A stretch of 64,000 nt of DNA from Chloroflexota bacterium (GCA_012514315.1 JAAZAN010000111.1:1000-64999); one strand, 5' to 3'; counted from the first letter of the stretch, positions 1-64,000 are shown. Numbers and translations are program-made. The notes: generated by a model not told the origin, from the sequence alone.

Positions 1-1781
1 GACCGTCGACCTTTGATGAGGTCGTGGGGCAGGACCACGTTGTTCGGACGCTGCGCAACGCGTTGATCTCTGGCCGGATCCACCACGCATACCTATTTGC
101 CGGTCCCCGCGGAACAGGGAAGACAACAACGGCTCGTCTGCTGGCGAAGGCGGTGAATTGCCTGGCGCCTGAGGATCAGCGGCCGTGTAATCAGTGCGCT
201 ATCTGTCAGGCGGTCAACGAAGGACGCCTTCTTGATTTGATCGAGATCGATGCAGCTTCCAACACGGGGGTTGACGATGTGCGGGAGCTGAGGGAACGGG
301 TCGGCTTTCGCCCGGGCGAGGCGCGCTACAAGGTCTATGTGATTGACGAAGTGCACATGCTGTCGACCTCAGCCTTCAACGCGCTGCTGAAGACGCTGGA
401 GGAGCCCCCGCCCCACGCTATCTTCGTTCTGGCAACGACGGAGTCGCACAAGATCCCTGCGACCGTGCTTTCTCGATGCCAACGGTTCGATTTCCGCCGC
501 ATTCCGGTGGGTGAGATAGTGGCCCGGCTGAGCGCGCTGGCTGGGCGCGAGGGGATTCAGGCCGATGCAGAGGCTCTGCTGCTGATCGCGCGTCAGGCGA
601 CCGGCAGCATGCGGGATGCTGAAAGCCTTCTGGACCAACTCGCTGCCTATAATGGGGGACAGGTCAATGCCGACGGTGTTCGCGCCGCTCTGGGAACGGG
701 GGCGGGTGAGACTGTACTGCAACTGGTCGATGCTTTGGCCGACGGAGATGTGGCGCAGGGGCTCAGTGTGATCAACCAGGCGTTGGATCAGGGTGCGGAC
801 GTGCGTCAGTTCGCGCGTCAGATTGTCGATCACCTGCGCACATTATTGCTGATGCGCCTGGAGTCCGGTGTGGAGATGTTTGGCTTTGCAGAGGACCTTC
901 GACCGAGGGTAGAGGCGCAGGCTGGCCGCTTCCCGGTCGGGCGATTGGCGCGTTTGATCCGATTGTTTAACCAGGCCGCGCTGGAGGCCCGTGGCGGGTG
1001 GCAGCCACAGTTGCCTCTGGAATTGGCGGTCGTCGAGGCCGTTGACCCTGCGGATGCCCCGGGAGGCACATCGACCGCTCCAGCGGCTGCGCCGGGGCGG
1101 GCCCGGTCGGTGGTGCAGAATCCGAGGGAACGACAGGCAGGAACTGCCGCTGGTGAAGCCAGCGGGACGGTATCCGCGACACAAGCGCAGCGGCCAGCCC
1201 TTTCGGATGGACCGGGATCGCGCCGGACAGAGCAACCCGCTATAGCTATTCGCGAAGAGGGAGATGCCTATCGTGCAACGGCATCACGCGTCGGCGCGTC
1301 AACACGTGACGCGTCAGTATCTGGTGTCCCAGGAACTGACAGGTCAGACGGTGACGTCCCGAACTGCCTCCCGTTGACCGTTGAGAGTCTGAAGTCGCAG
1401 TGGGACGATCTCCTCCGGGCATTGCGCGAGCGGAACCTGTCGCTGGAAGCACTGATGCGTTCGTGTGAACCGGTCGGAGTGGATGGGGATGTCATCGTGC
1501 TCGGCTTCGCGTACGGTCTGCATCGCGGTAAGGTGGAGACGAACGAGAACAAGCAGATGGTGGAGGATGCTCTCAGCGATCTGGCCGGGCGGAGGTGTCG
1601 CGCTCAGTGTGTGTTACTGAATGACGTGAACGGCACAGAGCCAGCGACGCGATCGGCGGCGCAATCTGAGGCGCCTGGCGGCGCCGATCTCTCGATCCAG
1701 GAACTGATGGAGCGGGATCCGCTGGTCCGGACGGCCGTCGAGGACCTGGGTGCACGGGTCGTGACATCCCGGCAGCAGTAA
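1..1781 (+). CDS. dnaX: DNA polymerase III subunit gamma/tau (5' end lies outside the window)
   Basis: Frame open from the window edge (PSTFDEVVGQ). Walker A GPRGTGKT, Cys cluster CxxxxxxxxCxxCxxC, EIDAAS, DEVHML and SRC motifs; Ala/Pro-rich linker and tau C-terminal domain; upstream of ybaB-recR. Confidence 0.97.
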   Translation, partial: PSTFDEVVGQDHVVRTLRNALISGRIHHAYLFAGPRGTGKTTTARLLAKAVNCLAPEDQRPCNQCAICQAVNEGRLLDLIEIDAASNTGVDDVRELRERVGFRPGEARYKVYVIDEVHMLSTSAFNALLKTLEEPPPHAIFVLATTESHKIPATVLSRCQRFDFRRIPVGEIVARLSALAGREGIQADAEALLLIARQATGSMRDAESLLDQLAAYNGGQVNADGVRAALGTGAGETVLQLVDALADGDVAQGLSVINQALDQGADVRQFARQIVDHLRTLLLMRLESGVEMFGFAEDLRPRVEAQAGRFPVGRLARLIRLFNQAALEARGGWQPQLPLELAVVEAVDPADAPGGTSTAPAAAPGRARSVVQNPRERQAGTAAGEASGTVSATQAQRPALSDGPGSRRTEQPAIAIREEGDAYRATASRVGASTRDASVSGVPGTDRSDGDVPNCLPLTVESLKSQWDDLLRALRERNLSLEALMRSCEPVGVDGDVIVLGFAYGLHRGKVETNENKQMVEDALSDLAGRRCRAQCVLLNDVNGTEPATRSAAQSEAPGGADLSIQELMERDPLVRTAVEDLGARVVTSRQQ

Positions 1782-1814
1782 ACGTTCACGGTAGCTGATC
1801 TCGTAGGAGGGACT

Positions 1815-2171
1815 ATGTCGAAGGGGAAAAGTCGTAGGATGGGTGGTCTGAAGGGCATGGGCGGCGGCGGGTCTAACATGCTTCAGCAGTTGCAGAGCCT
1901 TCAGGAAGACGTGTTGAAGGCGCAGGATGAGCTCGCCGCGATGAGTGTTACGGCGACGGCAGGCGGCGGAGCGGTTACAGCGGTTATCAGTGGCGAGCGT
2001 CGCGTTGTTTCTGTCACGATCCAGCCCGAAGTAGTCGATCCAGATGATGTGGAGATGTTGCAGGACCTGATCGTCGCGGCCGTAAATGATGGAATGGATC
2101 AGATCGACAAAGCTGCTGCCGAGCGCATGTCGGCGTTCACCGGTGGCCTCAATATCCCCGGACTGGCATAG
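1815..2171 (+). CDS. ybaB: YbaB/EbfC nucleoid-associated protein
   Basis: AGGGAVT and VDPDDVEMLQDLIVAAVND motifs; AGGAGG RBS; dnaX-ybaB-recR synteny. Confidence 0.95.
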   Translation: MSKGKSRRMGGLKGMGGGGSNMLQQLQSLQEDVLKAQDELAAMSVTATAGGGAVTAVISGERRVVSVTIQPEVVDPDDVEMLQDLIVAAVNDGMDQIDKAAAERMSAFTGGLNIPGLA

Positions 2172-2185
2172 ATCGGAGTCGGACG

Positions 2186-2785
2186 ATGGAAGCGACCCCT
2201 GCCTCGGTCACGAAGCTCATTGATGAGCTATCCGAGCTGCCCGGCGTTGGTCGCAAGACGGCGGCGCGGCTGACGTTCTTTCTGCTACGCAACCAGAACG
2301 ACCTGGCTGAACGCCTGGCCACCGCGCTGCATGATCTCAAGGAACGCACACGGTTCTGTTCGGTGTGCTACAATATCACAGAGGATGATCCGTGCCCGAT
2401 CTGCTCGAACCCCGACCGCGACCCCCGTGTTCTGTGTGTCGTTGAGGAACCCCTGGCGGTGATCGCGCTGGAACAGGCCGGGGTTTTTCGTGGCGTCTAC
2501 CATGTCCTGCACGGGGTGTTGTCGCCGTCCCAGGGTATGTTTGTCGAAAACCTGCGTATCGGTGAGCTGGTAACGCGCGTGCGAGGCGGGGATGTGGACG
2601 AGATCATCCTGGCTACGAATCCCACCAGTGAAGGGGATTGGACGGCCTCGTACTTGCTGACACAACTGCATCCGCTGGGAGTCAGGGTGACCCGCCTGGG
2701 GCGCGGCTTGCCGGTGGGTGGCGATCTCGAGTATGCGGATTCGGTCACGCTCACGCGCGCGCTTGAGGGACGCGAGACGATATGA
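2186..2785 (+). CDS. recR: Recombination mediator RecR
   Basis: HhH LPGVGRKTAARL, C4 zinc finger CSVC..CPIC, TOPRIM region, GLPVGGDLEYAD. Confidence 0.97.
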   Translation: MEATPASVTKLIDELSELPGVGRKTAARLTFFLLRNQNDLAERLATALHDLKERTRFCSVCYNITEDDPCPICSNPDRDPRVLCVVEEPLAVIALEQAGVFRGVYHVLHGVLSPSQGMFVENLRIGELVTRVRGGDVDEIILATNPTSEGDWTASYLLTQLHPLGVRVTRLGRGLPVGGDLEYADSVTLTRALEGRETI

Positions 2786-2835
2786 CATAGCCAGCGCAGA
2801 GATGGCGCCCCGCAGCGCTGGCACCTCTTAGGCAC

Positions 2836-5214
2836 ATGACGCTCGTATACCTGGTCGTTGCCTGGCTTGCCGGTATTGTCTGCTGGTCATGGCTGGATCT
2901 TCCCTGGCCTATACTCCCCGTGTTGGGGCTGGCCGCGCTGACCGGCCGAGTCGCTGGGCGGAATAATGTGTCACTGCGGATCGGTAGCGCCTGTGTGTTC
3001 GCTTTCGTCCTTGGGGCAGGGCGCTTGCTGTTGGACTCCCCGCATGTGGATCAGGGCCGCATAGCGCTCTACAATGACACCGGCTGGGTGACAGTGGACG
3101 GGGTGGTGATTGAGGATCCCGACGAGCGTGACACGACGACCCATCTCGTTCTGCGTGTCGAACGCATGACGCTCGCGGATGGCGTCTGGCAAGACGCGAG
3201 TGGTCGGGTGCTGGTAATCGCATCGCGTTATCCTGCGTTCGAATATGGCGACCGCCTGCGCGTCCACGGGCAGCCGCGAACACCGCCGGTGTTGGACGAC
3301 TTCTCTTATCGGGACTACCTGGCACGTCGGCATATCTACACGCTGATCCGTCGGCCCCGGATTACACGTCTGGCCGGGAACCAGGCATCCTCTCTGCTGC
3401 ACCTTCTATATCGTTTTCGTCACCACGCCAGGGCCGTCGTCGCTGGCATTCTGCCCGAGCCGCAGGCGGCTCTCTTGAGCGGTATCTTGCTGGGCATCGA
3501 GTCGGGTATTCCAGCCGATCTGATGGACGCGTTCTCGGCGACCGGGGCGACGCATATCATCGCGATCTCGGGATTCAACCTCACGCTTCTCTCCGGCGTG
3601 ATCTCCGGCGTGGCGCGGCGATTGGTGGGCCGGCGGCGCTCATTCTGGCTGGCCGTCGCCGTGTTGGGCATCTACACGGTATTCGTCGGCGGATCATCTG
3701 CTGTGGTACGCGCGGCCTGGATGGGCGTGATGGTGCTCCTGGCGCGCCATATCGGCCGTCCAGCGTACGCGCCGACAGCGATCGCGGCGGCCGCACTGGT
3801 GATGACTGCCACGAATCCGAACTGCCTTTGGGACGTGGGTTTCCAGCTGAGCTTCGCTGCAACCGCGGGTCTCTTGCTTTACGCGCGCCCGTTGGAGCGA
3901 TGGGCCGCTAGATGGCTGGAGCGTGTGCTCTCTGAGGAGGTCGCACAACGGATGGTGGATCTGGTCAGTGACGGAGTGTTGGTGACACTCGCGGCGCTCG
4001 TCACGACGATGCCCGTCATCCTCTATCACTTCGGACAACTGTCGCTGGTGACGCTGCTGACCAACGTGTTGATTCTGCCAGTGCAGCCGGCGGTGCTCAT
4101 GTGGGGAGGGTGCGCCACGCTGTTGGCATTGGTGGTGCGTCCGCTGGGCCAGGCGATGGCCTGGATCGCCTGGGTGTTCCTAACCTACACGATCGAGGCC
4201 GTGCGGCTGACCGCGCGGGTTCCGTACGCGGCAGTGCCGGTCCGGATCGGCCCCACTCCGCTCGTCATATACTATGCCGGTCTGCTCGCAGTGACGTGGT
4301 GGTGGTCACGATCGGCGGAGCGGCGTAAAGAGATCATCGCGGTGTGGCGACCGCGGCTGGCGGCTCGAGTAAGCGCCGGGGTAACGGTTGGGGCTGGCCT
4401 GGTCCTGTTGGTGCTGGGACTCGGCGCCTGGCGGACGCTGCCCGATGGACGGCTCCACGTAGTGTTCCTCGACGTAGGGCAGGGCGACGCGATCTTCATC
4501 CAGACGCCGTCTGGGCGGCAAGTGCTGATCGACGGTGGGCCGGGTGAAGCGGCGCTGTTGAGTCAGTTGGGACGCCGCATGCCGTTCTGGGATCGGACGC
4601 TGGATCTGGTGCTGCTGACCCATTCGGACGCCGACCACGTGACTGGGCTGGTCCCAGTGCTGCAGCGGTTCGACATCTCCGTGTTGATCTTCCAGCAGGA
4701 GGAAGTGCGTTCGGCGGTCTACGCCGCGTGGCTGGAAGCGGCGACGGTCGAAGGGGCGGTGATCCACACTGGCGAGGCGGGGTTGCACGTTGCGCTGGAC
4801 GAGGGAGTGGAACTGACGGTGTTGCATCCATCGTCTACGGAGGCGAGTCCCAACGATAGTTCAGTCGTAACGCGGTTGACGTACGGAGATGTCTCGGTGC
4901 TGTTAACAGGCGATATTGGAGCAACGGTCGAACGGTCGCTGGTGGCACAGGGTGTGACGCTGGACAGCACGGTGTTGAAGGTAGCGCATCATGGAAGCTG
5001 TACCTCGACGACACCGGAGTTTCTGGACGCGGTGACGCCGGATGTCGCAGTGATCAGCGTCGGGGCCGACAACGATCTGGGATTGCCATGCGAGGATGTG
5101 TTGATGCGGCTGGGGCCAGTCTATCGCACCGATGTGCACGGATCGGTGGAGCTGATTACGGATGGGAGCCGGGTCTGGGTGCAGACGGAGCAGGAGATGG
5201 GACCGGTGGAGTAG
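2836..5214 (+). CDS. comEC: ComEC/Rec2 DNA-uptake competence protein
   Basis: N-terminal OB-like domain, competence domain HIIAISGFN and GFQLSF, metallo-beta-lactamase domain LDVGQGDA, THSDADH, HHGS. Confidence 0.95.
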   Translation: MTLVYLVVAWLAGIVCWSWLDLPWPILPVLGLAALTGRVAGRNNVSLRIGSACVFAFVLGAGRLLLDSPHVDQGRIALYNDTGWVTVDGVVIEDPDERDTTTHLVLRVERMTLADGVWQDASGRVLVIASRYPAFEYGDRLRVHGQPRTPPVLDDFSYRDYLARRHIYTLIRRPRITRLAGNQASSLLHLLYRFRHHARAVVAGILPEPQAALLSGILLGIESGIPADLMDAFSATGATHIIAISGFNLTLLSGVISGVARRLVGRRRSFWLAVAVLGIYTVFVGGSSAVVRAAWMGVMVLLARHIGRPAYAPTAIAAAALVMTATNPNCLWDVGFQLSFAATAGLLLYARPLERWAARWLERVLSEEVAQRMVDLVSDGVLVTLAALVTTMPVILYHFGQLSLVTLLTNVLILPVQPAVLMWGGCATLLALVVRPLGQAMAWIAWVFLTYTIEAVRLTARVPYAAVPVRIGPTPLVIYYAGLLAVTWWWSRSAERRKEIIAVWRPRLAARVSAGVTVGAGLVLLVLGLGAWRTLPDGRLHVVFLDVGQGDAIFIQTPSGRQVLIDGGPGEAALLSQLGRRMPFWDRTLDLVLLTHSDADHVTGLVPVLQRFDISVLIFQQEEVRSAVYAAWLEAATVEGAVIHTGEAGLHVALDEGVELTVLHPSSTEASPNDSSVVTRLTYGDVSVLLTGDIGATVERSLVAQGVTLDSTVLKVAHHGSCTSTTPEFLDAVTPDVAVISVGADNDLGLPCEDVLMRLGPVYRTDVHGSVELITDGSRVWVQTEQEMGPVE

Positions 5215-5755
5215 CCCGACTTGGGGCTAGAACTGCCCAGAGGAGCGAATCGTATCACGGTACCACCGAAGAAAGGCGGTCCCTCACACCAAGACACGAT
5301 GGCACGCAGAGAGAGTTCATCAACGCTCGGCGCAAGCGCAGCCCCGAGGTTCCTCAGTATGCAGCGCGATACACGTTTTGGCAGATGGATCAACCGTTGG
5401 TACGTGTACCCGAACAGCTCACCAGTTTCATGTCAGAGATGGACGCGGCGTGTCGAAGGAGAACGTGGAGCGATAGCAGATCTCGTGCCCGCGTGCGCTG
5501 GAGGTGACAGCCTGGCTCGCCGACAGCGGACCCACCGAGTCAGTTACGGGGTTCGCGACCACGCCGGATTGCGCTGCTGTCAGCCAGGCACAATCTGTCG
5601 CCAACCCACCGGCGCCTATGCATGCGGCGGCGTGGTATAGCACCCACGACTGATGCGGCAAGATCCTTCTGTCTTCAGGAGCAAAGCTGTGACGAAGGAC
5701 CGCACTGGTGGCGCCCCTGTGTGTGTTGGTGATGCGCGGCGCCAAGGGTGTAGCG

Positions 5756-6169
5756 ATGCCGGAAATCACCACTTTTCTGATGTTCGATGGCGAGGCTGAG
5801 GAGGGTATGCGTTTCTACATCTCCCTGTGCGAGCAATCGGAGACGCTGAGCATCAGCAAGCGTGGGCCGGACCAGGACGGTGTTGAGGGGACTGTCCGAC
5901 ACGCGACACTAACTCTGTCCCGGCAGGAGTTCAGGGCCATCGACAGCGCCGTTAAGCACGGCTTCACGTTTGCACCCGTCGTCTCTCTGTACGTGAGATA
6001 CGATACGGAGGAGGAAATCGACAGGCTGTTCGGGAGGCTGTCGCAAGGAGGAGACGTGCTCACGCCATTGGCGGCCTATCCATTTGAGGAGAAGTTCAGC
6101 TGGGTTGCAGATCGATATAGCGTCTCGTGGCAGCTCAGTCTTGCCTGGCCGATTAGCCCACGGAGCTGA
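5756..6169 (+). CDS. VOC/PhnB-like (3-demethylubiquinone-9 3-methyltransferase domain) protein, possibly decaying
   Basis: ITTFLMFDGEAEEGMRFY ... FTFAPVVSLYV ... WVADRYSVSWQL; ATG at 5756 preferred as start. Confidence 0.85.
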   Translation: MPEITTFLMFDGEAEEGMRFYISLCEQSETLSISKRGPDQDGVEGTVRHATLTLSRQEFRAIDSAVKHGFTFAPVVSLYVRYDTEEEIDRLFGRLSQGGDVLTPLAAYPFEEKFSWVADRYSVSWQLSLAWPISPRS

Positions 6170-6259
6170 GGGGGCGAGGCAGCCAAGACGCGGCGCCCGG
6201 TGGCGCCAGCACCGGTCTGGCATCTGTAACCAGGAGCCGGCTAGACAGAGGGGGTGAAT

Positions 6260-6365
6260 ATGCAGGCAGTGACTTCGCAGGACGGAACCTCCATTGCGTT
6301 CGGTCGGCTGGGTGATGGGCCGCCGGTCATCCTCGTGTGTGGCGGATCGACGGACCGGTCGCCGA
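6260..6365 (+). pseudogene. N-terminal fragment of an alpha/beta hydrolase
   Basis: MQAVTSQDGTSIAFGRLGDGPPVILVCGG is a typical a/b-hydrolase start with an RBS; similarity ends after about 35 codons. Confidence 0.7.
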
Positions 6366-6511
6366 GAGCCTGGGCTGCGTCGCGGAGGTCCCCCCCCGGA
6401 CTCACGAGGCGTCCGACGAGGGCGTGCTCCTGGTTGACGATCAGAGCCGCGCCGCTGCGGATGCTCTCCAGGCGGCGAAGGCGGCTGGAGAGCATCGTAC
6501 AGGCGTTGTGA

Positions 6512-7418
6512 GACGCCGGCCGCCGTTTCTATATCTGTAGCGTGACGAATAGCCTGACTGCTGCTGCGGTCCTTCAACTGGTGGAGCAAGGAGTATGTCA
6601 TGCTCGACGCGCCTATCCAGACCTATCTCCCTCAGATACCTCTGGATATTGCTGTCACCGTTCGGCGCCTTCTCAATCACACCGGTGGCATTCCTGACTA
6701 TGGTGGGTTGCCAGCATATTATGAGGCATTGAAGGCGGATCCGACCCGCCCGTGGACACCGGATGAATTTCTCACCGCCACGTTGACGGAAGGATTGGTG
6801 TTCATCCCTGGAGAGGATTGGCGATATTCGAACATCGGTTTCCTCCTACTTCGTCAGGTGATCGAAACGGTCCGGCGGACCTCGCTCCGCACGGCGCTGC
6901 AAGAACGCATCTTCGCACCACTCGGTCTTCGGCGCACTTTCGTTGCACAGACGCTCGATGATGCACGGCAGTTGACTCCGGGCTACAGTGCGTTCTTCGC
7001 GCCAGACGACTCATTGCAGGATATTCAGTCATTGTATCATCCGGGGTGGGTGTCCCACGGCGTTGTGATCTCCACGGCATCGGATCTGGCCTTGGTCATC
7101 GATGCGCTCTTTACGGGCCGGTTGATTACCTCACAGAGCCGCGATGCCATGTTTGAAGCAGTCGACGTGGCAGTGGACGCCCCGTTTTTCCGGCATCCGT
7201 CCTATGGTCTGGGAGTGATGATTGATCACGAGTCGCGCTATGGCGTCATGGCCGGGCATGGGGGTGGAGGTCCGGGGTACTCAGCAGGGGCGCTCGATCT
7301 ACCGGACGTTCACGGAAGGTGGGTTACCAGCGTCGCGTTGGCCAATCGCGACGGGAACGATCTTGGGTTGGAGATGGCGTTCACGATGGGGATGATCGTA
7401 GGCGATATGTTGGGTTGA
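6512..7418 (+). pseudogene. Serine hydrolase (beta-lactamase/PBP-like family), frameshifted, 5' end lost
   Basis: RFYICSVTNSLTAAAVLQLVEQG (SxxK read as SVTN) in one frame shifts near 6595 into LDAPI...LLNHTGGI...YSN...GHGG in the next frame. Confidence 0.8.
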
Positions 7419-7520
7419 CTGCTGTTGCGGCGCCAACGCGTGTAGCGGCCTAATGTGATGTTGGGTCAATACGATACATCTCCTAGATGGGGGGTGAGGC
7501 GGATTCCTGGGCGACAGACG

Positions 7521-7552
7521 CACAAAGAGACCGCTCCAATAAGGAGTGGTCT
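7521..7552. terminator. Possible intrinsic terminator hairpin
   Basis: agaccgctcc-aataa-ggagtggtct, a 10-bp stem with one imperfect pair; ctttgtg follows on the minus strand. Confidence 0.4.
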
Positions 7553-7622
7553 GACGTTACGGTGTTGTCCTGCAGGGACGCACTATTCTAGTCTTCAGAA
7601 GCGCCGGGTGATGACGTTCAGG

Positions 7623-8361
7623 CTATTCCCCGGCGCCACAGTGCCGCTCGAAGACGGCCAGCAGTGCCTCGATCTCCTCTTCGGCAAGATCCGCGGGTGT
7701 CCGTGCCAGCGCCCGTTGACCTTGAACGTCTTTTCCCTGGAACTGCTTCACCTCAACAGCCAGCAGCTCCACGTTGGTCATTTCCGCGTTGAGGAACTCC
7801 ACCAGGCGGCGATGCTCCTTCGGCGTGCGATCGGCCACGAACACGAGGCGCACGCGGTGGTCACGAAGGTTCCTGTCGACGCGTTCTCAGGACGCTTCGA
7901 TGGCGTCAGGCTCGGTGGTATCCAGAAGGTCCGCGATCTCGTCGTTGAGAGAGCCCGAGTCGTTCAGCTCGTTCGGCGGCTGCCTGACGGAGGCGGTCCA
8001 GGGCCCAGTACTCGCTGCCGTTCGCGGCATAATCCAGCATCCGGGCGATGACTTCTCGACGGGCGCGGGTGTCGCTGGCCCGTTTGCATTCCACGAAGGT
8101 GGGTATGCCATCCTGGTCCAGGAAGAGATGGTCAAGGCTCCAACGGGTTCCCCCTGCCACGTCCCCTGGAACGCCCAGCTCGCGCGCGACCAGGAGCCAC
8201 CGTCTGGGGTTCTCCGGATCGATCTGGTCGCCGGGCAGCAGGTGGGGGTACTGGGCCAGGTAGTTCTGAGTTACGCTCTCGCGCACGTACTTGGTCTCCT
8301 CCAGTTCGACCAGGGCGTCCCCGCTCTTGCCAACCAGGTAGATCTTGGGTCTGTGGGCCAT
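7623..8361 (-). pseudogene. PD-(D/E)XK (NucS-like) endonuclease pseudogene
   Basis: GGAGG RBS and ATG at 8361; SLDHLFLDQDGIPTFVECK (D..ExK) motif; frameshift in a (CT)n run near 7950; in-frame TGA at 7887-7889; continues RLVFVAD...LVEFLN...LLAVEVKQF; C-terminus truncated. Confidence 0.8.
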
Positions 8362-8480
8362 ATCGGCCTCCAGTGGACCACCCTCCGAAGCAGAGGACAT
8401 CGAGTGCGTGACGAACCTCCCCACATCAGCACGCCCGTTCAGCTGGACATGCCGACGCGGGGAGGCTCTGCTGCTCGCAA

Positions 8481-9794
8481 CTACTTGATATACCCCAGGT
8501 ACTCCTTCTGCAAATCCAAAATCACATCCAGCGTCTGCTCCGCCGCCCGGACGCTCCACACGATCGGATCGACCAGTAGCGCCTGCAGCACGATCTCCTT
8601 GGACCCGGTCAGCACGGCCTCGGCCGTCAGGTCGTGGATCGCGACCTGGTTCTGCAGCAGGCCGCCGACGCCTTTGGGGTAGTTCTCCAGCTGGACGCCG
8701 TGCACACCGTTCGCATCGATCACCGCAGGCGCCTCGACGACGATCCAGTCGGGTAAGCAGTCGATCAGGCCCATGTTCGGGACGTTCACGGCCATCTCCG
8801 GCATATGCGCGTCGGAAACGATGGCCTCGATGATGGGGATGACTCGCTCGATCATATCGGGTCCATCGCTGATGACCGCCTGCTTCTCCGCGCAGTACCG
8901 TTTGTACCAGGAGTAGAAGTCGAGAATGCCCCGGTGATCGACGACTTCGTAAGCCCACGGTACGTACTCACCGAAGTGGCTGTCGGTCGTAATCGGCAGG
9001 TAGCCAAAACGCTCGAGGATCTCTCGGAAAAGCCCGCGTTCGAGCCATGTCCGCTGCGACTCCGCATCGGAAGGCTCCTGCGGCCTATAGTGGTCGGGAA
9101 GACTCTCGAAGTAGGCCGGTCCCTTCGCGCGGACATCCGGGTAGGCATCTTTTCCGGTGCCTTTGTAGGAGACCTCCAGGAGGATGCTGAAGTGGTTCAG
9201 CCCGCCCGCTGTGACCGAGAGGTTTTCGAACGGGGTGTCGAGAATCCTCGGCAAGTGGTGGGGCAAGGACCCAATCTCGTGGCACAAGCCAGTGAACTTC
9301 AGGTCAGGATACTTGCGGTGCACGGTTGTGCAGATACGGCTCATCGGGTTGCTGAAGTTGAATACGTGGGCATCGGGGCAGATTCGGCTCACGTCCTCGC
9401 AGATAGCGAGGATGGGCGGGATGATGCGCAGCGAGTGGAAGAGGCCCCCTGGCCCGCCGTTCTCGCCGTACACCTGGCGGATGCCGTGCTGCAGCGGCAC
9501 GTGCCAATCCTGCTCCCACAGCTTGAACCGGTCGCCCACTTCGATCGAGCTGATGCAGAATCTGGCCCCCTCGAGCGCCTCTTGGCGGGATGTGGTGGCA
9601 CACAACGTGAAGGGTAGATCGTGCTCCTCAATGTACTGTCGACCTGCGTTCTCGACCCGCGCCAGGGCCTGCGCGTTGATGTCGTGAAGGACGATGGTGC
9701 TGCCCTTCAACACGTCGCTCTTACAGATATCGCCAATGGTGCCCAGGCCGAACTGAGCGCTTCCCGCGCCGATCAATACGATGCGATTGGTCAT
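8481..9794 (-). CDS. Glycoside hydrolase family 4 (NAD+/Mn2+-dependent alpha-galactosidase/alpha-glucosidase)
   Basis: IVLIGAGS, GENGGPGG, NFSNP, GLCH and GLNH motifs; GAGGAGG RBS. Confidence 0.93.
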   Translation of the reverse strand: MTNRIVLIGAGSAQFGLGTIGDICKSDVLKGSTIVLHDINAQALARVENAGRQYIEEHDLPFTLCATTSRQEALEGARFCISSIEVGDRFKLWEQDWHVPLQHGIRQVYGENGGPGGLFHSLRIIPPILAICEDVSRICPDAHVFNFSNPMSRICTTVHRKYPDLKFTGLCHEIGSLPHHLPRILDTPFENLSVTAGGLNHFSILLEVSYKGTGKDAYPDVRAKGPAYFESLPDHYRPQEPSDAESQRTWLERGLFREILERFGYLPITTDSHFGEYVPWAYEVVDHRGILDFYSWYKRYCAEKQAVISDGPDMIERVIPIIEAIVSDAHMPEMAVNVPNMGLIDCLPDWIVVEAPAVIDANGVHGVQLENYPKGVGGLLQNQVAIHDLTAEAVLTGSKEIVLQALLVDPIVWSVRAAEQTLDVILDLQKEYLGYIK

Positions 9795-9868
9795 TGTGTT
9801 GCCTCCTCTAAGTTGTCGCTGCTCACACCCGGCGTGCTTTCACTTCCCGCCGATGCTCTGGCTGAACT

Positions 9869-9897
9869 ATTCTAGCACGCGGGGCAGGAATGACCAA
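9869..9897 (-). promoter_or_regulatory. Sigma70-type promoter for the GH4 gene
   Basis: TTGGTC-N17-TAGAAT with extended -10 TG. Confidence 0.55.
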
Positions 9898-9911
9898 GTC
9901 GCCCGTTCAGG

Positions 9912-9940
9912 TTGTCCGAATCGACTGCCTGGATTACAAT
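9912..9940 (+). promoter_or_regulatory. Sigma70-type promoter for the first GT-C operon
   Basis: TTGTCC-N17-TACAAT, 9 nt upstream of an in-frame ATG at 9950. Confidence 0.6.
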
Positions 9941-9949
9941 GCCACCGGT

Positions 9950-12900
9950 ATGTTCACTCCGTCCAGTCCTTTGTGTCCCCGAATCCGTCGGCTGGCAACG
10001 TGGTGCCTCCTGCTGCTTCTGGCCTGGGGTCTGTGGCTGTGGCAGCTGGATGCTAGCGACCTGACGTTCGACGAAGCGGCGACCTATCTGGTGACTGATC
10101 GCTCTCCGTTAGCCGTCGTCGAGTACCTGCGGGGTGCGACCTATGAGCATCCTCCTGTCTACTATCTGTTGATCCGCTTCTGGGTGGCGCTGGCCGGCAG
10201 CAGCGAATTCTGCTTGCGTGTTCCGTCGGTCGCCGCCGGACTGCTGTGTCTGCCGTTGGCGGGTTGGGTGATGCGGGCGGCGTGGGGACGCCAGGAGAGG
10301 TGTGCAGAGATCGCGGCGGCATTGGTGCTGGGGGCGATGCCCGGGATGGCCTACTACGCGCGTGAGGCGCGTATGTACAGCGTGGTGATGGTGTGGGCGC
10401 TCATCTCGTCCGGCCTGTTCTTGCGCGACTGGGCGACCGCGCGGAGATGGCCTTCCTTGACGGCGGTGGCTGAGCTCGCAACGGTCCATCTTCTGTCACT
10501 GGCGACGCATTACTACCTGTTCCTCTTCATTCTCGTGCAGCCCGCTGTGTTGGTGATACGACGTCGTTGGCGCCCGCTTGTCGCCTGGGTGGCAGTCCAT
10601 TGTGCGCTGGCAATGGCGGCGCTGGTCTGGCTCAGTCTGGCGCCCGGCCTGCAGATGACGGCCGCTGGAATTAGGTTCGACATAGGGCGTCTCATTCCGC
10701 CGTGGTCGGAGCTGGAGCGTCTGCTGGGCAAGCTGCTGTTCAGCCCGGTCGTTGCCTACCAGGTGGGCCATCTGGTCGTCGTACTGTTGATTGTTGTGGC
10801 TGGTATGGTCGGTGCGCTCTGGGTGCGGCCCGCCGCTGGGGTCTACCTGCTGTGTGCGCTGCTATTGCCATTGGGCCCGGTCTTCGCCCTGCCGCGGGTT
10901 CCGGCGCCTCGCTACGTTGTCTTCTGGTTGCCGGCTATGGCGATCGCGGTTGGTTTCCTGACCGGGATGATGAGGCCTGTGGGCGCCGGGGCATTCCGTG
11001 TCGAGGCGCTTCTCGAAGCGCCTCGACCGAACGCGTCTCAACCGGATGCCTCCCTGCACCGCCTGCCCTGGCAAGGCGCGTCGCTATGGAGACAGGTTCT
11101 CATGTGCCGGTTGAGCTTGCCGGGAATAAGCCTGCTTCTGCTGTCGGGCATGGTATTTGTGCTAGTGTCCGGCGGACTGCGCGAAGCGCTGAGCCTGGAG
11201 CGGTCTCGATATGGCCGCACGCTTGCGACGGTCCAGGCTAACGCTCGAGTGGATGACGCGCTCCTCTTCTATGGTCCCTGGCAGGAAGTTCAGTTGCGCT
11301 ACTACGATCCTGGGGGCCTGCCGCCGATCGTGAAGCTGCCGCCGCAGGCGCCGCCGCTGTTGGACCCGGCGCAGGCGGAGCCGGTTCTGGAGCGTCTGTT
11401 CGCACTGTCCACGCGCAGGGTGTGGGTGCTGCCGGCTTCCGTGGCCGATGTGGACCCGGAAGGGTTTGTCGCGGATTGGCTCACTACGCATACACACACC
11501 GTATGGCGGACTGACGACTTCGCGCTTCACCTTCCAGCGCTGGGCGCCGGGCGACCATTCCAGGAACTCGATCTGACGTTTGGTTCGAATCTGGATCTGG
11601 AGAGCATCGTGTTTGAGGGATCTGTTGTGCCAGCGGGTGAGCCGTTCCGCTTCACGCTATACTGGCGTCCCAGCGCTCCACTCGAACATGATGTGCGCGT
11701 GAGCCTGTCTCTGGTCGATGAGGGTGGGCGTGTGTGGGGAGTGAGGGAGAATGTGCCGGGCGAATGGGGGGCACGGCCGTCGGCCTGGCAGCCAGGGGAA
11801 CGGATTGCAGACTACGAGGGATTCGTCTTGCCGCAGGGCGCGCCCGCTGGGCGTTACACGGTGCGTCTGTCGGTTCGGGATAACGAGACCGGCGACACGT
11901 TGTTGGTCGCGGGACGGCGAGATGTCGAGCTCGTGTCATTGTGGGTCGCGCCGCCGATCTATCCACCGGTACTGACCGACGAGGATCAGTCCGACTGGAT
12001 TGCGTTCTGCGATCCGGAGGGAGTGGAGTGTGTCACTCTCGTGGGCTGCGAGCCAGGTGGGGTGAGGTTTCAGCAGGGCTACGCCGTCCCTTTCTCGTTG
12101 AACTGGCTGACGCCCGATACGCTTAGCGCCGATGTCCGGGTGCGGCTTACGCTGGCGTCGCGGGGTCCGTGGCCCTGGCGAGAGCGTGCTGTTCTGGCCA
12201 CCCGTGACGTAGCACTCCCCGAGCGATCACTGTCCCGTCTGGATGTGCTGGCGTCCGAACTGCTGGATGAAGCCCCGTACAGCGCCTTTCTGCCGATGGC
12301 GCAGGTCGATCGGGATCTGACTCCTATGCAGCGAGACTCGGTGTTCTGGGGGCAGCGTCTTCTGACGTTGATCGACGCGATCGGTCTGCCGGTGGATGTC
12401 CCGACGGGACAAGCGTCGGTTGAGTTGGAGGTGCTGGGAACGGATGGAACGGCATGGGTGACGGCCACGGGCGCACACGGGGTGTCGCTGTTCGACATCA
12501 CGATCGAGGGCCGCCCGGTGCAGCGGCGGCTGCCCGCTGGTCTGGAGGGCGTCGAGGTGGACTTCGGAGAAGAGGTGGGGCTACGGGGCTACCGGATCGA
12601 GGGAGACCCGCGGCCCGGCGGCGAAGTTCGCATCACGTACGGCTGGTACGCCCGGACGCGTCCCACAGCTATCTACGCGGTCTTCAATCATCTGATGACG
12701 GTGGATGGGAAGCCGGTAGCCCAGAAGGATGGTTGGCCGCAGGATGGACGACTCTTGACTACAGGATGGCAGGTGGGTGAGTACATTGAGGATCACTACG
12801 TCCTGTCGATCCCGACCGATGCGCCGCCCGGCCCGTATCGGCTCCACGCGGGGATGTATAACGCGGCGACCGGCGTGCGCACGTCAGCGCACCAAGAGAA

Positions 12901-12952
12901 CGTCCGCCTGACGAACGATGAGTTGGTGCTGGAGGTCACGGGTAACCGTTGA
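9950..12952 (+). CDS. GT-C (ArnT/PMT, GT39-like) membrane glycosyltransferase with three C-terminal Ig-like domains
   Basis: LTFDEAAT, HPPVYY and EARMY motifs; many TM segments; C-terminal repeats FG..L.G...W...D..P...W..G...Y.L..G.Y. Start moved to ATG 9950 because of the promoter position. Confidence 0.85.
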   Translation: MFTPSSPLCPRIRRLATWCLLLLLAWGLWLWQLDASDLTFDEAATYLVTDRSPLAVVEYLRGATYEHPPVYYLLIRFWVALAGSSEFCLRVPSVAAGLLCLPLAGWVMRAAWGRQERCAEIAAALVLGAMPGMAYYAREARMYSVVMVWALISSGLFLRDWATARRWPSLTAVAELATVHLLSLATHYYLFLFILVQPAVLVIRRRWRPLVAWVAVHCALAMAALVWLSLAPGLQMTAAGIRFDIGRLIPPWSELERLLGKLLFSPVVAYQVGHLVVVLLIVVAGMVGALWVRPAAGVYLLCALLLPLGPVFALPRVPAPRYVVFWLPAMAIAVGFLTGMMRPVGAGAFRVEALLEAPRPNASQPDASLHRLPWQGASLWRQVLMCRLSLPGISLLLLSGMVFVLVSGGLREALSLERSRYGRTLATVQANARVDDALLFYGPWQEVQLRYYDPGGLPPIVKLPPQAPPLLDPAQAEPVLERLFALSTRRVWVLPASVADVDPEGFVADWLTTHTHTVWRTDDFALHLPALGAGRPFQELDLTFGSNLDLESIVFEGSVVPAGEPFRFTLYWRPSAPLEHDVRVSLSLVDEGGRVWGVRENVPGEWGARPSAWQPGERIADYEGFVLPQGAPAGRYTVRLSVRDNETGDTLLVAGRRDVELVSLWVAPPIYPPVLTDEDQSDWIAFCDPEGVECVTLVGCEPGGVRFQQGYAVPFSLNWLTPDTLSADVRVRLTLASRGPWPWRERAVLATRDVALPERSLSRLDVLASELLDEAPYSAFLPMAQVDRDLTPMQRDSVFWGQRLLTLIDAIGLPVDVPTGQASVELEVLGTDGTAWVTATGAHGVSLFDITIEGRPVQRRLPAGLEGVEVDFGEEVGLRGYRIEGDPRPGGEVRITYGWYARTRPTAIYAVFNHLMTVDGKPVAQKDGWPQDGRLLTTGWQVGEYIEDHYVLSIPTDAPPGPYRLHAGMYNAATGVRTSAHQENVRLTNDELVLEVTGNR
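11000..11027. repeat. Perfect 13-bp inverted repeat (REP-like palindrome) inside a CDS
   Basis: gtcgaggcgcttc-tc-gaagcgcctcgac. Confidence 0.85.
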
Positions 12953-14967
12953 GCAGACGGCAGCGATCCTGGCTCTGGGGCATGGTGGTTACTCTGCTGG
13001 CGGCCTGCGCGCTGCGACTGGTGACGTTCGGCCAGCTTCCACCCGGACTGTACCACGATGAGGCCTACAACGGTCTGGATGCGGTGGACGTTTTGGCCGG
13101 GGATGTCCCATTATACTTCGCCGCCAACAATGGCCGTGAGCCGCTGTTCATCTACATGATCGCGCTGTCTATTGGCGTTCTGGGGAGAAGTCCATTCGCG
13201 TTGCGTCTCCCTGCCTTCTTTGTGGGCGCCCTGACTGTGGCGGCTACTGGGGCGTTCGGACGCACGCTCTTCTCGCGGCGAGTGGGACTCATCGCGGCGG
13301 CGGTGCTGGCCGTCACGTTGTGGCATGTGCATCTGAGCCGTGTCGGATTTCGGGCGGTGTTGCTGCCACTGCTCAGTGTGCTGGCGGCCTGGCAGGCAAC
13401 ACATGGGGTCAGGACCTGCAGGCTGGGGCATTGGATGGCTGCAGGAGGGCTGTACGGGCTGTCGTTTTATACGTACACCGCCTCCCGCTTCACGCCGGTG
13501 GCGCTAGGCGCCTTTGGCGTCTATCTTCTGCTTGTCCGCCGGCGATTCTGGAGCGGGTCGGTAGGCCGTGGGGTGGCCATCGCAGCCGGGACGGCTCTGC
13601 TGACGGTCTTGCCGTTGGCAGTCGTCACTGTTCTGCATCCTGCGATGGTGCTGGGGCGGCCCGGTCAGGTATCGATCCTCGACCCAGCCATTCACGGCGG
13701 CGACTTCTGGGGTGAGCTATTCAGGCAGTTCTGGCGCACGCTGGGCATGTTCTTCGTCCGGGGCGACCGAATCTGGCGCCACAATGTGCCGTGGCGTCCG
13801 ATCTTCGATCCTATCCTGAGCGTGGCATTTGTGATCGGGTTGGTGGTCGTACTGCGTCGCGCCCGCAGTGACGCGGCCGGGGGTTTTCTGCTGGTGTGGA
13901 TCGGAGCGATGGCAATGCCCACGTTCCTGGCCGAGGATGCCCCGCATTTTCTGCGGAGTGTCGGCGTCCTGCCCTTCGCCGCTTTCCTGCCGGCGCTGGG
14001 CATAGACTGGATCGTGTGCCGCAGTCGGAGCGTCCGGCTGCGGGCGCTAATCGCTGTCCTGTTCCTGCTTTTCGCAGCGACGAGCACAGTGCGGGCTTAC
14101 TTCTGGGACTACGCGCGCACCCCGACAGCAGCCTATTGGTTCGAGCAGGGGGCGACATCGCTGGCGGGCCGCGTGAACGGCTTTCTTGGCTCGGGCTGGG
14201 ATGGGCGCCGTATGGTGCGCAGTGGCACGGGTGAACGGTGCGTGGTGATCGATGCGCGGTTGTGGAATGAGTGGCCACAGGTTCGCTTCCTGGTTGGGCA
14301 GGAGTACTCGCCTGCGCAGGACTATCTGTCGCTTGGGCGTCCAGCGGTCGGGCGCCCGGTTGGGGTGTTTGTCTGGCCGTATGATGATTGGCGCTGGGCG
14401 TGGGAACTGCTGCCGACGCCGGCAGAGGTCATAGTGGAACAGGGGGCGCTCTCACAAGGTGATCTGGACCCCGAGCCCTATACGACCTACGTGGCCTTCT
14501 TGGGGGCGCCACCGGCGGCGGAAACACCGTCCGCAATGGCGCGCTTCACGTCGGGTATTGAGCTCCTGGCGGTCGAGACCGCGTCGATGCCCGATGGGCG
14601 GATACGGGTCCGCCTAGTCTGGCGGGCGCCTACGGGGGGACCTGCGCCAGCAGAGTGGCAGACCGAGGCGCTCCTGCAAGCGGACTACACCGTGTTTCTG
14701 CACTATCTGCGCGATGGGGAGAGAGTCGCCCAGGCGGACAGTCCGCCAGCTCAGGGCTACTATCCCACGACGCAGTGGCGGTTGGGCGATGTCGTGAACG
14801 ATGATCACTTCGTCGTACTCGACGCCGTAGGCGAGGCCCGTGAGCCGATCCCCGGGCGTGATGTCGTCCGGTTTGGCTTCTGGCAGCCGGAAAGCGGCGC
14901 CGTGCTGCCCTTGCTGGACGACGCTGGAAATGCGGTGGGTGATTGGGTCGAGGTGCCGGTACGATGA
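12949..14967 (+). CDS. GT-C (ArnT/PMT family) glycosyltransferase with a C-terminal Ig-like domain
   Basis: PPGLYHDEAYNG, GREPLF, HLSRVGFR, APHFLR; TTGA overlap with the upstream gene. Confidence 0.88.
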   Translation: MSRRQRSWLWGMVVTLLAACALRLVTFGQLPPGLYHDEAYNGLDAVDVLAGDVPLYFAANNGREPLFIYMIALSIGVLGRSPFALRLPAFFVGALTVAATGAFGRTLFSRRVGLIAAAVLAVTLWHVHLSRVGFRAVLLPLLSVLAAWQATHGVRTCRLGHWMAAGGLYGLSFYTYTASRFTPVALGAFGVYLLLVRRRFWSGSVGRGVAIAAGTALLTVLPLAVVTVLHPAMVLGRPGQVSILDPAIHGGDFWGELFRQFWRTLGMFFVRGDRIWRHNVPWRPIFDPILSVAFVIGLVVVLRRARSDAAGGFLLVWIGAMAMPTFLAEDAPHFLRSVGVLPFAAFLPALGIDWIVCRSRSVRLRALIAVLFLLFAATSTVRAYFWDYARTPTAAYWFEQGATSLAGRVNGFLGSGWDGRRMVRSGTGERCVVIDARLWNEWPQVRFLVGQEYSPAQDYLSLGRPAVGRPVGVFVWPYDDWRWAWELLPTPAEVIVEQGALSQGDLDPEPYTTYVAFLGAPPAAETPSAMARFTSGIELLAVETASMPDGRIRVRLVWRAPTGGPAPAEWQTEALLQADYTVFLHYLRDGERVAQADSPPAQGYYPTTQWRLGDVVNDDHFVVLDAVGEAREPIPGRDVVRFGFWQPESGAVLPLLDDAGNAVGDWVEVPVR

Positions 14968-17900
14968 GCGTGCGCGGCGGAGTGTTGAGCACGGAGCGTG
15001 CAGCGATTATCCTACTGGTGTTGGTCGCGTTGCTGATATCCGGGCCGATCTGGGGGCCGGGTATGATCAACACTCGGGGGGGCGGTGATAGTCCGTTCTT
15101 GCTTCAGCGACTCGATCAGGTTGTCGTGAATATGCGTTCCGGCGTGTTCCCGGCGCGGTGGATGCCGGATGCGGCGTACGGGTTGGGCTATCCCTTCTTC
15201 AACTACTACTCCGCGCTACCCTATTACCTGGGTGGTCTGTTCGTTCTGCTGGGGCTAGACATACTGACCACCCTGAAGCTGATTCAGACGCTGGGGTTTG
15301 TGGCGGCCGCGCTGGCCATGTTCGGGTGGATGCGCGGTCACACACGCAGTGCGTGGGCAGCCTGGCTGGCCGCAGTGGCCTACACGGCAGCTCCTTTCCA
15401 TCTGGTGAACGTCTATGTGCGGGGCGACTCGCTGTCGGAGTTCTACGCCTTCATCTTCTACCCGCTGATTCTCTGGGGGCTGGACCGTGCATTGGCGGCG
15501 ACGAGCACACAGACGGGCGCCTGGACGAGGATCCGTTCGCCGTTGAGTATGTGGAGCGCTGGCTTCTCCCGTTCCGCTGTTTGGCTCTGGCCGGCGCTGG
15601 CCTACGCGGGCCTGATCGCATCGCACAACATCTCGGCGCTGATCTTCTCGCCGTTTGTCGGGCTCTATGTCGTCTGCGTGAGCCTGGGCCAGCGGAGAGT
15701 GGCGGGCCGGATGCTGTTCACCGGTGTGCTGGCGCTGGGTATGGGGATCGTGCTTACCGCGTGGGTGTCGTTGCCAGCGCTCCTTGAGCGGGCCTCTGTA
15801 CAGTCCGATATGCTGACCGGTGGGTATTTCCACTATACCCAGCACTTCCGCACGATGGACTTGGTTCAGTGGCGCCCGTTCTTTGTGTACGACATTGGGA
15901 GCACGGGCGAGACACCGTTCGCTATGGGCCTAGCACAGGCTGTTCTGACGATCGCTGGTGGAGCAGTTCTGGTGGCGCGTGTTCTGAGACGGCAAGCTGG
16001 GGTGGTGGACGTGTTCATACTCGTTGGCCTGCTGCTTTCGACACTCATGATCACACCACTGTCGGAGTTGGCCTGGCGTCACCTGCCGTTGCTGCCCACC
16101 ATCCAGTTCCCATGGCGCTTTCTGTCGGTTCAAGCTCTGTTCACGGCCGCAACCACCGTTGCGCTGATCCCGGAGCGAGGGCCGCACCGTGGCGCATCTC
16201 TGGCGGCGCCGATCGCCGCGATGATCATCGCGGCGGTGCTTGTTCCTCTGCGGCCGGAGCGGCTTTCAATCAATCCTGAGGATGTCACGACTGAGCGGCT
16301 CCAGCTATATGAGTTGTTCACGGAGAACATCGGGACGACAATTCGGTATGAATGGCTTCCGCGGGCGGTGGCGCCGCGGCCCTTCACATCGGAGGCGCTC
16401 ATCGAACCTGATGCTATCCCTCGAGCGATCCCGCTGGATGGGACGGAGAGCGAGACGGTGCTCATTGAGCGAGGGGCGGCGCGCTCGACCTGGCGGACCT
16501 CAGGCGAGGGCGGCGACGCCGCGTTTCCGCTGCTGTACTGGCCTGGATGGCGTGCCCAGGTCGATGGGGTGTCCACGCCGGTTTGGTCGGTCGAGGGCTC
16601 GGGCTATCTAGCGCTCACTCTGCCGCCTGGCGAGCATATCGTCACGCTGCGGCTGTACCCGACCTGGACCCGAGCGCTCGCTGGGGTGGTATCGCTGTGC
16701 GGTCTGCTGACCATCGTGGCGTTGGTCATCCGTTGTCGGGAGGAGATCGACTGGCGGCCTGCGGGTATAGGCGTGGCCGCGGTGCTGCTGGTGGTCTTGG
16801 GGTTGCGCGTCATGACTGGCCGTCCGCAGCCTGTGTCGCAGACGGACCTGACGATGGACTTCGATCGGATGCCCTACCTGCATCACAATCCGGCAGGCAT
16901 CACGTTCGGAACGGTCGACGATGTCGTTGTCCGCTTGGACGGTTACACCCTATCGGCTGAGGTGTTGGCGCCAGGCGACACGCTGGCAGTCGGCATGGAT
17001 TGGGCGGGCGCCGCTGAGAGTCACATTGCCCGTGTACGGTTGGTTTCGCCGGCCGTCCTGCGCCACGAGATCATGCCATTGGCTGAGGCGACTTGCGATC
17101 TGGGTTCCGATGATTGTGGCCTTGTGCTGCTCAAGACTCCCGCAGAGATCGCGAGAGGCGTCTATCTGCTCCAATTGTCCGTTCTCGCTCCCGACGGCCT
17201 GCGGGTTCCGGCACGCTCGTCGGATGAGCACACGTACGGTGTGCTCTATCTGAAGCCGGTGCGAGTGCCGGACGGCCCGGCGCTGCCCGTCGAGACCTCG
17301 GTCCTGGCCCCCTACGGCCCGGCGGTTCGTCTGCACGAGGCGACGATCGAGGCGGCTGGTTCGGATCACATTGGGGTCAGCCTGTCCTGGTCGACGCGGT
17401 ACCGGATCGGCGCGAACTACGGAATCTCCTTGAGGCTGTTGGATGCTCAGGAACACGCGGTTGCGGTCCTCGATACACAGCCGGGCTACGGATTCCTGCC
17501 CACCAGTCTGTGGCGCCCGGGGGAGCTTGTCGATGATCACTATATGCTTGCGTTGTCCGACGGCGCAACTCCTGGGGATGGGTATCACCTTCTCGTCATC
17601 CTGTACCAGGTCTCGACTGGCGAGGCGGTGGGCCAGGCGCGTCTGGGCGATTTCTCGCTGCCGCTGGAGTCGGCGGTTCACATCCAGCGCCCGCCCCGCA
17701 GCGATGTGCTGCCTGCTCTGGAGCATGTCGTTGGCGTGGACTTTGGTGGCGCGATCCGGCTTGCGGGGTGCGATTTCGAACGGCGAGATGACCTGGCGCG
17801 CGTGACACTTTGGTGGCAGGCGCTATCGTCCGTGGAGGAGGATTACACGGTCTTTGTACACCTCTTCGATCCGCGCGACGAATCGGTGCCGGTGCAGAGT

Positions 17901-18128
17901 GACGCTATGCCTCAGGCCGACGCCTATCCAACGTCCTGGTGGGTCGAGGGTGAGGTGATCAGCGAGACGGTGGCGCTACCGCTGGGGGGCGTGGCGGCGG
18001 GAAGTTATCGCATCGCGGTTGGAATGTACGATGAGGACCTTGTTCGACTTCGTGCTATTGGCCCCGATGGTGCGGCAGTCCCCGATGATCGGGTGGTTCT
18101 ACCCGTGGAGGTCAACGTCGAGTTGTGA
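14964..18128 (+). CDS. YfhO-like / PTPS-related membrane protein (putative GT-C) with Ig-like repeats
   Basis: RWMPD...GLGYPFFNYY, RGDSLSE, IQFPWRFL, YWPGWRAQVDG; ATGA overlap. Confidence 0.85.
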   Translation: MSVRGGVLSTERAAIILLVLVALLISGPIWGPGMINTRGGGDSPFLLQRLDQVVVNMRSGVFPARWMPDAAYGLGYPFFNYYSALPYYLGGLFVLLGLDILTTLKLIQTLGFVAAALAMFGWMRGHTRSAWAAWLAAVAYTAAPFHLVNVYVRGDSLSEFYAFIFYPLILWGLDRALAATSTQTGAWTRIRSPLSMWSAGFSRSAVWLWPALAYAGLIASHNISALIFSPFVGLYVVCVSLGQRRVAGRMLFTGVLALGMGIVLTAWVSLPALLERASVQSDMLTGGYFHYTQHFRTMDLVQWRPFFVYDIGSTGETPFAMGLAQAVLTIAGGAVLVARVLRRQAGVVDVFILVGLLLSTLMITPLSELAWRHLPLLPTIQFPWRFLSVQALFTAATTVALIPERGPHRGASLAAPIAAMIIAAVLVPLRPERLSINPEDVTTERLQLYELFTENIGTTIRYEWLPRAVAPRPFTSEALIEPDAIPRAIPLDGTESETVLIERGAARSTWRTSGEGGDAAFPLLYWPGWRAQVDGVSTPVWSVEGSGYLALTLPPGEHIVTLRLYPTWTRALAGVVSLCGLLTIVALVIRCREEIDWRPAGIGVAAVLLVVLGLRVMTGRPQPVSQTDLTMDFDRMPYLHHNPAGITFGTVDDVVVRLDGYTLSAEVLAPGDTLAVGMDWAGAAESHIARVRLVSPAVLRHEIMPLAEATCDLGSDDCGLVLLKTPAEIARGVYLLQLSVLAPDGLRVPARSSDEHTYGVLYLKPVRVPDGPALPVETSVLAPYGPAVRLHEATIEAAGSDHIGVSLSWSTRYRIGANYGISLRLLDAQEHAVAVLDTQPGYGFLPTSLWRPGELVDDHYMLALSDGATPGDGYHLLVILYQVSTGEAVGQARLGDFSLPLESAVHIQRPPRSDVLPALEHVVGVDFGGAIRLAGCDFERRDDLARVTLWWQALSSVEEDYTVFVHLFDPRDESVPVQSDAMPQADAYPTSWWVEGEVISETVALPLGGVAAGSYRIAVGMYDEDLVRLRAIGPDGAAVPDDRVVLPVEVNVEL

Positions 18129-20494
18129 GATCCAGAGTCTCGTTCGGGACCCGTGGCGCGTGGTTGGCGGTACTCCTGCTGTTCTGCCTGTTTGTGCAGG
18201 CTGTAGCGCACGCCTTCAGCACCTCAATCACGTTCGATGAGGGGCCGCACCTGGCCGTTGGCTATACCACGCTGCGAACCGGCGACTTTCGACTGCAGCC
18301 GGTACACATCCATCCGCCGCTGGCCAATGTGCTGGCTGCTGCCCCGGTGCTTCTCCAGCGGGATCTTCCCGATCCACGATCTGTGGAGGGCTGGGGAATC
18401 GCGAGTCTATCCGCCATCACCGATGCTGTGGTCTGGCAGTATCCCGATCCCCGCCGGTTGGCGCTGGTAAGCCGCCTGCCGATCATTCTGATGTCGCTGG
18501 TCCTGGGCGCGCTCGTCTATCGGTGGGCGCGCGACGTCTTCGGACCGTGTGCCGGTCTGCTGGCACTGGCATTCTGCGCCTTCGACCCCAATATCATCGC
18601 GCACGGCTCGTTGGTGACAACGGATATGGCCGTAGTGCTGTGGGGGACCGCGGCGCTGTTTCTGACCCACCGGCATCTGCGGGTTGGGCGTAGCTCGTAC
18701 CTGGTTGGGGCCGGGCTGGCGTTAGGGTGTGCTCTGGCGTCTAAGGTGTCCGCCATCTCATTGTTGCCGATCGCCGGCGTGCTCTGGCTGGTTGGTCGGC
18801 GCGGGACTTCGTGGCGGAGACGGTGGTTGAATGTGATCGTTCCATCAGCGCTGGCGTTTCTTACGCTGTGGGCGTGCTATGGATTTGAAGTGCGCTTGCT
18901 CACCGGGCTCCCGATCTCGCTACCCGCAGCGACGCACGTGGATATCTTCCGTTCGCTGCAGAACCACTATGAACTGGGTCATCCGGCCTTTCTGTTTGGG
19001 CAGAACGGTGAGCGTGGATGGTGGTACTACTTCCCCGTCGCCTTCGTACTGAAGACGCCACTGCTGACGTTGGGCCTGACGTTTCTCACGGTGTTGCTAG
19101 GAGTGCGTGCGTTTCTGAGGCGCCTGCATTGGTATTCTGACCTGGGCGAGTATTCCCGCGCGGCGCTATGGCTTGTGCTCGTTCGTCGGTGCGGCGCTCT
19201 CGTGCTGTATCCTCTGGTCTACGTCGCGGCGACACCGTTTAGCAGCGTCAACATCGGCTACCGACATCTGCTGCCGATCCTGCCATTTCTGTTCATTGGC
19301 ATCTCGTCCATAGCGAATTCGGTAGCTCACGTTGCTCGACGTGCATGGCGAATTGCGATCTATGCTGGGTTGGTCGTGGGTCTCGCTGGGATTGTCTGGG
19401 CAGTGTATGGACGATCAGGCTCGCCTGATTACCTGGCATACTTCAACCCGCTGGCTGGCGGGCCCGATGGCGGCTACCGTTTCCTGGTAGACTCCAACCT
19501 GGATTGGGGGCAGAATCTGTGGCAGTTGCGGGACTGGACGCAGGCCCACGATGTTGAGCAGATCTACTACGCCCACTTCAGCCCGGCACGTCCTTCGGTC
19601 TATGGGATCACGGCGGATTTTCTCCCTCCCGATCCGCGTGCCGTCCCGTTCGCGCTACTCAACCCAGCGCCGGGGTATTACGCGATCGGGGCGACGGTGC
19701 TTCAGGGTGTGTACACGCCGGACGTCAACACGTTCGCATGGTTCCGGACGCACGACCCTGTAGCGCGTCTGGGACATGCGCTCTTTGTCTACCGTGTACC
19801 CGACCGTCCAACGCCGAAGTGGGTGGCGATCTGTGCCGATCCTCAGCCGGCGCTAGCGCCAGAAGCTGTGCGATTGGGGTTGCTTGAGACGCAAGTGGTT
19901 TCATCCACGCGCATCATTCGACTTGAGTGCGAGCAGAGCCGGATCCATCCAGCAGGAGGGGGGAATGGTATGTACGTCCTTGCCGCGGGACAAGAACCGC
20001 CTCTGGACGGCGAACTGGAGGTTCGGGGACGTCGACCCGACGGGACGCCGCAGTATGATGTAGTTCGAACGAAAGGTCCGATCCCAGCTCCGCCGAAGCC
20101 TCTGTCCGTCTCGTTCGAAGGCCCGCTGGAGCTCCTGGGTTTTGAGGTGGACCCCTCTGGATGGGCTACTGACCGAGTGGTCGATGTGCGGACTCACTGG
20201 GTTGTACGGGGCAACGCGATGCGCCCGCTCTCACTAATGGCTCATCTCGTTGGCCCTGATGGCATTCCTGTCGCTATAGGCGACGGGCTTGGGCTGCCCA
20301 TTGACCAGTGGCAACCCGGTGATGTGATTGTGCAGCACCATGAGTTGGCAGTTGACGCTGGCGCATCTCCAGGTGAGTATCGGGTGCAGGTGGGTGCGTA
20401 CTGGCTGGACTCCATGGAACGCTGGCCTGTGTTGGATGGTGGAAATGGCGCCGCCGACCACGTTGTATTGACCATGATCGAAATACCGGACTGA
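18125..20494 (+). CDS. GT-C (ArnT/PMT family) glycosyltransferase, paralog group A
   Basis: ITFDEGPH, DPNIIAHGSLVTTD, NIGYRHLLP, DSNLDWGQ; GTGA overlap. Confidence 0.88.
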   Translation: MRSRVSFGTRGAWLAVLLLFCLFVQAVAHAFSTSITFDEGPHLAVGYTTLRTGDFRLQPVHIHPPLANVLAAAPVLLQRDLPDPRSVEGWGIASLSAITDAVVWQYPDPRRLALVSRLPIILMSLVLGALVYRWARDVFGPCAGLLALAFCAFDPNIIAHGSLVTTDMAVVLWGTAALFLTHRHLRVGRSSYLVGAGLALGCALASKVSAISLLPIAGVLWLVGRRGTSWRRRWLNVIVPSALAFLTLWACYGFEVRLLTGLPISLPAATHVDIFRSLQNHYELGHPAFLFGQNGERGWWYYFPVAFVLKTPLLTLGLTFLTVLLGVRAFLRRLHWYSDLGEYSRAALWLVLVRRCGALVLYPLVYVAATPFSSVNIGYRHLLPILPFLFIGISSIANSVAHVARRAWRIAIYAGLVVGLAGIVWAVYGRSGSPDYLAYFNPLAGGPDGGYRFLVDSNLDWGQNLWQLRDWTQAHDVEQIYYAHFSPARPSVYGITADFLPPDPRAVPFALLNPAPGYYAIGATVLQGVYTPDVNTFAWFRTHDPVARLGHALFVYRVPDRPTPKWVAICADPQPALAPEAVRLGLLETQVVSSTRIIRLECEQSRIHPAGGGNGMYVLAAGQEPPLDGELEVRGRRPDGTPQYDVVRTKGPIPAPPKPLSVSFEGPLELLGFEVDPSGWATDRVVDVRTHWVVRGNAMRPLSLMAHLVGPDGIPVAIGDGLGLPIDQWQPGDVIVQHHELAVDAGASPGEYRVQVGAYWLDSMERWPVLDGGNGAADHVVLTMIEIPD

Positions 20495-20543
20495 TAGCGT
20501 GGACGCGAAGGGTTGGAGTGGGGCTGATTGGGAGTCTGGGGGC

Positions 20544-22667
20544 ATGATGGGGAAGCGAGTATGGAAGTGGGTTGTGATTCCACTGCTGTTCTTCAGTGTA
20601 GCCACCTCGGTGTTGACGTTCCCTATGGTCCTGAATCTGAAGGACGCTGTGCTGGACCCGGCTGATCCAATGCTCAATGCGTGGATTCTGGCGTGGGACG
20701 CACATATCCTGCCGCGGGATCCCCTGGCGCTGTTTCACGCCAACGATTTCTATCCGTACTCCAACACGTTGGCCTATTCCGAGACACTTCTGGGACAGGC
20801 GCTGTACACGTCACCGCTCATCTGGTTGACCCGGAACCCAATCCTGGCTGTGAATGTTGTATGGTTGATGTCATTCATCACGTCCGGTTGGGGAATGTAT
20901 GCACTGGTTTACCATTTCACGCGGCGGACCGGCGCGGCGCTTGTCGCAGGGATGATCTTCGCGTTCAACCCATTTCGTTTCGCGCATCTCGATCACATCC
21001 AGCTTCTCACGGCGCAATGGGTTCCGTGGGCGTTTCTCTTTCTCGACCAGTTGATCAGCCGACGCCGTTGGCGCGATGCTGTCTGTTTCACGTTCTTCCT
21101 CAATCTGCAGGTGCTGTCCTGCTATTACTACGCGTTGTTCCTCGCTGTTGCCGTCGTGGTGCTGCTGGCCGGATACTGGCTGCTGGACCGGAGGCGCTTT
21201 GACCGCAGGGCCCTGCTTCTTCTACTGATTTCCGCAGGGATCACGCTCACGATACAGGTTCCTTTGAGTATGCCCTATTTCACGGTCTCCAGAGCGATGG
21301 ACTTCGAGCGCTCTTTGGATGATGTCATCCGTGGAGGGGCCGACCTGATGGACTTCATCACTGCCCCAGAGGGAAACCGCCTGTACGGGGATCTGACTGA
21401 ACGGCTGCGGGGAGAGGGGTGGTGGGAGCATGTCACATTTCCCGGCGCTGCTGCGTTTGTGATGGGGCTCATCGGGCTGGTTTGTGGGACGCGTGGTGAG
21501 CCGGGGGCCTGGAGAGCGAGAAGGCTTTACCTGCTTGTCACAGGCGTCTCGCTGGTTCTCTCCCTTGGGCCAGCCCTGCGTCTTGATGGCCGCATGCTGT
21601 TCTCCCCACTCCCGTATCGTCTGCTGTACGAAGCGGCGCCTGGGTTTCGAGCGGTCCGTCAGCCCGCGCGCTTTCATATGTTCACGATGGCGGGCCTCAG
21701 TGTTCTGGCCGGCTTGGGTGTCGCGTCTACTATCGCGCGTATCCGGCGGGCCAGCTGGCACAAGGGGCTCCTTCTGGTACTCGTCGGTCTGATCGGTGTG
21801 GAGAACCTGGCGATTCCTCTAGCGTTCGGCCGCGCGCCGCTGGCGGGAAGCATTCCGCCCGTATACGAATGGCTCGCTGCCCAGCCGGGCACCGAGCCGG
21901 TGCTTGAACTGCCGATCTTGATGGATGTGGGAGCGGTGGAATCGCCGCGGCTGTACTACTCTACGTTCCACTGGAAGCATCTGGTCAACGGATACGGTGG
22001 CTTCTTTCCACCGGTGTATGGTCACTTCCTGTTCTTCGATAGGGAGTTCCCCTCCCAACCCTATCCGTGGATCCTTGGGTTGGGCGTGCGATATGTCGTA
22101 CTGCATCGTTGGCAGTACGATCCGCACGAGCTGGAAGAGATGGATCGCGAGCTAGAAGGGTTTGGGGACCGGTTGCGGTTAGCGGTAGATTGCGGAGACG
22201 ATCAGGTGTATGAGGTCATCCAGCCAGGGACCGGTATGCCCAATCGACCCTTGTCGGATGTGAACTGGGGTGGATATGCCGTGCTCCTGGGGTATGTCCT
22301 GGATCCCCCCACTGTACGGCCAGGGGATCTGGTTGAGGTGAAGCTCTTCTGGCAGCGACGTGATTCGATGGCGGCGGATTACACGGTCTTTGTTCACGTT
22401 CTGGACGATGCTGGAGCGTTGGTTAGCCAGCACGATGGGCAGCCAGTGTACGGAGAGCGTCCGACATCCACGTGGAGACTGGATGAAGTTGTGGTTGATG
22501 TGCATCCAATCGTGATTCCGACGAGTACCTATCCCGGTGCGTATGAGGTGACCGTGGGAATGTATGACCTGGGTACTATGGATCGGTTGCCACTTCATGG
22601 GGTTGATGGTATGATGCTGACGGACTCGCTCCGTCTGGGGCGTCTGCAGGTGATGGATCAAGAGTGA
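20544..22667 (+). CDS. YfhO-like multi-pass membrane protein (putative GT-C) with an Ig-like domain
   Basis: DPMLNAWILAW, LAYSE, RQPARF, LVNGYGGF; GGAG RBS before ATG 20544. Confidence 0.8.
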   Translation: MMGKRVWKWVVIPLLFFSVATSVLTFPMVLNLKDAVLDPADPMLNAWILAWDAHILPRDPLALFHANDFYPYSNTLAYSETLLGQALYTSPLIWLTRNPILAVNVVWLMSFITSGWGMYALVYHFTRRTGAALVAGMIFAFNPFRFAHLDHIQLLTAQWVPWAFLFLDQLISRRRWRDAVCFTFFLNLQVLSCYYYALFLAVAVVVLLAGYWLLDRRRFDRRALLLLLISAGITLTIQVPLSMPYFTVSRAMDFERSLDDVIRGGADLMDFITAPEGNRLYGDLTERLRGEGWWEHVTFPGAAAFVMGLIGLVCGTRGEPGAWRARRLYLLVTGVSLVLSLGPALRLDGRMLFSPLPYRLLYEAAPGFRAVRQPARFHMFTMAGLSVLAGLGVASTIARIRRASWHKGLLLVLVGLIGVENLAIPLAFGRAPLAGSIPPVYEWLAAQPGTEPVLELPILMDVGAVESPRLYYSTFHWKHLVNGYGGFFPPVYGHFLFFDREFPSQPYPWILGLGVRYVVLHRWQYDPHELEEMDRELEGFGDRLRLAVDCGDDQVYEVIQPGTGMPNRPLSDVNWGGYAVLLGYVLDPPTVRPGDLVEVKLFWQRRDSMAADYTVFVHVLDDAGALVSQHDGQPVYGERPTSTWRLDEVVVDVHPIVIPTSTYPGAYEVTVGMYDLGTMDRLPLHGVDGMMLTDSLRLGRLQVMDQE

Positions 22668-22683
22668 GAGGAGGGTCATACCC

Positions 22684-23763
22684 TTGAAGAGACTCAGGTC
22701 GATAAGATGGTTGGTCATTTCACTACTGGCATGCACCGTGGTTGCGCTTCCTGCTGCGCAGGCCCATGATGGGAACTTCTATAACTTCGACTGGGAGGAC
22801 TTCTGGAAAGAGTACAAAGAGTGGGGATATCCGGACGGGAGCCGTTTGCCCTGCAACGGAAGTGGCGAGTACTCGTGTACCTGGGCGTGGCAACCGTGGT
22901 ATGAGCACGGTACCGACATCCCCCGCTTCGACTCGGAACGGTATGCTGGGCGCACTGTGAGTGGATATGCGCTGATGATGTATTGGTATGGGGGGGGGAA
23001 GAATCTCAACGGCGGCGTGTTCCGCCGCGAGACAGTTCAGCCATGCCACACCTACCGGTTCACGATGTACGCGCGTTCAGGGCTTGAGGCGCAACATCCC
23101 CCTACCACCAATGCCCGGATGCAGGTGGGCATCTCGCCGACCGGCGATTATCCTGACCAAGTGGTGTTAACGCCTGACCGCATTGCTGCGATTACCTGGT
23201 CGGCCCCCAGTAACTCGCAGTATGCTTACGTGAATCAGTCGGTCCAGGCCGAGGCTCAGGGCAATACGATGACGGTCTTCACGCGAGCCGACACCGATCC
23301 CAACAACGAGCCGTACATATATTGGGATGAGGGATCATTCACCGAGGTGACCCGTCAAGGTAATCTAATTGATGCCAGCCAACCTCTGCCGGCGTCCACC
23401 GGGGGAATCTACAACGTGCAGGCAGCGGTGATCAACAGCCAGAGTGCCCAGGTATCGTGGAATACCGGCAGTAGCTCGATGCTTGGACAAGTGCTGTATC
23501 GCCCAGTGGGTTCCACGCAGACGATCAGCCCGACGGACACGATGACCTATCATGTCCACCTCCCCTTCGTCGTTGGTGGAGTGGTGAGCGATTGGCAATA
23601 TTCCCCCGTAGATGCGTGGGGGACTGCCCACGCGATCACGTTGGCGAGCCTTCAGCCAAGCACGATGTATGAGTATATCGTCGTAGCGTATGGGTACACG
23701 GGCGGGGCCTGCGGGACCCTGGTGTCGGAAACATCCGAACCACGGAAGTTCCAGACACCGTGA
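22684..23763 (+). CDS. Secreted protein with a CBM-like jelly-roll domain and an Fn3-like domain
   Basis: Signal peptide ending AQA; GGVFRR..V.PC..YRF..YARS..RMQVGISPTG; Fn3-like SWNT...H.I.L..LQP.T.Y; paralog of 44612..46111. Confidence 0.75.
   Translation: MKRLRSIRWLVISLLACTVVALPAAQAHDGNFYNFDWEDFWKEYKEWGYPDGSRLPCNGSGEYSCTWAWQPWYEHGTDIPRFDSERYAGRTVSGYALMMYWYGGGKNLNGGVFRRETVQPCHTYRFTMYARSGLEAQHPPTTNARMQVGISPTGDYPDQVVLTPDRIAAITWSAPSNSQYAYVNQSVQAEAQGNTMTVFTRADTDPNNEPYIYWDEGSFTEVTRQGNLIDASQPLPASTGGIYNVQAAVINSQSAQVSWNTGSSSMLGQVLYRPVGSTQTISPTDTMTYHVHLPFVVGGVVSDWQYSPVDAWGTAHAITLASLQPSTMYEYIVVAYGYTGGACGTLVSETSEPRKFQTP
22990..22998 (+). repeat. G9 homopolymer within a CDS (in frame)
   Basis: tat ggg ggg ggg aag; the longest homopolymer I noticed in the window. 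Confidence 0.9.
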
Positions 23764-23774
23764 ACTAGGTCAAC

Positions 23775-26234
23775 ATGCCCGGTGGGAGATTGACTCGCCG
23801 TTGGTCATCCAGTACGGGCGCGCGATGGCTCGCCGTGGCGTTGTTGCTGGTGATGTTCGCCCAGCTGACTGTTGGGGCCCGTCACCTGTCGATGACGTCC
23901 GACGAGCCATCGCACATTACGGCGGGCATTACCTATCTGGCGACCGGTGAGCTGTGGGTTCCGCCCCGACATGGGCACCCGCCGCTGATCAATGCGATTG
24001 CTGCCTGGCCGCTTCTTCTCCAGCCAGACCTACCCCGGTTTCAGGACCTGGCTGGGTGGGGGAATGACTTCTCCTCGTACGTCCGTGCTACGTGGCCTCT
24101 GTTGGGGCCCATTGAACGGCTGGCATGCATCACCAGACTGCCCATTATACTACTTGCTTTGGTGTTGGGCGCGCTGTTGTTTCGCTGGACCTGCGAACTC
24201 TGTGGACCCGTCGCAGGGGTTCTCGCAGTGTTCTGCATGACCTTCGACCCCAACTTGCTCGGCCACGCCCAGTTGGATACGACGGATCTGGGTATGGCGC
24301 TGACGGGCTTCGCGGCGCTATACGTGAGCTGGAGGATCGCGCTGAACCAACGTGCCCGGAGCTCTCCGTGGTGCCGGGCACGTTGGTCAGGTCCGATAGT
24401 CGCCGGCGTTCTGCTCGGTCTGACGTTGGCGGGGAAAGGTTCCGGCTTCCTGTACGCCCCGGCCATGGTCCTCACACTTGCGTGGGGATACACACCTGCG
24501 TGGTGGTCCCATCGGCGCCTGTCAGGCCTCTGGCGATGGGTTGGTCAGTGCGCGATAATCGGCATCACCGCATTGGCGATCCTCTGGGCGATCTATCGCT
24601 TCGAGGTTGGCCCATTGCCAGGAGGGCGGATTCCCCTGCCCTTTCCCAGCCATATCGGTCTGTGGCGCACCATCCTGCGGGATGCCGAGCGAAGTGCATT
24701 CCTGCGGGGCGAGACGAAAGTGGGTGGTTGGTGGTGGTACTTCCTCTACTCGACGGCGATCAAGACACCTATTCCCTTGTTGCTTGGGATAGTGGCGGTG
24801 ATGGCGGTCGCTTTGAGACAGGGTGCGCGTTGGTGGTGGCGCACGTTGCCGCTTTGGGCATTCCCTGCGATGTATTGGCTGGTAGCGATGCGCAGCAATA
24901 TGAATATCGGACATCGTCACTTGCTGCCTACATACCCGTTTCTGTACATCTTGATCGGGCAACTGGTGACATCCGTTGTCCGGATGCGGAAGAGTGCGAG
25001 GGCCGTCACCGTGGGGATAGTGGCGGTTCTGCTGGTCTGGTACGCTGGCGAGGCAATCGGGATCTATCCGTTCTACCTGGCCTACTTCAATCAACTGGTC
25101 GGTGGGCCCCGGAACGGCTACCGCCACCTGGCCGATTCGAACGTGGACTGGGGGCAATCGTTCATCGCGCTTCGGGAGTGGATGGAGCGAGAGTCCGTTG
25201 ATGTTGTGCGCCTGAGCTACTATACCTATGTCGATCCTTCAGTTTACGGCGTGTGCTATGAGCCGCTGCCGCCTGCACTCGGGGCAACTGAGGATGCCAT
25301 TTCACGCTTCGCTCCGCAGCCCGGAATGTACGCGATTAGTGCTACACCGCTCCAGGGTGTGATGACCGCTCAGGCCGATCTCTATGATTGGTTTCGTCAT
25401 CGCGAGCCTGACGCTCAGATCGGCTATGGTCTGCTGATCTACGCGGTGCAGCCTGAAGACGTTGCGATCGAGTGGGTCGCTCAATGCTCGATGCCGGTGG
25501 CTCCTCTGTCGCCGGTTGATATCCACTCTGGAGAAGGGAGGCCGGTCCGCATCTCGTACTTCGATTGCACTAAGGGCTGGATCTATCCAACGGGAAGTAT
25601 CCGTCCCGGTCACACTATTCTGGCCCGTGACAGCGATACGCTGACGAGGCCCTTCGTGCGCGAGAGGCTGGATAGGGGAAGGCTGGTCTATGAACAGCGA
25701 CTGCCTGGGGATGTGCCTGCCTTTGTGGTGTATGCTCACGATGCGAATGGCGCCGCTATGCCGACGGGGCAGACTGGCTGGGCGGCTCCTTCTGAATGGC
25801 CGCCCGCGCAAGTGACCTCTGAAGGGGATGAGACTCCGCTCCCGGCTGAGTTGGACGGCCCTCTGACGTTTCTGGGGCATTCGGTGAGTTCTGCGCCTCA
25901 TCTCGTGGGGGGGCAGGTCGCTATGGACTCGTACTGGCGCGTCGTGGGCTCTGCCGATGGACGCTGGCTCTCGATCATGGCGCATATCCTCGCGGATGAC
26001 GGTCGCCTGATCTCTGGAGATGATGGGCTGGGCGTCCCCATCGATCAATGGCGAGCTGGAGACGTGATCGTCCAGCACCATGTCATGGAGCTGTCTGCGG
26101 ATGTACTTCCAGGGCGCTACTGGGTGGAGACAGGTGCATACTGGCTGGATTCCCACGAACGTTGGGGTGTTCTCAAGAATGGCCATGCAGTGGGCGATCG
26201 TCTGATTGTAGGAGAGATACGGGTTGAGCCATGA
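23775..26234 (+). CDS. GT-C (ArnT/PMT family) glycosyltransferase, paralog group A
   Basis: MTSDEPSH, DPNLLGHAQLDTTD, NIGHRHLLP, DSNVDWGQ. Confidence 0.88.
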   Translation: MPGGRLTRRWSSSTGARWLAVALLLVMFAQLTVGARHLSMTSDEPSHITAGITYLATGELWVPPRHGHPPLINAIAAWPLLLQPDLPRFQDLAGWGNDFSSYVRATWPLLGPIERLACITRLPIILLALVLGALLFRWTCELCGPVAGVLAVFCMTFDPNLLGHAQLDTTDLGMALTGFAALYVSWRIALNQRARSSPWCRARWSGPIVAGVLLGLTLAGKGSGFLYAPAMVLTLAWGYTPAWWSHRRLSGLWRWVGQCAIIGITALAILWAIYRFEVGPLPGGRIPLPFPSHIGLWRTILRDAERSAFLRGETKVGGWWWYFLYSTAIKTPIPLLLGIVAVMAVALRQGARWWWRTLPLWAFPAMYWLVAMRSNMNIGHRHLLPTYPFLYILIGQLVTSVVRMRKSARAVTVGIVAVLLVWYAGEAIGIYPFYLAYFNQLVGGPRNGYRHLADSNVDWGQSFIALREWMERESVDVVRLSYYTYVDPSVYGVCYEPLPPALGATEDAISRFAPQPGMYAISATPLQGVMTAQADLYDWFRHREPDAQIGYGLLIYAVQPEDVAIEWVAQCSMPVAPLSPVDIHSGEGRPVRISYFDCTKGWIYPTGSIRPGHTILARDSDTLTRPFVRERLDRGRLVYEQRLPGDVPAFVVYAHDANGAAMPTGQTGWAAPSEWPPAQVTSEGDETPLPAELDGPLTFLGHSVSSAPHLVGGQVAMDSYWRVVGSADGRWLSIMAHILADDGRLISGDDGLGVPIDQWRAGDVIVQHHVMELSADVLPGRYWVETGAYWLDSHERWGVLKNGHAVGDRLIVGEIRVEP

Positions 26235-27786
26235 ACGTCGCCTGACTCTGTGGTGCATGATCGGCATTCTGTTGCTGGGCGCGGCGCTGCGCTTCGTCGC
26301 GTTGGAGCATTCCCCGCCTGGCCTGGCGCCGGATGAGGCCAGTAATGGCTACGATGCCTACTCTATCGCGCTGACAGGGCGAGATCAGCACGGCAACCTA
26401 TTGCCGACCGTGATGGCGAGCCTCAATGACTATCGGATGCCTGCGTTCATCTACGCAGCGACGCCTTTCGTAGGCGTCCTGGGATTGTCGGTAACCAGCA
26501 TTCGCATGACGGCAGCGATGTTGGGCTGGCTCGGCCTGCCCCTGATCTATTGGCTCGGCGCCCATATGGTGAATCGACGGGCAGGCCTCATCGCGGCTCT
26601 TCTGCTGGCCCTTTCACCGTGGCACTTCCCTCTGAGCCGGATTGGGTTGGAGTTCAGTATGGTCTCGCTGTTGGTCACCGCCTCCGTCGCTGCTGTCTGG
26701 GCGTGGCATATGGGTGGCCATCAGGTCGGGTGGGCGTTGGGCGCTGCGGTGCTGTTTGGCTTGACGCTATACACTCATTCTGCCATGAAGCTGCTGGCGC
26801 CAGCTATGATGGCCGGGCTTGCCGTGCTGCTGTGGCCCGAGGTCAGGCGCCATCCCCGCCAAGTCGCCCTGCTAGCTGGTATCTGCGGTGTGATGGCGCT
26901 GCCTATTCTCATCGATACATGGCGTATTCCCGAGATGATGCAGGCTCGCTATGCACAGGTGGCAGTTTTCGCCCCAGACCGTCCGTTCGGCGACGCCACG
27001 CGCGAAGCGTTGGCCAACTGGGCCGCTCAGATTTCCCCGTCGTTTCTTTTCCTGCTGGGCGACACGGATGCGCTTCGCCATCCACCCGGGATGGGGCAGT
27101 TGTACTGGATTCAGGCCCCGCTGTTGGCCCTGTCTCTGGTCTGTGGTGTATGTATGAGGCGCTATCGAAAGGCGCTCGGACTGCTTATTCTCTGGGTTGC
27201 GCTGGCGGGTGTACCGGTCGCACTGACGAGTCTGGACAGCCAGACGGGACATGCGACTCGCTCCGCCTCGGCCATTGTGCCGTGGCAGGTGTTGTCAGCG
27301 GCAGGCTTTGCCTGGGTCTGGGACCGATGGCGCAGATGGCACGCCGTTCTGATTGTCCTGTTCCTCTTGGGGTTGTTAGTGCAGGGAACGCCGTACATGA
27401 CCCATTACTTCACCGATTATCCCAGGGAGGTTGCTTTGCGTTTCGATGATGGGATGCGCCAGGTTGTGGAGACTATGGATGCGTTTGATGATGCTCACGA
27501 TGTCGTCGTCTTCACAGAGCAAGCGAGCTGGCCCTATCTGCATATTCTGTTCTTCACCCAGTATGATCCGGGTCTGCTGCAGACCGATCTGCCTGTGCGC
27601 GGCTCAGAACTGTTCGCGCCGGTGACACGAGTCGGCAAGTACGTTATCGGCGATGTCGAGAGGATGTATGGCGAGCTGAATCATGGGCTGTTTGTAATGC
27701 CGGAGTGGATGTTGCCTGGCGTCGAACCGTTGGCAGTGACCTATCGATCGAATGGAACATCGGCCTACAAAATAGTGGAAAAGTGA
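26224..27786 (+). CDS. GT-C (ArnT/PMT family) glycosyltransferase without an Ig-like tail
   Basis: PPGLAPDEASNGYDAYSI..TGRDQHG, SPWHFPLSR; TTG start with GGAG RBS. Confidence 0.87.
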   Translation: MSHERRLTLWCMIGILLLGAALRFVALEHSPPGLAPDEASNGYDAYSIALTGRDQHGNLLPTVMASLNDYRMPAFIYAATPFVGVLGLSVTSIRMTAAMLGWLGLPLIYWLGAHMVNRRAGLIAALLLALSPWHFPLSRIGLEFSMVSLLVTASVAAVWAWHMGGHQVGWALGAAVLFGLTLYTHSAMKLLAPAMMAGLAVLLWPEVRRHPRQVALLAGICGVMALPILIDTWRIPEMMQARYAQVAVFAPDRPFGDATREALANWAAQISPSFLFLLGDTDALRHPPGMGQLYWIQAPLLALSLVCGVCMRRYRKALGLLILWVALAGVPVALTSLDSQTGHATRSASAIVPWQVLSAAGFAWVWDRWRRWHAVLIVLFLLGLLVQGTPYMTHYFTDYPREVALRFDDGMRQVVETMDAFDDAHDVVVFTEQASWPYLHILFFTQYDPGLLQTDLPVRGSELFAPVTRVGKYVIGDVERMYGELNHGLFVMPEWMLPGVEPLAVTYRSNGTSAYKIVEK

Positions 27787-27799
27787 TGGCAGGAGATCA

Positions 27800-29197
27800 A
27801 TGAAGATGTTTTTGTTGCGTCGCACTCCGATCAGGTTATCTCTCGCAGTCGCGTTGTTGGTGGGTGTATTGGGACTGATGCATGTAGCGGCGGCGGCTTC
27901 GTCCGATCAGCAGAGCAAGTCTGACTGCGCTGCCCTGCTGTCAGATGATGCTGTGTGGGCGGCTACCGACGAGGTGCTCGTTCCGGCCGGACCGTTCTCT
28001 ATGGGGTGTTCTGGGGATCTATCGAGCGTGAAATGCGACCAGGACGCACGCCCTATTCACACCGTGTACGTCAGTGCGTTCTACATCGATCGTACAGAGG
28101 TCACGAATAGCCAGTATGCTGCCTGCGTCGCTGCAGGTGCGTGTCGCGCGCCTCTCTCGCGAAGGTCCGCGACCCGGTCAGATTACTACACCAACCCCCT
28201 CTATCGGGATCATCCTGTCCTGCATGTCGACTGGGCTCGGGCGAATGAGTACTGTGTGTGGAGAGGAAAGCGACTGCCCACCGAGGCCGAGTGGGAGAAA
28301 GCTGCACGTGGGACAGACCTTCGATTGTTTGCGTGGGGAGATAGTTTTCCGACCTGTGAGCGGGCGAATCTGGCGCTGTATACCAGTACGGGGGAAGTGG
28401 TGCACTGTCAGCCGGACACGGTCGCGGTGGGTAGTTACTCATCTGGCGCCAGCCCCTACGGTGCATTGGACATGATGGGCAACGTTCGGGAATGGGTCAA
28501 CGATCTCTACGAGAGCCGCTACTACTACGATTCTCCCTACTTCAACCCTGTTGGCCCGGCTACGACGGACAAGATGGAGAGTCTGGTGCGTGGAGGGTCC
28601 TGGAAGGATCACATTGACGGGGGAAACAATACATGGGTTCGGATTGACGAGGCGGGGATCTACGATGGAGAGGCCATCGGGTTTCGATGCGCCAGACCGA
28701 CAATGGATCCGCCTCGTGCCCCTACGCCGACACCGACGCCCTATGCCTCTGTAGTAATCGGGCAGGATGGCGGCGCCTTCTGGTTAGCTGATTCAGAGCA
28801 CCTGACACTGCTCAGTGTGCCGTCTGGGACTTTGCCCGTGGATACGGTGTTCACACTCTCTCATAGCGCTCAATCCAACATCCAGGGTGAGCTGCAGGGT
28901 CTCGATCACTTCGTATACCTGGATACCCACCCGCCTCTGCCGGTATCTGGGATTGCCTCAATGGACGCTGCCGGGCCGCAAGTCGAGCTTACGCTGGGAT
29001 ACTCTCGATTGAGGGGGGTGATTCCGGAGACTATCAGTCTGTACCATCTTGAGTCAACCGGTTGGCTCACGAGCGGCATCACTGTGGTCAAACAGCATAG
29101 CCATCATCTTGTGGCCTGGGTCGAGCGAACCGGGGTGTATGGTGTGCTGGGCAGAACAAACCGACGTTATTTGCCTGTCCTCGTGCGGGGTGACTAG
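27800..29197 (+). CDS. Secreted FGE-sulfatase (SUMF1/C-type-lectin fold) domain protein with PT linker and C-terminal YLPVLVR tail
   Basis: Signal peptide; FYIDRTEVTN, RLPTEAEWEKAARG, DMMGNVREW, RGGSW, GFRCA. Confidence 0.9.
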   Translation: MKMFLLRRTPIRLSLAVALLVGVLGLMHVAAAASSDQQSKSDCAALLSDDAVWAATDEVLVPAGPFSMGCSGDLSSVKCDQDARPIHTVYVSAFYIDRTEVTNSQYAACVAAGACRAPLSRRSATRSDYYTNPLYRDHPVLHVDWARANEYCVWRGKRLPTEAEWEKAARGTDLRLFAWGDSFPTCERANLALYTSTGEVVHCQPDTVAVGSYSSGASPYGALDMMGNVREWVNDLYESRYYYDSPYFNPVGPATTDKMESLVRGGSWKDHIDGGNNTWVRIDEAGIYDGEAIGFRCARPTMDPPRAPTPTPTPYASVVIGQDGGAFWLADSEHLTLLSVPSGTLPVDTVFTLSHSAQSNIQGELQGLDHFVYLDTHPPLPVSGIASMDAAGPQVELTLGYSRLRGVIPETISLYHLESTGWLTSGITVVKQHSHHLVAWVERTGVYGVLGRTNRRYLPVLVRGD

Positions 29198-29225
29198 ACC
29201 GCACGCTCGGAGTTCCAGACAGGTG

Positions 29226-29254
29226 TTGACCGGATGATGTGACCATGGTATGAT
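29226..29254 (+). promoter_or_regulatory. Sigma70-type promoter of the DUF4956-VTC-CotH operon
   Basis: TTGACC-N17-TATGAT with extended -10 TG. Confidence 0.7.
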
Positions 29255-29323
29255 GACCTCCCGCGAGTTCACTGCGGACTAGAACGAGTCGACAAGTTGG
29301 ATCGATAGGTAGGTAAGGTCAAT

Positions 29324-29989
29324 ATGACGGTTCAAGCACCGTTTTCACTTGGCGCGCTCGCGCTGAACATGGCCATAGGGCTGATCCTGTCCCTCGTCGT
29401 GGCCTGGTACTACGAGTACTACGGTCAGTCGTTATCCAATCGCCGCAAGTTTGCACAGTTGTTGCCTGTCCTCACGTTGACGACAACCCTGGTGATCTCT
29501 ATCATCAAGTCGTCTCTGGCGCTGTCGTTGGGGCTGGTCGGTGCACTCTCCATCGTTCGGTTTCGCACGGCGATCAAAGAGCCGGAGGAGCTCATGTTCC
29601 TGTTCGTCGCAATTGCCATCGGCCTTGGGGTTGGCGCCGATCAGCGTTGGGCAGCGGCCATAGGTGTGCTTGTTGTGTTGGGCTACATGGCACTGCGAAT
29701 GGTGTTTGAGCGTAAGCGCGACACCCACAACCTGTACCTGAATGTGATGGTCGAGGAAAATGAGGGACAGGATTCACTCTTCAGTCGAGTGAACGCCCGC
29801 CTGCTGGAACACCTGGACGCAGTCGATTTTCGTCGCCTCGATAGCTGCAATGGCACGCTGCAGCTTACATACTTTGTCCAGTGTCGCTCACCCCAAGCGC
29901 TGAATGACTTGATTGATGACCTGAAGCGAACCTTCCCAGTCACTGAGGTGAGCTTCATGCAGCAGGAACAGGTGTTGGGGGGTAGTTGA
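29324..29989 (+). CDS. DUF4956 family membrane protein (MgtC/SapB-like TM region plus small C-terminal domain)
   Basis: SSLALSLGLVGALSIVRFRTAIKEPEEL signature. Confidence 0.9.
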   Translation: MTVQAPFSLGALALNMAIGLILSLVVAWYYEYYGQSLSNRRKFAQLLPVLTLTTTLVISIIKSSLALSLGLVGALSIVRFRTAIKEPEELMFLFVAIAIGLGVGADQRWAAAIGVLVVLGYMALRMVFERKRDTHNLYLNVMVEENEGQDSLFSRVNARLLEHLDAVDFRRLDSCNGTLQLTYFVQCRSPQALNDLIDDLKRTFPVTEVSFMQQEQVLGGS

Positions 29990-31668
29990 GAGTTACGTCA
30001 GGGGGTGATCGTGCCACACCCTCAGTGTCTGCCCAGCGCCCAACCGCGAGACCCAGCGCCGCCTTTCAGGCTGGGCTGCTGATTCTGGCTTTCTTGCTGG
30101 GATTTGTAGTCTGTCAGGGCGATTGGCATCGCCCGCTGACCGCCTGGGTCGCCTCCTTCGTTCAGCGTCCTGCGTTCACCGTCACCGCGTTGCTTCATCG
30201 TTCGGAATTACCCTCGCTGGGGATTGACCTGTCCTTCCGGAACTACCAGAGCCTGCTGGAGGTGCGTTCCCACGCAGTGGCCCAGGGGTCTCATTCCGTG
30301 CAGGATCTGGACTACGTTCCGGCGACTGTTCGATTGGTTGGAGATGCATCGTCGGTCCTGATGCGTTTCCCGGCGGGATCAGTGGAGAGGTTGGCTGGCG
30401 ACAGATGGCCGTTTGAGGTACTGGTCGAAGACGGAGATCTGTTCGGCATGCGTCACCTGCGCCTGACGCCCGCTGACGAATTCGTTTTGATGACTTGGGG
30501 ATACCTTGAGACATTGCGGCAGAGCGGGCTTCTGTCTGTGCGCTACGAACCCGTTCGAGTAGTCCTGAATGGCACGCCCAAGGGGCTCTATGTGGTGGAG
30601 GAAGTGCCCACTATCGACTCGCTGGAGATGTGGGGGCGAGCCACAGACGTCATTGTGAGCTATGATCAGAGTGCGTACTGGGAGGCGAGAACCCGTCTTC
30701 GGGATGCACTGCCCGGCGGCGGGTTTCAGTATGCCCGGATTACCACGCTGTGCCCATCGACGCCGGCTGGGACGGATGAGGAGCTCACTGGCGCCGATCA
30801 TCAGTCAATGGCCATCTGTGACAGGGCGAGCGCCGACCTGCAGGCGCTACAAACGGGCGATCGCGCTCCGTCGGAGCTCCTGGATGCTGAGAAGGTGGGC
30901 GAGTTCCTGGCGCTGACCACGCTCTGGCGGGGGACGGCACAACTGGACTGGCGAGCTGTGCACTGGGTGTACGATCCGGTTGCGGCGCGCTTTGAGCTGA
31001 TTGGCACGGCCAGTATGTTCACACCCATAGCGCCTCTCCCCAGTACCTACACGGATGATCCCCTGATTCAGGTCGCCTACGTGCGCGCGCTCGAGAGGTT
31101 CAGCAACCCGGATTTCCTTGCAGAACTGCGAACGAGCTTACAAGCCGATCTTGAGGCGATGCAGCTCGCTCTAGGGACCGATCTGGGGTACTTTGAGCTA
31201 CCCTGGGCGGTGTTGGAGTCGAATCAGGATGTGATGCGACGTCAGATCACTCCCTCACAGCCGCTGTTTGCCTCCATCGGGGCAGATCAGGCCACGCTGA
31301 CGCTCAATCTGGTAAACACACAGCCGTTTCCCATCGAGATCCTCGATCTCGACATCGGTGAGAGCTTTCTGCTTCCGGTCTCCAGGTCGTGGGTAGATCC
31401 CGCGTCTCAGGATGGCCTGGTCAATGCTGGAGTCGCTGACGCTTCTGACAGTGTGGTTCTGCATGCCGCCAGAGCTGAGGGGCCGTATGTTGTTCTCCTG
31501 AGAGTACCATCGGAGTCCCTGCCTACCGATATTGGATGGGCCCAGCAGACTCCTGGGGCAATCCAGGTTATCACTCGAGTTGTCGGACGCCCGGCGCAAC
31601 GGATTGCGGTGACTGTCTATCCAGATGATCCCACAGTGTTTCCCTCATCAGGAGAAACCCTGCCGTGA
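29986..31668 (+). CDS. Membrane-anchored CotH-like protein with degenerate catalytic motifs (putative pseudokinase)
   Basis: Colinear with 32378..34990 (DYVPATV, LNGTPKGLYVVEE, DPLIQVAYV) but lacks RLKG, the HN and the EPIAFD equivalents. Confidence 0.75.
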   Translation: MRVTSGGDRATPSVSAQRPTARPSAAFQAGLLILAFLLGFVVCQGDWHRPLTAWVASFVQRPAFTVTALLHRSELPSLGIDLSFRNYQSLLEVRSHAVAQGSHSVQDLDYVPATVRLVGDASSVLMRFPAGSVERLAGDRWPFEVLVEDGDLFGMRHLRLTPADEFVLMTWGYLETLRQSGLLSVRYEPVRVVLNGTPKGLYVVEEVPTIDSLEMWGRATDVIVSYDQSAYWEARTRLRDALPGGGFQYARITTLCPSTPAGTDEELTGADHQSMAICDRASADLQALQTGDRAPSELLDAEKVGEFLALTTLWRGTAQLDWRAVHWVYDPVAARFELIGTASMFTPIAPLPSTYTDDPLIQVAYVRALERFSNPDFLAELRTSLQADLEAMQLALGTDLGYFELPWAVLESNQDVMRRQITPSQPLFASIGADQATLTLNLVNTQPFPIEILDLDIGESFLLPVSRSWVDPASQDGLVNAGVADASDSVVLHAARAEGPYVVLLRVPSESLPTDIGWAQQTPGAIQVITRVVGRPAQRIAVTVYPDDPTVFPSSGETLP

Positions 31669-32381
31669 TGACGCATGCCGAGGCGCCCCGTTACGAGGTG
31701 AAAATGCCATGCCCGCTGCATTATCTGCACGGGGTATCTGCCTGGGTTCGGCTGGACTCCGCACATTGGTATGCACCTTACCCACAGCGTCAGATCAACA
31801 ACATCTACTTTGATACGCCAGACTGCCAGAACCTCAATGAGAACTTAGCGGGTTCGTCGGATCGGAGCAAGTTGCGACTGCGGTGGTATGGTTCCTCCCT
31901 GAATACTATCTCCAGGGCGCGGCTTGAGCTCAAGTACCGAGAGGGTGCAGTGATCTGGAAAGCAATCTGGCCGCTTGATGTTACCGCTGACCTATCTGGC
32001 CTGTCGTGGTCTGCAGTCTGTCGACTGCTTCGCGAGGCTGCGGATGTCGATGCCAGGTTGCTCCTGAACCAACCCGTGTTTCCTGCCTTGATCAACAGCT
32101 ATCGGCGTAGGTACTATGTTACACGAGATCGCACAGTCCGGCTGACCATTGATACCGATATCAAGGCATACTATCAGCGATCTACGAACCGTCCGAACCT
32201 GCGACGGCCGGTGTATGTGGCGGACCACGCTGTCGTTGAACTCAAGGCTGCGACAGACAATCTATCCTATGAGCGACTTGCCGAGGTCATCGGGCGGTTT
32301 CCGCTGCGCCCCGATCGTCACTCCAAGTACGCTCAGGGCATGCTCGCAGCGCCAGATTTTGAGGGAGTCGAGTTACTATGA
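31665..32381 (+). CDS. VTC / polyphosphate-polymerase (triphosphate tunnel metalloenzyme) domain protein
   Basis: RYEVK, NIYFDT, KLRLRWY, LELK, YRR, RLTID, VVELK and SKY motifs intact. Confidence 0.9.
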   Translation: MMTHAEAPRYEVKMPCPLHYLHGVSAWVRLDSAHWYAPYPQRQINNIYFDTPDCQNLNENLAGSSDRSKLRLRWYGSSLNTISRARLELKYREGAVIWKAIWPLDVTADLSGLSWSAVCRLLREAADVDARLLLNQPVFPALINSYRRRYYVTRDRTVRLTIDTDIKAYYQRSTNRPNLRRPVYVADHAVVELKAATDNLSYERLAEVIGRFPLRPDRHSKYAQGMLAAPDFEGVELL

Positions 32382-34990
32382 GAGCGCCTCGCGTATCACT
32401 GCCCATCGTAGTGATCATGCTGGTATTCGCTTTTGGCGCCGGTGTTCTTTTCACACGTCTTCCAGGTGATGGCACTCTGTCCTTGCAGTCTCAGACTCTC
32501 TCTCCTCAGCCGCCTACTCCTCTACCCCCCACACCTATCCCGCTTGATACACCTACGCCGATATCAGAGGGGGCTGGGAGCATCTTGGATACTCTCTACG
32601 TCGAGATTCCGCCGCGAGGGCTGGCCAAGATCGAGGCGAAGCGCGAGGAAGCTTTGCAGCTTGGAATTCTGCTGGCCAGTGGAGGCGACTACGTTCCGGC
32701 CACCATCCGGGCGGGAAATGACGAAATCGCGGTCGAGCTTCGCCTCAAGGGCGACTGGGCCGATCACTTTGCTCACGACAAGTGGTCGTTTCGCGTGCGT
32801 ACTACAGGCGATCAGTATCTGTATGGTATGAGTGTGTTCTCCCTTCAGGATCCCTCCACACGAAGCTTCCTGAATGAATGGCTGTTTCTGGAGAATGCCC
32901 GTCGAGAGGGGGTGCTCACAGTCGGGTATCGTTTCGTTCATATTGTGCTTAACGGTGAGTACAAGGGGATCTACGCGGTGGAAGAGGGTTTCCGCAAGGA
33001 GTTGGTGGAATCACAGGATCGTCGGGAGGGCCCTATCATCCGCTATGATGAAGACCTGGTGTGGGAGTATCGCGCCTTCTACGATGACCAACTTGTCCCC
33101 TACGGGGTCAACGCATTCCACATCATCGATGCATTCCAGTCAGGGCGGATCGCTGCAGATTCAGTTCTGTCTGCCCAGCGCGATGCTGCCGTCGGCCTCC
33201 TGCGTGCGCAATGGACCGGCGAACGATCGGCCGCTGACGTTTTCGATCTGGAGACGATGGGGCGCTTCCTTGCGCTCACAGACCTATGGTGCGCGCCACA
33301 CGGTTTGATCTGGCACAATCTGCGCTACTACTACAATCCAATCACAGCCCGCCTGGAACCGATCGCCTTCGATACCGATGCACTGGTCGGCGATCTGGAG
33401 ATGATGGGGCTGCCACTGAGCGCCTTTTACCATGACCCGATTCTGCAAGCCGCCTACGTGCAGGAGTTGTGGCGTATGAGTCAGCCGGGTTACGTGGAGG
33501 CGCTAGAAGCCGAGCTGGGGCCTCAGTTTGAGGCATTGCGGGCTGCGCTGGAACCCGAGTTCAGGGCGGACGTGCTTGCGCCTCCCTGGGATGCGTTGAG
33601 GCGCAGGCAGGAGCTGGCACGACAGGTGCTGACTCCGTACCAGATGGTGTATGCCTATGTACAGGGGAGTCAAGCTGGACCAACGGGCACTGTTCAGATC
33701 GATGTCGGCAACCTGCTGGACCTTCCCGTTGAGATCGTCGGCATGTTTGCGGATGGCGAGGTGATTCCAGGCCAGAAGGGCTGGGTGGACCGGGACTCCT
33801 ATGATCTCATTGCCTCGCCATCGCAGCGCCAGGAAGAGGCGCTCGTTCTGCGGCCCCTGGATCATGAGGCAACCTTCATGCCCTACGTCCACCTGCGTAT
33901 TCCGCTGCCGGATGGTGTGGAGGTCTCGAGCGACACAGAGTTTGAGATCGTTACCCGGCTGTGGGGTCTCACGCAGACGTTGACACAGACTGTGATGCCG
34001 GGTTATGCACAACCTTTGGCAGAGGGTCCGCAACCCGCCGCTCCTAGCGTCGAGCAGGCTCTGGAGCAGTACCCTTACCTTCAGCGAGTCGAGGGCGAGG
34101 AGATGTTCGCGATCCCCAGCGGCACGTGGGATGTAGAGGGCAACCTGGTGTTGCCTGAGGGTTTCGGTCTGCGATTGGGGCCTGGAACGACGCTGCGCTT
34201 CGAGCGGGAGAGCTTATTGCTGGCCAGTGGTCCACTTGACTTCCGAGGCGATGAGGACGCGCCGATTGTGTTTGAACCGGTCGATGATGAGTGGTGGGGT
34301 ATCGTTGTGTTGAATGCGGCAGCGCCCTCGACGTGGCGGTATGTCACCGTCGACCGCTCATCTCCGGTGGCGCGGGATGGCTGGACACTGACCGGCGGTA
34401 TCACATTCTATCAGAGTGCGATCCGCCTGGATCACTGTCGCATTATCAACGCGCTGGGTGAGGATGGAATCAATGTTGTGCGGGCTCAATTCCAGTTCGT
34501 CAACAGCGAGTTCGGACCAACTGTCTCCGATGCGTTCGATGGGGATTTCGCGTGGGGGACGGTTGAGCGGTGTGTGTTCCACAATGTGGACGCCGACGGT
34601 ATCGACGTCAGTGGGTCGCAGGTAGAGGTCAGCGATGTCCGGTTCATCAACATCGGTGACAAGGGACTCTCAGTGGGCGAGGGCAGCCAGTTGACCGCTC
34701 GGAACATCTACGTTGAGAATGCCGATTTCGGGGCCGCGAGTAAGGACCGGTCTCACCTCACACTGTCGAATGCCACGATCGTGGGCGCACGAGTGGCTGG
34801 TCTGGCTGCCTACATCAAGAAACCCAGCTATGGCCCGGCGTCGATCACGGCTGAGGCGGTCGCCTTCGTGGATGTCCCGGCTGACCGTGCTCTGCTCGTT
34901 GAGGTCGGGAGTTGGATCGACCTGGATGGTGTGAGGACCTATGGCGTCGACGTGGATGTCGAAGCGCTCTACGAGAAGTGGACGGAGTAG
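32378..34990 (+). CDS. Membrane-anchored CotH kinase family protein with a C-terminal right-handed beta-helix
   Basis: N-terminal TM and P/T linker; RLKGDW.DH, KWSFRV, LNGEYKGIYAVEE, WHNLRYYYNP...LEPIAFD; beta-helix repeats DAFDGD, DGIDVSGS, DKGLSVGE. Confidence 0.87.
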   Translation: MRAPRVSLPIVVIMLVFAFGAGVLFTRLPGDGTLSLQSQTLSPQPPTPLPPTPIPLDTPTPISEGAGSILDTLYVEIPPRGLAKIEAKREEALQLGILLASGGDYVPATIRAGNDEIAVELRLKGDWADHFAHDKWSFRVRTTGDQYLYGMSVFSLQDPSTRSFLNEWLFLENARREGVLTVGYRFVHIVLNGEYKGIYAVEEGFRKELVESQDRREGPIIRYDEDLVWEYRAFYDDQLVPYGVNAFHIIDAFQSGRIAADSVLSAQRDAAVGLLRAQWTGERSAADVFDLETMGRFLALTDLWCAPHGLIWHNLRYYYNPITARLEPIAFDTDALVGDLEMMGLPLSAFYHDPILQAAYVQELWRMSQPGYVEALEAELGPQFEALRAALEPEFRADVLAPPWDALRRRQELARQVLTPYQMVYAYVQGSQAGPTGTVQIDVGNLLDLPVEIVGMFADGEVIPGQKGWVDRDSYDLIASPSQRQEEALVLRPLDHEATFMPYVHLRIPLPDGVEVSSDTEFEIVTRLWGLTQTLTQTVMPGYAQPLAEGPQPAAPSVEQALEQYPYLQRVEGEEMFAIPSGTWDVEGNLVLPEGFGLRLGPGTTLRFERESLLLASGPLDFRGDEDAPIVFEPVDDEWWGIVVLNAAAPSTWRYVTVDRSSPVARDGWTLTGGITFYQSAIRLDHCRIINALGEDGINVVRAQFQFVNSEFGPTVSDAFDGDFAWGTVERCVFHNVDADGIDVSGSQVEVSDVRFINIGDKGLSVGEGSQLTARNIYVENADFGAASKDRSHLTLSNATIVGARVAGLAAYIKKPSYGPASITAEAVAFVDVPADRALLVEVGSWIDLDGVRTYGVDVDVEALYEKWTE

Positions 34991-34999
34991 GAATTGGAC

Positions 35000-37015
35000 A
35001 TGTCCGGACGTCCACTGCGGGCTAGGCCTGGACGTGCTCGGCGGGTATTCCTCGGGCTCTGTCTAGCGATCCCACCCGTGATCGCTGCACTGTGGGGCGG
35101 TGCCCTCACTGATTCCGCCTATGCGGGGTTCCGAAGGGCGGAGAACATCGCTGCGGGTCAAGGATGGGCGGTCCAGGGATTGGCGTGGCCCCTCGTGGTC
35201 GCCAGCCTCCTGCACCTGCCACTGCATTCGGCCGCCGTGTTGCTGAGCACGACTGGGTGGATCATTGCGGTTCTTGGCTGGTTCCTGATAGGGCTCAAGC
35301 TTGAACATCCCACCTTCTCTGTCGGGGCTGCCGTCCTGTTGGCGCTGCATCCATTGCAGGGCCGTGCGCTGGGGCTCGAGCCCGGCCTGGTGATGGGGCT
35401 GCTCGCGATGGCGACATATCTTGTGGTACAGGATCGTCTTGTCGGCGCGCTCATCATTGTACCGGTGCTCGTGGTCATTGGACCGCTGGCGCTCTCGTTC
35501 CTGGTCCCTTTACTCGTGTTCAGTTGGATCCGAAGAGGGTCTGGACTCAGATTGGAGCATGTCACTGTCTGTGCCGCCATCAGTGTGGCATGCTACGTCG
35601 TAGCAGCGATGGTTTCTGGCAGATGGGACGATCCAAGTCTGACGACCTCTTTCCTGGCTGTGATTCAGGTTCTCGTAGCGGCTGGCATCTCGATCTCTAC
35701 CCGCAGGTTGTCCCGGTGGCCCCTTTCGAATGGGGTTGCCGCTCTGTGTCTCGCCGCCCTGGTGCTGGGACAGACGAGTGTCCTGGTGCAGGGCTGGCGA
35801 TTGCGGCCTGTCGATAGATCGATGCTGTACGAGACGCTGGCTCAATGGTTGAAGGAAGAGGCGTTGCCAGATGAGACCGTCGGTGTGCGTGATCCGGCGC
35901 ACCTGGGATATCTCTCTGGATACAGCACAATTCGCCTGCCTGACACCGGTCACACATCTGTGTTGCTTGCCACTATCGAGCGGATGCGCCCTGACTACTG
36001 TGTGGCGCTGGGCAGTCTGGCCTGGCAAGGTGCTGTGCGTCAGCCATGGTTCCAGGAACGATACGAGCAGGTTCATCAGTTCGTGAACTCCAGTGATTCA
36101 GCGACGTCACTCACGGTATATCGCTATGTGCAATCACGGTTCGATGAAGGGGACTTCGCCGAAGTATCAACGGCCTTTGTTTCCGACGCTCGTGAAGTCG
36201 TTGAGCTGACTGGCTACCGCCTGGACAGCCAACGTATCACACCAGGTGAGCCTCTCTACCTCACGCTCTACTGGCGAGCTGCTAGGCATTTGGACCAACC
36301 ACTATATCTCACCCTGCGCCTGGTCGATCCAGTAGCGGGAGAGAGCTGGCTGGAGATTGAGAACCGTGCACCAGGTGGACTGGCGACCGATCTGTGGAAC
36401 GTCGCGACACAGATTGATGACCGCTATACGATCGTGCCTCCTGCGGGCCTACCTCGGGGGGATTACATACTGGACGTCGCGCTTTACCGGTCCAATGGTG
36501 CGTCACTGACAGTATCAGGCGGTGGCGCATCTGAGGAAAATAGGTTGGTTATTGCCCGGGTCACTTATCCTCCCAGCGTGAGTAGTCAACCGGTCAAGCC
36601 TGATCATGCTTCTGGTGCGACCTTCGGCGATGAGATCGAGCTAGTCGGATATGATATCAGAGAACGTGTCCGGCCGGGCGAGACGCTGCGCGTGGCGTTG
36701 TATTGGCATGTCCTGAAGCCGGTCCCCCAAGACTACAAGGTCTTTGTCCATCTGATGGGCCCTCAAGGGGAGGCGGTAGTGCAGGATGATGGTGTGCCGG
36801 TGAACTGGACCTACCCGACGACGCGCTGGCAGCCGGGTGACACAATCCGAGATGAACACATTCTGACGCTGCCTCAGTCGGCTCCTCGTGGTGACTACCA
36901 GCTCAATATCGGTCTATACGATCAAGCGGACGGTGAGCGTCCCGTCGTTGTTGATGATGCTGGCAATGAGCTTGCGGACCGACTAGTAACGCTGATGTGC
37001 ATTCAGGTGCGATGA
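35000..37015 (+). CDS. Shortened, degenerate GT-C-like membrane protein with two Ig-like domains
   Basis: TDSAYAGFRRAENIAAGQG resembles the DDAYI.FRYA.N.A.G.G motif; about 8 hydrophobic segments; two C-terminal Ig-like repeats. Confidence 0.7.
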   Translation: MSGRPLRARPGRARRVFLGLCLAIPPVIAALWGGALTDSAYAGFRRAENIAAGQGWAVQGLAWPLVVASLLHLPLHSAAVLLSTTGWIIAVLGWFLIGLKLEHPTFSVGAAVLLALHPLQGRALGLEPGLVMGLLAMATYLVVQDRLVGALIIVPVLVVIGPLALSFLVPLLVFSWIRRGSGLRLEHVTVCAAISVACYVVAAMVSGRWDDPSLTTSFLAVIQVLVAAGISISTRRLSRWPLSNGVAALCLAALVLGQTSVLVQGWRLRPVDRSMLYETLAQWLKEEALPDETVGVRDPAHLGYLSGYSTIRLPDTGHTSVLLATIERMRPDYCVALGSLAWQGAVRQPWFQERYEQVHQFVNSSDSATSLTVYRYVQSRFDEGDFAEVSTAFVSDAREVVELTGYRLDSQRITPGEPLYLTLYWRAARHLDQPLYLTLRLVDPVAGESWLEIENRAPGGLATDLWNVATQIDDRYTIVPPAGLPRGDYILDVALYRSNGASLTVSGGGASEENRLVIARVTYPPSVSSQPVKPDHASGATFGDEIELVGYDIRERVRPGETLRVALYWHVLKPVPQDYKVFVHLMGPQGEAVVQDDGVPVNWTYPTTRWQPGDTIRDEHILTLPQSAPRGDYQLNIGLYDQADGERPVVVDDAGNELADRLVTLMCIQVR

Positions 37016-39543
37016 AACAGACTGTCTCTATCCGTGCGATGGCCTATCTGGCATTTCTGATCGCGATGCTCGGCATAGCGCTCTGGTCGGCCAGCTCCTT
37101 CGAGCGTGGCGTGCTCGTTCTCCCAGCGGGGGGTCCTGGGGAAGAGCTGACATTCTATCCTGTGACTGGCGCGTACGACCGGAGTCTTCGGGTCAGCATC
37201 CATCCCTCAGTCAGGCAGGCGCCAGTGGTCTTCACCACAGGAGGCAGTGTTCCGACCCTTACGGTGGGTACACTCTATGAACGTCCCATACTCATCGATA
37301 GCAGGGCGCCGGGTGTGACAGTGGTGCGTGCGCGGGAGTTCATCAACGGTGTTGCTGGTCCAGTGACGAATGCGTCATACGTTATCGGGGTCGAGAGCGC
37401 TCTGCCAGTCATCTCTGTCATTGCAGACCCAGTCGATCTCTGGGACGCCGACAAGGGCATCTTGACCAATACGTGGCAGCGTGGGCCGGAGTGGGAGCCT
37501 ACGGTTCACATTACCTACATTGATGAAGGCGACGGATTCAACGTCCCCGGCGGGTTGCGCATTGACGGACTAGAGCGTTTCGATGCGCCCAAGCAGTCAT
37601 TCCGACTCTACTTCCGTGCGGAGCACGGGCACTCTCGACTGGAATATCCGCTCTTCTTCGGACATCCGCATCAAGAAGCACAATCGTACAAGCGGGTCCT
37701 CTTACAGGCGGGTGGACATACAGGGCGATGGACACTGATAGGTCACCAGTTGATCTCCGATGTGGCGACCGATCTGGGGTGTCACACAACGCAAGGGCGC
37801 CCTGTTCTGCTGTTTCTGAATGGTGAGCGGCAAGGCATCTATCGTCTGAGCGAGCGTGTCGATCGGTTCTTTCTGACAGATAACCTGGGCATCGAGTCCG
37901 CCGACGTGATTCGACATGACGATGTGAAGGAGGGGGATGATCGGCACTGGGAAGCGCTACTGGAATGGGTCTCAACGCACCCTCTTGATGATGCGGATAA
38001 CTGGACATATGTTCAGTCACTGCTAGATGTGGAGGATTTCACGACCTTCGCGGTCCTGCAGATGTACTTTGGCTTCCCGGTGAACGATTTCACCGTCGCA
38101 CGACCTCGCATAGTAGGAGGACGTTGGTTCTGGATATATGGAGACAACGACCTGGACCCGACGCTGAACGTCGACCTGGAGTCACCCCTGTTGAGCCCGT
38201 GTGGCCGATCCGATGATCTTGCCCTTCTTCTCTGCAATATGTTGGACAACTCGGACTATCGGGCCTACTTCGCGGCGCGTGCTGCAGATCTGCTCAACGT
38301 GCAGCTAGAGTCCAGTACGATGGAGGAGCGTGTCGCCCGTCTGGCGGCCGATCTGCGGCCTGAGATCGAGCACGAGGTAGGTCGCTGGCCGGTGTATACT
38401 GACTGGGAGCTCAATGTGGCGGTCCTGCGTGATTATGTCGAAGGGCGCCCCGACCGGCTTCGGCAGCAGATCGCAGATTCACTCGGGCTGCATGGTACGG
38501 TGCAGCTGACTGCAACGTTCCCGGCTGAGGGCGGAATGATCTACATCAACGGCGCCAAGGCGGCGGCCTCACCCTGGCACGGGGAGTACTTCGCAGGCAG
38601 CGAACTCCAGCTTATCGCAGTACCGACACGGGGTTATGTGTTCGATGGATGGCGGCATGGCGACACTGTCGAGCCAACGACATTGATGACAGTCACACTG
38701 GATAGTCCCCGCTCTCTGACTGCGCAGTTCGCCCCTGCGGTTGGTGATGACCTTGTCGCGCGTCCTAATGATGTGATTATCAATGAGTACTGGATCAACG
38801 ATGATGGTACTCGATACGCCACGCTGAACCAGCGTCCGATTGAGGGTGATTGGGTGGAGCTGTTGGTCAACCGAGACAGGGTTGATCTGCGAGGCTGGCG
38901 GATTACCGACAATGATACGAAGGTTGGCACGGATGAAGGCTCGATCATTCTGTCGTCGCTGGATGTTCTGAAGGCTGTGCCAGGAGGAACGATCATTCTC
39001 ATCATCACTACCGAGAGCGATTCGAACAGTACCTACTTCCCGCAAGATGATCTGGACATTACCGATAGGCGACTGATATTCTACGTTGGCAATGGGAACC
39101 TTGATGTGACAACCGATCCGGGGTTCAACATCGGAACGGGCGACGATAGTCTGGCCCTTCTCGCGCCGGGTCTCGGCGAGGGGTTCGCTGATGATATTGG
39201 CATCGACTTCGTTGCCGAGGGGACGCGTGTTACCCCATATTCGTTCGGGATTCTGGCGGATGGTGTGGTATTTGAGAATCCATTCCAGCACTTGGGATCT
39301 GACGACGGTGCGATCTTCATCGGAAACGTCAACAATGACGATGGCGCCGAAAATTGGATCGTCGATCCGCCGGCGACGCAGACGGGCGACGCGACGGGTC
39401 TAGGCGCCGCCAATATCCTGACACCAGGCGCGCTGAATCACATGCAGGGCGGATCATTGCTTCATTCCGAATTTCTGTGGCTCTCCGTGGGAGCGGCAAT
39501 CGTGGGGACCGCCTTTCTACATCTTCGTCTGCGGCGAAGTTGA
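37012..39543 (+). CDS. CotH-family protein (divergent) with N-terminal Fn3-associated/chitobiase-like domain, InlB-type repeat, lamin-tail domain and C-terminal TM anchor
   Basis: LPVISV, PKQSFRLYFR, LNGERQGIY.L.ER, GYVFDGW, VIINE...DWVEL...DLRGW; ATGA overlap. Confidence 0.8.
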   Translation: MKQTVSIRAMAYLAFLIAMLGIALWSASSFERGVLVLPAGGPGEELTFYPVTGAYDRSLRVSIHPSVRQAPVVFTTGGSVPTLTVGTLYERPILIDSRAPGVTVVRAREFINGVAGPVTNASYVIGVESALPVISVIADPVDLWDADKGILTNTWQRGPEWEPTVHITYIDEGDGFNVPGGLRIDGLERFDAPKQSFRLYFRAEHGHSRLEYPLFFGHPHQEAQSYKRVLLQAGGHTGRWTLIGHQLISDVATDLGCHTTQGRPVLLFLNGERQGIYRLSERVDRFFLTDNLGIESADVIRHDDVKEGDDRHWEALLEWVSTHPLDDADNWTYVQSLLDVEDFTTFAVLQMYFGFPVNDFTVARPRIVGGRWFWIYGDNDLDPTLNVDLESPLLSPCGRSDDLALLLCNMLDNSDYRAYFAARAADLLNVQLESSTMEERVARLAADLRPEIEHEVGRWPVYTDWELNVAVLRDYVEGRPDRLRQQIADSLGLHGTVQLTATFPAEGGMIYINGAKAAASPWHGEYFAGSELQLIAVPTRGYVFDGWRHGDTVEPTTLMTVTLDSPRSLTAQFAPAVGDDLVARPNDVIINEYWINDDGTRYATLNQRPIEGDWVELLVNRDRVDLRGWRITDNDTKVGTDEGSIILSSLDVLKAVPGGTIILIITTESDSNSTYFPQDDLDITDRRLIFYVGNGNLDVTTDPGFNIGTGDDSLALLAPGLGEGFADDIGIDFVAEGTRVTPYSFGILADGVVFENPFQHLGSDDGAIFIGNVNNDDGAENWIVDPPATQTGDATGLGAANILTPGALNHMQGGSLLHSEFLWLSVGAAIVGTAFLHLRLRRS

Positions 39544-39605
39544 TGGGTGGGAGAGCGTACGTCGGTGAGGTGTGCATCCGGCCAACCGTGTCACAGGGCT
39601 TTGTT

Positions 39606-41999
39606 CTAGTCTCGGATATTGATGGGCCCCAGCACTACCTCGGTTCTCCCATCCTCTGCCTGTAGACGTGTTGCGGCATGCTCTAAGGGGCTATCGAGCC
39701 AGTACGCCCCAGTGACTAGGTGGTAGGCGCCAGGTACAGCTTCATCGGGGACCGTCATCGTATGGCGCTGCACGAACACGTCCCCTGCCTGCCACTGATC
39801 GATGGACAGCCCAAGTCCATCGCCAACCGCGACAGGGCTGAAGTCCGCGGTGGTCAGATGCAGCATGAGCGACAAAGGCCGTTGTGGTGTAGCCAGAACG
39901 CGCCAGTAAGTCAGGACCTCGATCGGATCACCCGTTCGGGCTGTCTCGGGAGTCTCGAAACCGATGAACTCCAGCGTCTCCTCCAGGCTGGTGGTGGAGA
40001 CTGAAGGGATGATAGCTGTTGTTCCCCCCCACTCCCAGATAGCGAAGGGAGGGGATTCGGAGGCCGTGGGCTGCACGTAACTCAGATGCAGGCTCGAAAT
40101 CGGCAGTTGTCTCACCCAGTCGGGCCACCAATCCAGCCGCTCGCTGTTCACTGGCCATCGCAGCCGGTCATCCCCAGGCACTGCACGAACATACCATCCC
40201 GCTTCCGCGCCCCCTGCGGGGAAAAGCCAGCTTTGTTCGCAGTCGAAGCAGGTAAGCCGCAGTGATCGCGAGCCGAATCCCTCTGCCACAATGTCTGGCG
40301 ACAGTGGAGTGACAGGTTGGCTGCATTGAGCCACCCACTCACCGTGGGTTTCCGCCACATCGTAGAGGAGCATCACGCGCCCAATCCTGGCCTGTGGTGC
40401 GCGATGCCGAAACCAGTCATATGTGGAGGGCAGGGCGAGTGGCACCCCATCGAGTGTTGTGGCGCTGATGGCATACATTCCGGGCGCCGGATTGAAGCGG
40501 CTTGGTAACACAGGGGGAGCATCGCGCATAGGTGCGATAGGCTCGTAGTTCACATCGTAAGCGGCCGGGTCGAGGAACGTGAACATCGAGAGCTTCACGG
40601 AGTCGACGTTGTTCTCTCGTTGATACCTGGCCAGCGCTTTGAGAGTTTGCCCCCAGTCCGTATTGGAGTCGGCCAGGAATCGGTATCCTTGGTCAGCGCC
40701 ACCCGCGATGACGTTGAAGTAGGCCAGATAGTCGGGCGCGATGAGCAGCGTGCCCACAATGTAGTAGATTGCGAATGTGCAGCATACAGCGTACCATGTG
40801 TACAGGGTACGGCGTGGGTTTCCAAGGTCACGGAGAGCAGCCAATCGGGAGATGAAGACGAACAGAAAGGGAAGGATTGGTAGTAGATGGCGGTAGCCAA
40901 TGGTGATCGTGCTCGATAGGCTGAGCGCCCCGTAGATCAGTGGGAACAGGATAAGTGGCAACTCCCGACACGCCGAGCGTCGCCGTAATGCGAATGCGAC
41001 AACTGACGCTGAGCCGAGGACTAGAGTCGGGAGGGGTGTCTTGAGGATGAAGGCAATCGGGAAGTACTGCCATCGGCCGTGCATCCCATTCTGGCCCAAG
41101 AGGAAGTACTCCCGACCGTAGTCCATGTTTTCCAACAGACGCAGCCACCGCTCGATGTGACTTGCTGCCGGGAGGGGCAATGAGCCTCCGGCCACTTCAG
41201 GCAACGCCCTGAATTCGAACAGATACATCGCCCAGAGAACGAATGATGCCACAGTGACTATGCCCGCGTACGACCACATAGCTGAGAGAAGGGTTCGCGC
41301 CCGGCCCTGACGTACGCTGAACAGCGTTGTGACCACGAGGAGAAGAGCGAATGCCGGCAGCAGCAGCGCTGCAGTCAGCTTGGTCCCCAGCGCCAGGCCC
41401 ATCAGAATCGCCGTTGTCCACCAGCGGCCCGGACTGCGTTTTTCGAGGTAGCGAGCGAACGCCCAGCTTGCTGCGAAGATAAATGCTGTGGCGCCCATAT
41501 CGGTGGTGGCGAGGCTGCCGTGTGCCAGTATGTTGGGGTCGAACGCGAAGAGGACGAGTGCGAGAATCCCTGATGCCCCGCCGAATGACTGACTAGCCCA
41601 ACGGTAGACGATCGACGCGAGCATCAACGTCATCAGTATTGCGGCGATGCGGCATGCGACGATCACCCGGTCGATAGGGCGATAGGCCAAGACTGTCTCC
41701 TGAGCTACGCGGACTAAGTCGCCATGAACCCAGCCGGGTGACTGCTCTGGGGGAACAAGATCCGGTACGAGAAGAAGAGGCCATGAATGCAGCGCCTTGG
41801 CCAGTGGAACGTGCTCGTCCAGCAAGCGCATTCTGCCGGTGCGGAGGTATTCGTGGCCACTGGTGATGTGAAAGCCCTCGTCGATCGTCGCGGAAAGCTG
41901 GGTCGCGGCGCCAAGCAGTTGGGCGAACAGTACCATGATCAATCCTAATGCAGCCATTTGCTGCCAGGACCGGGTATGCCTTGAGAACCACTGCCTCAT
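39606..41999 (-). CDS. GT-C (ArnT/PMT family) glycosyltransferase, paralog group A
   Basis: ATIDEGFH, DPNILAHGSLATTD, IGYRHLLP, DSNTDWGQ. Confidence 0.88.
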   Translation of the reverse strand: MRQWFSRHTRSWQQMAALGLIMVLFAQLLGAATQLSATIDEGFHITSGHEYLRTGRMRLLDEHVPLAKALHSWPLLLVPDLVPPEQSPGWVHGDLVRVAQETVLAYRPIDRVIVACRIAAILMTLMLASIVYRWASQSFGGASGILALVLFAFDPNILAHGSLATTDMGATAFIFAASWAFARYLEKRSPGRWWTTAILMGLALGTKLTAALLLPAFALLLVVTTLFSVRQGRARTLLSAMWSYAGIVTVASFVLWAMYLFEFRALPEVAGGSLPLPAASHIERWLRLLENMDYGREYFLLGQNGMHGRWQYFPIAFILKTPLPTLVLGSASVVAFALRRRSACRELPLILFPLIYGALSLSSTITIGYRHLLPILPFLFVFISRLAALRDLGNPRRTLYTWYAVCCTFAIYYIVGTLLIAPDYLAYFNVIAGGADQGYRFLADSNTDWGQTLKALARYQRENNVDSVKLSMFTFLDPAAYDVNYEPIAPMRDAPPVLPSRFNPAPGMYAISATTLDGVPLALPSTYDWFRHRAPQARIGRVMLLYDVAETHGEWVAQCSQPVTPLSPDIVAEGFGSRSLRLTCFDCEQSWLFPAGGAEAGWYVRAVPGDDRLRWPVNSERLDWWPDWVRQLPISSLHLSYVQPTASESPPFAIWEWGGTTAIIPSVSTTSLEETLEFIGFETPETARTGDPIEVLTYWRVLATPQRPLSLMLHLTTADFSPVAVGDGLGLSIDQWQAGDVFVQRHTMTVPDEAVPGAYHLVTGAYWLDSPLEHAATRLQAEDGRTEVVLGPINIRD

Positions 42000-44368
42000 G
42001 AGGACGAGACCTCGACTCTTCCGATCAGCATCCGGTCGCCAACGACCTCGTCAAGTGCCATAATGATGGGGAGGCGCTGCACGTCCGGTAGCGTGTAGGC
42101 GCCGATCTGTAGCCAGTAGACGCCCGGTAAGGCCTCAGGGGGAATCGAGAGCTCGTGGCGCTGCGCGATGATATCACCGGACTGCAGTTGGTCGATGGAG
42201 ACTCCCAGGCCATCACCTACCGCGATAGGGACTCCATCGTGACCCACTAGATGCGCCATCAGTGAGAAGGGCTGGACCGGAGGGCGCACGACGCGCCAGT
42301 AGGTTACCAGGACCATCGAGCTATCACTCGACACGGAATCCTCCGCCCCATGGGCGCCGAGAAACTCGAGGGCGTCGCCGACGGATACTGGCCCCTCGAG
42401 GGTGACACCTTCCTGCTCGGCACGCTGTGGGACCCAGTCGGCCGGCACGGCGGTGACCGAAGCCGGCGATAGCCCTACCAAGGGATTCTGCTCGAACCAT
42501 TCATGGACCGCAAAGGGCGGAACGCTACTGGGCCGAGTCTGCTCGTAAGCTGTCCGTGCGTGCTGTAAGCGATCGGCCGTCCAGGCATTGTCCTGGAGAG
42601 GAACCACGTACCAGCCGTTTCCTTCCGGGTAGAGCCAGCTCTGAGTGCAGTCGAAATAGGCCACGCGGAGTTCGTCCTGCCCCAATCCTTCCGCCAGCAA
42701 CGCAGGAGTTAGCGGGGCCACAGGCACGGTACATTCTGCTGCCCACTGCGCCGGTGGACGCGGCTGAATCTTGTAGACGAACATCGCGTGTCCGATTCGC
42801 TCCATGGGTTCGATCTTGCGGAAGTAGTCGAACATCTCCGAGTCGGCCACCACCACGCCCTGCAACTGCGTCGTGCTGATCGCGTATATCCCCGGTGGGG
42901 GATTGAAGCGTTGTGCCAAGACCGCCGGTGCATCCGGCCAGGGGGGCAGAGGCGTGTAGTTCAGCCCATACGCGTGGGGATCGTTGATGGTGTACTGGCT
43001 CAAGCCAAACTCGGCGATATTCTGCTCGTCCAGGTACCGCCGCAATGCTTTCCATGTCTGTCCCCAATCAAGATTGGAGTCCACCAGATAGCGATATCCT
43101 CCAGCCGGGCCTCCTGCAAGCAAGTTGAAGTAGGCCAGATGCCAGGGGGACAGCGTCAAGGTAACCACGGCATAACCGCTCAACAGTGCGTAGGGTATGA
43201 TGCGGGAGGGGCCTGATGGGAGACTGGCAGACCAAGATGCAAGGCGCGATACCCACACGAAGAGGAAAGGGAGGATCGGTAGCAGGTGTCGATAGCCAAT
43301 GTTGATCCCGCTGGTCAGGCTGACGCCGAAGTAGGACAGCGGCAGGATGAGGAGCGCTATCTCCGTACGCCATCCTGGCTGTGGTAGCCATCGGAGCAAG
43401 GCGCCCGACAGCGTGAGCAGCAGTGCGAGCAATGTCAGCGTTGGTGTCTTGAGCAGAAACGCGATGGGAAAGTAGTACCACACGCCGTGGATGTAATTCT
43501 GCCCCATAAGGAAGGCTGAATGTCCCCATCCCATGTGTTCGCGGAGTCTGATCAGAGGCAGCAGGTGGCTCGGCGCTGGCACGGTGAACGGAACGCCGGG
43601 TACAGCGCCAGTCTCGAAGCGGTAGAGTGCCCACAGCACGAGAAAGGCCGTCATCCCACCGATCAACGCCTGAATCAGGTAACCTTTCAGAGGCTTTCCA
43701 GGTGGCCGTGCCAGGATTATGAGCGCCCCGAAAACAGGCAGGAGGATGAGCGAACTCGACTTGGTCGTCAGTGCGAGCCCCAGTACAGCGCCCGCCGTCA
43801 GGCAGCGCCGCCACGACGGTCCGTGGGGCTGGCTGACCCAGCGCCAGAAAGTGAACATTCCTGCGAAGAGTGCACAGGCAGCCCCCAGGTCGGTCGCTGC
43901 CACACCTGAGTGAGCCAGGATGTTAGGGTCGAAGGCGCACAGTATCAGGGCTACCAGCCCGGCCTGTGGGCCAAAGGCGTCTGTGGACCAACGGTACACC
44001 AGGGCAGCCAGCAGGATGCCCATGAGCATCGTCGGCGCCCGGGCTGCGAAGACCAGGGGCTCGATAGGTCGATAAGCAACTACGACGTGCTGAGCTACGC
44101 GGATCAGGTTGGCCTCTTGCCATCCTGGCACAGTGCGCGGATCAGCCAGACGGGGACGGGCTAGCAACAGCGGCAGGGCCTGCATCATCTTGACGAGCGG
44201 GGGGTGTTCCTCGACCAAGCGGTAATCGCCAGTGGTCAGGCAGGCATAGCCGCTCGTTATGTGGAGCGGTTCGTCCAATGTGATGGATGTCTGGCGTGCA
44301 GCCAGAGCGACCTGCGCAAACAGAGCCAGCAAGAACCCGTATGTTATCAGTCGCCGATAGCTACTCAC
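41996..44368 (-). CDS. GT-C (ArnT/PMT family) glycosyltransferase, paralog group A
   Basis: ITLDEPLH, DPNILAHSGVAATD, NIGYRHLLP, DSNLDWGQ; ATGA overlap with the downstream paralog. Confidence 0.88.
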   Translation of the reverse strand: MSSYRRLITYGFLLALFAQVALAARQTSITLDEPLHITSGYACLTTGDYRLVEEHPPLVKMMQALPLLLARPRLADPRTVPGWQEANLIRVAQHVVVAYRPIEPLVFAARAPTMLMGILLAALVYRWSTDAFGPQAGLVALILCAFDPNILAHSGVAATDLGAACALFAGMFTFWRWVSQPHGPSWRRCLTAGAVLGLALTTKSSSLILLPVFGALIILARPPGKPLKGYLIQALIGGMTAFLVLWALYRFETGAVPGVPFTVPAPSHLLPLIRLREHMGWGHSAFLMGQNYIHGVWYYFPIAFLLKTPTLTLLALLLTLSGALLRWLPQPGWRTEIALLILPLSYFGVSLTSGINIGYRHLLPILPFLFVWVSRLASWSASLPSGPSRIIPYALLSGYAVVTLTLSPWHLAYFNLLAGGPAGGYRYLVDSNLDWGQTWKALRRYLDEQNIAEFGLSQYTINDPHAYGLNYTPLPPWPDAPAVLAQRFNPPPGIYAISTTQLQGVVVADSEMFDYFRKIEPMERIGHAMFVYKIQPRPPAQWAAECTVPVAPLTPALLAEGLGQDELRVAYFDCTQSWLYPEGNGWYVVPLQDNAWTADRLQHARTAYEQTRPSSVPPFAVHEWFEQNPLVGLSPASVTAVPADWVPQRAEQEGVTLEGPVSVGDALEFLGAHGAEDSVSSDSSMVLVTYWRVVRPPVQPFSLMAHLVGHDGVPIAVGDGLGVSIDQLQSGDIIAQRHELSIPPEALPGVYWLQIGAYTLPDVQRLPIIMALDEVVGDRMLIGRVEVSSS

Positions 44369-44401
44369 GGAGGGAGAACGCCCATCGCATCGTGTACCGG
44401 C

Positions 44402-44429
44402 AGTATAGCGAGCCGGTCACAGGTGTCAA
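44402..44429 (-). promoter_or_regulatory. Sigma70-type promoter (leftward)
   Basis: TTGACA-N16-TATACT on the minus strand. Confidence 0.7.
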
Positions 44430-44449
44430 GCTCTAGTCGGATAGTCGCC

Positions 44450-44478
44450 TTGCAAAAAGGCTCTGTGCTCACTATAAT
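44450..44478 (+). promoter_or_regulatory. Sigma70-type promoter (rightward)
   Basis: TTGCAA-N17-TATAAT. Confidence 0.75.
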
Positions 44479-44611
44479 GCCTCTTTCATGGCCGGTCACT
44501 CGGACGAGCAGCGCTCATCTCGGAGCGTACGATCTGAGCTGTGTGCTTGTGGATGGTGATGGACGATCTGAAGACCGAATGTCGTGCTAATATTCTGGAG
44601 AGGTGACTGAA

Positions 44612-46111
44612 ATGAGGTTCATCCAACGATCCATCTGGCGCATGATGGGTGTGATATTACTTAGTATTGTGTTGTTGGGAGATGCAGGACTCACATTGAA
44701 GGCGAGTGAGCTATCGGGGGAGGCCGCGCCCCTCCCAGCAGGGCCTGCTCAAGGCAGCAACTTGCTGGCGAATGGGGGACTGGAACCGCCGTTCTACTGG
44801 CAGTCTCCCAATCACTATATCGCCCACGGCTGGAACCGCTGGTGGATCCACGGTACTGTCCTGCCGGAATTCGATAGCAGCCGAACTGGACGGCCGTTCA
44901 TGGAAGGCGAGTCCTCCCAGGTGTATTTCAAATGGGGCGTCAATTACACTGCCGGCGTCTATCAAGTGGTTGAGAATGTGATGCCGTGCATGCCCTACAG
45001 GCTGAGCGCGTGGGCGCGCAATGAATCGTTGTCCGGTGTCATCCCGCGCGCCCGGGTAGGTATCGATCCCCATGGGACGCGCTTGACGAGCGGGCCCAGC
45101 GAGGGGGCGGTTCTCACTCTCCCGGCCGCGACGGTCTGGTCACGAGAGCAGACGCAGATGTTCGTCTGGGAGGAACTGACGGTTCAGACCGAGCCGATGG
45201 CCAACACATTGACGGCGATACTCTATGCCTCGCCGTGGAATCCCGATGATGGGCGTGTTTTCTACTTCGACACCTTCTGGGACGCTGCCAGTCTGACGGC
45301 GCTATCGTTTCCTAACGGTCGCCTCCCGGATCCCACTTCTTGGACGCCGTCTGGGTTCATCTACAATGTGTCCGCCACACCCATATTGGACAGCATGCTC
45401 ATCACGTGGAACACGGCGCAGCCAGCATCCACCCAGGTGTGGTACACCGTCGGCAGCGCCAATGCCGCGATCAGTGGCGAAACGCAAGTATATGCTTCCG
45501 CGACCGCGTTGGATGCGACGCCGGTGACGTATCATCGTGCCATAGTCAGTGGACTGCAGACCGGCGACACGCTGCAATTCGTCGCTGCCTCCCGTCGCCC
45601 AGGCAGCGGTACTTGTGTCACCGAGGTGTCTGCCCCTCAGTTGGCGAATGCCTCACTTGCCACTGACCGTGTCCCACCACCGAGTTCCTGGGCGCCCTCT
45701 GGCGCGATTCAGAACCTGGCGACGAACCTGATCTCGGATACGCTGTTTGTGAGTTGGGAGACGCCGGGTTTCCCCTCAACCACACAGGTCTGGTATGATA
45801 TCATCACGGATACCGCGCCGTTCTCTCCTACCTCTGCGATGACCTACACTGTCTATTTTCCGATCGCTAGAGTCGACGCCGTTGATCGCAGTCGCAGCGA
45901 GTTCTCGACAGACCTGAATCTCGCGTTGGTCACTTATCATCAGGCCACTATCGGAAACTTGCAGGATGGAGATACGGTAATCCTGGTGGCCCTCTCCAGT
46001 CGCGTCGAGGGTTTTCAGGCCGTTACCGAAGTGTCGGAGTCGGTGCATGTGGAGATCGGCCGTTCGATGGAAGCCGACATGCCTTCGGCGCCGCCAGTTC
46101 TTGACGAATAG
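44612..46111 (+). CDS. Secreted protein with a CBM-like domain and two Fn3-like repeats
   Basis: Signal peptide; NLLANGGLE..GW..W, AGVYQVV..V.PC..YRLSAW, RVGIDP.G; duplicated P.P.SW.PSG.I.N...W.T...TQVWY...VTYH.A...LQ.GDT. Confidence 0.78.
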   Translation: MRFIQRSIWRMMGVILLSIVLLGDAGLTLKASELSGEAAPLPAGPAQGSNLLANGGLEPPFYWQSPNHYIAHGWNRWWIHGTVLPEFDSSRTGRPFMEGESSQVYFKWGVNYTAGVYQVVENVMPCMPYRLSAWARNESLSGVIPRARVGIDPHGTRLTSGPSEGAVLTLPAATVWSREQTQMFVWEELTVQTEPMANTLTAILYASPWNPDDGRVFYFDTFWDAASLTALSFPNGRLPDPTSWTPSGFIYNVSATPILDSMLITWNTAQPASTQVWYTVGSANAAISGETQVYASATALDATPVTYHRAIVSGLQTGDTLQFVAASRRPGSGTCVTEVSAPQLANASLATDRVPPPSSWAPSGAIQNLATNLISDTLFVSWETPGFPSTTQVWYDIITDTAPFSPTSAMTYTVYFPIARVDAVDRSRSEFSTDLNLALVTYHQATIGNLQDGDTVILVALSSRVEGFQAVTEVSESVHVEIGRSMEADMPSAPPVLDE

Positions 46112-48354
46112 TGACGCAACGTGGGCGCTTCTGTATTAGCCTGGTGATCTTCATTGGGCTGGCAGTGTGCTACAGCCTCATCACTCCAATTTTCGAGGCC
46201 CCTGATGAGGTGTGGCACTATGCGTACGTGCGGTATCTGGTGGAGCAACGTGCGCTTCCTCCACTGGATGATGCAGGGACCGGAGCCTATCAGGAGGTGG
46301 CGCAACCCCCACTGTTCTACGCTGTAGCGGGTCTGATGAGCGGCTGGGTGAGCGACGATGATCTGGTTGAGCTCATGTGGCATAACCCAGGATTCGGCTA
46401 TCACGCCAGTGGTACGGTCAGTGACAACAAGAATATGCTTGTCCACACGGATCGGGAGCGGCTTCCCGGAGCGGGCGCTGTTCTGGCTATTCGCCTGGCA
46501 CGCTGTGCGTCACTAGCCTTCGGTGTGCTCGCTGTTATCGCGGCCTGGGGATTGGGGCGAGAAGCGTTTCGCAACCAGCCGGGGCTGGCATTGGGTGTGG
46601 CGGGAGTCGTGGCCTTCACGCCGCAGTTTCTGTTCATCAGCGGTGTCGTCAGCAACGACAGCGCCGCGACAGCCCTCGCGACTTGTGCGGTGTGGGCTCT
46701 GGCGCGTGTCGTCAACCGTGGGATGAAACTGCGTCGCACACTGGTTGTCGGTGTACTGATCGGGCTGGCGGCATTGGCGAAGACCAGTAACCTGCTGCTC
46801 TGGCCGCTGGCTGGCGCGGTGCTTTGCCTGGCTGTGCGGCCACGGATCGATCGTGATCAACCTTTCCAACGACTGTGGCCTGGGCTTGGACGTGCTTTGT
46901 TGGCTCTTTCGGTTGCCGTCCTCGTCAGTGGGTGGTGGTATCTGAGAAATGCCCTTGTCTATGGCGACCCGCTCGGCGTTGGAGTGCATGTGGATACACC
47001 GTGGGGGAGACAACAACCGGCGTCGTTGCTCACACTCGTGGGCGAGCTGCCCAAGGTGTATCGTTCCTTCTGGGGGGCGTTCGGTTGGGGGCACGTTGAG
47101 TATCCAACGGTTGTCTACTGGGTTCTGGGTGGATTCATAGCGCTCAGTCTGGTAGGGTGGATTGCGGCGTGGCGTCGGGCTCAGTCGTCGGGCCAGTGCT
47201 GGGTGTTTCTCCTGTCAGTGACGTGGTGCAGCCTGGTTGTGGCGGCGCTTGCACAATGGATGCGGCAGGTCGAGGCGCCGCACGGACGGCTGCTCTTCCC
47301 GGCTATCGGGGCATGGGCAGTCCTTGTTGTGGGGGGGTGGGCGGCCCTTCCGCGGCCACGCCTCACACGCTTCATCTCAAGCCCTCTGGCACTCATTGTA
47401 GGCGCGCTGACGGTCCTCAGTCTGTTGACACCCTGGCTGGTGATACGCCCCGCCTTTGCTCACCCCCGCCTGATCACCCGGGACAAAGCCGAAGAGATGG
47501 TCGGTGTGCGCGACCTGACGTACGACGGGACAGCCCGTCTGATCGGGGTCAGGCCTGACCGGACGACGGCGCTCCCGGGGGATACGTGGATTGTGCGAGC
47601 CTGTTGGGAGGCGATAGCCCCGATGTCTGCGGACTACACCGTGCTGGTTCATCTCGTGGGACGGGATAACGTGCGCGTGGGAGAGAGACACACGTATCCT
47701 GGACTGGGTCGCTTCCCGACGTCACTGTGGCCAGTCGGCCGAGCGTTCTGCGATGAGTACCGTGTGCAGGTGGAGCCGTGGGCGCCTGTACCGGAGCTAT
47801 ACGACATTGTGATAGGGCTCTACGACGCGTCGACTGGCCAACGGTTGGTGACCCGAGATGTTCACGGTGCGAGAGTGGAGTACGCGGTTGTGGAGCAATT
47901 GCGCGTTGCTCCTGATCAGCCAGTTACCGTCTCGCCTGAGCATGCCGCAGACTACCAGTTGGGAACGGGGATCCGATTGATCGGGTACGACGTCTCCAGT
48001 GTGGTTGCAGCCGGTGACCCGCTGACCGTCACGTTGTATTGGCGGGCGGACGAACAGCCGGACGGAAGCTATACCGCCTTCGTTCATCTGCTCGATGCAG
48101 ATGGACAGCAAGTGGCCCAGCATGACAGTCTGCCCCGCTATGGGCGCTATCCGACCCAGGCCTGGCGTGTCGGGGATGTCGTACCAGATGAACACGTGCT
48201 GAGCATACCGCCGACTGCGTCCGACAATCTGCTGATGGATCGGCGCGTGCGCCTGGTGGCGGGTATGTATGATGCGGATACGCTCGAGCGTCTGCTTGCC
48301 GCTGACTCCGACGGACCGCTGACCGACAATCTGATCCGACTGACCTATCCTTGA
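46111..48354 (+). CDS. GT-C glycosyltransferase (DUF2142/ArnT-like) with two Ig-like domains
   Basis: PIFEAPDEVWH, QPPLFY, VSND, GWWYLRN..YGDP, GRLLFP. Confidence 0.87.
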   Translation: MTQRGRFCISLVIFIGLAVCYSLITPIFEAPDEVWHYAYVRYLVEQRALPPLDDAGTGAYQEVAQPPLFYAVAGLMSGWVSDDDLVELMWHNPGFGYHASGTVSDNKNMLVHTDRERLPGAGAVLAIRLARCASLAFGVLAVIAAWGLGREAFRNQPGLALGVAGVVAFTPQFLFISGVVSNDSAATALATCAVWALARVVNRGMKLRRTLVVGVLIGLAALAKTSNLLLWPLAGAVLCLAVRPRIDRDQPFQRLWPGLGRALLALSVAVLVSGWWYLRNALVYGDPLGVGVHVDTPWGRQQPASLLTLVGELPKVYRSFWGAFGWGHVEYPTVVYWVLGGFIALSLVGWIAAWRRAQSSGQCWVFLLSVTWCSLVVAALAQWMRQVEAPHGRLLFPAIGAWAVLVVGGWAALPRPRLTRFISSPLALIVGALTVLSLLTPWLVIRPAFAHPRLITRDKAEEMVGVRDLTYDGTARLIGVRPDRTTALPGDTWIVRACWEAIAPMSADYTVLVHLVGRDNVRVGERHTYPGLGRFPTSLWPVGRAFCDEYRVQVEPWAPVPELYDIVIGLYDASTGQRLVTRDVHGARVEYAVVEQLRVAPDQPVTVSPEHAADYQLGTGIRLIGYDVSSVVAAGDPLTVTLYWRADEQPDGSYTAFVHLLDADGQQVAQHDSLPRYGRYPTQAWRVGDVVPDEHVLSIPPTASDNLLMDRRVRLVAGMYDADTLERLLAADSDGPLTDNLIRLTYP

Positions 48355-48369
48355 TGATGAGTTCTGAGA

Positions 48370-50853
48370 GTGGCGATGACGTTCTCGACGGGCAATGGCG
48401 GGAGAGACCGCCCGGAACATCTGGACAGTGAGCCCCGTGCTCGGGTTGGATGGTCAAGGATCATCCAGTCGCGCGGCGTGCGTCGAGCTGTTCCATTGGT
48501 GTTACTGCTCGCGTTCTTCGCACAGCTAACCTGCGGCGCGAGATCACTCTCGTTGACGGTTGATGAGCCATATCACATCGTCCGTGGATACGTCTATCTG
48601 ACCAGTGGTGATTTCTGGATGATACCCCTGCTCGGACATCCGCCCTTTGTGGAGGGATGGGCCGCGCTTCCGTTGCTCGTTCAACCTGATCGGCCCGATC
48701 CTGTATCCGCGCCACACTGGCACGATAATAGCGTGCTCTACGTTCAAGACTTGTTGCCGCGATTGGGCTCGATCGAACAGGTTGAGGTTCTCACGCGGGT
48801 ACCGATCATGCTGCTCGCAACGGTCCTGCTGGCCGCTGTGTGGCGCTGGGGCGCTCAACTTGGTGGATGGTGGGCCGCGCTGTGGGCGGCGGTGCTGATG
48901 GTGTGGGATCCGACTATGATCGCCCACTCGCAACTGGATACGACCGACCTGGGTGTGACAGCGCTCGTCTTTGGTTTCGTTGTCCTGTTCTGGAATACCG
49001 TTGCCCGCCCGTCATGGTGGCGGCTTGCCGTGACCGGGGTGGTTGGCGGGCTTGCTATGGGTGCGAAGCACTCCGGCATAGTGATTGTGCCGTTAGCGGG
49101 TGCGTTTAGCATCTGGGCCTGGTCGTGTCCCAGGCAAATGAAGCGCGACAACGCCCAGCCATCCGGATGGATTGTGCCCTCCTTTGAGCGCCTGATAGGC
49201 TCTCTCTGGGTGTCTGTCACCATCGTAGCTATCGCCGTGGGTACCCTGTGGGCGATCTATGGATTCGAGATAGGGCGTCAGTCCGGGTTTCCGTGGGTCA
49301 TCCCGTTTCCCTCGCACATCTCTTCGCTATCGGCGTTGTTCTCTGATCGGGCTCGCACTTCGTTTCTCCGAGGTCATCTGAGGGAGGGGGGATGGTGGTG
49401 GTACTACCCCTATGTCTTCGCTATCAAGACGCCACTTCCCTTCCTGGCCGCGATGGGGTTTTGTCTGTTCCACTGGATGCGCCGTGGTTGGCGGGCCTGG
49501 CTTAACGATCTGCCAGTCTGGCTCTTCCCTGTCATCCTCTGGTTTGTCGCGATGCGCAGTGAGATGCACATCGGATACCGACATCTCTTGCCGACGTTGC
49601 CGTTCCTCTACGTGTGGGTTGGCAAGACACTGGCTTGTGCGGCGCCGCTGCGTCTCCGATTGTCGCGCTGGGGCCTGGCGTTGGGTGTGTTCTGGTACGC
49701 ACTGGGTGCATGGCAGGCCTACCCGTACACCCTGGCGTACTTCAACGAACTGATCGGTGGGCCGGCCGAGGGTTACCGGCACGTTGCTGACTCCAATCTG
49801 GATTGGGGCCAGAGCTTCAAGGCGCTGGCTGAGGCCATGCGACGTGAAGGTATCTCACGGGTCAATCTCAGCTACTGGACACGGGTCGATCCGGCGTTGT
49901 ACGACGTCTCGTATACGCCTCTCCCACCTGTTCCTGGTACCGAGGATGCTGACTTCCCTAGCTATGCCCCACCTGCTGGCATCTACGCGATCAGTGTGAC
50001 TGCACTGCAAGGTATTGTTGTGGCCGATCCCGAGCTCTATGACTGGTTCCGTCACATGACGCCGATGGCCCAGCCAGGCTACGGAATCAATATCTACAGA
50101 GTCGAGATGCTGCCCGAGTCCGGCGGCTGGGTCGCGCAGTGTATTACTCCCACGGCCCCGCTTCCTCAGGAAGAGATCGTGCGGGGATTTGGTGAGCCTG
50201 TCTCCCGTGTAGCCCACTTCGACTGTGACCAGGCGTGGCTCTATCCGGATGGAGGGGAGACGGGCGGATGGTTCGTCCTGCACGATGACGCAGCGCGAAC
50301 TGAGAGCGATTGGATACAGACGCATCTCGCCAACGCCCGACTGAGCTACGGCAAGCATCGGCCCAGCCTGTTTCCGCCGTTCTCCATTTATGAGCACTCG
50401 GCACATTCGATGCCGCTAATCGAAGGACGAGCGACGGCGCCTGGGAGTGACGGCGAACTGGTGGCCCCCGCACACTTCGTTGGTCCTCTGAGTTTCCAGG
50501 GGTATCAGATTGGAGGCTCTAGTGATCAGGGCGTGGAGCTTCACACGTGGTGGAGTGTGAACGAGACGATAACCCGACCGTTCTCGCTGATGGCCCATGT
50601 GGTGAATGATGTGGGCCATCCTATCAGTGTGGCCGACGGGATGGGGGTCTCGATCACAGAGCTACGGCCTGGAGATTGGTTTGTGCAGCGCCATCAACTG
50701 GACCTGACCTTAAGCGACGGCCTCGTCGATGGGACCCTCTGGTATCAGACTGGTGCATACTGGTTGGACACTTTGGAGCGATGGCCTGTTCTGCTTGGTG
50801 ATGAGGCGGTGGGCGATCGGCTCATTCTAGCAGAGGTGGATTCACTACACTGA
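48370..50853 (+). CDS. GT-C (ArnT/PMT family) glycosyltransferase, paralog group A
   Basis: LTVDEPYH, DPTMIAHSQLDTTD, HIGYRHLLP, DSNLDWGQ. Confidence 0.88.
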   Translation: MAMTFSTGNGGRDRPEHLDSEPRARVGWSRIIQSRGVRRAVPLVLLLAFFAQLTCGARSLSLTVDEPYHIVRGYVYLTSGDFWMIPLLGHPPFVEGWAALPLLVQPDRPDPVSAPHWHDNSVLYVQDLLPRLGSIEQVEVLTRVPIMLLATVLLAAVWRWGAQLGGWWAALWAAVLMVWDPTMIAHSQLDTTDLGVTALVFGFVVLFWNTVARPSWWRLAVTGVVGGLAMGAKHSGIVIVPLAGAFSIWAWSCPRQMKRDNAQPSGWIVPSFERLIGSLWVSVTIVAIAVGTLWAIYGFEIGRQSGFPWVIPFPSHISSLSALFSDRARTSFLRGHLREGGWWWYYPYVFAIKTPLPFLAAMGFCLFHWMRRGWRAWLNDLPVWLFPVILWFVAMRSEMHIGYRHLLPTLPFLYVWVGKTLACAAPLRLRLSRWGLALGVFWYALGAWQAYPYTLAYFNELIGGPAEGYRHVADSNLDWGQSFKALAEAMRREGISRVNLSYWTRVDPALYDVSYTPLPPVPGTEDADFPSYAPPAGIYAISVTALQGIVVADPELYDWFRHMTPMAQPGYGINIYRVEMLPESGGWVAQCITPTAPLPQEEIVRGFGEPVSRVAHFDCDQAWLYPDGGETGGWFVLHDDAARTESDWIQTHLANARLSYGKHRPSLFPPFSIYEHSAHSMPLIEGRATAPGSDGELVAPAHFVGPLSFQGYQIGGSSDQGVELHTWWSVNETITRPFSLMAHVVNDVGHPISVADGMGVSITELRPGDWFVQRHQLDLTLSDGLVDGTLWYQTGAYWLDTLERWPVLLGDEAVGDRLILAEVDSLH

Positions 50854-50865
50854 AGGCAACCTGAC

Positions 50866-50893
50866 TTGCGAAATTGGCTGCATGTGGTAGAAT
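50866..50893 (+). promoter_or_regulatory. Sigma70-type promoter of the DEAD-box helicase gene
   Basis: TTGCGA-N16-TAGAAT with extended -10 TG. Confidence 0.7.
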
Positions 50894-50908
50894 GCAGTGC
50901 ATCGACAC

Positions 50909-50941
50909 ATGTTGGCATCGTCAGCGAATACCGGCTGGTAG
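50909..50941 (+). other. Putative leader peptide uORF MLASSANTGW
   Basis: ATG...TAG lying between the promoter and the leader terminator; stop is 4 nt before the stem; no SD. Confidence 0.45.
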
Positions 50942-50945
50942 ATTC

Positions 50946-50977
50946 GAGCCCTGCGGTGTGAAGCAGGGCTCTTTGTT
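50946..50977 (+). terminator. Intrinsic terminator in the 5' leader (attenuator)
   Basis: gagccctgc-N8-gcagggctc perfect 9-bp stem followed by tttgtt, just before the GAGGAG RBS. Confidence 0.75.
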
Positions 50978-50994
50978 GTGAGGAGTACTCCAGA

Positions 50995-52647
50995 TTGAAC
51001 GATTTCCAGATTTTGGGCTTGCGGACTGAACTACTGCAAGCAGTCAGTGAACTGGGTTATCAGACGCCGACCGCGATTCAGGCGCGCGCTATTCCGATCC
51101 TGTTGTCGGGTCGAGACATGATGGGCCAGGCCCAGACTGGCACGGGCAAGACGGCGGCCTTTGCTCTGCCCATATTGAATGGACTAGACCTGGATCTTGT
51201 GGGTGTGCAGGCACTGGTTCTGACCCCAACACGGGAACTGGCGGACCAGGTTGCTCACGCTATCCACGAGTACGGGCAGCATCGGCAGGTGCGCGTCCTG
51301 CCGGTCTATGGCGGGCAGTCCTATAGCCGTCAGATCAGTCGTCTTCAGCGGGGCGTTCATGTTGTGGTCGGCACCCCAGGTCGTCTGCTGGATCTGTTGG
51401 GGCAGGGCGTCCTGAACCTTAGCAGTCTGCGCTTCCTGGTGCTCGATGAGGCAGATGAGATGCTGAACATGGGATTCATCGAGGACGTCGAGGCGATCCT
51501 GAGTCAGACGCCTACGGCGCGTCAGACCGCCTTGTTCTCGGCGACGCTGCCTGAGCCGATCCGTCGGCTCTCCGACCGGTACCTTCGTGAACCGGAACTG
51601 GTTGTGACGAGCAGTACCCGATTGACTGTGGATCAGACAGAGCAGCGGCAGTATCTCGTTTCTGAGTCCGACAAGTTGGCCGCCCTCCTTCGCCTGCTGG
51701 AGATGGAGGAGGGGATCAGAAACATCCTGAACTTCGTCCGCACCAAGATCGGGGCTGGAGCACTGGCTGAGGCGCTGCTGGAGCGAGGTGTTCAGGCCGA
51801 TGCCCTACACGGCGACCTGACTCAGCCGATGAGGGAGACGGTATTGCGCCGCTTCAGGGATGAGACACTCCCAGTAATGGTAGCAACGGATGTGGCAGCT
51901 CGTGGTCTGGATATCGACGATATCTCCCACGTCATCAACTATGATGTTCCGTTGGACTCGGAGGCGTACGTTCACCGGATCGGGCGTACGGGGCGTGCCG
52001 GAAGGACTGGCGTGGCGATCACCCTGGTCACTCCACAGGAACGCTGGCGTATGGATCGGATTGAACGGTTCACGAAACAGGCCATCGCACGGGCCACATT
52101 GCCCGGGAAGGCCGATGTGCTGAACCGACGCAAGGAACGCTTTCTCAGCCGATTGAGTGATCGGTTCACACCGGAACTTGTCGATGATGAACGTAGAATG
52201 GTCGAGCGACTCGTCGAGGCCGGCTATGATCCTGCCGATATCGCTGCCGCAGCACTTCGCCTGGCTCGGGAAGGTGAGAGACAGTGGGCTGTGGACGAGA
52301 TCTCCGAAATCAGAGAGCCAGCAAGGCGTGAGGTAACAGCTCGTCGCACGGGGCGGCGGGATTCCAGGGCCGATGGAAGGCGCAGACAGCGAGCAAGATC
52401 TCGTTGTGAAGCGGGCATGGTGCGGATATCGATCAATCTAGGCAAGGAACAGGGCATCCGTCCCGGTGATGTTGTAGGCGCCATTGCCAATGAGGCGGGC
52501 ATTCCGGGCAAGGCGATCGGCGCTATCGACATTCAGCGGCAACAGACGTTCTTCGATGTGGTGGATCAACATGCGGAGCGTGTGCTGCAGGGCGCGGGTC
52601 GGTGGAAGCTGCGGGGGCAGCCTGTCATGCTGAAGTGCGTCGACTGA
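50995..52647 (+). CDS. deaD: DEAD-box RNA helicase with a C-terminal DbpA RNA-binding domain (DeaD/CsdA-like)
   Basis: Q motif, AQTGTGKT, PTRELA, TPGR, DEAD, SAT, ARGLD, HRIGRTGR; IRPGDVVGAIANE. Confidence 0.93.
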   Translation: MNDFQILGLRTELLQAVSELGYQTPTAIQARAIPILLSGRDMMGQAQTGTGKTAAFALPILNGLDLDLVGVQALVLTPTRELADQVAHAIHEYGQHRQVRVLPVYGGQSYSRQISRLQRGVHVVVGTPGRLLDLLGQGVLNLSSLRFLVLDEADEMLNMGFIEDVEAILSQTPTARQTALFSATLPEPIRRLSDRYLREPELVVTSSTRLTVDQTEQRQYLVSESDKLAALLRLLEMEEGIRNILNFVRTKIGAGALAEALLERGVQADALHGDLTQPMRETVLRRFRDETLPVMVATDVAARGLDIDDISHVINYDVPLDSEAYVHRIGRTGRAGRTGVAITLVTPQERWRMDRIERFTKQAIARATLPGKADVLNRRKERFLSRLSDRFTPELVDDERRMVERLVEAGYDPADIAAAALRLAREGERQWAVDEISEIREPARREVTARRTGRRDSRADGRRRQRARSRCEAGMVRISINLGKEQGIRPGDVVGAIANEAGIPGKAIGAIDIQRQQTFFDVVDQHAERVLQGAGRWKLRGQPVMLKCVD

Positions 52648-52713
52648 ATCAAGGACCATCTGGCCGTCAGTCTTTCCGCCTGGATCGAGGCGGCGTTTCG
52701 GCGAAGGGCGCCT

Positions 52714-53277
52714 TCACTCCAGATTGGCGTGGCGGGCGAGCATCTGAGTCGGGGTGAGACGCAGCTCATCCATGAGCTGCACGGTGACCAGGTCGAGCAA
52801 CAGGCCCAAGGATTGCTCAAAGAGTGTTCCCATTGGCTGTATCGATCTCAGTCCTGAATCCTCAGCCAGCTTGGGGGTGGGAGCTGCTATCACGATGACA
52901 GTGTCTGCCTCGGTAGCCAGAGGGGAGCGATCTGTTGCAGTGATCAGGGCGATGTGCGCCCCTGCGGCCCGGGCGCACCGGGCGTGTCCGACCAGCGAAG
53001 CGGTCTGCCCTGAGGCGGACCCTAGAACAAGCGTATCCGCTGGTTCGATAGCCGGCGCGGTGACCTCTCCAACAACGTGGACGGTAATCCCTAGATGCAT
53101 CAAGCGCATGGCGAATCCCCGCATCTGCAACCCGGACCGACCTTGCCCGTCCACGAATACTCGTGGCGCCGCGAGGATACTCGAGCGGAGTGTGCCTAGC
53201 GCCGCGCTGTCGACCGATTGAAGGGCGCCGGCCAGTTCCTGAAACAGGAGTGGTAGCAATTCACTCAGTGTTGCCAC
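52714..53277 (-). CDS. hxlB: 6-phospho-3-hexuloisomerase (SIS domain)
   Basis: GRSG..FAMRLMHLG, PMGTLFEQ, C-terminal HANLE. Confidence 0.9.
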   Translation of the reverse strand: MATLSELLPLLFQELAGALQSVDSAALGTLRSSILAAPRVFVDGQGRSGLQMRGFAMRLMHLGITVHVVGEVTAPAIEPADTLVLGSASGQTASLVGHARCARAAGAHIALITATDRSPLATEADTVIVIAAPTPKLAEDSGLRSIQPMGTLFEQSLGLLLDLVTVQLMDELRLTPTQMLARHANLE

Positions 53278-53384
53278 AGAAATCCTTCTTTCTCGAGAAC
53301 GTCGATGGATGGATGCACTCCACGTGCGACCCGCAGGGATATTTCACGAGAATGTCTCTCGACTGTGATTCCAGACAAGAGCAG

Positions 53385-53412
53385 AGTATAATGGCCAGCA
53401 AGCGGCTGTCAA
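53385..53412 (-). promoter_or_regulatory. Sigma70-type promoter for hxlB, overlapping a + strand TATAAT
   Basis: TTGACA-N16-TATACT on the minus strand; TATAAT at 53387-53392 on the plus strand. Confidence 0.6.
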
Positions 53413-53455
53413 CGCCCGGTTGATACAAGACAGGTGTTGAGCCGCCGAATACGAC

Positions 53456-54400
53456 ATGTGTGAGCCTACACGATGCGCCCATTCTGCGCCAGGCAGCTGG
53501 CCTCATTGGATCGTTCTCCCGGTGGTACTGGCCATTGTTTTGCTGCTGACAATCGCCGCGTCAACCGGAGTTGCTGATCAAACGCTCGATCTCACTCCAG
53601 AAGCGTGGTTATTCCTGCCGTCGGTTCGTCTGGACCCAACGCCTACCCCATACGCGTGTCCATCAACGTCGGACAACCAAGTCGTCCGGGGAACGGCCTT
53701 TCAGTATGACAGAGATGACCCGGTGCGCCCTGCCGTTGACCACGCCGACAAGAACCTGGCGTTGAGAGGCTACGTCCCCAATACCGATCCGCGTCTCCTG
53801 CGGCAACTGGTTGACTACGGCTCCGATGATCCAAGACAGCCGCCCCAGTTTGCCACCCTGTTCACGCCGTACCGCGTGCCCAGCCTTACGAGCTTCTATC
53901 AGGCGCACGACTGGTACTGGGCGCCGTCACCGGAGATCGGAGCCAGAGGAACGCCCATCACCCAGCCACAGGTCACGGCGCTCGGCCTGAACACCACGCC
54001 AGGTGAGACCCTGCGGGTTCCGGTATCGGGCTATGAGATTGGGATCGACGTCGAGGTCTTAGTCCTCTTTGCCGATAGCGATACTGTTGCACTGCGCTAT
54101 ACCCGCGACGACAGTTCTGGCGCTCCGGGCTACACGGTGCACGTCGATCAGATATGCACGGATCCCAACCTTCTCGCGCTGTACAACGAGCTAGACCGTG
54201 CCGACGGACCACGCTACGTGTATCCCAATCCCTCGTATGACCTGCCGGTCCTGGCAGCCGGACAGCCACTTGGTACCGCGCGGGACACCAAGATCGTCGT
54301 GGCAATAGTGGATACTGGAGCATTTCAGGATCCGCGATCGTGTAATGAATGGTGGCAGATCAGGCCGGGGTACTCCTTGGGCTGTCCCTCGCACGAATAG
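53456..54400 (+). CDS. Secreted/membrane-anchored hypothetical protein
   Basis: Hydrophobic N-terminal segment, LFLPSV motif, PTPTP linker, Cys-containing globular domain. Confidence 0.75.
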   Translation: MCEPTRCAHSAPGSWPHWIVLPVVLAIVLLLTIAASTGVADQTLDLTPEAWLFLPSVRLDPTPTPYACPSTSDNQVVRGTAFQYDRDDPVRPAVDHADKNLALRGYVPNTDPRLLRQLVDYGSDDPRQPPQFATLFTPYRVPSLTSFYQAHDWYWAPSPEIGARGTPITQPQVTALGLNTTPGETLRVPVSGYEIGIDVEVLVLFADSDTVALRYTRDDSSGAPGYTVHVDQICTDPNLLALYNELDRADGPRYVYPNPSYDLPVLAAGQPLGTARDTKIVVAIVDTGAFQDPRSCNEWWQIRPGYSLGCPSHE

Positions 54401-54490
54401 ACCTTCTGCGCTCATTGCCGGAGGCCGCTCTCTGTGCGGTGAGCTGGCCGATCGTTTGAGGTGCACGCAGCCGACAGACCGACACTTTGT

Positions 54491-54518
54491 TTGTCGCTGA
54501 TCTTGGCGATGGTATAAT
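54491..54518 (+). promoter_or_regulatory. Sigma70-type promoter
   Basis: TTGTCG-N16-TATAAT with extended -10 TG; implies the CDS starts downstream of the ORF-track start. Confidence 0.65.
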
Positions 54519-54540
54519 CCGAAAAGTGACTGGCAGGTGG

Positions 54541-57498
54541 GTGCAGCGAAAGGCTCTGATGGTGCGGCGGGCAGCCGGTATCGCTGCAGGGCTGTTTCTC
54601 GTTCGTGTGGCGCTGGAAGCCACGCTGAGCCCTGTATCCGGCGCGTGGATAGTGCTCGCAGTTGTGGCTGGAGGGGTTTCAGGCTATTTCGGCGGGCGGC
54701 AGGTCGAGAGATGGGGTGGGTCTCTCTGGTCTGCGTACGTGCTCTTGGGCTACGTCGTCTGGCCGCAACGCGACCCCCTTGCGGCCGGCATCCTTCTCAT
54801 CCTGGCGCTTTTGGTCTGGCTCCTCTCCGCCAGCCTCGATAGGCTGCCCCGTGCGGCGGTAACGACCACGGACGTACTGACTTTTCTGATCCCACTGATC
54901 ATCTATGGACTTACCGTATCTCCCGATGTCCTTCCGGCTGACTCGGGTGAGTTCCAGCTTGTTGCTGCTCGGTTGGGAGTAGCCCATCCGCCAGGATACC
55001 CGCTGTATACATTGGCTGGCCATCTCTTCACGCGTCTCGTTCCATGGGGAACACCTGCCTATCGGCTCAATCTGATGAGCGCAGTTCTGGCGGCGGGAAC
55101 GCTGCTGCTGTTGAGTCGCGCGTCGCGCATTTGGGCGCGCAAATTGGGTCTGCCGTCCCATGTGGCTTTGGGTTCCGGTGTGGCCGCTGCACTCACGCTG
55201 GGCAGTGCGACAACTTTCTGGGCGCAGGCGACGATTGCCAACATCCGTATGCCTACGGCATTCTGTACTGCCTGGGCGCTCCATGCCCTGGCGCGCTATG
55301 ATGCGGCGGTGGGCCGGCATGCAGCGGATCGCGCACTGACCGCACTGGGACTTGCGCTCGGCCTGGGGTTGGGGCATCATCCATCGTTGGTATTTCTGGG
55401 GTTCTTCTTGGTTCTCTACGCAGTGTTGGTTGACCCGGCCCTGGTCCTGCGGCCGAGACGCTGGTGGCGGCCCATGTTGGCCGGACTTGTCGGATTGCTG
55501 CCTTATCTGTATCTGCCTATCGCTGGGTCCCGCGATGCTCTGTTGGCGCCGTCCAGGCTGGACACGCTGGATAGCTTTCTGCAGCACGTCCTGGCGCGGG
55601 GATTCGCTGGAGACATGTTCGCGTATGCAAACACGAGCGACCTATCTCACCGGCTGACGCTTCTGCCCACGCTGTTCTCGTTCCAGTTCAATGGCCTGGT
55701 CCTCTTGGCTGCCGTGGTTGGTATGGTCGCGTTACTTTGCCGCTGTTGGCGTCTATTCGTCCTGGTCGCTGGCAGCATAGCGGTGCACACCTTCGTGACG
55801 GTGACTTACCGTGCACCCCAGACGGTTGAGTATCTGATGCCGGCTTACCTGCCCATCGCGCTCTCTGTGGCCTTCGTACCCTCGGCATATACTGCAGCAG
55901 GCCGTTCGAGGTGGGTAGTGCGCGGGTGGCGCATTGCCCAGGAGCTGCTGGTGGCTGCGACGACATGCGGGGCCCTGCTCAACGGTCACGCGCATGCGAC
56001 TAGTTTTCTGGAGCTGGCGGCCGATCGCTCGACTCGTGAAGCGGTTCTGCCATTGCTGGAGCAGTCGCCTGCTGATGCACTCATTCTGGCCGATTGGCAC
56101 TGGGCGACGCCGCTATGGTACTTGCAGCACGTCGAGGGACGCCGGCCTGATGTCGATGTGCAGTATGTCTACAATGTGTCAGGCGAGGAGTACTGGGTGA
56201 CGTGGGAGAGACGGATTCGTGAGGCGCCGATGGATCGGCCGTTGTTGTTGACTCACTTCTATACCTTTGACGGCTACACGACTGAACCCTGGGGATACGG
56301 GTTCGCGATTCGACCGAGACCGGTGACGACACCCCTCACCCCACTCGAGCCTCTGGATGTTGTGTTTGGTGACAGGCTGCGCGTGCTGGGATATCGAGTG
56401 CAGCCGTCAGATGTCAGCCCTGGCGACGTTGTTGAGTTGGATATCGCGTGGCAGGCGACGGGCTCGCTGGAGAATGCGCCGTCGTTTACCGTGCGTCTTG
56501 GAGGCGATGCGGGGGAGCGGCTTGCACAGGCTGATCAGGCTCTCGATCCGGATGTTGAGATCGGTGAGGTGCGTTTCGAGCGTCTGGTACTGCCGCTTTA
56601 CCCCAGCCTGGAAAGCGGGCGGCACTGGCTACAACTGGGAGCTTACACGGTGACCGCTGACGGATTTGAGGATTTGACCACGTCGACAGGGGCCACGAGT
56701 GTCGCGCTGGGCGGTCTTCTGCTGGCACCCAACATGGATCAGCCTTTCTCACTACATTCCAGGAACATACCATTCGCGCACGGGCCGGAGCTCGTCGGAG
56801 TTGACTACGATCGCACCGTACCGGATGTTCTACGTGTCTATCTGCACTGGCTCGGGCCGACCGCGCCAGGCTGGCAGATCGAGTTGAGTAGCTCTAATCG
56901 GCCACCACCGGCATCCGGACCTGAGTATGTAAAGGCGCTGCCGGAGGCGGAGGCTGGAGTTTATCAGACAGTCGTGGTAGACTTAGTTGGCGAAGAGACC
57001 GGTTCGGTCTGGCTGACGCTGATTGGACCTGCTGGGGAGGTGAAGCCAGCGGCGGGGCCTTGGGGATGGCGTGTGGAGCAGGTGCGGTTGCCAGAACCGC
57101 CGTTGGATGCGCGGTTTGTGCCAATCGGCGGTGAACTCGCTGTTGTCGACGCGACGGCACGAACGGCTGCGCCAGGAGGGACCGCGACGGTGGACGTTAC
57201 CTTCGTGGGGCTGAACCCTCTGGTTAGCGACTACGCCGTGAGCGTGCGCCTGATGGATGAGGGGGGGCAGTGGCTTGCGCGGCACGATATGCAACCTGCA
57301 CAGGGCGCCGTACCCACGTTGAAATGGATCCGCGGAAGCAGGGTCGTGGATCGTCACCTGTTGCCCGTTCCGGAGGGAGATGTCGGTCAGACGGTACAGG
57401 CGGGCCTGGTGGTGTATGAACGATTCCGGGAGATCGTCTTGCCGCCACTCGATGGGCGGTTTCGTGACGTGCCTTTGGGCACCTGGGCACAGCCCTAA
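54541..57498 (+). CDS. DUF2723/TMEM260-family protein O-mannosyltransferase-like GT-C with Ig-like domains
   Basis: DSGEFQ...LGVAHPPGYPLY signature; many TMs; start uncertain (GTG 54541 or ATG 54559). Confidence 0.87.
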   Translation: MQRKALMVRRAAGIAAGLFLVRVALEATLSPVSGAWIVLAVVAGGVSGYFGGRQVERWGGSLWSAYVLLGYVVWPQRDPLAAGILLILALLVWLLSASLDRLPRAAVTTTDVLTFLIPLIIYGLTVSPDVLPADSGEFQLVAARLGVAHPPGYPLYTLAGHLFTRLVPWGTPAYRLNLMSAVLAAGTLLLLSRASRIWARKLGLPSHVALGSGVAAALTLGSATTFWAQATIANIRMPTAFCTAWALHALARYDAAVGRHAADRALTALGLALGLGLGHHPSLVFLGFFLVLYAVLVDPALVLRPRRWWRPMLAGLVGLLPYLYLPIAGSRDALLAPSRLDTLDSFLQHVLARGFAGDMFAYANTSDLSHRLTLLPTLFSFQFNGLVLLAAVVGMVALLCRCWRLFVLVAGSIAVHTFVTVTYRAPQTVEYLMPAYLPIALSVAFVPSAYTAAGRSRWVVRGWRIAQELLVAATTCGALLNGHAHATSFLELAADRSTREAVLPLLEQSPADALILADWHWATPLWYLQHVEGRRPDVDVQYVYNVSGEEYWVTWERRIREAPMDRPLLLTHFYTFDGYTTEPWGYGFAIRPRPVTTPLTPLEPLDVVFGDRLRVLGYRVQPSDVSPGDVVELDIAWQATGSLENAPSFTVRLGGDAGERLAQADQALDPDVEIGEVRFERLVLPLYPSLESGRHWLQLGAYTVTADGFEDLTTSTGATSVALGGLLLAPNMDQPFSLHSRNIPFAHGPELVGVDYDRTVPDVLRVYLHWLGPTAPGWQIELSSSNRPPPASGPEYVKALPEAEAGVYQTVVVDLVGEETGSVWLTLIGPAGEVKPAAGPWGWRVEQVRLPEPPLDARFVPIGGELAVVDATARTAAPGGTATVDVTFVGLNPLVSDYAVSVRLMDEGGQWLARHDMQPAQGAVPTLKWIRGSRVVDRHLLPVPEGDVGQTVQAGLVVYERFREIVLPPLDGRFRDVPLGTWAQP

Positions 57499-57561
57499 TG
57501 CAGGTCGTGGCATCGGCAGGCGCTGAGGCCCTGTAGACCTGTGTTCGAATGGAATGCTGCG

Positions 57562-59046
57562 ATGATGACTCAAAGCTGGTTATTCCGTGTGTTCACCTCG
57601 CGTCACCGCTGGCTCAGCGTTCTGGCAACGTGGTTGCTCTGTGCTGGAGCGGCGGTGATTATCGGATACTTGCTGGCGGAGTTTGGTGTGGTGGTTGCGG
57701 CTGCCGGCCTCGCCGGGTTGCTCGCGGGCCTCTGGGTGTTGGGCGGTATTGAGAGGGCCTACCTGGCCGTCATCGGGGTCGTGTGTCTGTTGCCGTTTGC
57801 CTCGTTCCCGATCGATATCGGTTTCACCCCCACGCTCTTGGATGCGGCGCTAGGCGCCCTCTTCTTCATTTGGATTGTGAGGGTCGCGACCGGTAAGCAA
57901 CGTGAGTTCATCGGCACGCCGCTGGCGCTGCCCGTTACGGTGTTCATCCTGCTGGCGATCGGCGCGTTTGTTTTTGGACTGGCGCATGCGCCCCTAACCA
58001 GTTACCTCGTGCGTCACTTTGCCGAAGTGATGCTCAGTATCGCAATGTTCTTTCTTGTTGTGAATACTGTGCGTGATATCGAACGCCTTGAGCGGATCGT
58101 ACGGATGCTGATTGTATGCACGTTTGTTACTGCGGTTGTAGGTATTGCACTGTATGTGATAGCGGATCAAGTATCGCGCGATCTGGCGATTAGAGCACTG
58201 TCGGCGCTTGGGCGCCTTAAGTATCCTACGGGGCCTGGCGTTCTCCGCTACATTATGGAGGATCCTGAAAGGCCCCTGCGAGCGACCTCAACGTCGGTCG
58301 ATCCTAATGTGCTGGGCAGCCTGCTCAATATTGTGGTGGCTATTGCAGTGCCCCAGTTGTTCGCACGGCATCCAATCTTTCGTCGCCGCTATCTCCTGCC
58401 GATGCTGGGCGCCACAGCGCTCTGTCTGGGGCTGACCCTGAGTCGAGGAGCTCTGGTCAGTATGAGCGTTGCGTTGGTGATCATCGCAACGCTCCGGTAT
58501 CGGAGACTGTGGCTGATGCTATCGGGGGGGGCTGTCCTGATACTGCTGCTCCCTCAGACGCAGAGTTACGTCGCTCACCTGATCACAGGCTTCCGCGTCG
58601 GTGATCTGGCGACACAGATGCGATTCGGGGAGTATAAGGATGCGCTGATTCTGATCGGCCGCTACCCGTGGTTCGGTGTGGGATTTGGTGCTTCACCCGA
58701 TATCGACACCTACATTGGAGTATCCAATGTATACCTGTTGATCGCTGAACAGATGGGGCTGATTGGGTTGGGTAGTTTTCTCTCGGTCATCCTGGTCTTT
58801 CTTATCAGCTTCTGGCGAAACCGCAGCCGGGCTGCGATGTCGCCCAGGTTAGAGCCGCTCTGGTGGGGACTTCACGCTGGGATTATGGGGGCGTTGGTGG
58901 GCGGTCTTGTTGACCACTACTTCTTCAATCTGGATTTTCATCATTCGGTTACGCTGTTCTGGCTGGTGATTGCTCTGGCAACTACCGCGACCACTTTGAT
59001 CGGCCGCAGAGAGTGCGATGATGCCAGGCAGCCGGCCGGCAGATAG
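57562..59046 (+). CDS. O-antigen ligase/Wzy_C family membrane protein
   Basis: RA.ST..DPN.LG, LTLSRGA, R...PWFGVG.G, N.YL..AEQMGLIGL. Confidence 0.85.
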   Translation: MMTQSWLFRVFTSRHRWLSVLATWLLCAGAAVIIGYLLAEFGVVVAAAGLAGLLAGLWVLGGIERAYLAVIGVVCLLPFASFPIDIGFTPTLLDAALGALFFIWIVRVATGKQREFIGTPLALPVTVFILLAIGAFVFGLAHAPLTSYLVRHFAEVMLSIAMFFLVVNTVRDIERLERIVRMLIVCTFVTAVVGIALYVIADQVSRDLAIRALSALGRLKYPTGPGVLRYIMEDPERPLRATSTSVDPNVLGSLLNIVVAIAVPQLFARHPIFRRRYLLPMLGATALCLGLTLSRGALVSMSVALVIIATLRYRRLWLMLSGGAVLILLLPQTQSYVAHLITGFRVGDLATQMRFGEYKDALILIGRYPWFGVGFGASPDIDTYIGVSNVYLLIAEQMGLIGLGSFLSVILVFLISFWRNRSRAAMSPRLEPLWWGLHAGIMGALVGGLVDHYFFNLDFHHSVTLFWLVIALATTATTLIGRRECDDARQPAGR

Positions 59047-59086
59047 CGCGTGGCAGATCCCAAATCGCAATTACGGAGGAACTGAG

Positions 59087-59455
59087 ATGGCTGGTGAATT
59101 TCGCATTGTGTTGCGCGCCGAGGACTACGACGCGACAGTGGCTTTCTACCGGGACGGTTTGGAGCTTCCTATCGATCATGACTGGGATAGAGGTCCGTTG
59201 CAGCGGGGGACGGTATTTCGGGCGGCATCAGGCCTGATCGAGATTCTGCCGCTCCAGGAAGGTGAGACGTTTGTTCCCCCCACGGGTCTGGAAATCGCCT
59301 ACGAGGTGGAAGATGTCGACGCCTGGTGCGAGCGGATTGCCGCTAAGGGACTGCCCATTCTGGGTGAGCTGGCCGACAAACCCTGGGGGCACCGGACGTT
59401 CTCAGTGACGGACCCGGTAGGCGTCAAAGTGATCCTGTATCGCATCATTGGGTAG
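59087..59455 (+). CDS. VOC/glyoxalase family protein
   Basis: FYRDGLEL, VEDVD, KPWGHRTFSVTDP.G; GGAGG RBS. Confidence 0.9.
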   Translation: MAGEFRIVLRAEDYDATVAFYRDGLELPIDHDWDRGPLQRGTVFRAASGLIEILPLQEGETFVPPTGLEIAYEVEDVDAWCERIAAKGLPILGELADKPWGHRTFSVTDPVGVKVILYRIIG

Positions 59456-59461
59456 GCGATT

Positions 59462-60181
59462 GTGATCAAGGCGATCACGTTCGATTTCTGGGGCACGCTC
59501 TATCAGGACACCTTAGGTCAGGATGAGAGAGTCCTGTGGTTGCAGGAGGTGTTCACGGAGCACAGCCAGCCCCGTTCGCTGGAGGAAGTCGCAGCCGCGC
59601 GAGATCGTGCGTGGGCAGTGCAGGAGCGGGTATGGCTCGAAGAGCACCGATCGATATCAGCGGCTGACTGGCTGCATCTGGCGACTGACTCTCTGGGTGT
59701 TCAGCTTCCAGAGGCTGTTCTGAGTGAGACTGCCCGGTATCTCGAGGATTTCTACCTGGTGCGCGGTACTCGACCCCGGCCAATAGACGGGGTTCAGGAT
59801 GTTGTCCCACGTCTGGCGCAACGATATCGCCTGGGGTTGATTTCGGACACGGGTTTGACGCCGGGGCGTGTGCTGCGCCAGGTCATGGATGATGATGGGC
59901 TTCTGACGCACTTCGGTGTGCTGACGTTCTCCGATGAGACTGGTGTGACCAAGCCGATCGCTGAAGTGTTCCTACGTACTCTGGCTGTCCTGGGGGTAAC
60001 TCCTGAGACGGCTGCTCATATTGGGGACTTGCCCGAGACAGACCTGACTGGTGCGCGTGCGGTCGGAATGCGTTCCGTTCTATTCCTGGGCAAGAGCCAA
60101 CGAGAAGATGGTCGCCCACTGGCTGATGGGGTTTTCGAAGACTACCGTGAGCTGGAAAACCTGTTGTCGGATCTCGCGTAG
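59462..60181 (+). CDS. HAD-superfamily hydrolase
   Basis: FDFWGTL, LISDT, KP, HIGD...D motifs. Confidence 0.9.
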   Translation: MIKAITFDFWGTLYQDTLGQDERVLWLQEVFTEHSQPRSLEEVAAARDRAWAVQERVWLEEHRSISAADWLHLATDSLGVQLPEAVLSETARYLEDFYLVRGTRPRPIDGVQDVVPRLAQRYRLGLISDTGLTPGRVLRQVMDDDGLLTHFGVLTFSDETGVTKPIAEVFLRTLAVLGVTPETAAHIGDLPETDLTGARAVGMRSVLFLGKSQREDGRPLADGVFEDYRELENLLSDLA

Positions 60182-60253
60182 TCTGCCCGCTGCTATCGAG
60201 TACCTGAACAAGTAGACGGAGCTGTGAAGCCGTCTGAGCTTGAGATCGCAGTC

Positions 60254-60281
60254 TTGACGCATATGTTCACTCTGCTATAAT
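60254..60281 (+). promoter_or_regulatory. Sigma70-type promoter of prfA-prmC
   Basis: TTGACG-N16-TATAAT with extended -10 TG; followed by a GC-rich hairpin at 60296-60320. Confidence 0.75.
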
Positions 60282-60339
60282 AGCGTTGGTGGGGAGGGGC
60301 GGCTCTCGAGAGGCCGCCCCAGTCCGTGATGAGGGATCT

Positions 60340-61404
60340 ATGCTGGAGAGACTGGACAAAATCGAGCAACGTTTTGATGATCTGACGAGTCTGTTGGCCG
60401 ATCCAGATGTCGTTCAGGACTATGAGCGAGTAGCTGAATATGCCAAGGAACGTTCGGAACTGGAGGACGTGATCTCGGCCTATCGGGCTTATAAGTCGAC
60501 CGGGGATGAGCTGGAAGGCGCCGAGGCTATGGCGGAGGACGATTCTGACCCGGAGCTAAAGGAGCTTGCAGAGGCGGAGGTTGAGCGGCTGCGCAGGCAA
60601 CTGGAGGCGTTGGAGGCTCGCTTGCACGAGCTTCTGCTTCCCAAGGACCCGCGCGACGAGAAGAACGTCATCGTAGAGGTGCGTGCTGGCGCCGGCGGGG
60701 ACGAGGCCGGGCTCTTTGCGGCAGAGTTGGTGCGGATGTACACGCGCTACGCTGAACGCCACGGTTGGAAGACCGATCTGATCAGTGACCACCCTACGGG
60801 TGTTGGTGGCTATAAAGAGGCGGTGTTCGCGGTAAAGGGACGGGGAGCATATTCCCGACTCAAATATGAGAGCGGGGTTCATCGTGTCCAACGCGTTCCG
60901 ATCACTGAGTCATCCGGGCGAATCCACACATCTACGGCTACTGTTGCCGTCCTGCCTGAGGTGGATGACGTAGACATTCACATCGATCCCAAGGACCTTG
61001 AGATCGAAGCCTATGGTTCATCCGGTCCTGGCGGGCAGCATATGCAGAAGAATGCGACAGCGATTCGCATTGTACATGTTCCGACCGGAATGGTTGTATC
61101 CTGCGAGAGCGAACGCTCGCAGACCCAGAACAAGTTACGTGCAATGTCCGTGTTGCGTGCCCGACTCTATGAACAGGAACTTGAGAAGCAGACTGAGGAG
61201 GTTGCCGAGGCGAGGCGGTCGCAGGTCGGAACCGGAGAGCGTAGTGAGAAGATCCGGACCTACAATTTCCCGCAAAGCCGGGTTACCGACCATCGCATCG
61301 GGTTGACATCGTATCAGCTATCCTCCATTCTGGATGGCGATCTTGACGAGTTCATTGATGCGCTGGTCGAACGGGGGCGAGCGGAGTTGCTGCAGGGGTC
61401 GTAG
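60340..61404 (+). CDS. prfA: Peptide chain release factor 1
   Basis: RAGAGGDEA, ESGVHRVQRVPITE (PxT motif), GGQ, IRTYNFPQ; followed by prmC. Confidence 0.97.
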   Translation: MLERLDKIEQRFDDLTSLLADPDVVQDYERVAEYAKERSELEDVISAYRAYKSTGDELEGAEAMAEDDSDPELKELAEAEVERLRRQLEALEARLHELLLPKDPRDEKNVIVEVRAGAGGDEAGLFAAELVRMYTRYAERHGWKTDLISDHPTGVGGYKEAVFAVKGRGAYSRLKYESGVHRVQRVPITESSGRIHTSTATVAVLPEVDDVDIHIDPKDLEIEAYGSSGPGGQHMQKNATAIRIVHVPTGMVVSCESERSQTQNKLRAMSVLRARLYEQELEKQTEEVAEARRSQVGTGERSEKIRTYNFPQSRVTDHRIGLTSYQLSSILDGDLDEFIDALVERGRAELLQGS

Positions 61405-61479
61405 TCTGGGCTAGCTGTTATGTCTGCATGAAAGTCTATCATCCAATCACTAACAGGAGGGAAAAAACCTAAACGGATC

Positions 61480-62418
61480 GTGAACACAAACGAGGACGTG
61501 CCCGACGCTCTTTCCTCGGCCCATCGCACTCGTGTGGGAGCACAACACGGTGTTCCGCATAGTGCTGGGCCTCATCTCCGCTATCCATCAAGTTCAGTAC
61601 AGGCAGCGTTGCGTCAGTCTGCTGGACAGCTGCAGGAAGTCACGGACATCCCGCGTCTGGAGGCGGAGGTGCTTCTCGCCCATGTTTTGCAGAGTTCACG
61701 CACTACTCTATTGGCTCATCCCGAACAGGCGCTGTCGGCGGACCAGTTCTGGCGCTATGCCGATATCGTCCGCCAGCGATCGACAGGCTACCCTTTGCCC
61801 TATCTGACCGGAACTGCTGAGTTCTATGCGCTCTCGTTCGAGGTGACACCCGAGGTGCTGATCCCGCGGCCGGAGACCGAGATCCTGGTTGATCTTGCCC
61901 TGGCTCGCCGTCCAACTTGTGTTGTTGATGTTGGGACGGGGTCCGGATGTATCGCAATTGCGCTGGCCGCGCACCTGCCAGAAGCTCAGATCACCGGCAT
62001 CGAGCTGTCACCCGCGGCGCTGGCCGTGGCTCAGCGGAATGCCGAGCGCCATGGTGTCGCCGATCGCATCCAATGGATTGTGGGTGACGTCCTGGTGCCC
62101 CGTCCTGGACCGGCTGACCTGATTGTCTCCAATCCCCCCTACGTCCGTACCAGTGAGATGGCGACTCTGCCGGTGTCGGTCCGGAGTTACGAGCCTGCTG
62201 TGGCCCTAGATGGGGGAGCGGATGGCCTTGTGACCATTCGGCAGTTGCTCAATCAGGCTCCCGCAGTATTGGGGCCCGATGGTTGTCTGCTGATGGAGAT
62301 CGGCGTTGACCAAGCTGAGGCGGCCATCGATCTGGCTCGTACCGCGTTTCCCCAGGCCCAGATCTACATACATCCTGACTTGGCTGGACACGATCGCGTG
62401 TTGGAGGTCAGTCTGTGA
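61480..62418 (+). CDS. prmC: Release factor glutamine methyltransferase (N-terminal extension, start uncertain)
   Basis: VLIPRPETE, DVGTGSG, SNPPY, EP..ALDGG.DG. Confidence 0.95.
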   Translation: MNTNEDVPDALSSAHRTRVGAQHGVPHSAGPHLRYPSSSVQAALRQSAGQLQEVTDIPRLEAEVLLAHVLQSSRTTLLAHPEQALSADQFWRYADIVRQRSTGYPLPYLTGTAEFYALSFEVTPEVLIPRPETEILVDLALARRPTCVVDVGTGSGCIAIALAAHLPEAQITGIELSPAALAVAQRNAERHGVADRIQWIVGDVLVPRPGPADLIVSNPPYVRTSEMATLPVSVRSYEPAVALDGGADGLVTIRQLLNQAPAVLGPDGCLLMEIGVDQAEAAIDLARTAFPQAQIYIHPDLAGHDRVLEVSL

Positions 62419-63224
62419 TCGATTTGGTGGCATTGGATTTAGATGGTACACTCATTGGCGACGATCTGGTTGTCTCGCCGCGTGTCAGACGGGCGATCCA
62501 GGCTGTTCAGGACCGCGACGTCACGGTGACTCTGGCGACGGGACGTATGCACGCATTTGCGGTGCCTTTCGCGCACGAACTGCACCTTACTGCACCGCTT
62601 ATCTCCTACCAAGGGGCCCTGATCTGCCCGGCAGATTCGGACGCCCCGCTGTACCGGGTCACCATGTCGCGCGATCTGATGCGCGAGGCACTGGATTGGC
62701 AGATTGAGCGGGGTTGGCAGGTTGTGTTGTTTGCCAATGGCGCGGCCTACGTCGCGGATCGACGCAGGCCGCAGGAGTTCTATCGCGAACTTGTGGGCGA
62801 GCATTCAATCTGGGTCGATGATCTGCGAGATGTTCTGGTTGACTATGATCCGATGAAGTTCATCGTCTTTGTCAAGCCCGATACGGGCGCTCAGATCGAG
62901 GCGGAACTGCGTGACAGATTCGGCGACCGAATCGCCGTCACTCGATCACATGCCCTCATCGTCGAAGGTAATCCGCTGAATGTGTCCAAAGGGGATGCGC
63001 TTCGTTGGTTGGCCGGGTACCTTGGTGTTCACCAATCGGCGGTGATGGCCATCGGAGATCAAGATAACGATGCGCCGATGCTCTCCTGGGCCGGTCTGGG
63101 TGTGGCGATGGGAAATGGTAGCGCAGCGACGCGTGATGTGGCGGATTGGGTGGCGCCGGCTCTGGACGATGATGGCGTCGCCGTGGCTTTGGAGCGGTTT
63201 GTCCTGAATACACCGCCGGGCTGA
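62415..63224 (+). CDS. Cof-type HAD-IIB hydrolase
   Basis: DLDGTL, ATGR, SKG.AL, GDQDND, AMGN; GTGA overlap. Confidence 0.93.
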   Translation: MIDLVALDLDGTLIGDDLVVSPRVRRAIQAVQDRDVTVTLATGRMHAFAVPFAHELHLTAPLISYQGALICPADSDAPLYRVTMSRDLMREALDWQIERGWQVVLFANGAAYVADRRRPQEFYRELVGEHSIWVDDLRDVLVDYDPMKFIVFVKPDTGAQIEAELRDRFGDRIAVTRSHALIVEGNPLNVSKGDALRWLAGYLGVHQSAVMAIGDQDNDAPMLSWAGLGVAMGNGSAATRDVADWVAPALDDDGVAVALERFVLNTPPG

Positions 63225-63305
63225 TCGTCTCGTCCATCCGAATGGATAGATGATTCACTTGCCGGACTGTGTGGTCCATTCATGGATATCAGCAAGGAGG
63301 GTGAG

Positions 63306-64000
63306 GTGAAGATCTTCGTCCCTGGACGCATCTGCCTGTTTGGCGAGCACTCCGACTGGGCTGGCGGCTACCGGCGGATCAACTCCGAAATCGAGCGGGG
63401 CTACACCCTGCTCACGGGAACCGATCAAGGTATCTACGCCGAGGTTGAGCCTCATCCGACTGCGCTGGTGCTATCCTCCGCCACACCAGAGGGGCGAAGG
63501 TACAGCCCCTGCGAGATTCCGATGGATCCCAAGGCGCTGCTAGAGGTGGCGCGACAGGGTGGTTACTGGAGCTATGTGGCCGGGGTTGCTCACCAGATCC
63601 TCACTCACTACCACGTGCGCGGTCTTGTAATCAATAACTACCTGACCGATCTGCCGATCAAGAAGGGCCTGTCGTCCAGTGCAGCAATCTCTGTACTGGC
63701 TGCTCGCGCCTTCAATCGAATCTACGACCTGAAAATGACCGTGCGTGGTGAGATGGAGCTGGCCTATCAAGGTGAGATCACGACCCCTTCCCGGTGTGGA
63801 CGGATGGACCAGGGGTGTGCTTTTGGCAATCGGCCGATTCTGATGGCGTTCGACGGTGATCGACTTGACGTGACTGAGCTACAGGTTCCCCAGGACTTCT
63901 ATTTGGTCATTGTCGATCTACGGGCTGGCAAGAACACGATGGAGATTCTGACCCGCCTGAATCGTGCCTATCCCTTCGCTGAAAGCGAGATGGAGCGTGG
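63306..64000 (+). CDS. GHMP-family sugar kinase (3' end outside the window; absent from the ORF track)
   Basis: AAGGAGG RBS; KIFVPGRICLFGEHSDWAGG, LPIKKGLSSSAA, CGRMDQ; open to the window end. Confidence 0.9.
   Translation, partial: MKIFVPGRICLFGEHSDWAGGYRRINSEIERGYTLLTGTDQGIYAEVEPHPTALVLSSATPEGRRYSPCEIPMDPKALLEVARQGGYWSYVAGVAHQILTHYHVRGLVINNYLTDLPIKKGLSSSAAISVLAARAFNRIYDLKMTVRGEMELAYQGEITTPSRCGRMDQGCAFGNRPILMAFDGDRLDVTELQVPQDFYLVIVDLRAGKNTMEILTRLNRAYPFAESEMER

Follow-up and report, generated by a model that had tools for sequence, protein, structure and literature searches.

A 49-kb concentration of GT-C-type glycosyltransferase genes in an uncultured Anaerolineae bacterium, probably a mosaic whose gene blocks are conserved separately

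Do 13 multi-pass glycosyltransferases of the GT-C type, encoded within 49 kb of one bacterial genome, constitute one pathway or several? The question arises from an uncultured Anaerolineae bacterium, for which we analysed a window of 64,000 nucleotides (the whole stretch of DNA under study). Positions 9890..59046 encode the 13 enzymes and one Wzy_C/O-antigen-ligase-like protein among 25 open reading frames (ORFs). The genome is a MAG of 354 contigs and 4.29 Mb (90% complete, 6.7% contamination). Our preferred reading is that the clustering of extracytoplasmic GT-C enzymes is real but composite, the region being made up of at least four separately inherited blocks.

Gene content and GT-C identity

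HMM matches, orthologues or the predicted fold identify each of the 13 proteins as a GT-C-type enzyme. The first-pass annotation had claimed about 13 such enzymes and a WaaL/Wzy-like protein, and classification of each protein by HMM or structure, together with ORFs, coordinates, transmembrane (TM) counts and Pfam matches, agrees with it. By a crude Kyte-Doolittle hydropathy scan, each GT-C protein has 5-9 predicted TM segments and the Wzy_C protein has 10. Genes are named below by their lower coordinate.

9890..12952, +: GT-C, PMT_2-like, 1020 aa, FDE motif, C-terminal beta-sandwich repeats
12949..14967, +: GT-C, PMT_2 (40.2 bits), 672 aa, HDE; half of an order-wide pair
14943..18128, +: GT-C, probably of the PTPS_related/YfhO family, 1061 aa, C-terminal beta-sandwich in three copies
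18125..20494, +: GT-C, PMT_2 (52.8 bits), 789 aa, first among five old paralogues
20499..22667, +: GT-C by predicted fold, 722 aa, C-terminal Wzt-CBD-like domain
23775..26234, +: GT-C, 18125-type paralogue, 819 aa, SDE; weak PMT and PMT_2 matches
26224..27786, +: GT-C, PMT_2 (30.4 bits), 520 aa, PDE
34994..37015, +: GT-C-fold protein of no named family, 673 aa (AF2 pLDDT 86.2)
39606..41999, -: GT-C, PMT_2 (51.7 bits), 797 aa, IDE
41996..44368, -: GT-C, PMT_2 (35.1 bits), 790 aa, LDE; ATGA overlap with 39606
46111..48354, +: GT-C, DUF2142 (31.6 bits) and PMT_2 (36.8 bits, six-frame), 747 aa, PDE
48370..50853, +: GT-C, 18125-type paralogue, 827 aa, VDE; PMT_2 31 bits (six-frame)
54487..57498, +: GT-C, TMEM260-like (PF11028, 97.7 bits), 1003 aa, DSGE, C-terminal beta-sandwich copies
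57541..59046, +: Wzy_C/O-antigen-ligase-like (PF04932, 47.5 bits; cut-off 31.7), 501 aa, 10 TM

Pfam or paralogy provides the GT-C call for ten proteins, orthologues plus a profile match for one, and AlphaFold models for two. Matches to PMT_2/PMT, DUF2142, TMEM260-like or, weakly, YfhO/PTPS_related occur in 12 of the 13, and PMT_2, DUF2142 or TMEM260-like scores exceed their cut-offs in nine when per-protein and six-frame searches are combined. For PMT_2 (PF13231; gathering cut-off 26.1 bits), the per-protein search placed 12949, 18125, 26224, 39606 and 41996 over the cut-off and 9890 (24.2 bits), 23775 and 48370 under it; in the six-frame search of the genome, eight of the nine matches on this contig were over it, among them 9890 (29.8 bits, 8 TM), with 23775 remaining under at 22 bits. 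The latter is 36-42% identical over its full length to 18125, 48370, 39606 and 41996.

Three proteins called for closer comparison. The YfhO/PTPS_related scores of 14943 (19.4 and 16.2 bits) both lie below the gathering cut-offs (28.5 bits for YfhO, PF09586; 26.4 bits for PTPS_related, PF10131). Most of its best 120 homologues, of 1415, carry PF10131; it also matches Enterococcus YfhO-like loci at 20-23% identity and the 20499 family by hhalign (probability 95.5%, E 1.5e-8). For 20499, a weak YfhO/PTPS_related score of 17.4 bits is likewise below cut-off, and PF10131 is found in 6 of 32 family sequences. Its AF2 model (pLDDT 89.9) gave 13 top VIA-align matches that are all GT-C, including AglB (Z 20.4, rmsd 5.8, 455 aligned). 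The 34994 protein has no Pfam or NCBIfam match, and a profile comparison of its membrane domain with the other families gave no similarity; its model comprises a compact 12-helix membrane domain, a small alpha/beta domain and two beta-sandwiches. The top 19 VIA-align matches all have the GT-C fold, being mostly glycosyltransferases with entries of the GPI-transamidase subunit PIG-U, and Pmt1-Pmt2 is the best (Z 19.2, rmsd 3.1, 259 aligned).

In GT-C enzymes, the first extracytoplasmic loop usually bears a conserved acidic residue as catalytic feature. As had been noted for most of the proteins, an acidic motif follows TM1 in 10 of 13 (FDE and PDE twice each, HDE, SDE, IDE, LDE, VDE and DSGE); 14943, 20499 and 34994 have a conserved Asp instead, which brings the acidic residue to 13 of 13. 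Across 22 sequences of the 14943 family this Asp does not vary, nor does it, as D56, across 32 of the 20499 family; in the 34994 family (25 sequences) its conservation is at least 90%. The WWDxG motif of the external domain marks the oligosaccharyltransferases STT3/PglB/AglB, and WWD is present in none of the 14 proteins (the 13 GT-C enzymes and 57541), though 20499 has AglB and STT3 as its best fold matches.

The genes are tightly packed. All reading frames are intact, gaps within 9890..59046 are mostly below 20 bp with none wide enough for one more gene, and the ATGA/GTGA/TTGA overlaps reported earlier are found at six junctions (two of each kind). Genome-wide, 41-65 GT-C genes in 4.29 Mb correspond to 0.5-0.75 per 49 kb, and the Poisson probability of at least 13 is <2e-12. 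The earlier description of a GT-C run nevertheless captures the region only in part: 11 of the 25 genes are neither GT-C nor Wzy_C, unrelated genes at 50995-54400 break the run, and two of the 13 GT-C genes (39606 and 41996) lie on the minus strand. A DEAD-box helicase, a hexuloisomerase (RuMP isomerase) and a DUF4956-VTC-CotH cassette, all inside the stretch, had gone unmentioned.

Scanning the 25 ORFs with Pfam and NCBIfam gave no domain of the GT2, GT4, nucleotide-sugar, flippase or ABC type, as first proposed, and none of the genome's 41 GT2 matches lies on this contig. Donor synthesis must come from elsewhere. Polyprenol-phosphate-sugar synthases had been expected at other loci, and of 12 GT2 proteins tested, five score best against models of the ArnC/AglJ/DPM/PpgS type, making them candidates for this role; all five fall short of the NCBIfam equivalog cut-offs (best 202 bits against 529). 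GtrA has a single match in the genome (85.6 bits). Family membership suggests that the GT-C enzymes would use polyprenyl-phosphate-linked donors, and 57541 may act as either ligase or polymerase.

A shared ectodomain and the possible acceptors

An unnamed C-terminal beta-sandwich is present in 12 of the 13 GT-C proteins, 26224 being the sole exception, and in none of 12 other proteins scanned; 9890 has copies at residues 567-674 and 891-1013. Across the genome, 29 of 35 ORFs bearing this ectodomain have at least five TM segments. In the models of 34994 and 20499 it matches Wzt carbohydrate-binding domains (Z 9.6-10.4). Given that GH2 Ig-like domains match equally well (Z about 9-10), glycan binding is a hint only, and the modelled ectodomain hints at glycan rather than protein acceptors.

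If the composite reading is correct, a polyprenyl-phosphate carrier would be loaded with sugar by GT2 synthases encoded elsewhere and would next be flipped to the other side of the membrane, and each GT-C enzyme would transfer the sugar to an envelope polymer on the outer face. The C-terminal Wzt-CBD-like beta-sandwich may hold the glycan acceptor, and different paralogues would serve different linkages or acceptors.

Alternatively, the enzymes could be mainly protein O-glycosyltransferases (PMT/TMEM260-like) acting on secreted or anchored proteins, including 22684 and 44603. These two, and one further anchored protein that may lie outside the system (53456), are encoded as follows:

22684..23763, +: anchored or secreted, 359 aa, N-terminal domain and fn3/Pur_ac_phosph_N-like domain (weak Pfam match), 1 TM
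44603..46111, +: anchored or secreted, 502 aa, N-terminal domain and two fn3-like domains (Pur_ac_phosph_N, 36.2 bits)
53456..54400, +: anchored, 314 aa, 1 TM, no Pfam or NCBIfam match

The fn3 proteins 22684 and 44603 are 29% identical, and a homologue of the former comes after the CotH cassette in a relative from another genus (G003). Atlas neighbours of 44603 belong to fn3 and CBM_4_9 clusters, which we record as a lead only. That both fn3 genes directly adjoin GT-C genes, and that the 44603 and 46111 orthologues recur as a pair in G018, is what protein glycosylation would lead one to expect. The best Pfam names (PMT_2, PMT and TMEM260-like) are also those of protein mannosyltransferase families, and Pmt1-Pmt2 heads the structural matches of 34994. 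However, PMT_2 also covers ArnT-type modifiers of lipids and glycans, and the acceptor thus cannot be read from the family name. Only 17-19% of the residues in the fn3 proteins are Ser+Thr, with no long Ser/Thr-rich tract in the sequences inspected. The Wzt-CBD-like domain is carried by 12 of the 13 enzymes, and the Pfam scan of the region reported no MIR domain. We therefore consider protein targets unlikely to be the main ones.

Conservation of the blocks and age of the paralogues

The composite reading would divide the region into these blocks: the 9890/12949/14943 genes with an extension of 18125-type genes; 26224 together with the five 18125-type paralogues of ancient divergence; an envelope cassette in which an FGE-like protein, three CotH-like proteins facing outward, DUF4956 and VTC accompany the GT-C-fold protein 34994; and the TMEM260-like 54487 paired with the Wzy_C protein 57541. 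Gene order in relatives follows such sub-blocks. Orthologues of 12949 and 14943 lie within 4 kb of each other in five of six relatives, the pair being kept across the order, and those of 54487 and the Wzy_C gene adjoin in four of ten (63-70% identity), being kept within the family. The 14943 and 54487 orthologues, by contrast, are on separate contigs in six of six relatives.

The individual enzymes are well conserved, with orthologues of the region's GT-C proteins at 48-68% identity across genera. These include orthologues of 9890 in G010 (48%), 18125 in G001, G003 and G023 (48-60%), 39606 in G003 (60%) and G023 (52%), 46111 in G018 (58%) and 48370 in G010 (55%). The paralogues of 18125 are 32-42% identical to it, and 48370 is 42% identical to 23775. 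In a quick version of the paralogue tree, four of the five 18125-type proteins fall into clades with orthologues from other genera (100% SH-aLRT). Given that these four have their own orthologues, the duplications are old. Such ancient divergence would fit the specialization for an acceptor or linkage that the first-pass annotation had proposed for each paralogue. Throughout the class, many GT-C genes per genome are the rule: PMT_2 occurs in 61 of 61 genomes, with 5 to at least 50 matches each.

Could the 49 kb nonetheless be the assembly line first proposed, with all its genes co-regulated and one wall or sheath polymer made stepwise? The tight packing, the overlaps and a clustering far above chance would fit, as would a 37-kb contig of G003 (C371) that carries at least eight GT-C genes together with the CotH cassette. 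This contig encodes orthologues of 39606 and, adjoining it, 41996 (67%), as well as homologues of 26224 (44%), FGE, DUF4956, 29986, VTC, 32378, the 34994 ectodomain, 36997 and the fn3 protein. However, most relatives show no linkage between the blocks, and only sub-blocks and not the whole order are syntenic. Within the region, orientation switches at 39543/39606 and 44368/44603, and the helicase and hexuloisomerase interrupt the run. The 36997 CotH protein and its cassette are present in only six of 30 relatives, whereas 14943 and 54487 have orthologues in nearly all (27 of 30 for 54487 at E <= 1e-30). A single assembly line thus appears improbable, and the 49 kb probably represents a mosaic, its gene blocks conserved separately, rather than one pathway.

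The DUF4956-VTC-CotH cassette and known envelope systems

The genes surrounding 34994 form the cassette:

27800..29197, +: anchored FGE-sulfatase-domain protein, 465 aa (PF03781, 176 bits)
29324..29989, +: DUF4956 membrane protein, 221 aa, 4 TM (PF16316, 61.9 bits)
29986..31668, +: anchored CotH-like protein, 560 aa, paralogue of the N-terminal half of 32378, no Pfam match
31665..32381, +: VTC (polyphosphate-polymerase-like) protein, 238 aa, no TM (PF09359, 84.1 bits)
32378..34990, +: anchored CotH-like protein with right-handed beta-helix, 870 aa (CotH 28.5, Beta_helix 31 bits)
36997..39543, +: anchored CotH kinase-family protein, 848 aa (CotH PF08757 84.4, Flg_new_2 34.8 bits)

DUF4956, VTC and CotH families adjoin and are co-oriented within 29324-39543, in the same order as in G003. 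The 29986 and 32378 proteins share 31% identity over 492 aa, 32378 has orthologues in G003 and G029 (54-56%), and the FGE-like gene adjoins the cassette in four of six relatives. The 34994 family comprises long forms and short forms that lack the membrane domain; given that the cassettes of relatives contain the short form, the GT-C domain of 34994 may not be central to the cassette. It is very improbable that several paralogues are non-catalytic GT-C folds (scaffold or acceptor-binding, as in PIG-U) or decaying duplicates: the matches include the non-transferase GT-C fold of PIG-U (Z 13.3 and 10.1), 34994-type short forms exist and several Pfam scores are below cut-offs, but the frames are intact, every family checked shows a conserved or invariant Asp after TM1, and orthologues are maintained across genera at the identities given above.

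A related accessory set of cotH, polyphosphate-polymerase (VTC), DUF4956 and DUF4832 genes adjoins Gram-positive pel loci, its role being unexplained in the portion of the report cited here (Whitfield et al., bioRxiv 10.1101/768473). Similar to that set as described there, the trio is co-oriented and lies beside polysaccharide genes. In contrast to it, the trio is accompanied here by three CotH-like proteins, a GT-C-fold protein and an FGE-like neighbour in a PMT_2 rather than a pel context, and DUF4832 is represented only by a weak match in the C-terminal part of 34994 (E 0.0067). As a speculative extension, to which we attach little probability, 26224-44368 might be one conserved Anaerolineae envelope system that glycosylates and phosphorylates a wall polymer outside the membrane. 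Polyphosphate exported by VTC/DUF4956 would then be the phosphoryl donor for CotH-like kinases in an ATP-free compartment, and the product would be a teichoic-acid-like phosphoglycan of the outer layers. If this were true, such a phosphoglycan would form the unexplained outer layers of Chloroflexota envelopes.

Arabinogalactan and LAM of mycobacteria and corynebacteria are assembled outside the membrane by many GT-C enzymes (EmbA/B/C, AftA, AftB, AftD and PimE) using polyprenyl-phosphate sugars, and AftD-type enzymes carry carbohydrate-binding ectodomains. The structural matches of 34994 and 20499 include AftA, AftB, AftD, EmbA and PimE; unlike in those pathways, there is no sequence-level membership of these families by Pfam or NCBIfam, and phylum and envelope differ. 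Gram-positive bacteria employ three-component systems of a CsbB/GtlA-type GT2 synthase, a GtrA/GtcA flippase and a YfhO/GtlB/GacL-type GT-C enzyme, whose locus tags are widely separated in Listeria, and carbohydrate-binding ectodomains have been proposed for large GT-Cs (Rismondo, Gillis and Grundling 2021, PMC8035078). As in these systems, to the extent covered by that source, the YfhO/PMT_2-type enzymes would modify cell-wall polymers outside the membrane, and synthase and flippase may be encoded far from the GT-C gene. Unlike these systems, with one or two GT-C enzymes each in the sections cited, 13 enzymes of at least six sequence families share one stretch here, and the genome has only one GtrA.

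Our literature search on GT-C enzymes in Chloroflexota found no paper; two surveys only list GT83 as abundant. Envelope layers of this phylum have been "suggested" to consist of polysaccharide or protein in the part of the source drawn on here (PMC13319060). The analysis shows that Anaerolineae genomes hold dozens of GT-C genes each, in old and separately conserved paralogue lines, that one unnamed ectodomain is common to nearly all of the enzymes described here, and that one line is tied to a DUF4956-VTC-CotH cassette. What the layered envelope of Chloroflexota is made of is not settled, and the gene sets presented here can be tested in cultured Anaerolineae.

Gene content and family assignment

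The window (G000:C53:1000-64999) lies on a 77.8-kb contig of a 4.29-Mb MAG (354 contigs, completeness 90%, contamination 6.7%). Ordinary chromosomal genes occupy its flanks, with dnaX, recR and comEC upstream and prfA and prmC downstream, and those homologues of its proteins that bear names come almost exclusively from Anaerolineae, Anaerolineales or Chloroflexi MAGs. Between 9890 and 59046 we took 25 non-overlapping ORFs with mechanically set start codons; each gene is named here by its ORF start. The first-pass annotation had described this stretch as a super-cluster of roughly 13 GT-C glycosyltransferases and one WaaL/Wzy-like protein, and ORFs, Pfam, paralogy, homologues and predicted folds bear out 13 GT-C proteins and one Wzy_C protein. 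The concentration of GT-C genes thus stands, whereas the composition requires correction, as 11 of the 25 genes encode something else. By crude hydropathy prediction, the 13 proteins have 5-9 TM segments and the Wzy_C protein, 57541, has 10. The acidic motif listed in the annotation was recovered in 10 of the 13, and the overlapping gene junctions are likewise real: six are 4-base overlaps and most of the others span less than 20 bp. As had also been claimed, a domain scan of all 25 ORFs detected no GT2, GT4, nucleotide-sugar, flippase or ABC domain, and none of the genome's 41 GT2 matches falls on this contig. Given 41-65 GT-C genes in the genome, 49 kb would be expected to hold fewer than one (P below 2e-12).

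In the per-protein scan, 12949, 18125, 26224, 39606 and 41996 exceed the Pfam cut-off for PMT_2, while 9890, 23775 and 48370 have sub-threshold PMT_2 or PMT matches. Pfam assigns 46111 to DUF2142, 54487 to a TMEM260-like family (97.7 bits) and 57541 to Wzy_C (47.5 bits); YfhO/PTPS_related matches are sub-threshold in 14943 and 20499, and 34994 has no Pfam match. In a six-frame search of the genome, eight of the nine PMT_2 matches on this contig exceed the cut-off, including 9890, 46111 and 48370. Moreover, along their full length 23775 and 48370 are paralogous to 18125, 39606 and 41996 (32-42% identity). Sequence searches against PDB chains returned no match for 18125 and a single chance match for 34994 (E 0.021). 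The classification by HMM and structure that the first-pass annotation had called for places the proteins among the GT-Cs by Pfam and paralogy, by homologues and profile comparison for 14943, and by AF2 folds for 20499 and 34994.

The WWD motif is characteristic of STT3-type oligosaccharyltransferases. It is absent from all 14 proteins, and hence none of them is an enzyme of this type; 20499, which had been considered as a candidate, was rejected on this ground.

Three divergent proteins and a shared ectodomain

The proteins most in doubt were 34994, 20499 and 14943. All 52 homologues of 34994 (E <= 1e-5) are unnamed. When its AF2 model (pLDDT 86.2, from a 25-sequence alignment) was compared with 48,161 chains by VIA-align, the first 19 matches were exclusively GT-C-fold proteins, namely glycosyltransferases and the PIG-U subunit of GPI transamidase. 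The best was Pmt1-Pmt2 (Z 19.2, rmsd 3.1, 259 aligned), and Pmt4 (18.1), STT3 (18.0), AglB (16.9), AftB (16.6), PglB (16.5) and ArnT (14.5) were also recovered. VIA-align resolved the domains of 34994, unlike Foldseek with the whole model, where beta-sandwich proteins (RbmA, transglutaminase, arrestin) dominate and AftD and ALG12 appear further down. Among 34 homologues, 25 are long, five short and anchored, three N-terminally cut, and one has a different membrane domain. The family, represented by 34994 itself and by homologues such as P0027, P0029 and P0031, thus has a long form that includes a 12-helix membrane domain and a short form in which a single anchor bears the same ectodomain.

For 20499, which has 30,569 representative homologues (E <= 0.001), the top 13 VIA-align matches of the AF2 model (pLDDT 89.9, 32-sequence alignment) are all GT-C proteins, including AglB (Z 20.4, 455 aligned), STT3 (19.8), DPY19 (19.0), Pmt1-Pmt2 (18.9) and AftD (18.8). 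Six of 32 family members match PTPS_related, and in nine a discoidin domain replaces the local C-terminal domain. For 14943 (1415 homologues, E <= 1e-5), most of the 120 homologues listed have PF10131 and some PF09586, and its membrane domain aligns with that of the 20499 family (profile probability 95.5%, E 1.5e-8). The 34994-family membrane domain has no profile similarity to those of the 14943 or 20499 families (probability 0.5% and 3.2%). All three families have an Asp directly after TM1 that is invariant or almost so.

By BLAST, the C-terminal 100-250 residues are common to proteins of different GT-C families. Profile comparison of the 34994 family with the 14943 family aligns their C-terminal parts (probability 99.9%, E 3.5e-37), and this common domain is the sole match when whole alignments are compared. 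HMMs made from both beta-sandwiches of 34994 detected one to three copies of the domain in every GT-C except 26224 (12 of 13), and no copy in the 12 other proteins scanned. Genome-wide it occurs in 35 ORFs, 29 of which have at least five TM segments. Each unit is a beta-sandwich of ~120 residues; examples lie at 17343-18125 and 47491-48351. The domain is without a Pfam model: of seven C-terminal fragments searched at E <= 10, six had no match and one matched weak beta-sandwich families only. One homologue bears a Wzt_C annotation. The two AF2 models place the ectodomain close to Wzt carbohydrate-binding domains (6o14, Z 9.8 and 10.4; 7k2t, Z 9.6 and 10.0), with GH2 Ig-like domains about as similar in both. 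Fused almost exclusively to GT-C membrane proteins in this genome, the ectodomain may represent a new family whose fold is akin to that of the Wzt carbohydrate-binding domain. We consider it GT-C-associated and probably glycan-binding, the structural likeness being a hint rather than proof.

Conservation, paralogue age and donor supply

Orthologues of 14943 are present in 28 of 30 relatives (E <= 1e-10) and those of 54487 in 27 (E <= 1e-30), on separate contigs in all six genomes examined. An orthologue of 12949 lies within 4 kb of the 14943 orthologue in five of six genomes; 18125- and 23775-like genes join it in G001 and a 9890 orthologue in G010, and no other window gene was found there at E <= 1e-20. 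At the other end, a Wzy_C gene directly follows the 54487 orthologue in four of ten loci, always of the same family (63-70% identity). The CotH gene 36997 is confined to six of the 30 relatives. Its loci include a 34994-like gene in all six, and an FGE-like gene and GT-C genes in four each. On contig C371 of G003, a member of another genus, a counterpart array lies within 37 kb: 23775-like and 46111-like genes, a 41996 orthologue (67%) next to a 39606 orthologue (59-60%), a 26224 homologue (44%) and additional GT-Cs, followed by FGE, DUF4956, 29986, VTC, 32378, the 34994 ectodomain, 36997 and an fn3 protein. A counterpart of the window's middle thus exists elsewhere in rearranged form, and both ends are independent blocks. 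Synteny, proposed earlier as a check on one 49-kb unit, links sub-blocks only, in samples of 6-10 loci per block from relatives that are not independent of each other.

In a quick IQ-TREE analysis of 30 sequences, 18125, 39606, 41996 and 48370 each fall in a clade with other-genus orthologues (100% SH-aLRT), and 23775 groups with the 48370 clade (95%). The duplications are therefore older than the genera, and those of 18125 and 39606 also precede the family split; recent tandem amplification of the five paralogues was rejected by this tree. All 61 genomes sampled from the class have PMT_2 matches (E <= 1e-5), with 5 to at least 50 per genome, a median of ~29, and 37 in this genome. In two CAZyme surveys, GT83 is among the abundant GT families of Anaerolineae and Chloroflexi (PMC6306507; PMC11650866). 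Literature searches that combined GT-C with Anaerolineae or Chloroflexi turned up nothing relevant.

The first-pass annotation had also suggested looking elsewhere in the genome for polyprenol-P-sugar synthases. Scanning 12 of the 41 GT2 matches, in which membrane segments follow or flank the GT2 domain, yielded five candidates by best model:

C29:3549, candidate GT2 synthase
C29:1130, candidate GT2 synthase
C167:65025, candidate GT2 synthase (ArnC model, 202 bits, full length)
C288:11879, candidate GT2 synthase
C292:9339, candidate GT2 synthase

Their best matches are ArnC, AglJ, dolichyl-phosphate hexose transferase, PgfS or PpgS models, and none of the five reaches an equivalog cut-off. On C29, two candidates flank a PMT_2 gene, and the genome's one GtrA-family gene is at C31. 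It is plausible that donors are supplied in trans, and Listeria offers a precedent: its components have widely separated locus tags (PMC8035078). A second array (G000:C167:52969-66047) consists of four GT-C genes with the ArnC-like GT2 immediately behind them; three of the four are YfhO/PTPS_related-like and encode proteins longer than 1000 aa. This block holds its own candidate donor synthase.

The CotH cassette and a proposed composite locus

The remaining genes include a co-oriented, six-gene CotH cassette, assigned by Pfam, TM segments and paralogy:

27800-29197, anchored FGE-sulfatase-domain protein with PTPTPTP linker and unassigned C-terminal domain of ~150 residues
29324-39543, CotH cassette, comprising the next six entries:
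29324, DUF4956 protein, 4 TM
29986, anchored paralogue of the N-terminal half of 32378
31665, VTC domain protein without TM
32378, anchored CotH-like and right-handed beta-helix fusion
34994-37015, GT-C-fold protein
36997, anchored CotH protein
22684 and 44603, outside the cassette, anchored proteins with fn3-like domains
50995, DeaD-type helicase
52714-53277, minus strand, HxlB, 6-phospho-3-hexuloisomerase
53456-54400, anchored 314-aa Pro/Asp-rich protein without Pfam or NCBIfam match, between the hexuloisomerase and TMEM260-like genes

The SIS gene at 52714-53277 had been considered as a sugar-nucleotide enzyme and was rejected, given its match to HxlB (203.7 bits, cut-off 160). Outside the cluster, a 272-aa beta-lactamase-family ORF (6600-7418) aligns with no more of the 329-position Pfam model than positions 75-312, perhaps through N-terminal truncation or a mis-set start.

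The FGE-like gene keeps its position next to the cassette in four of six relatives. The 34994-type gene takes the short form, with no room for a membrane domain, in the cassettes of G003, G029 and G025. Three anchored CotH-like proteins belong to the cassette, which is also found at G003:C371 ~25590-34900. According to one study, cotH, polyphosphate-polymerase, DUF4956 and DUF4832 genes form an accessory set of unknown function adjoining Gram-positive pel loci (10.1101/768473). As judged from sequence, the cassette layout suggests a route for phosphate from the cytoplasm to the outside. That the conserved middle block couples glycosylation with polyphosphate-driven phosphorylation of wall glycans by outward-facing CotH-like kinases is improbable at present.

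Protein O-glycosylation as the main role is a live alternative, and the single assembly line proposed in the first-pass annotation is weakened by the synteny data. In our best reading, the region combines extracytoplasmic glycosylation modules into a composite, and for these we infer donor, acceptor and division of labour alike. These modules would work on an envelope polymer, in a mode resembling that of Gram-positive multi-component transmembrane glycosylation systems and of mycobacterial GT-C wall assembly.
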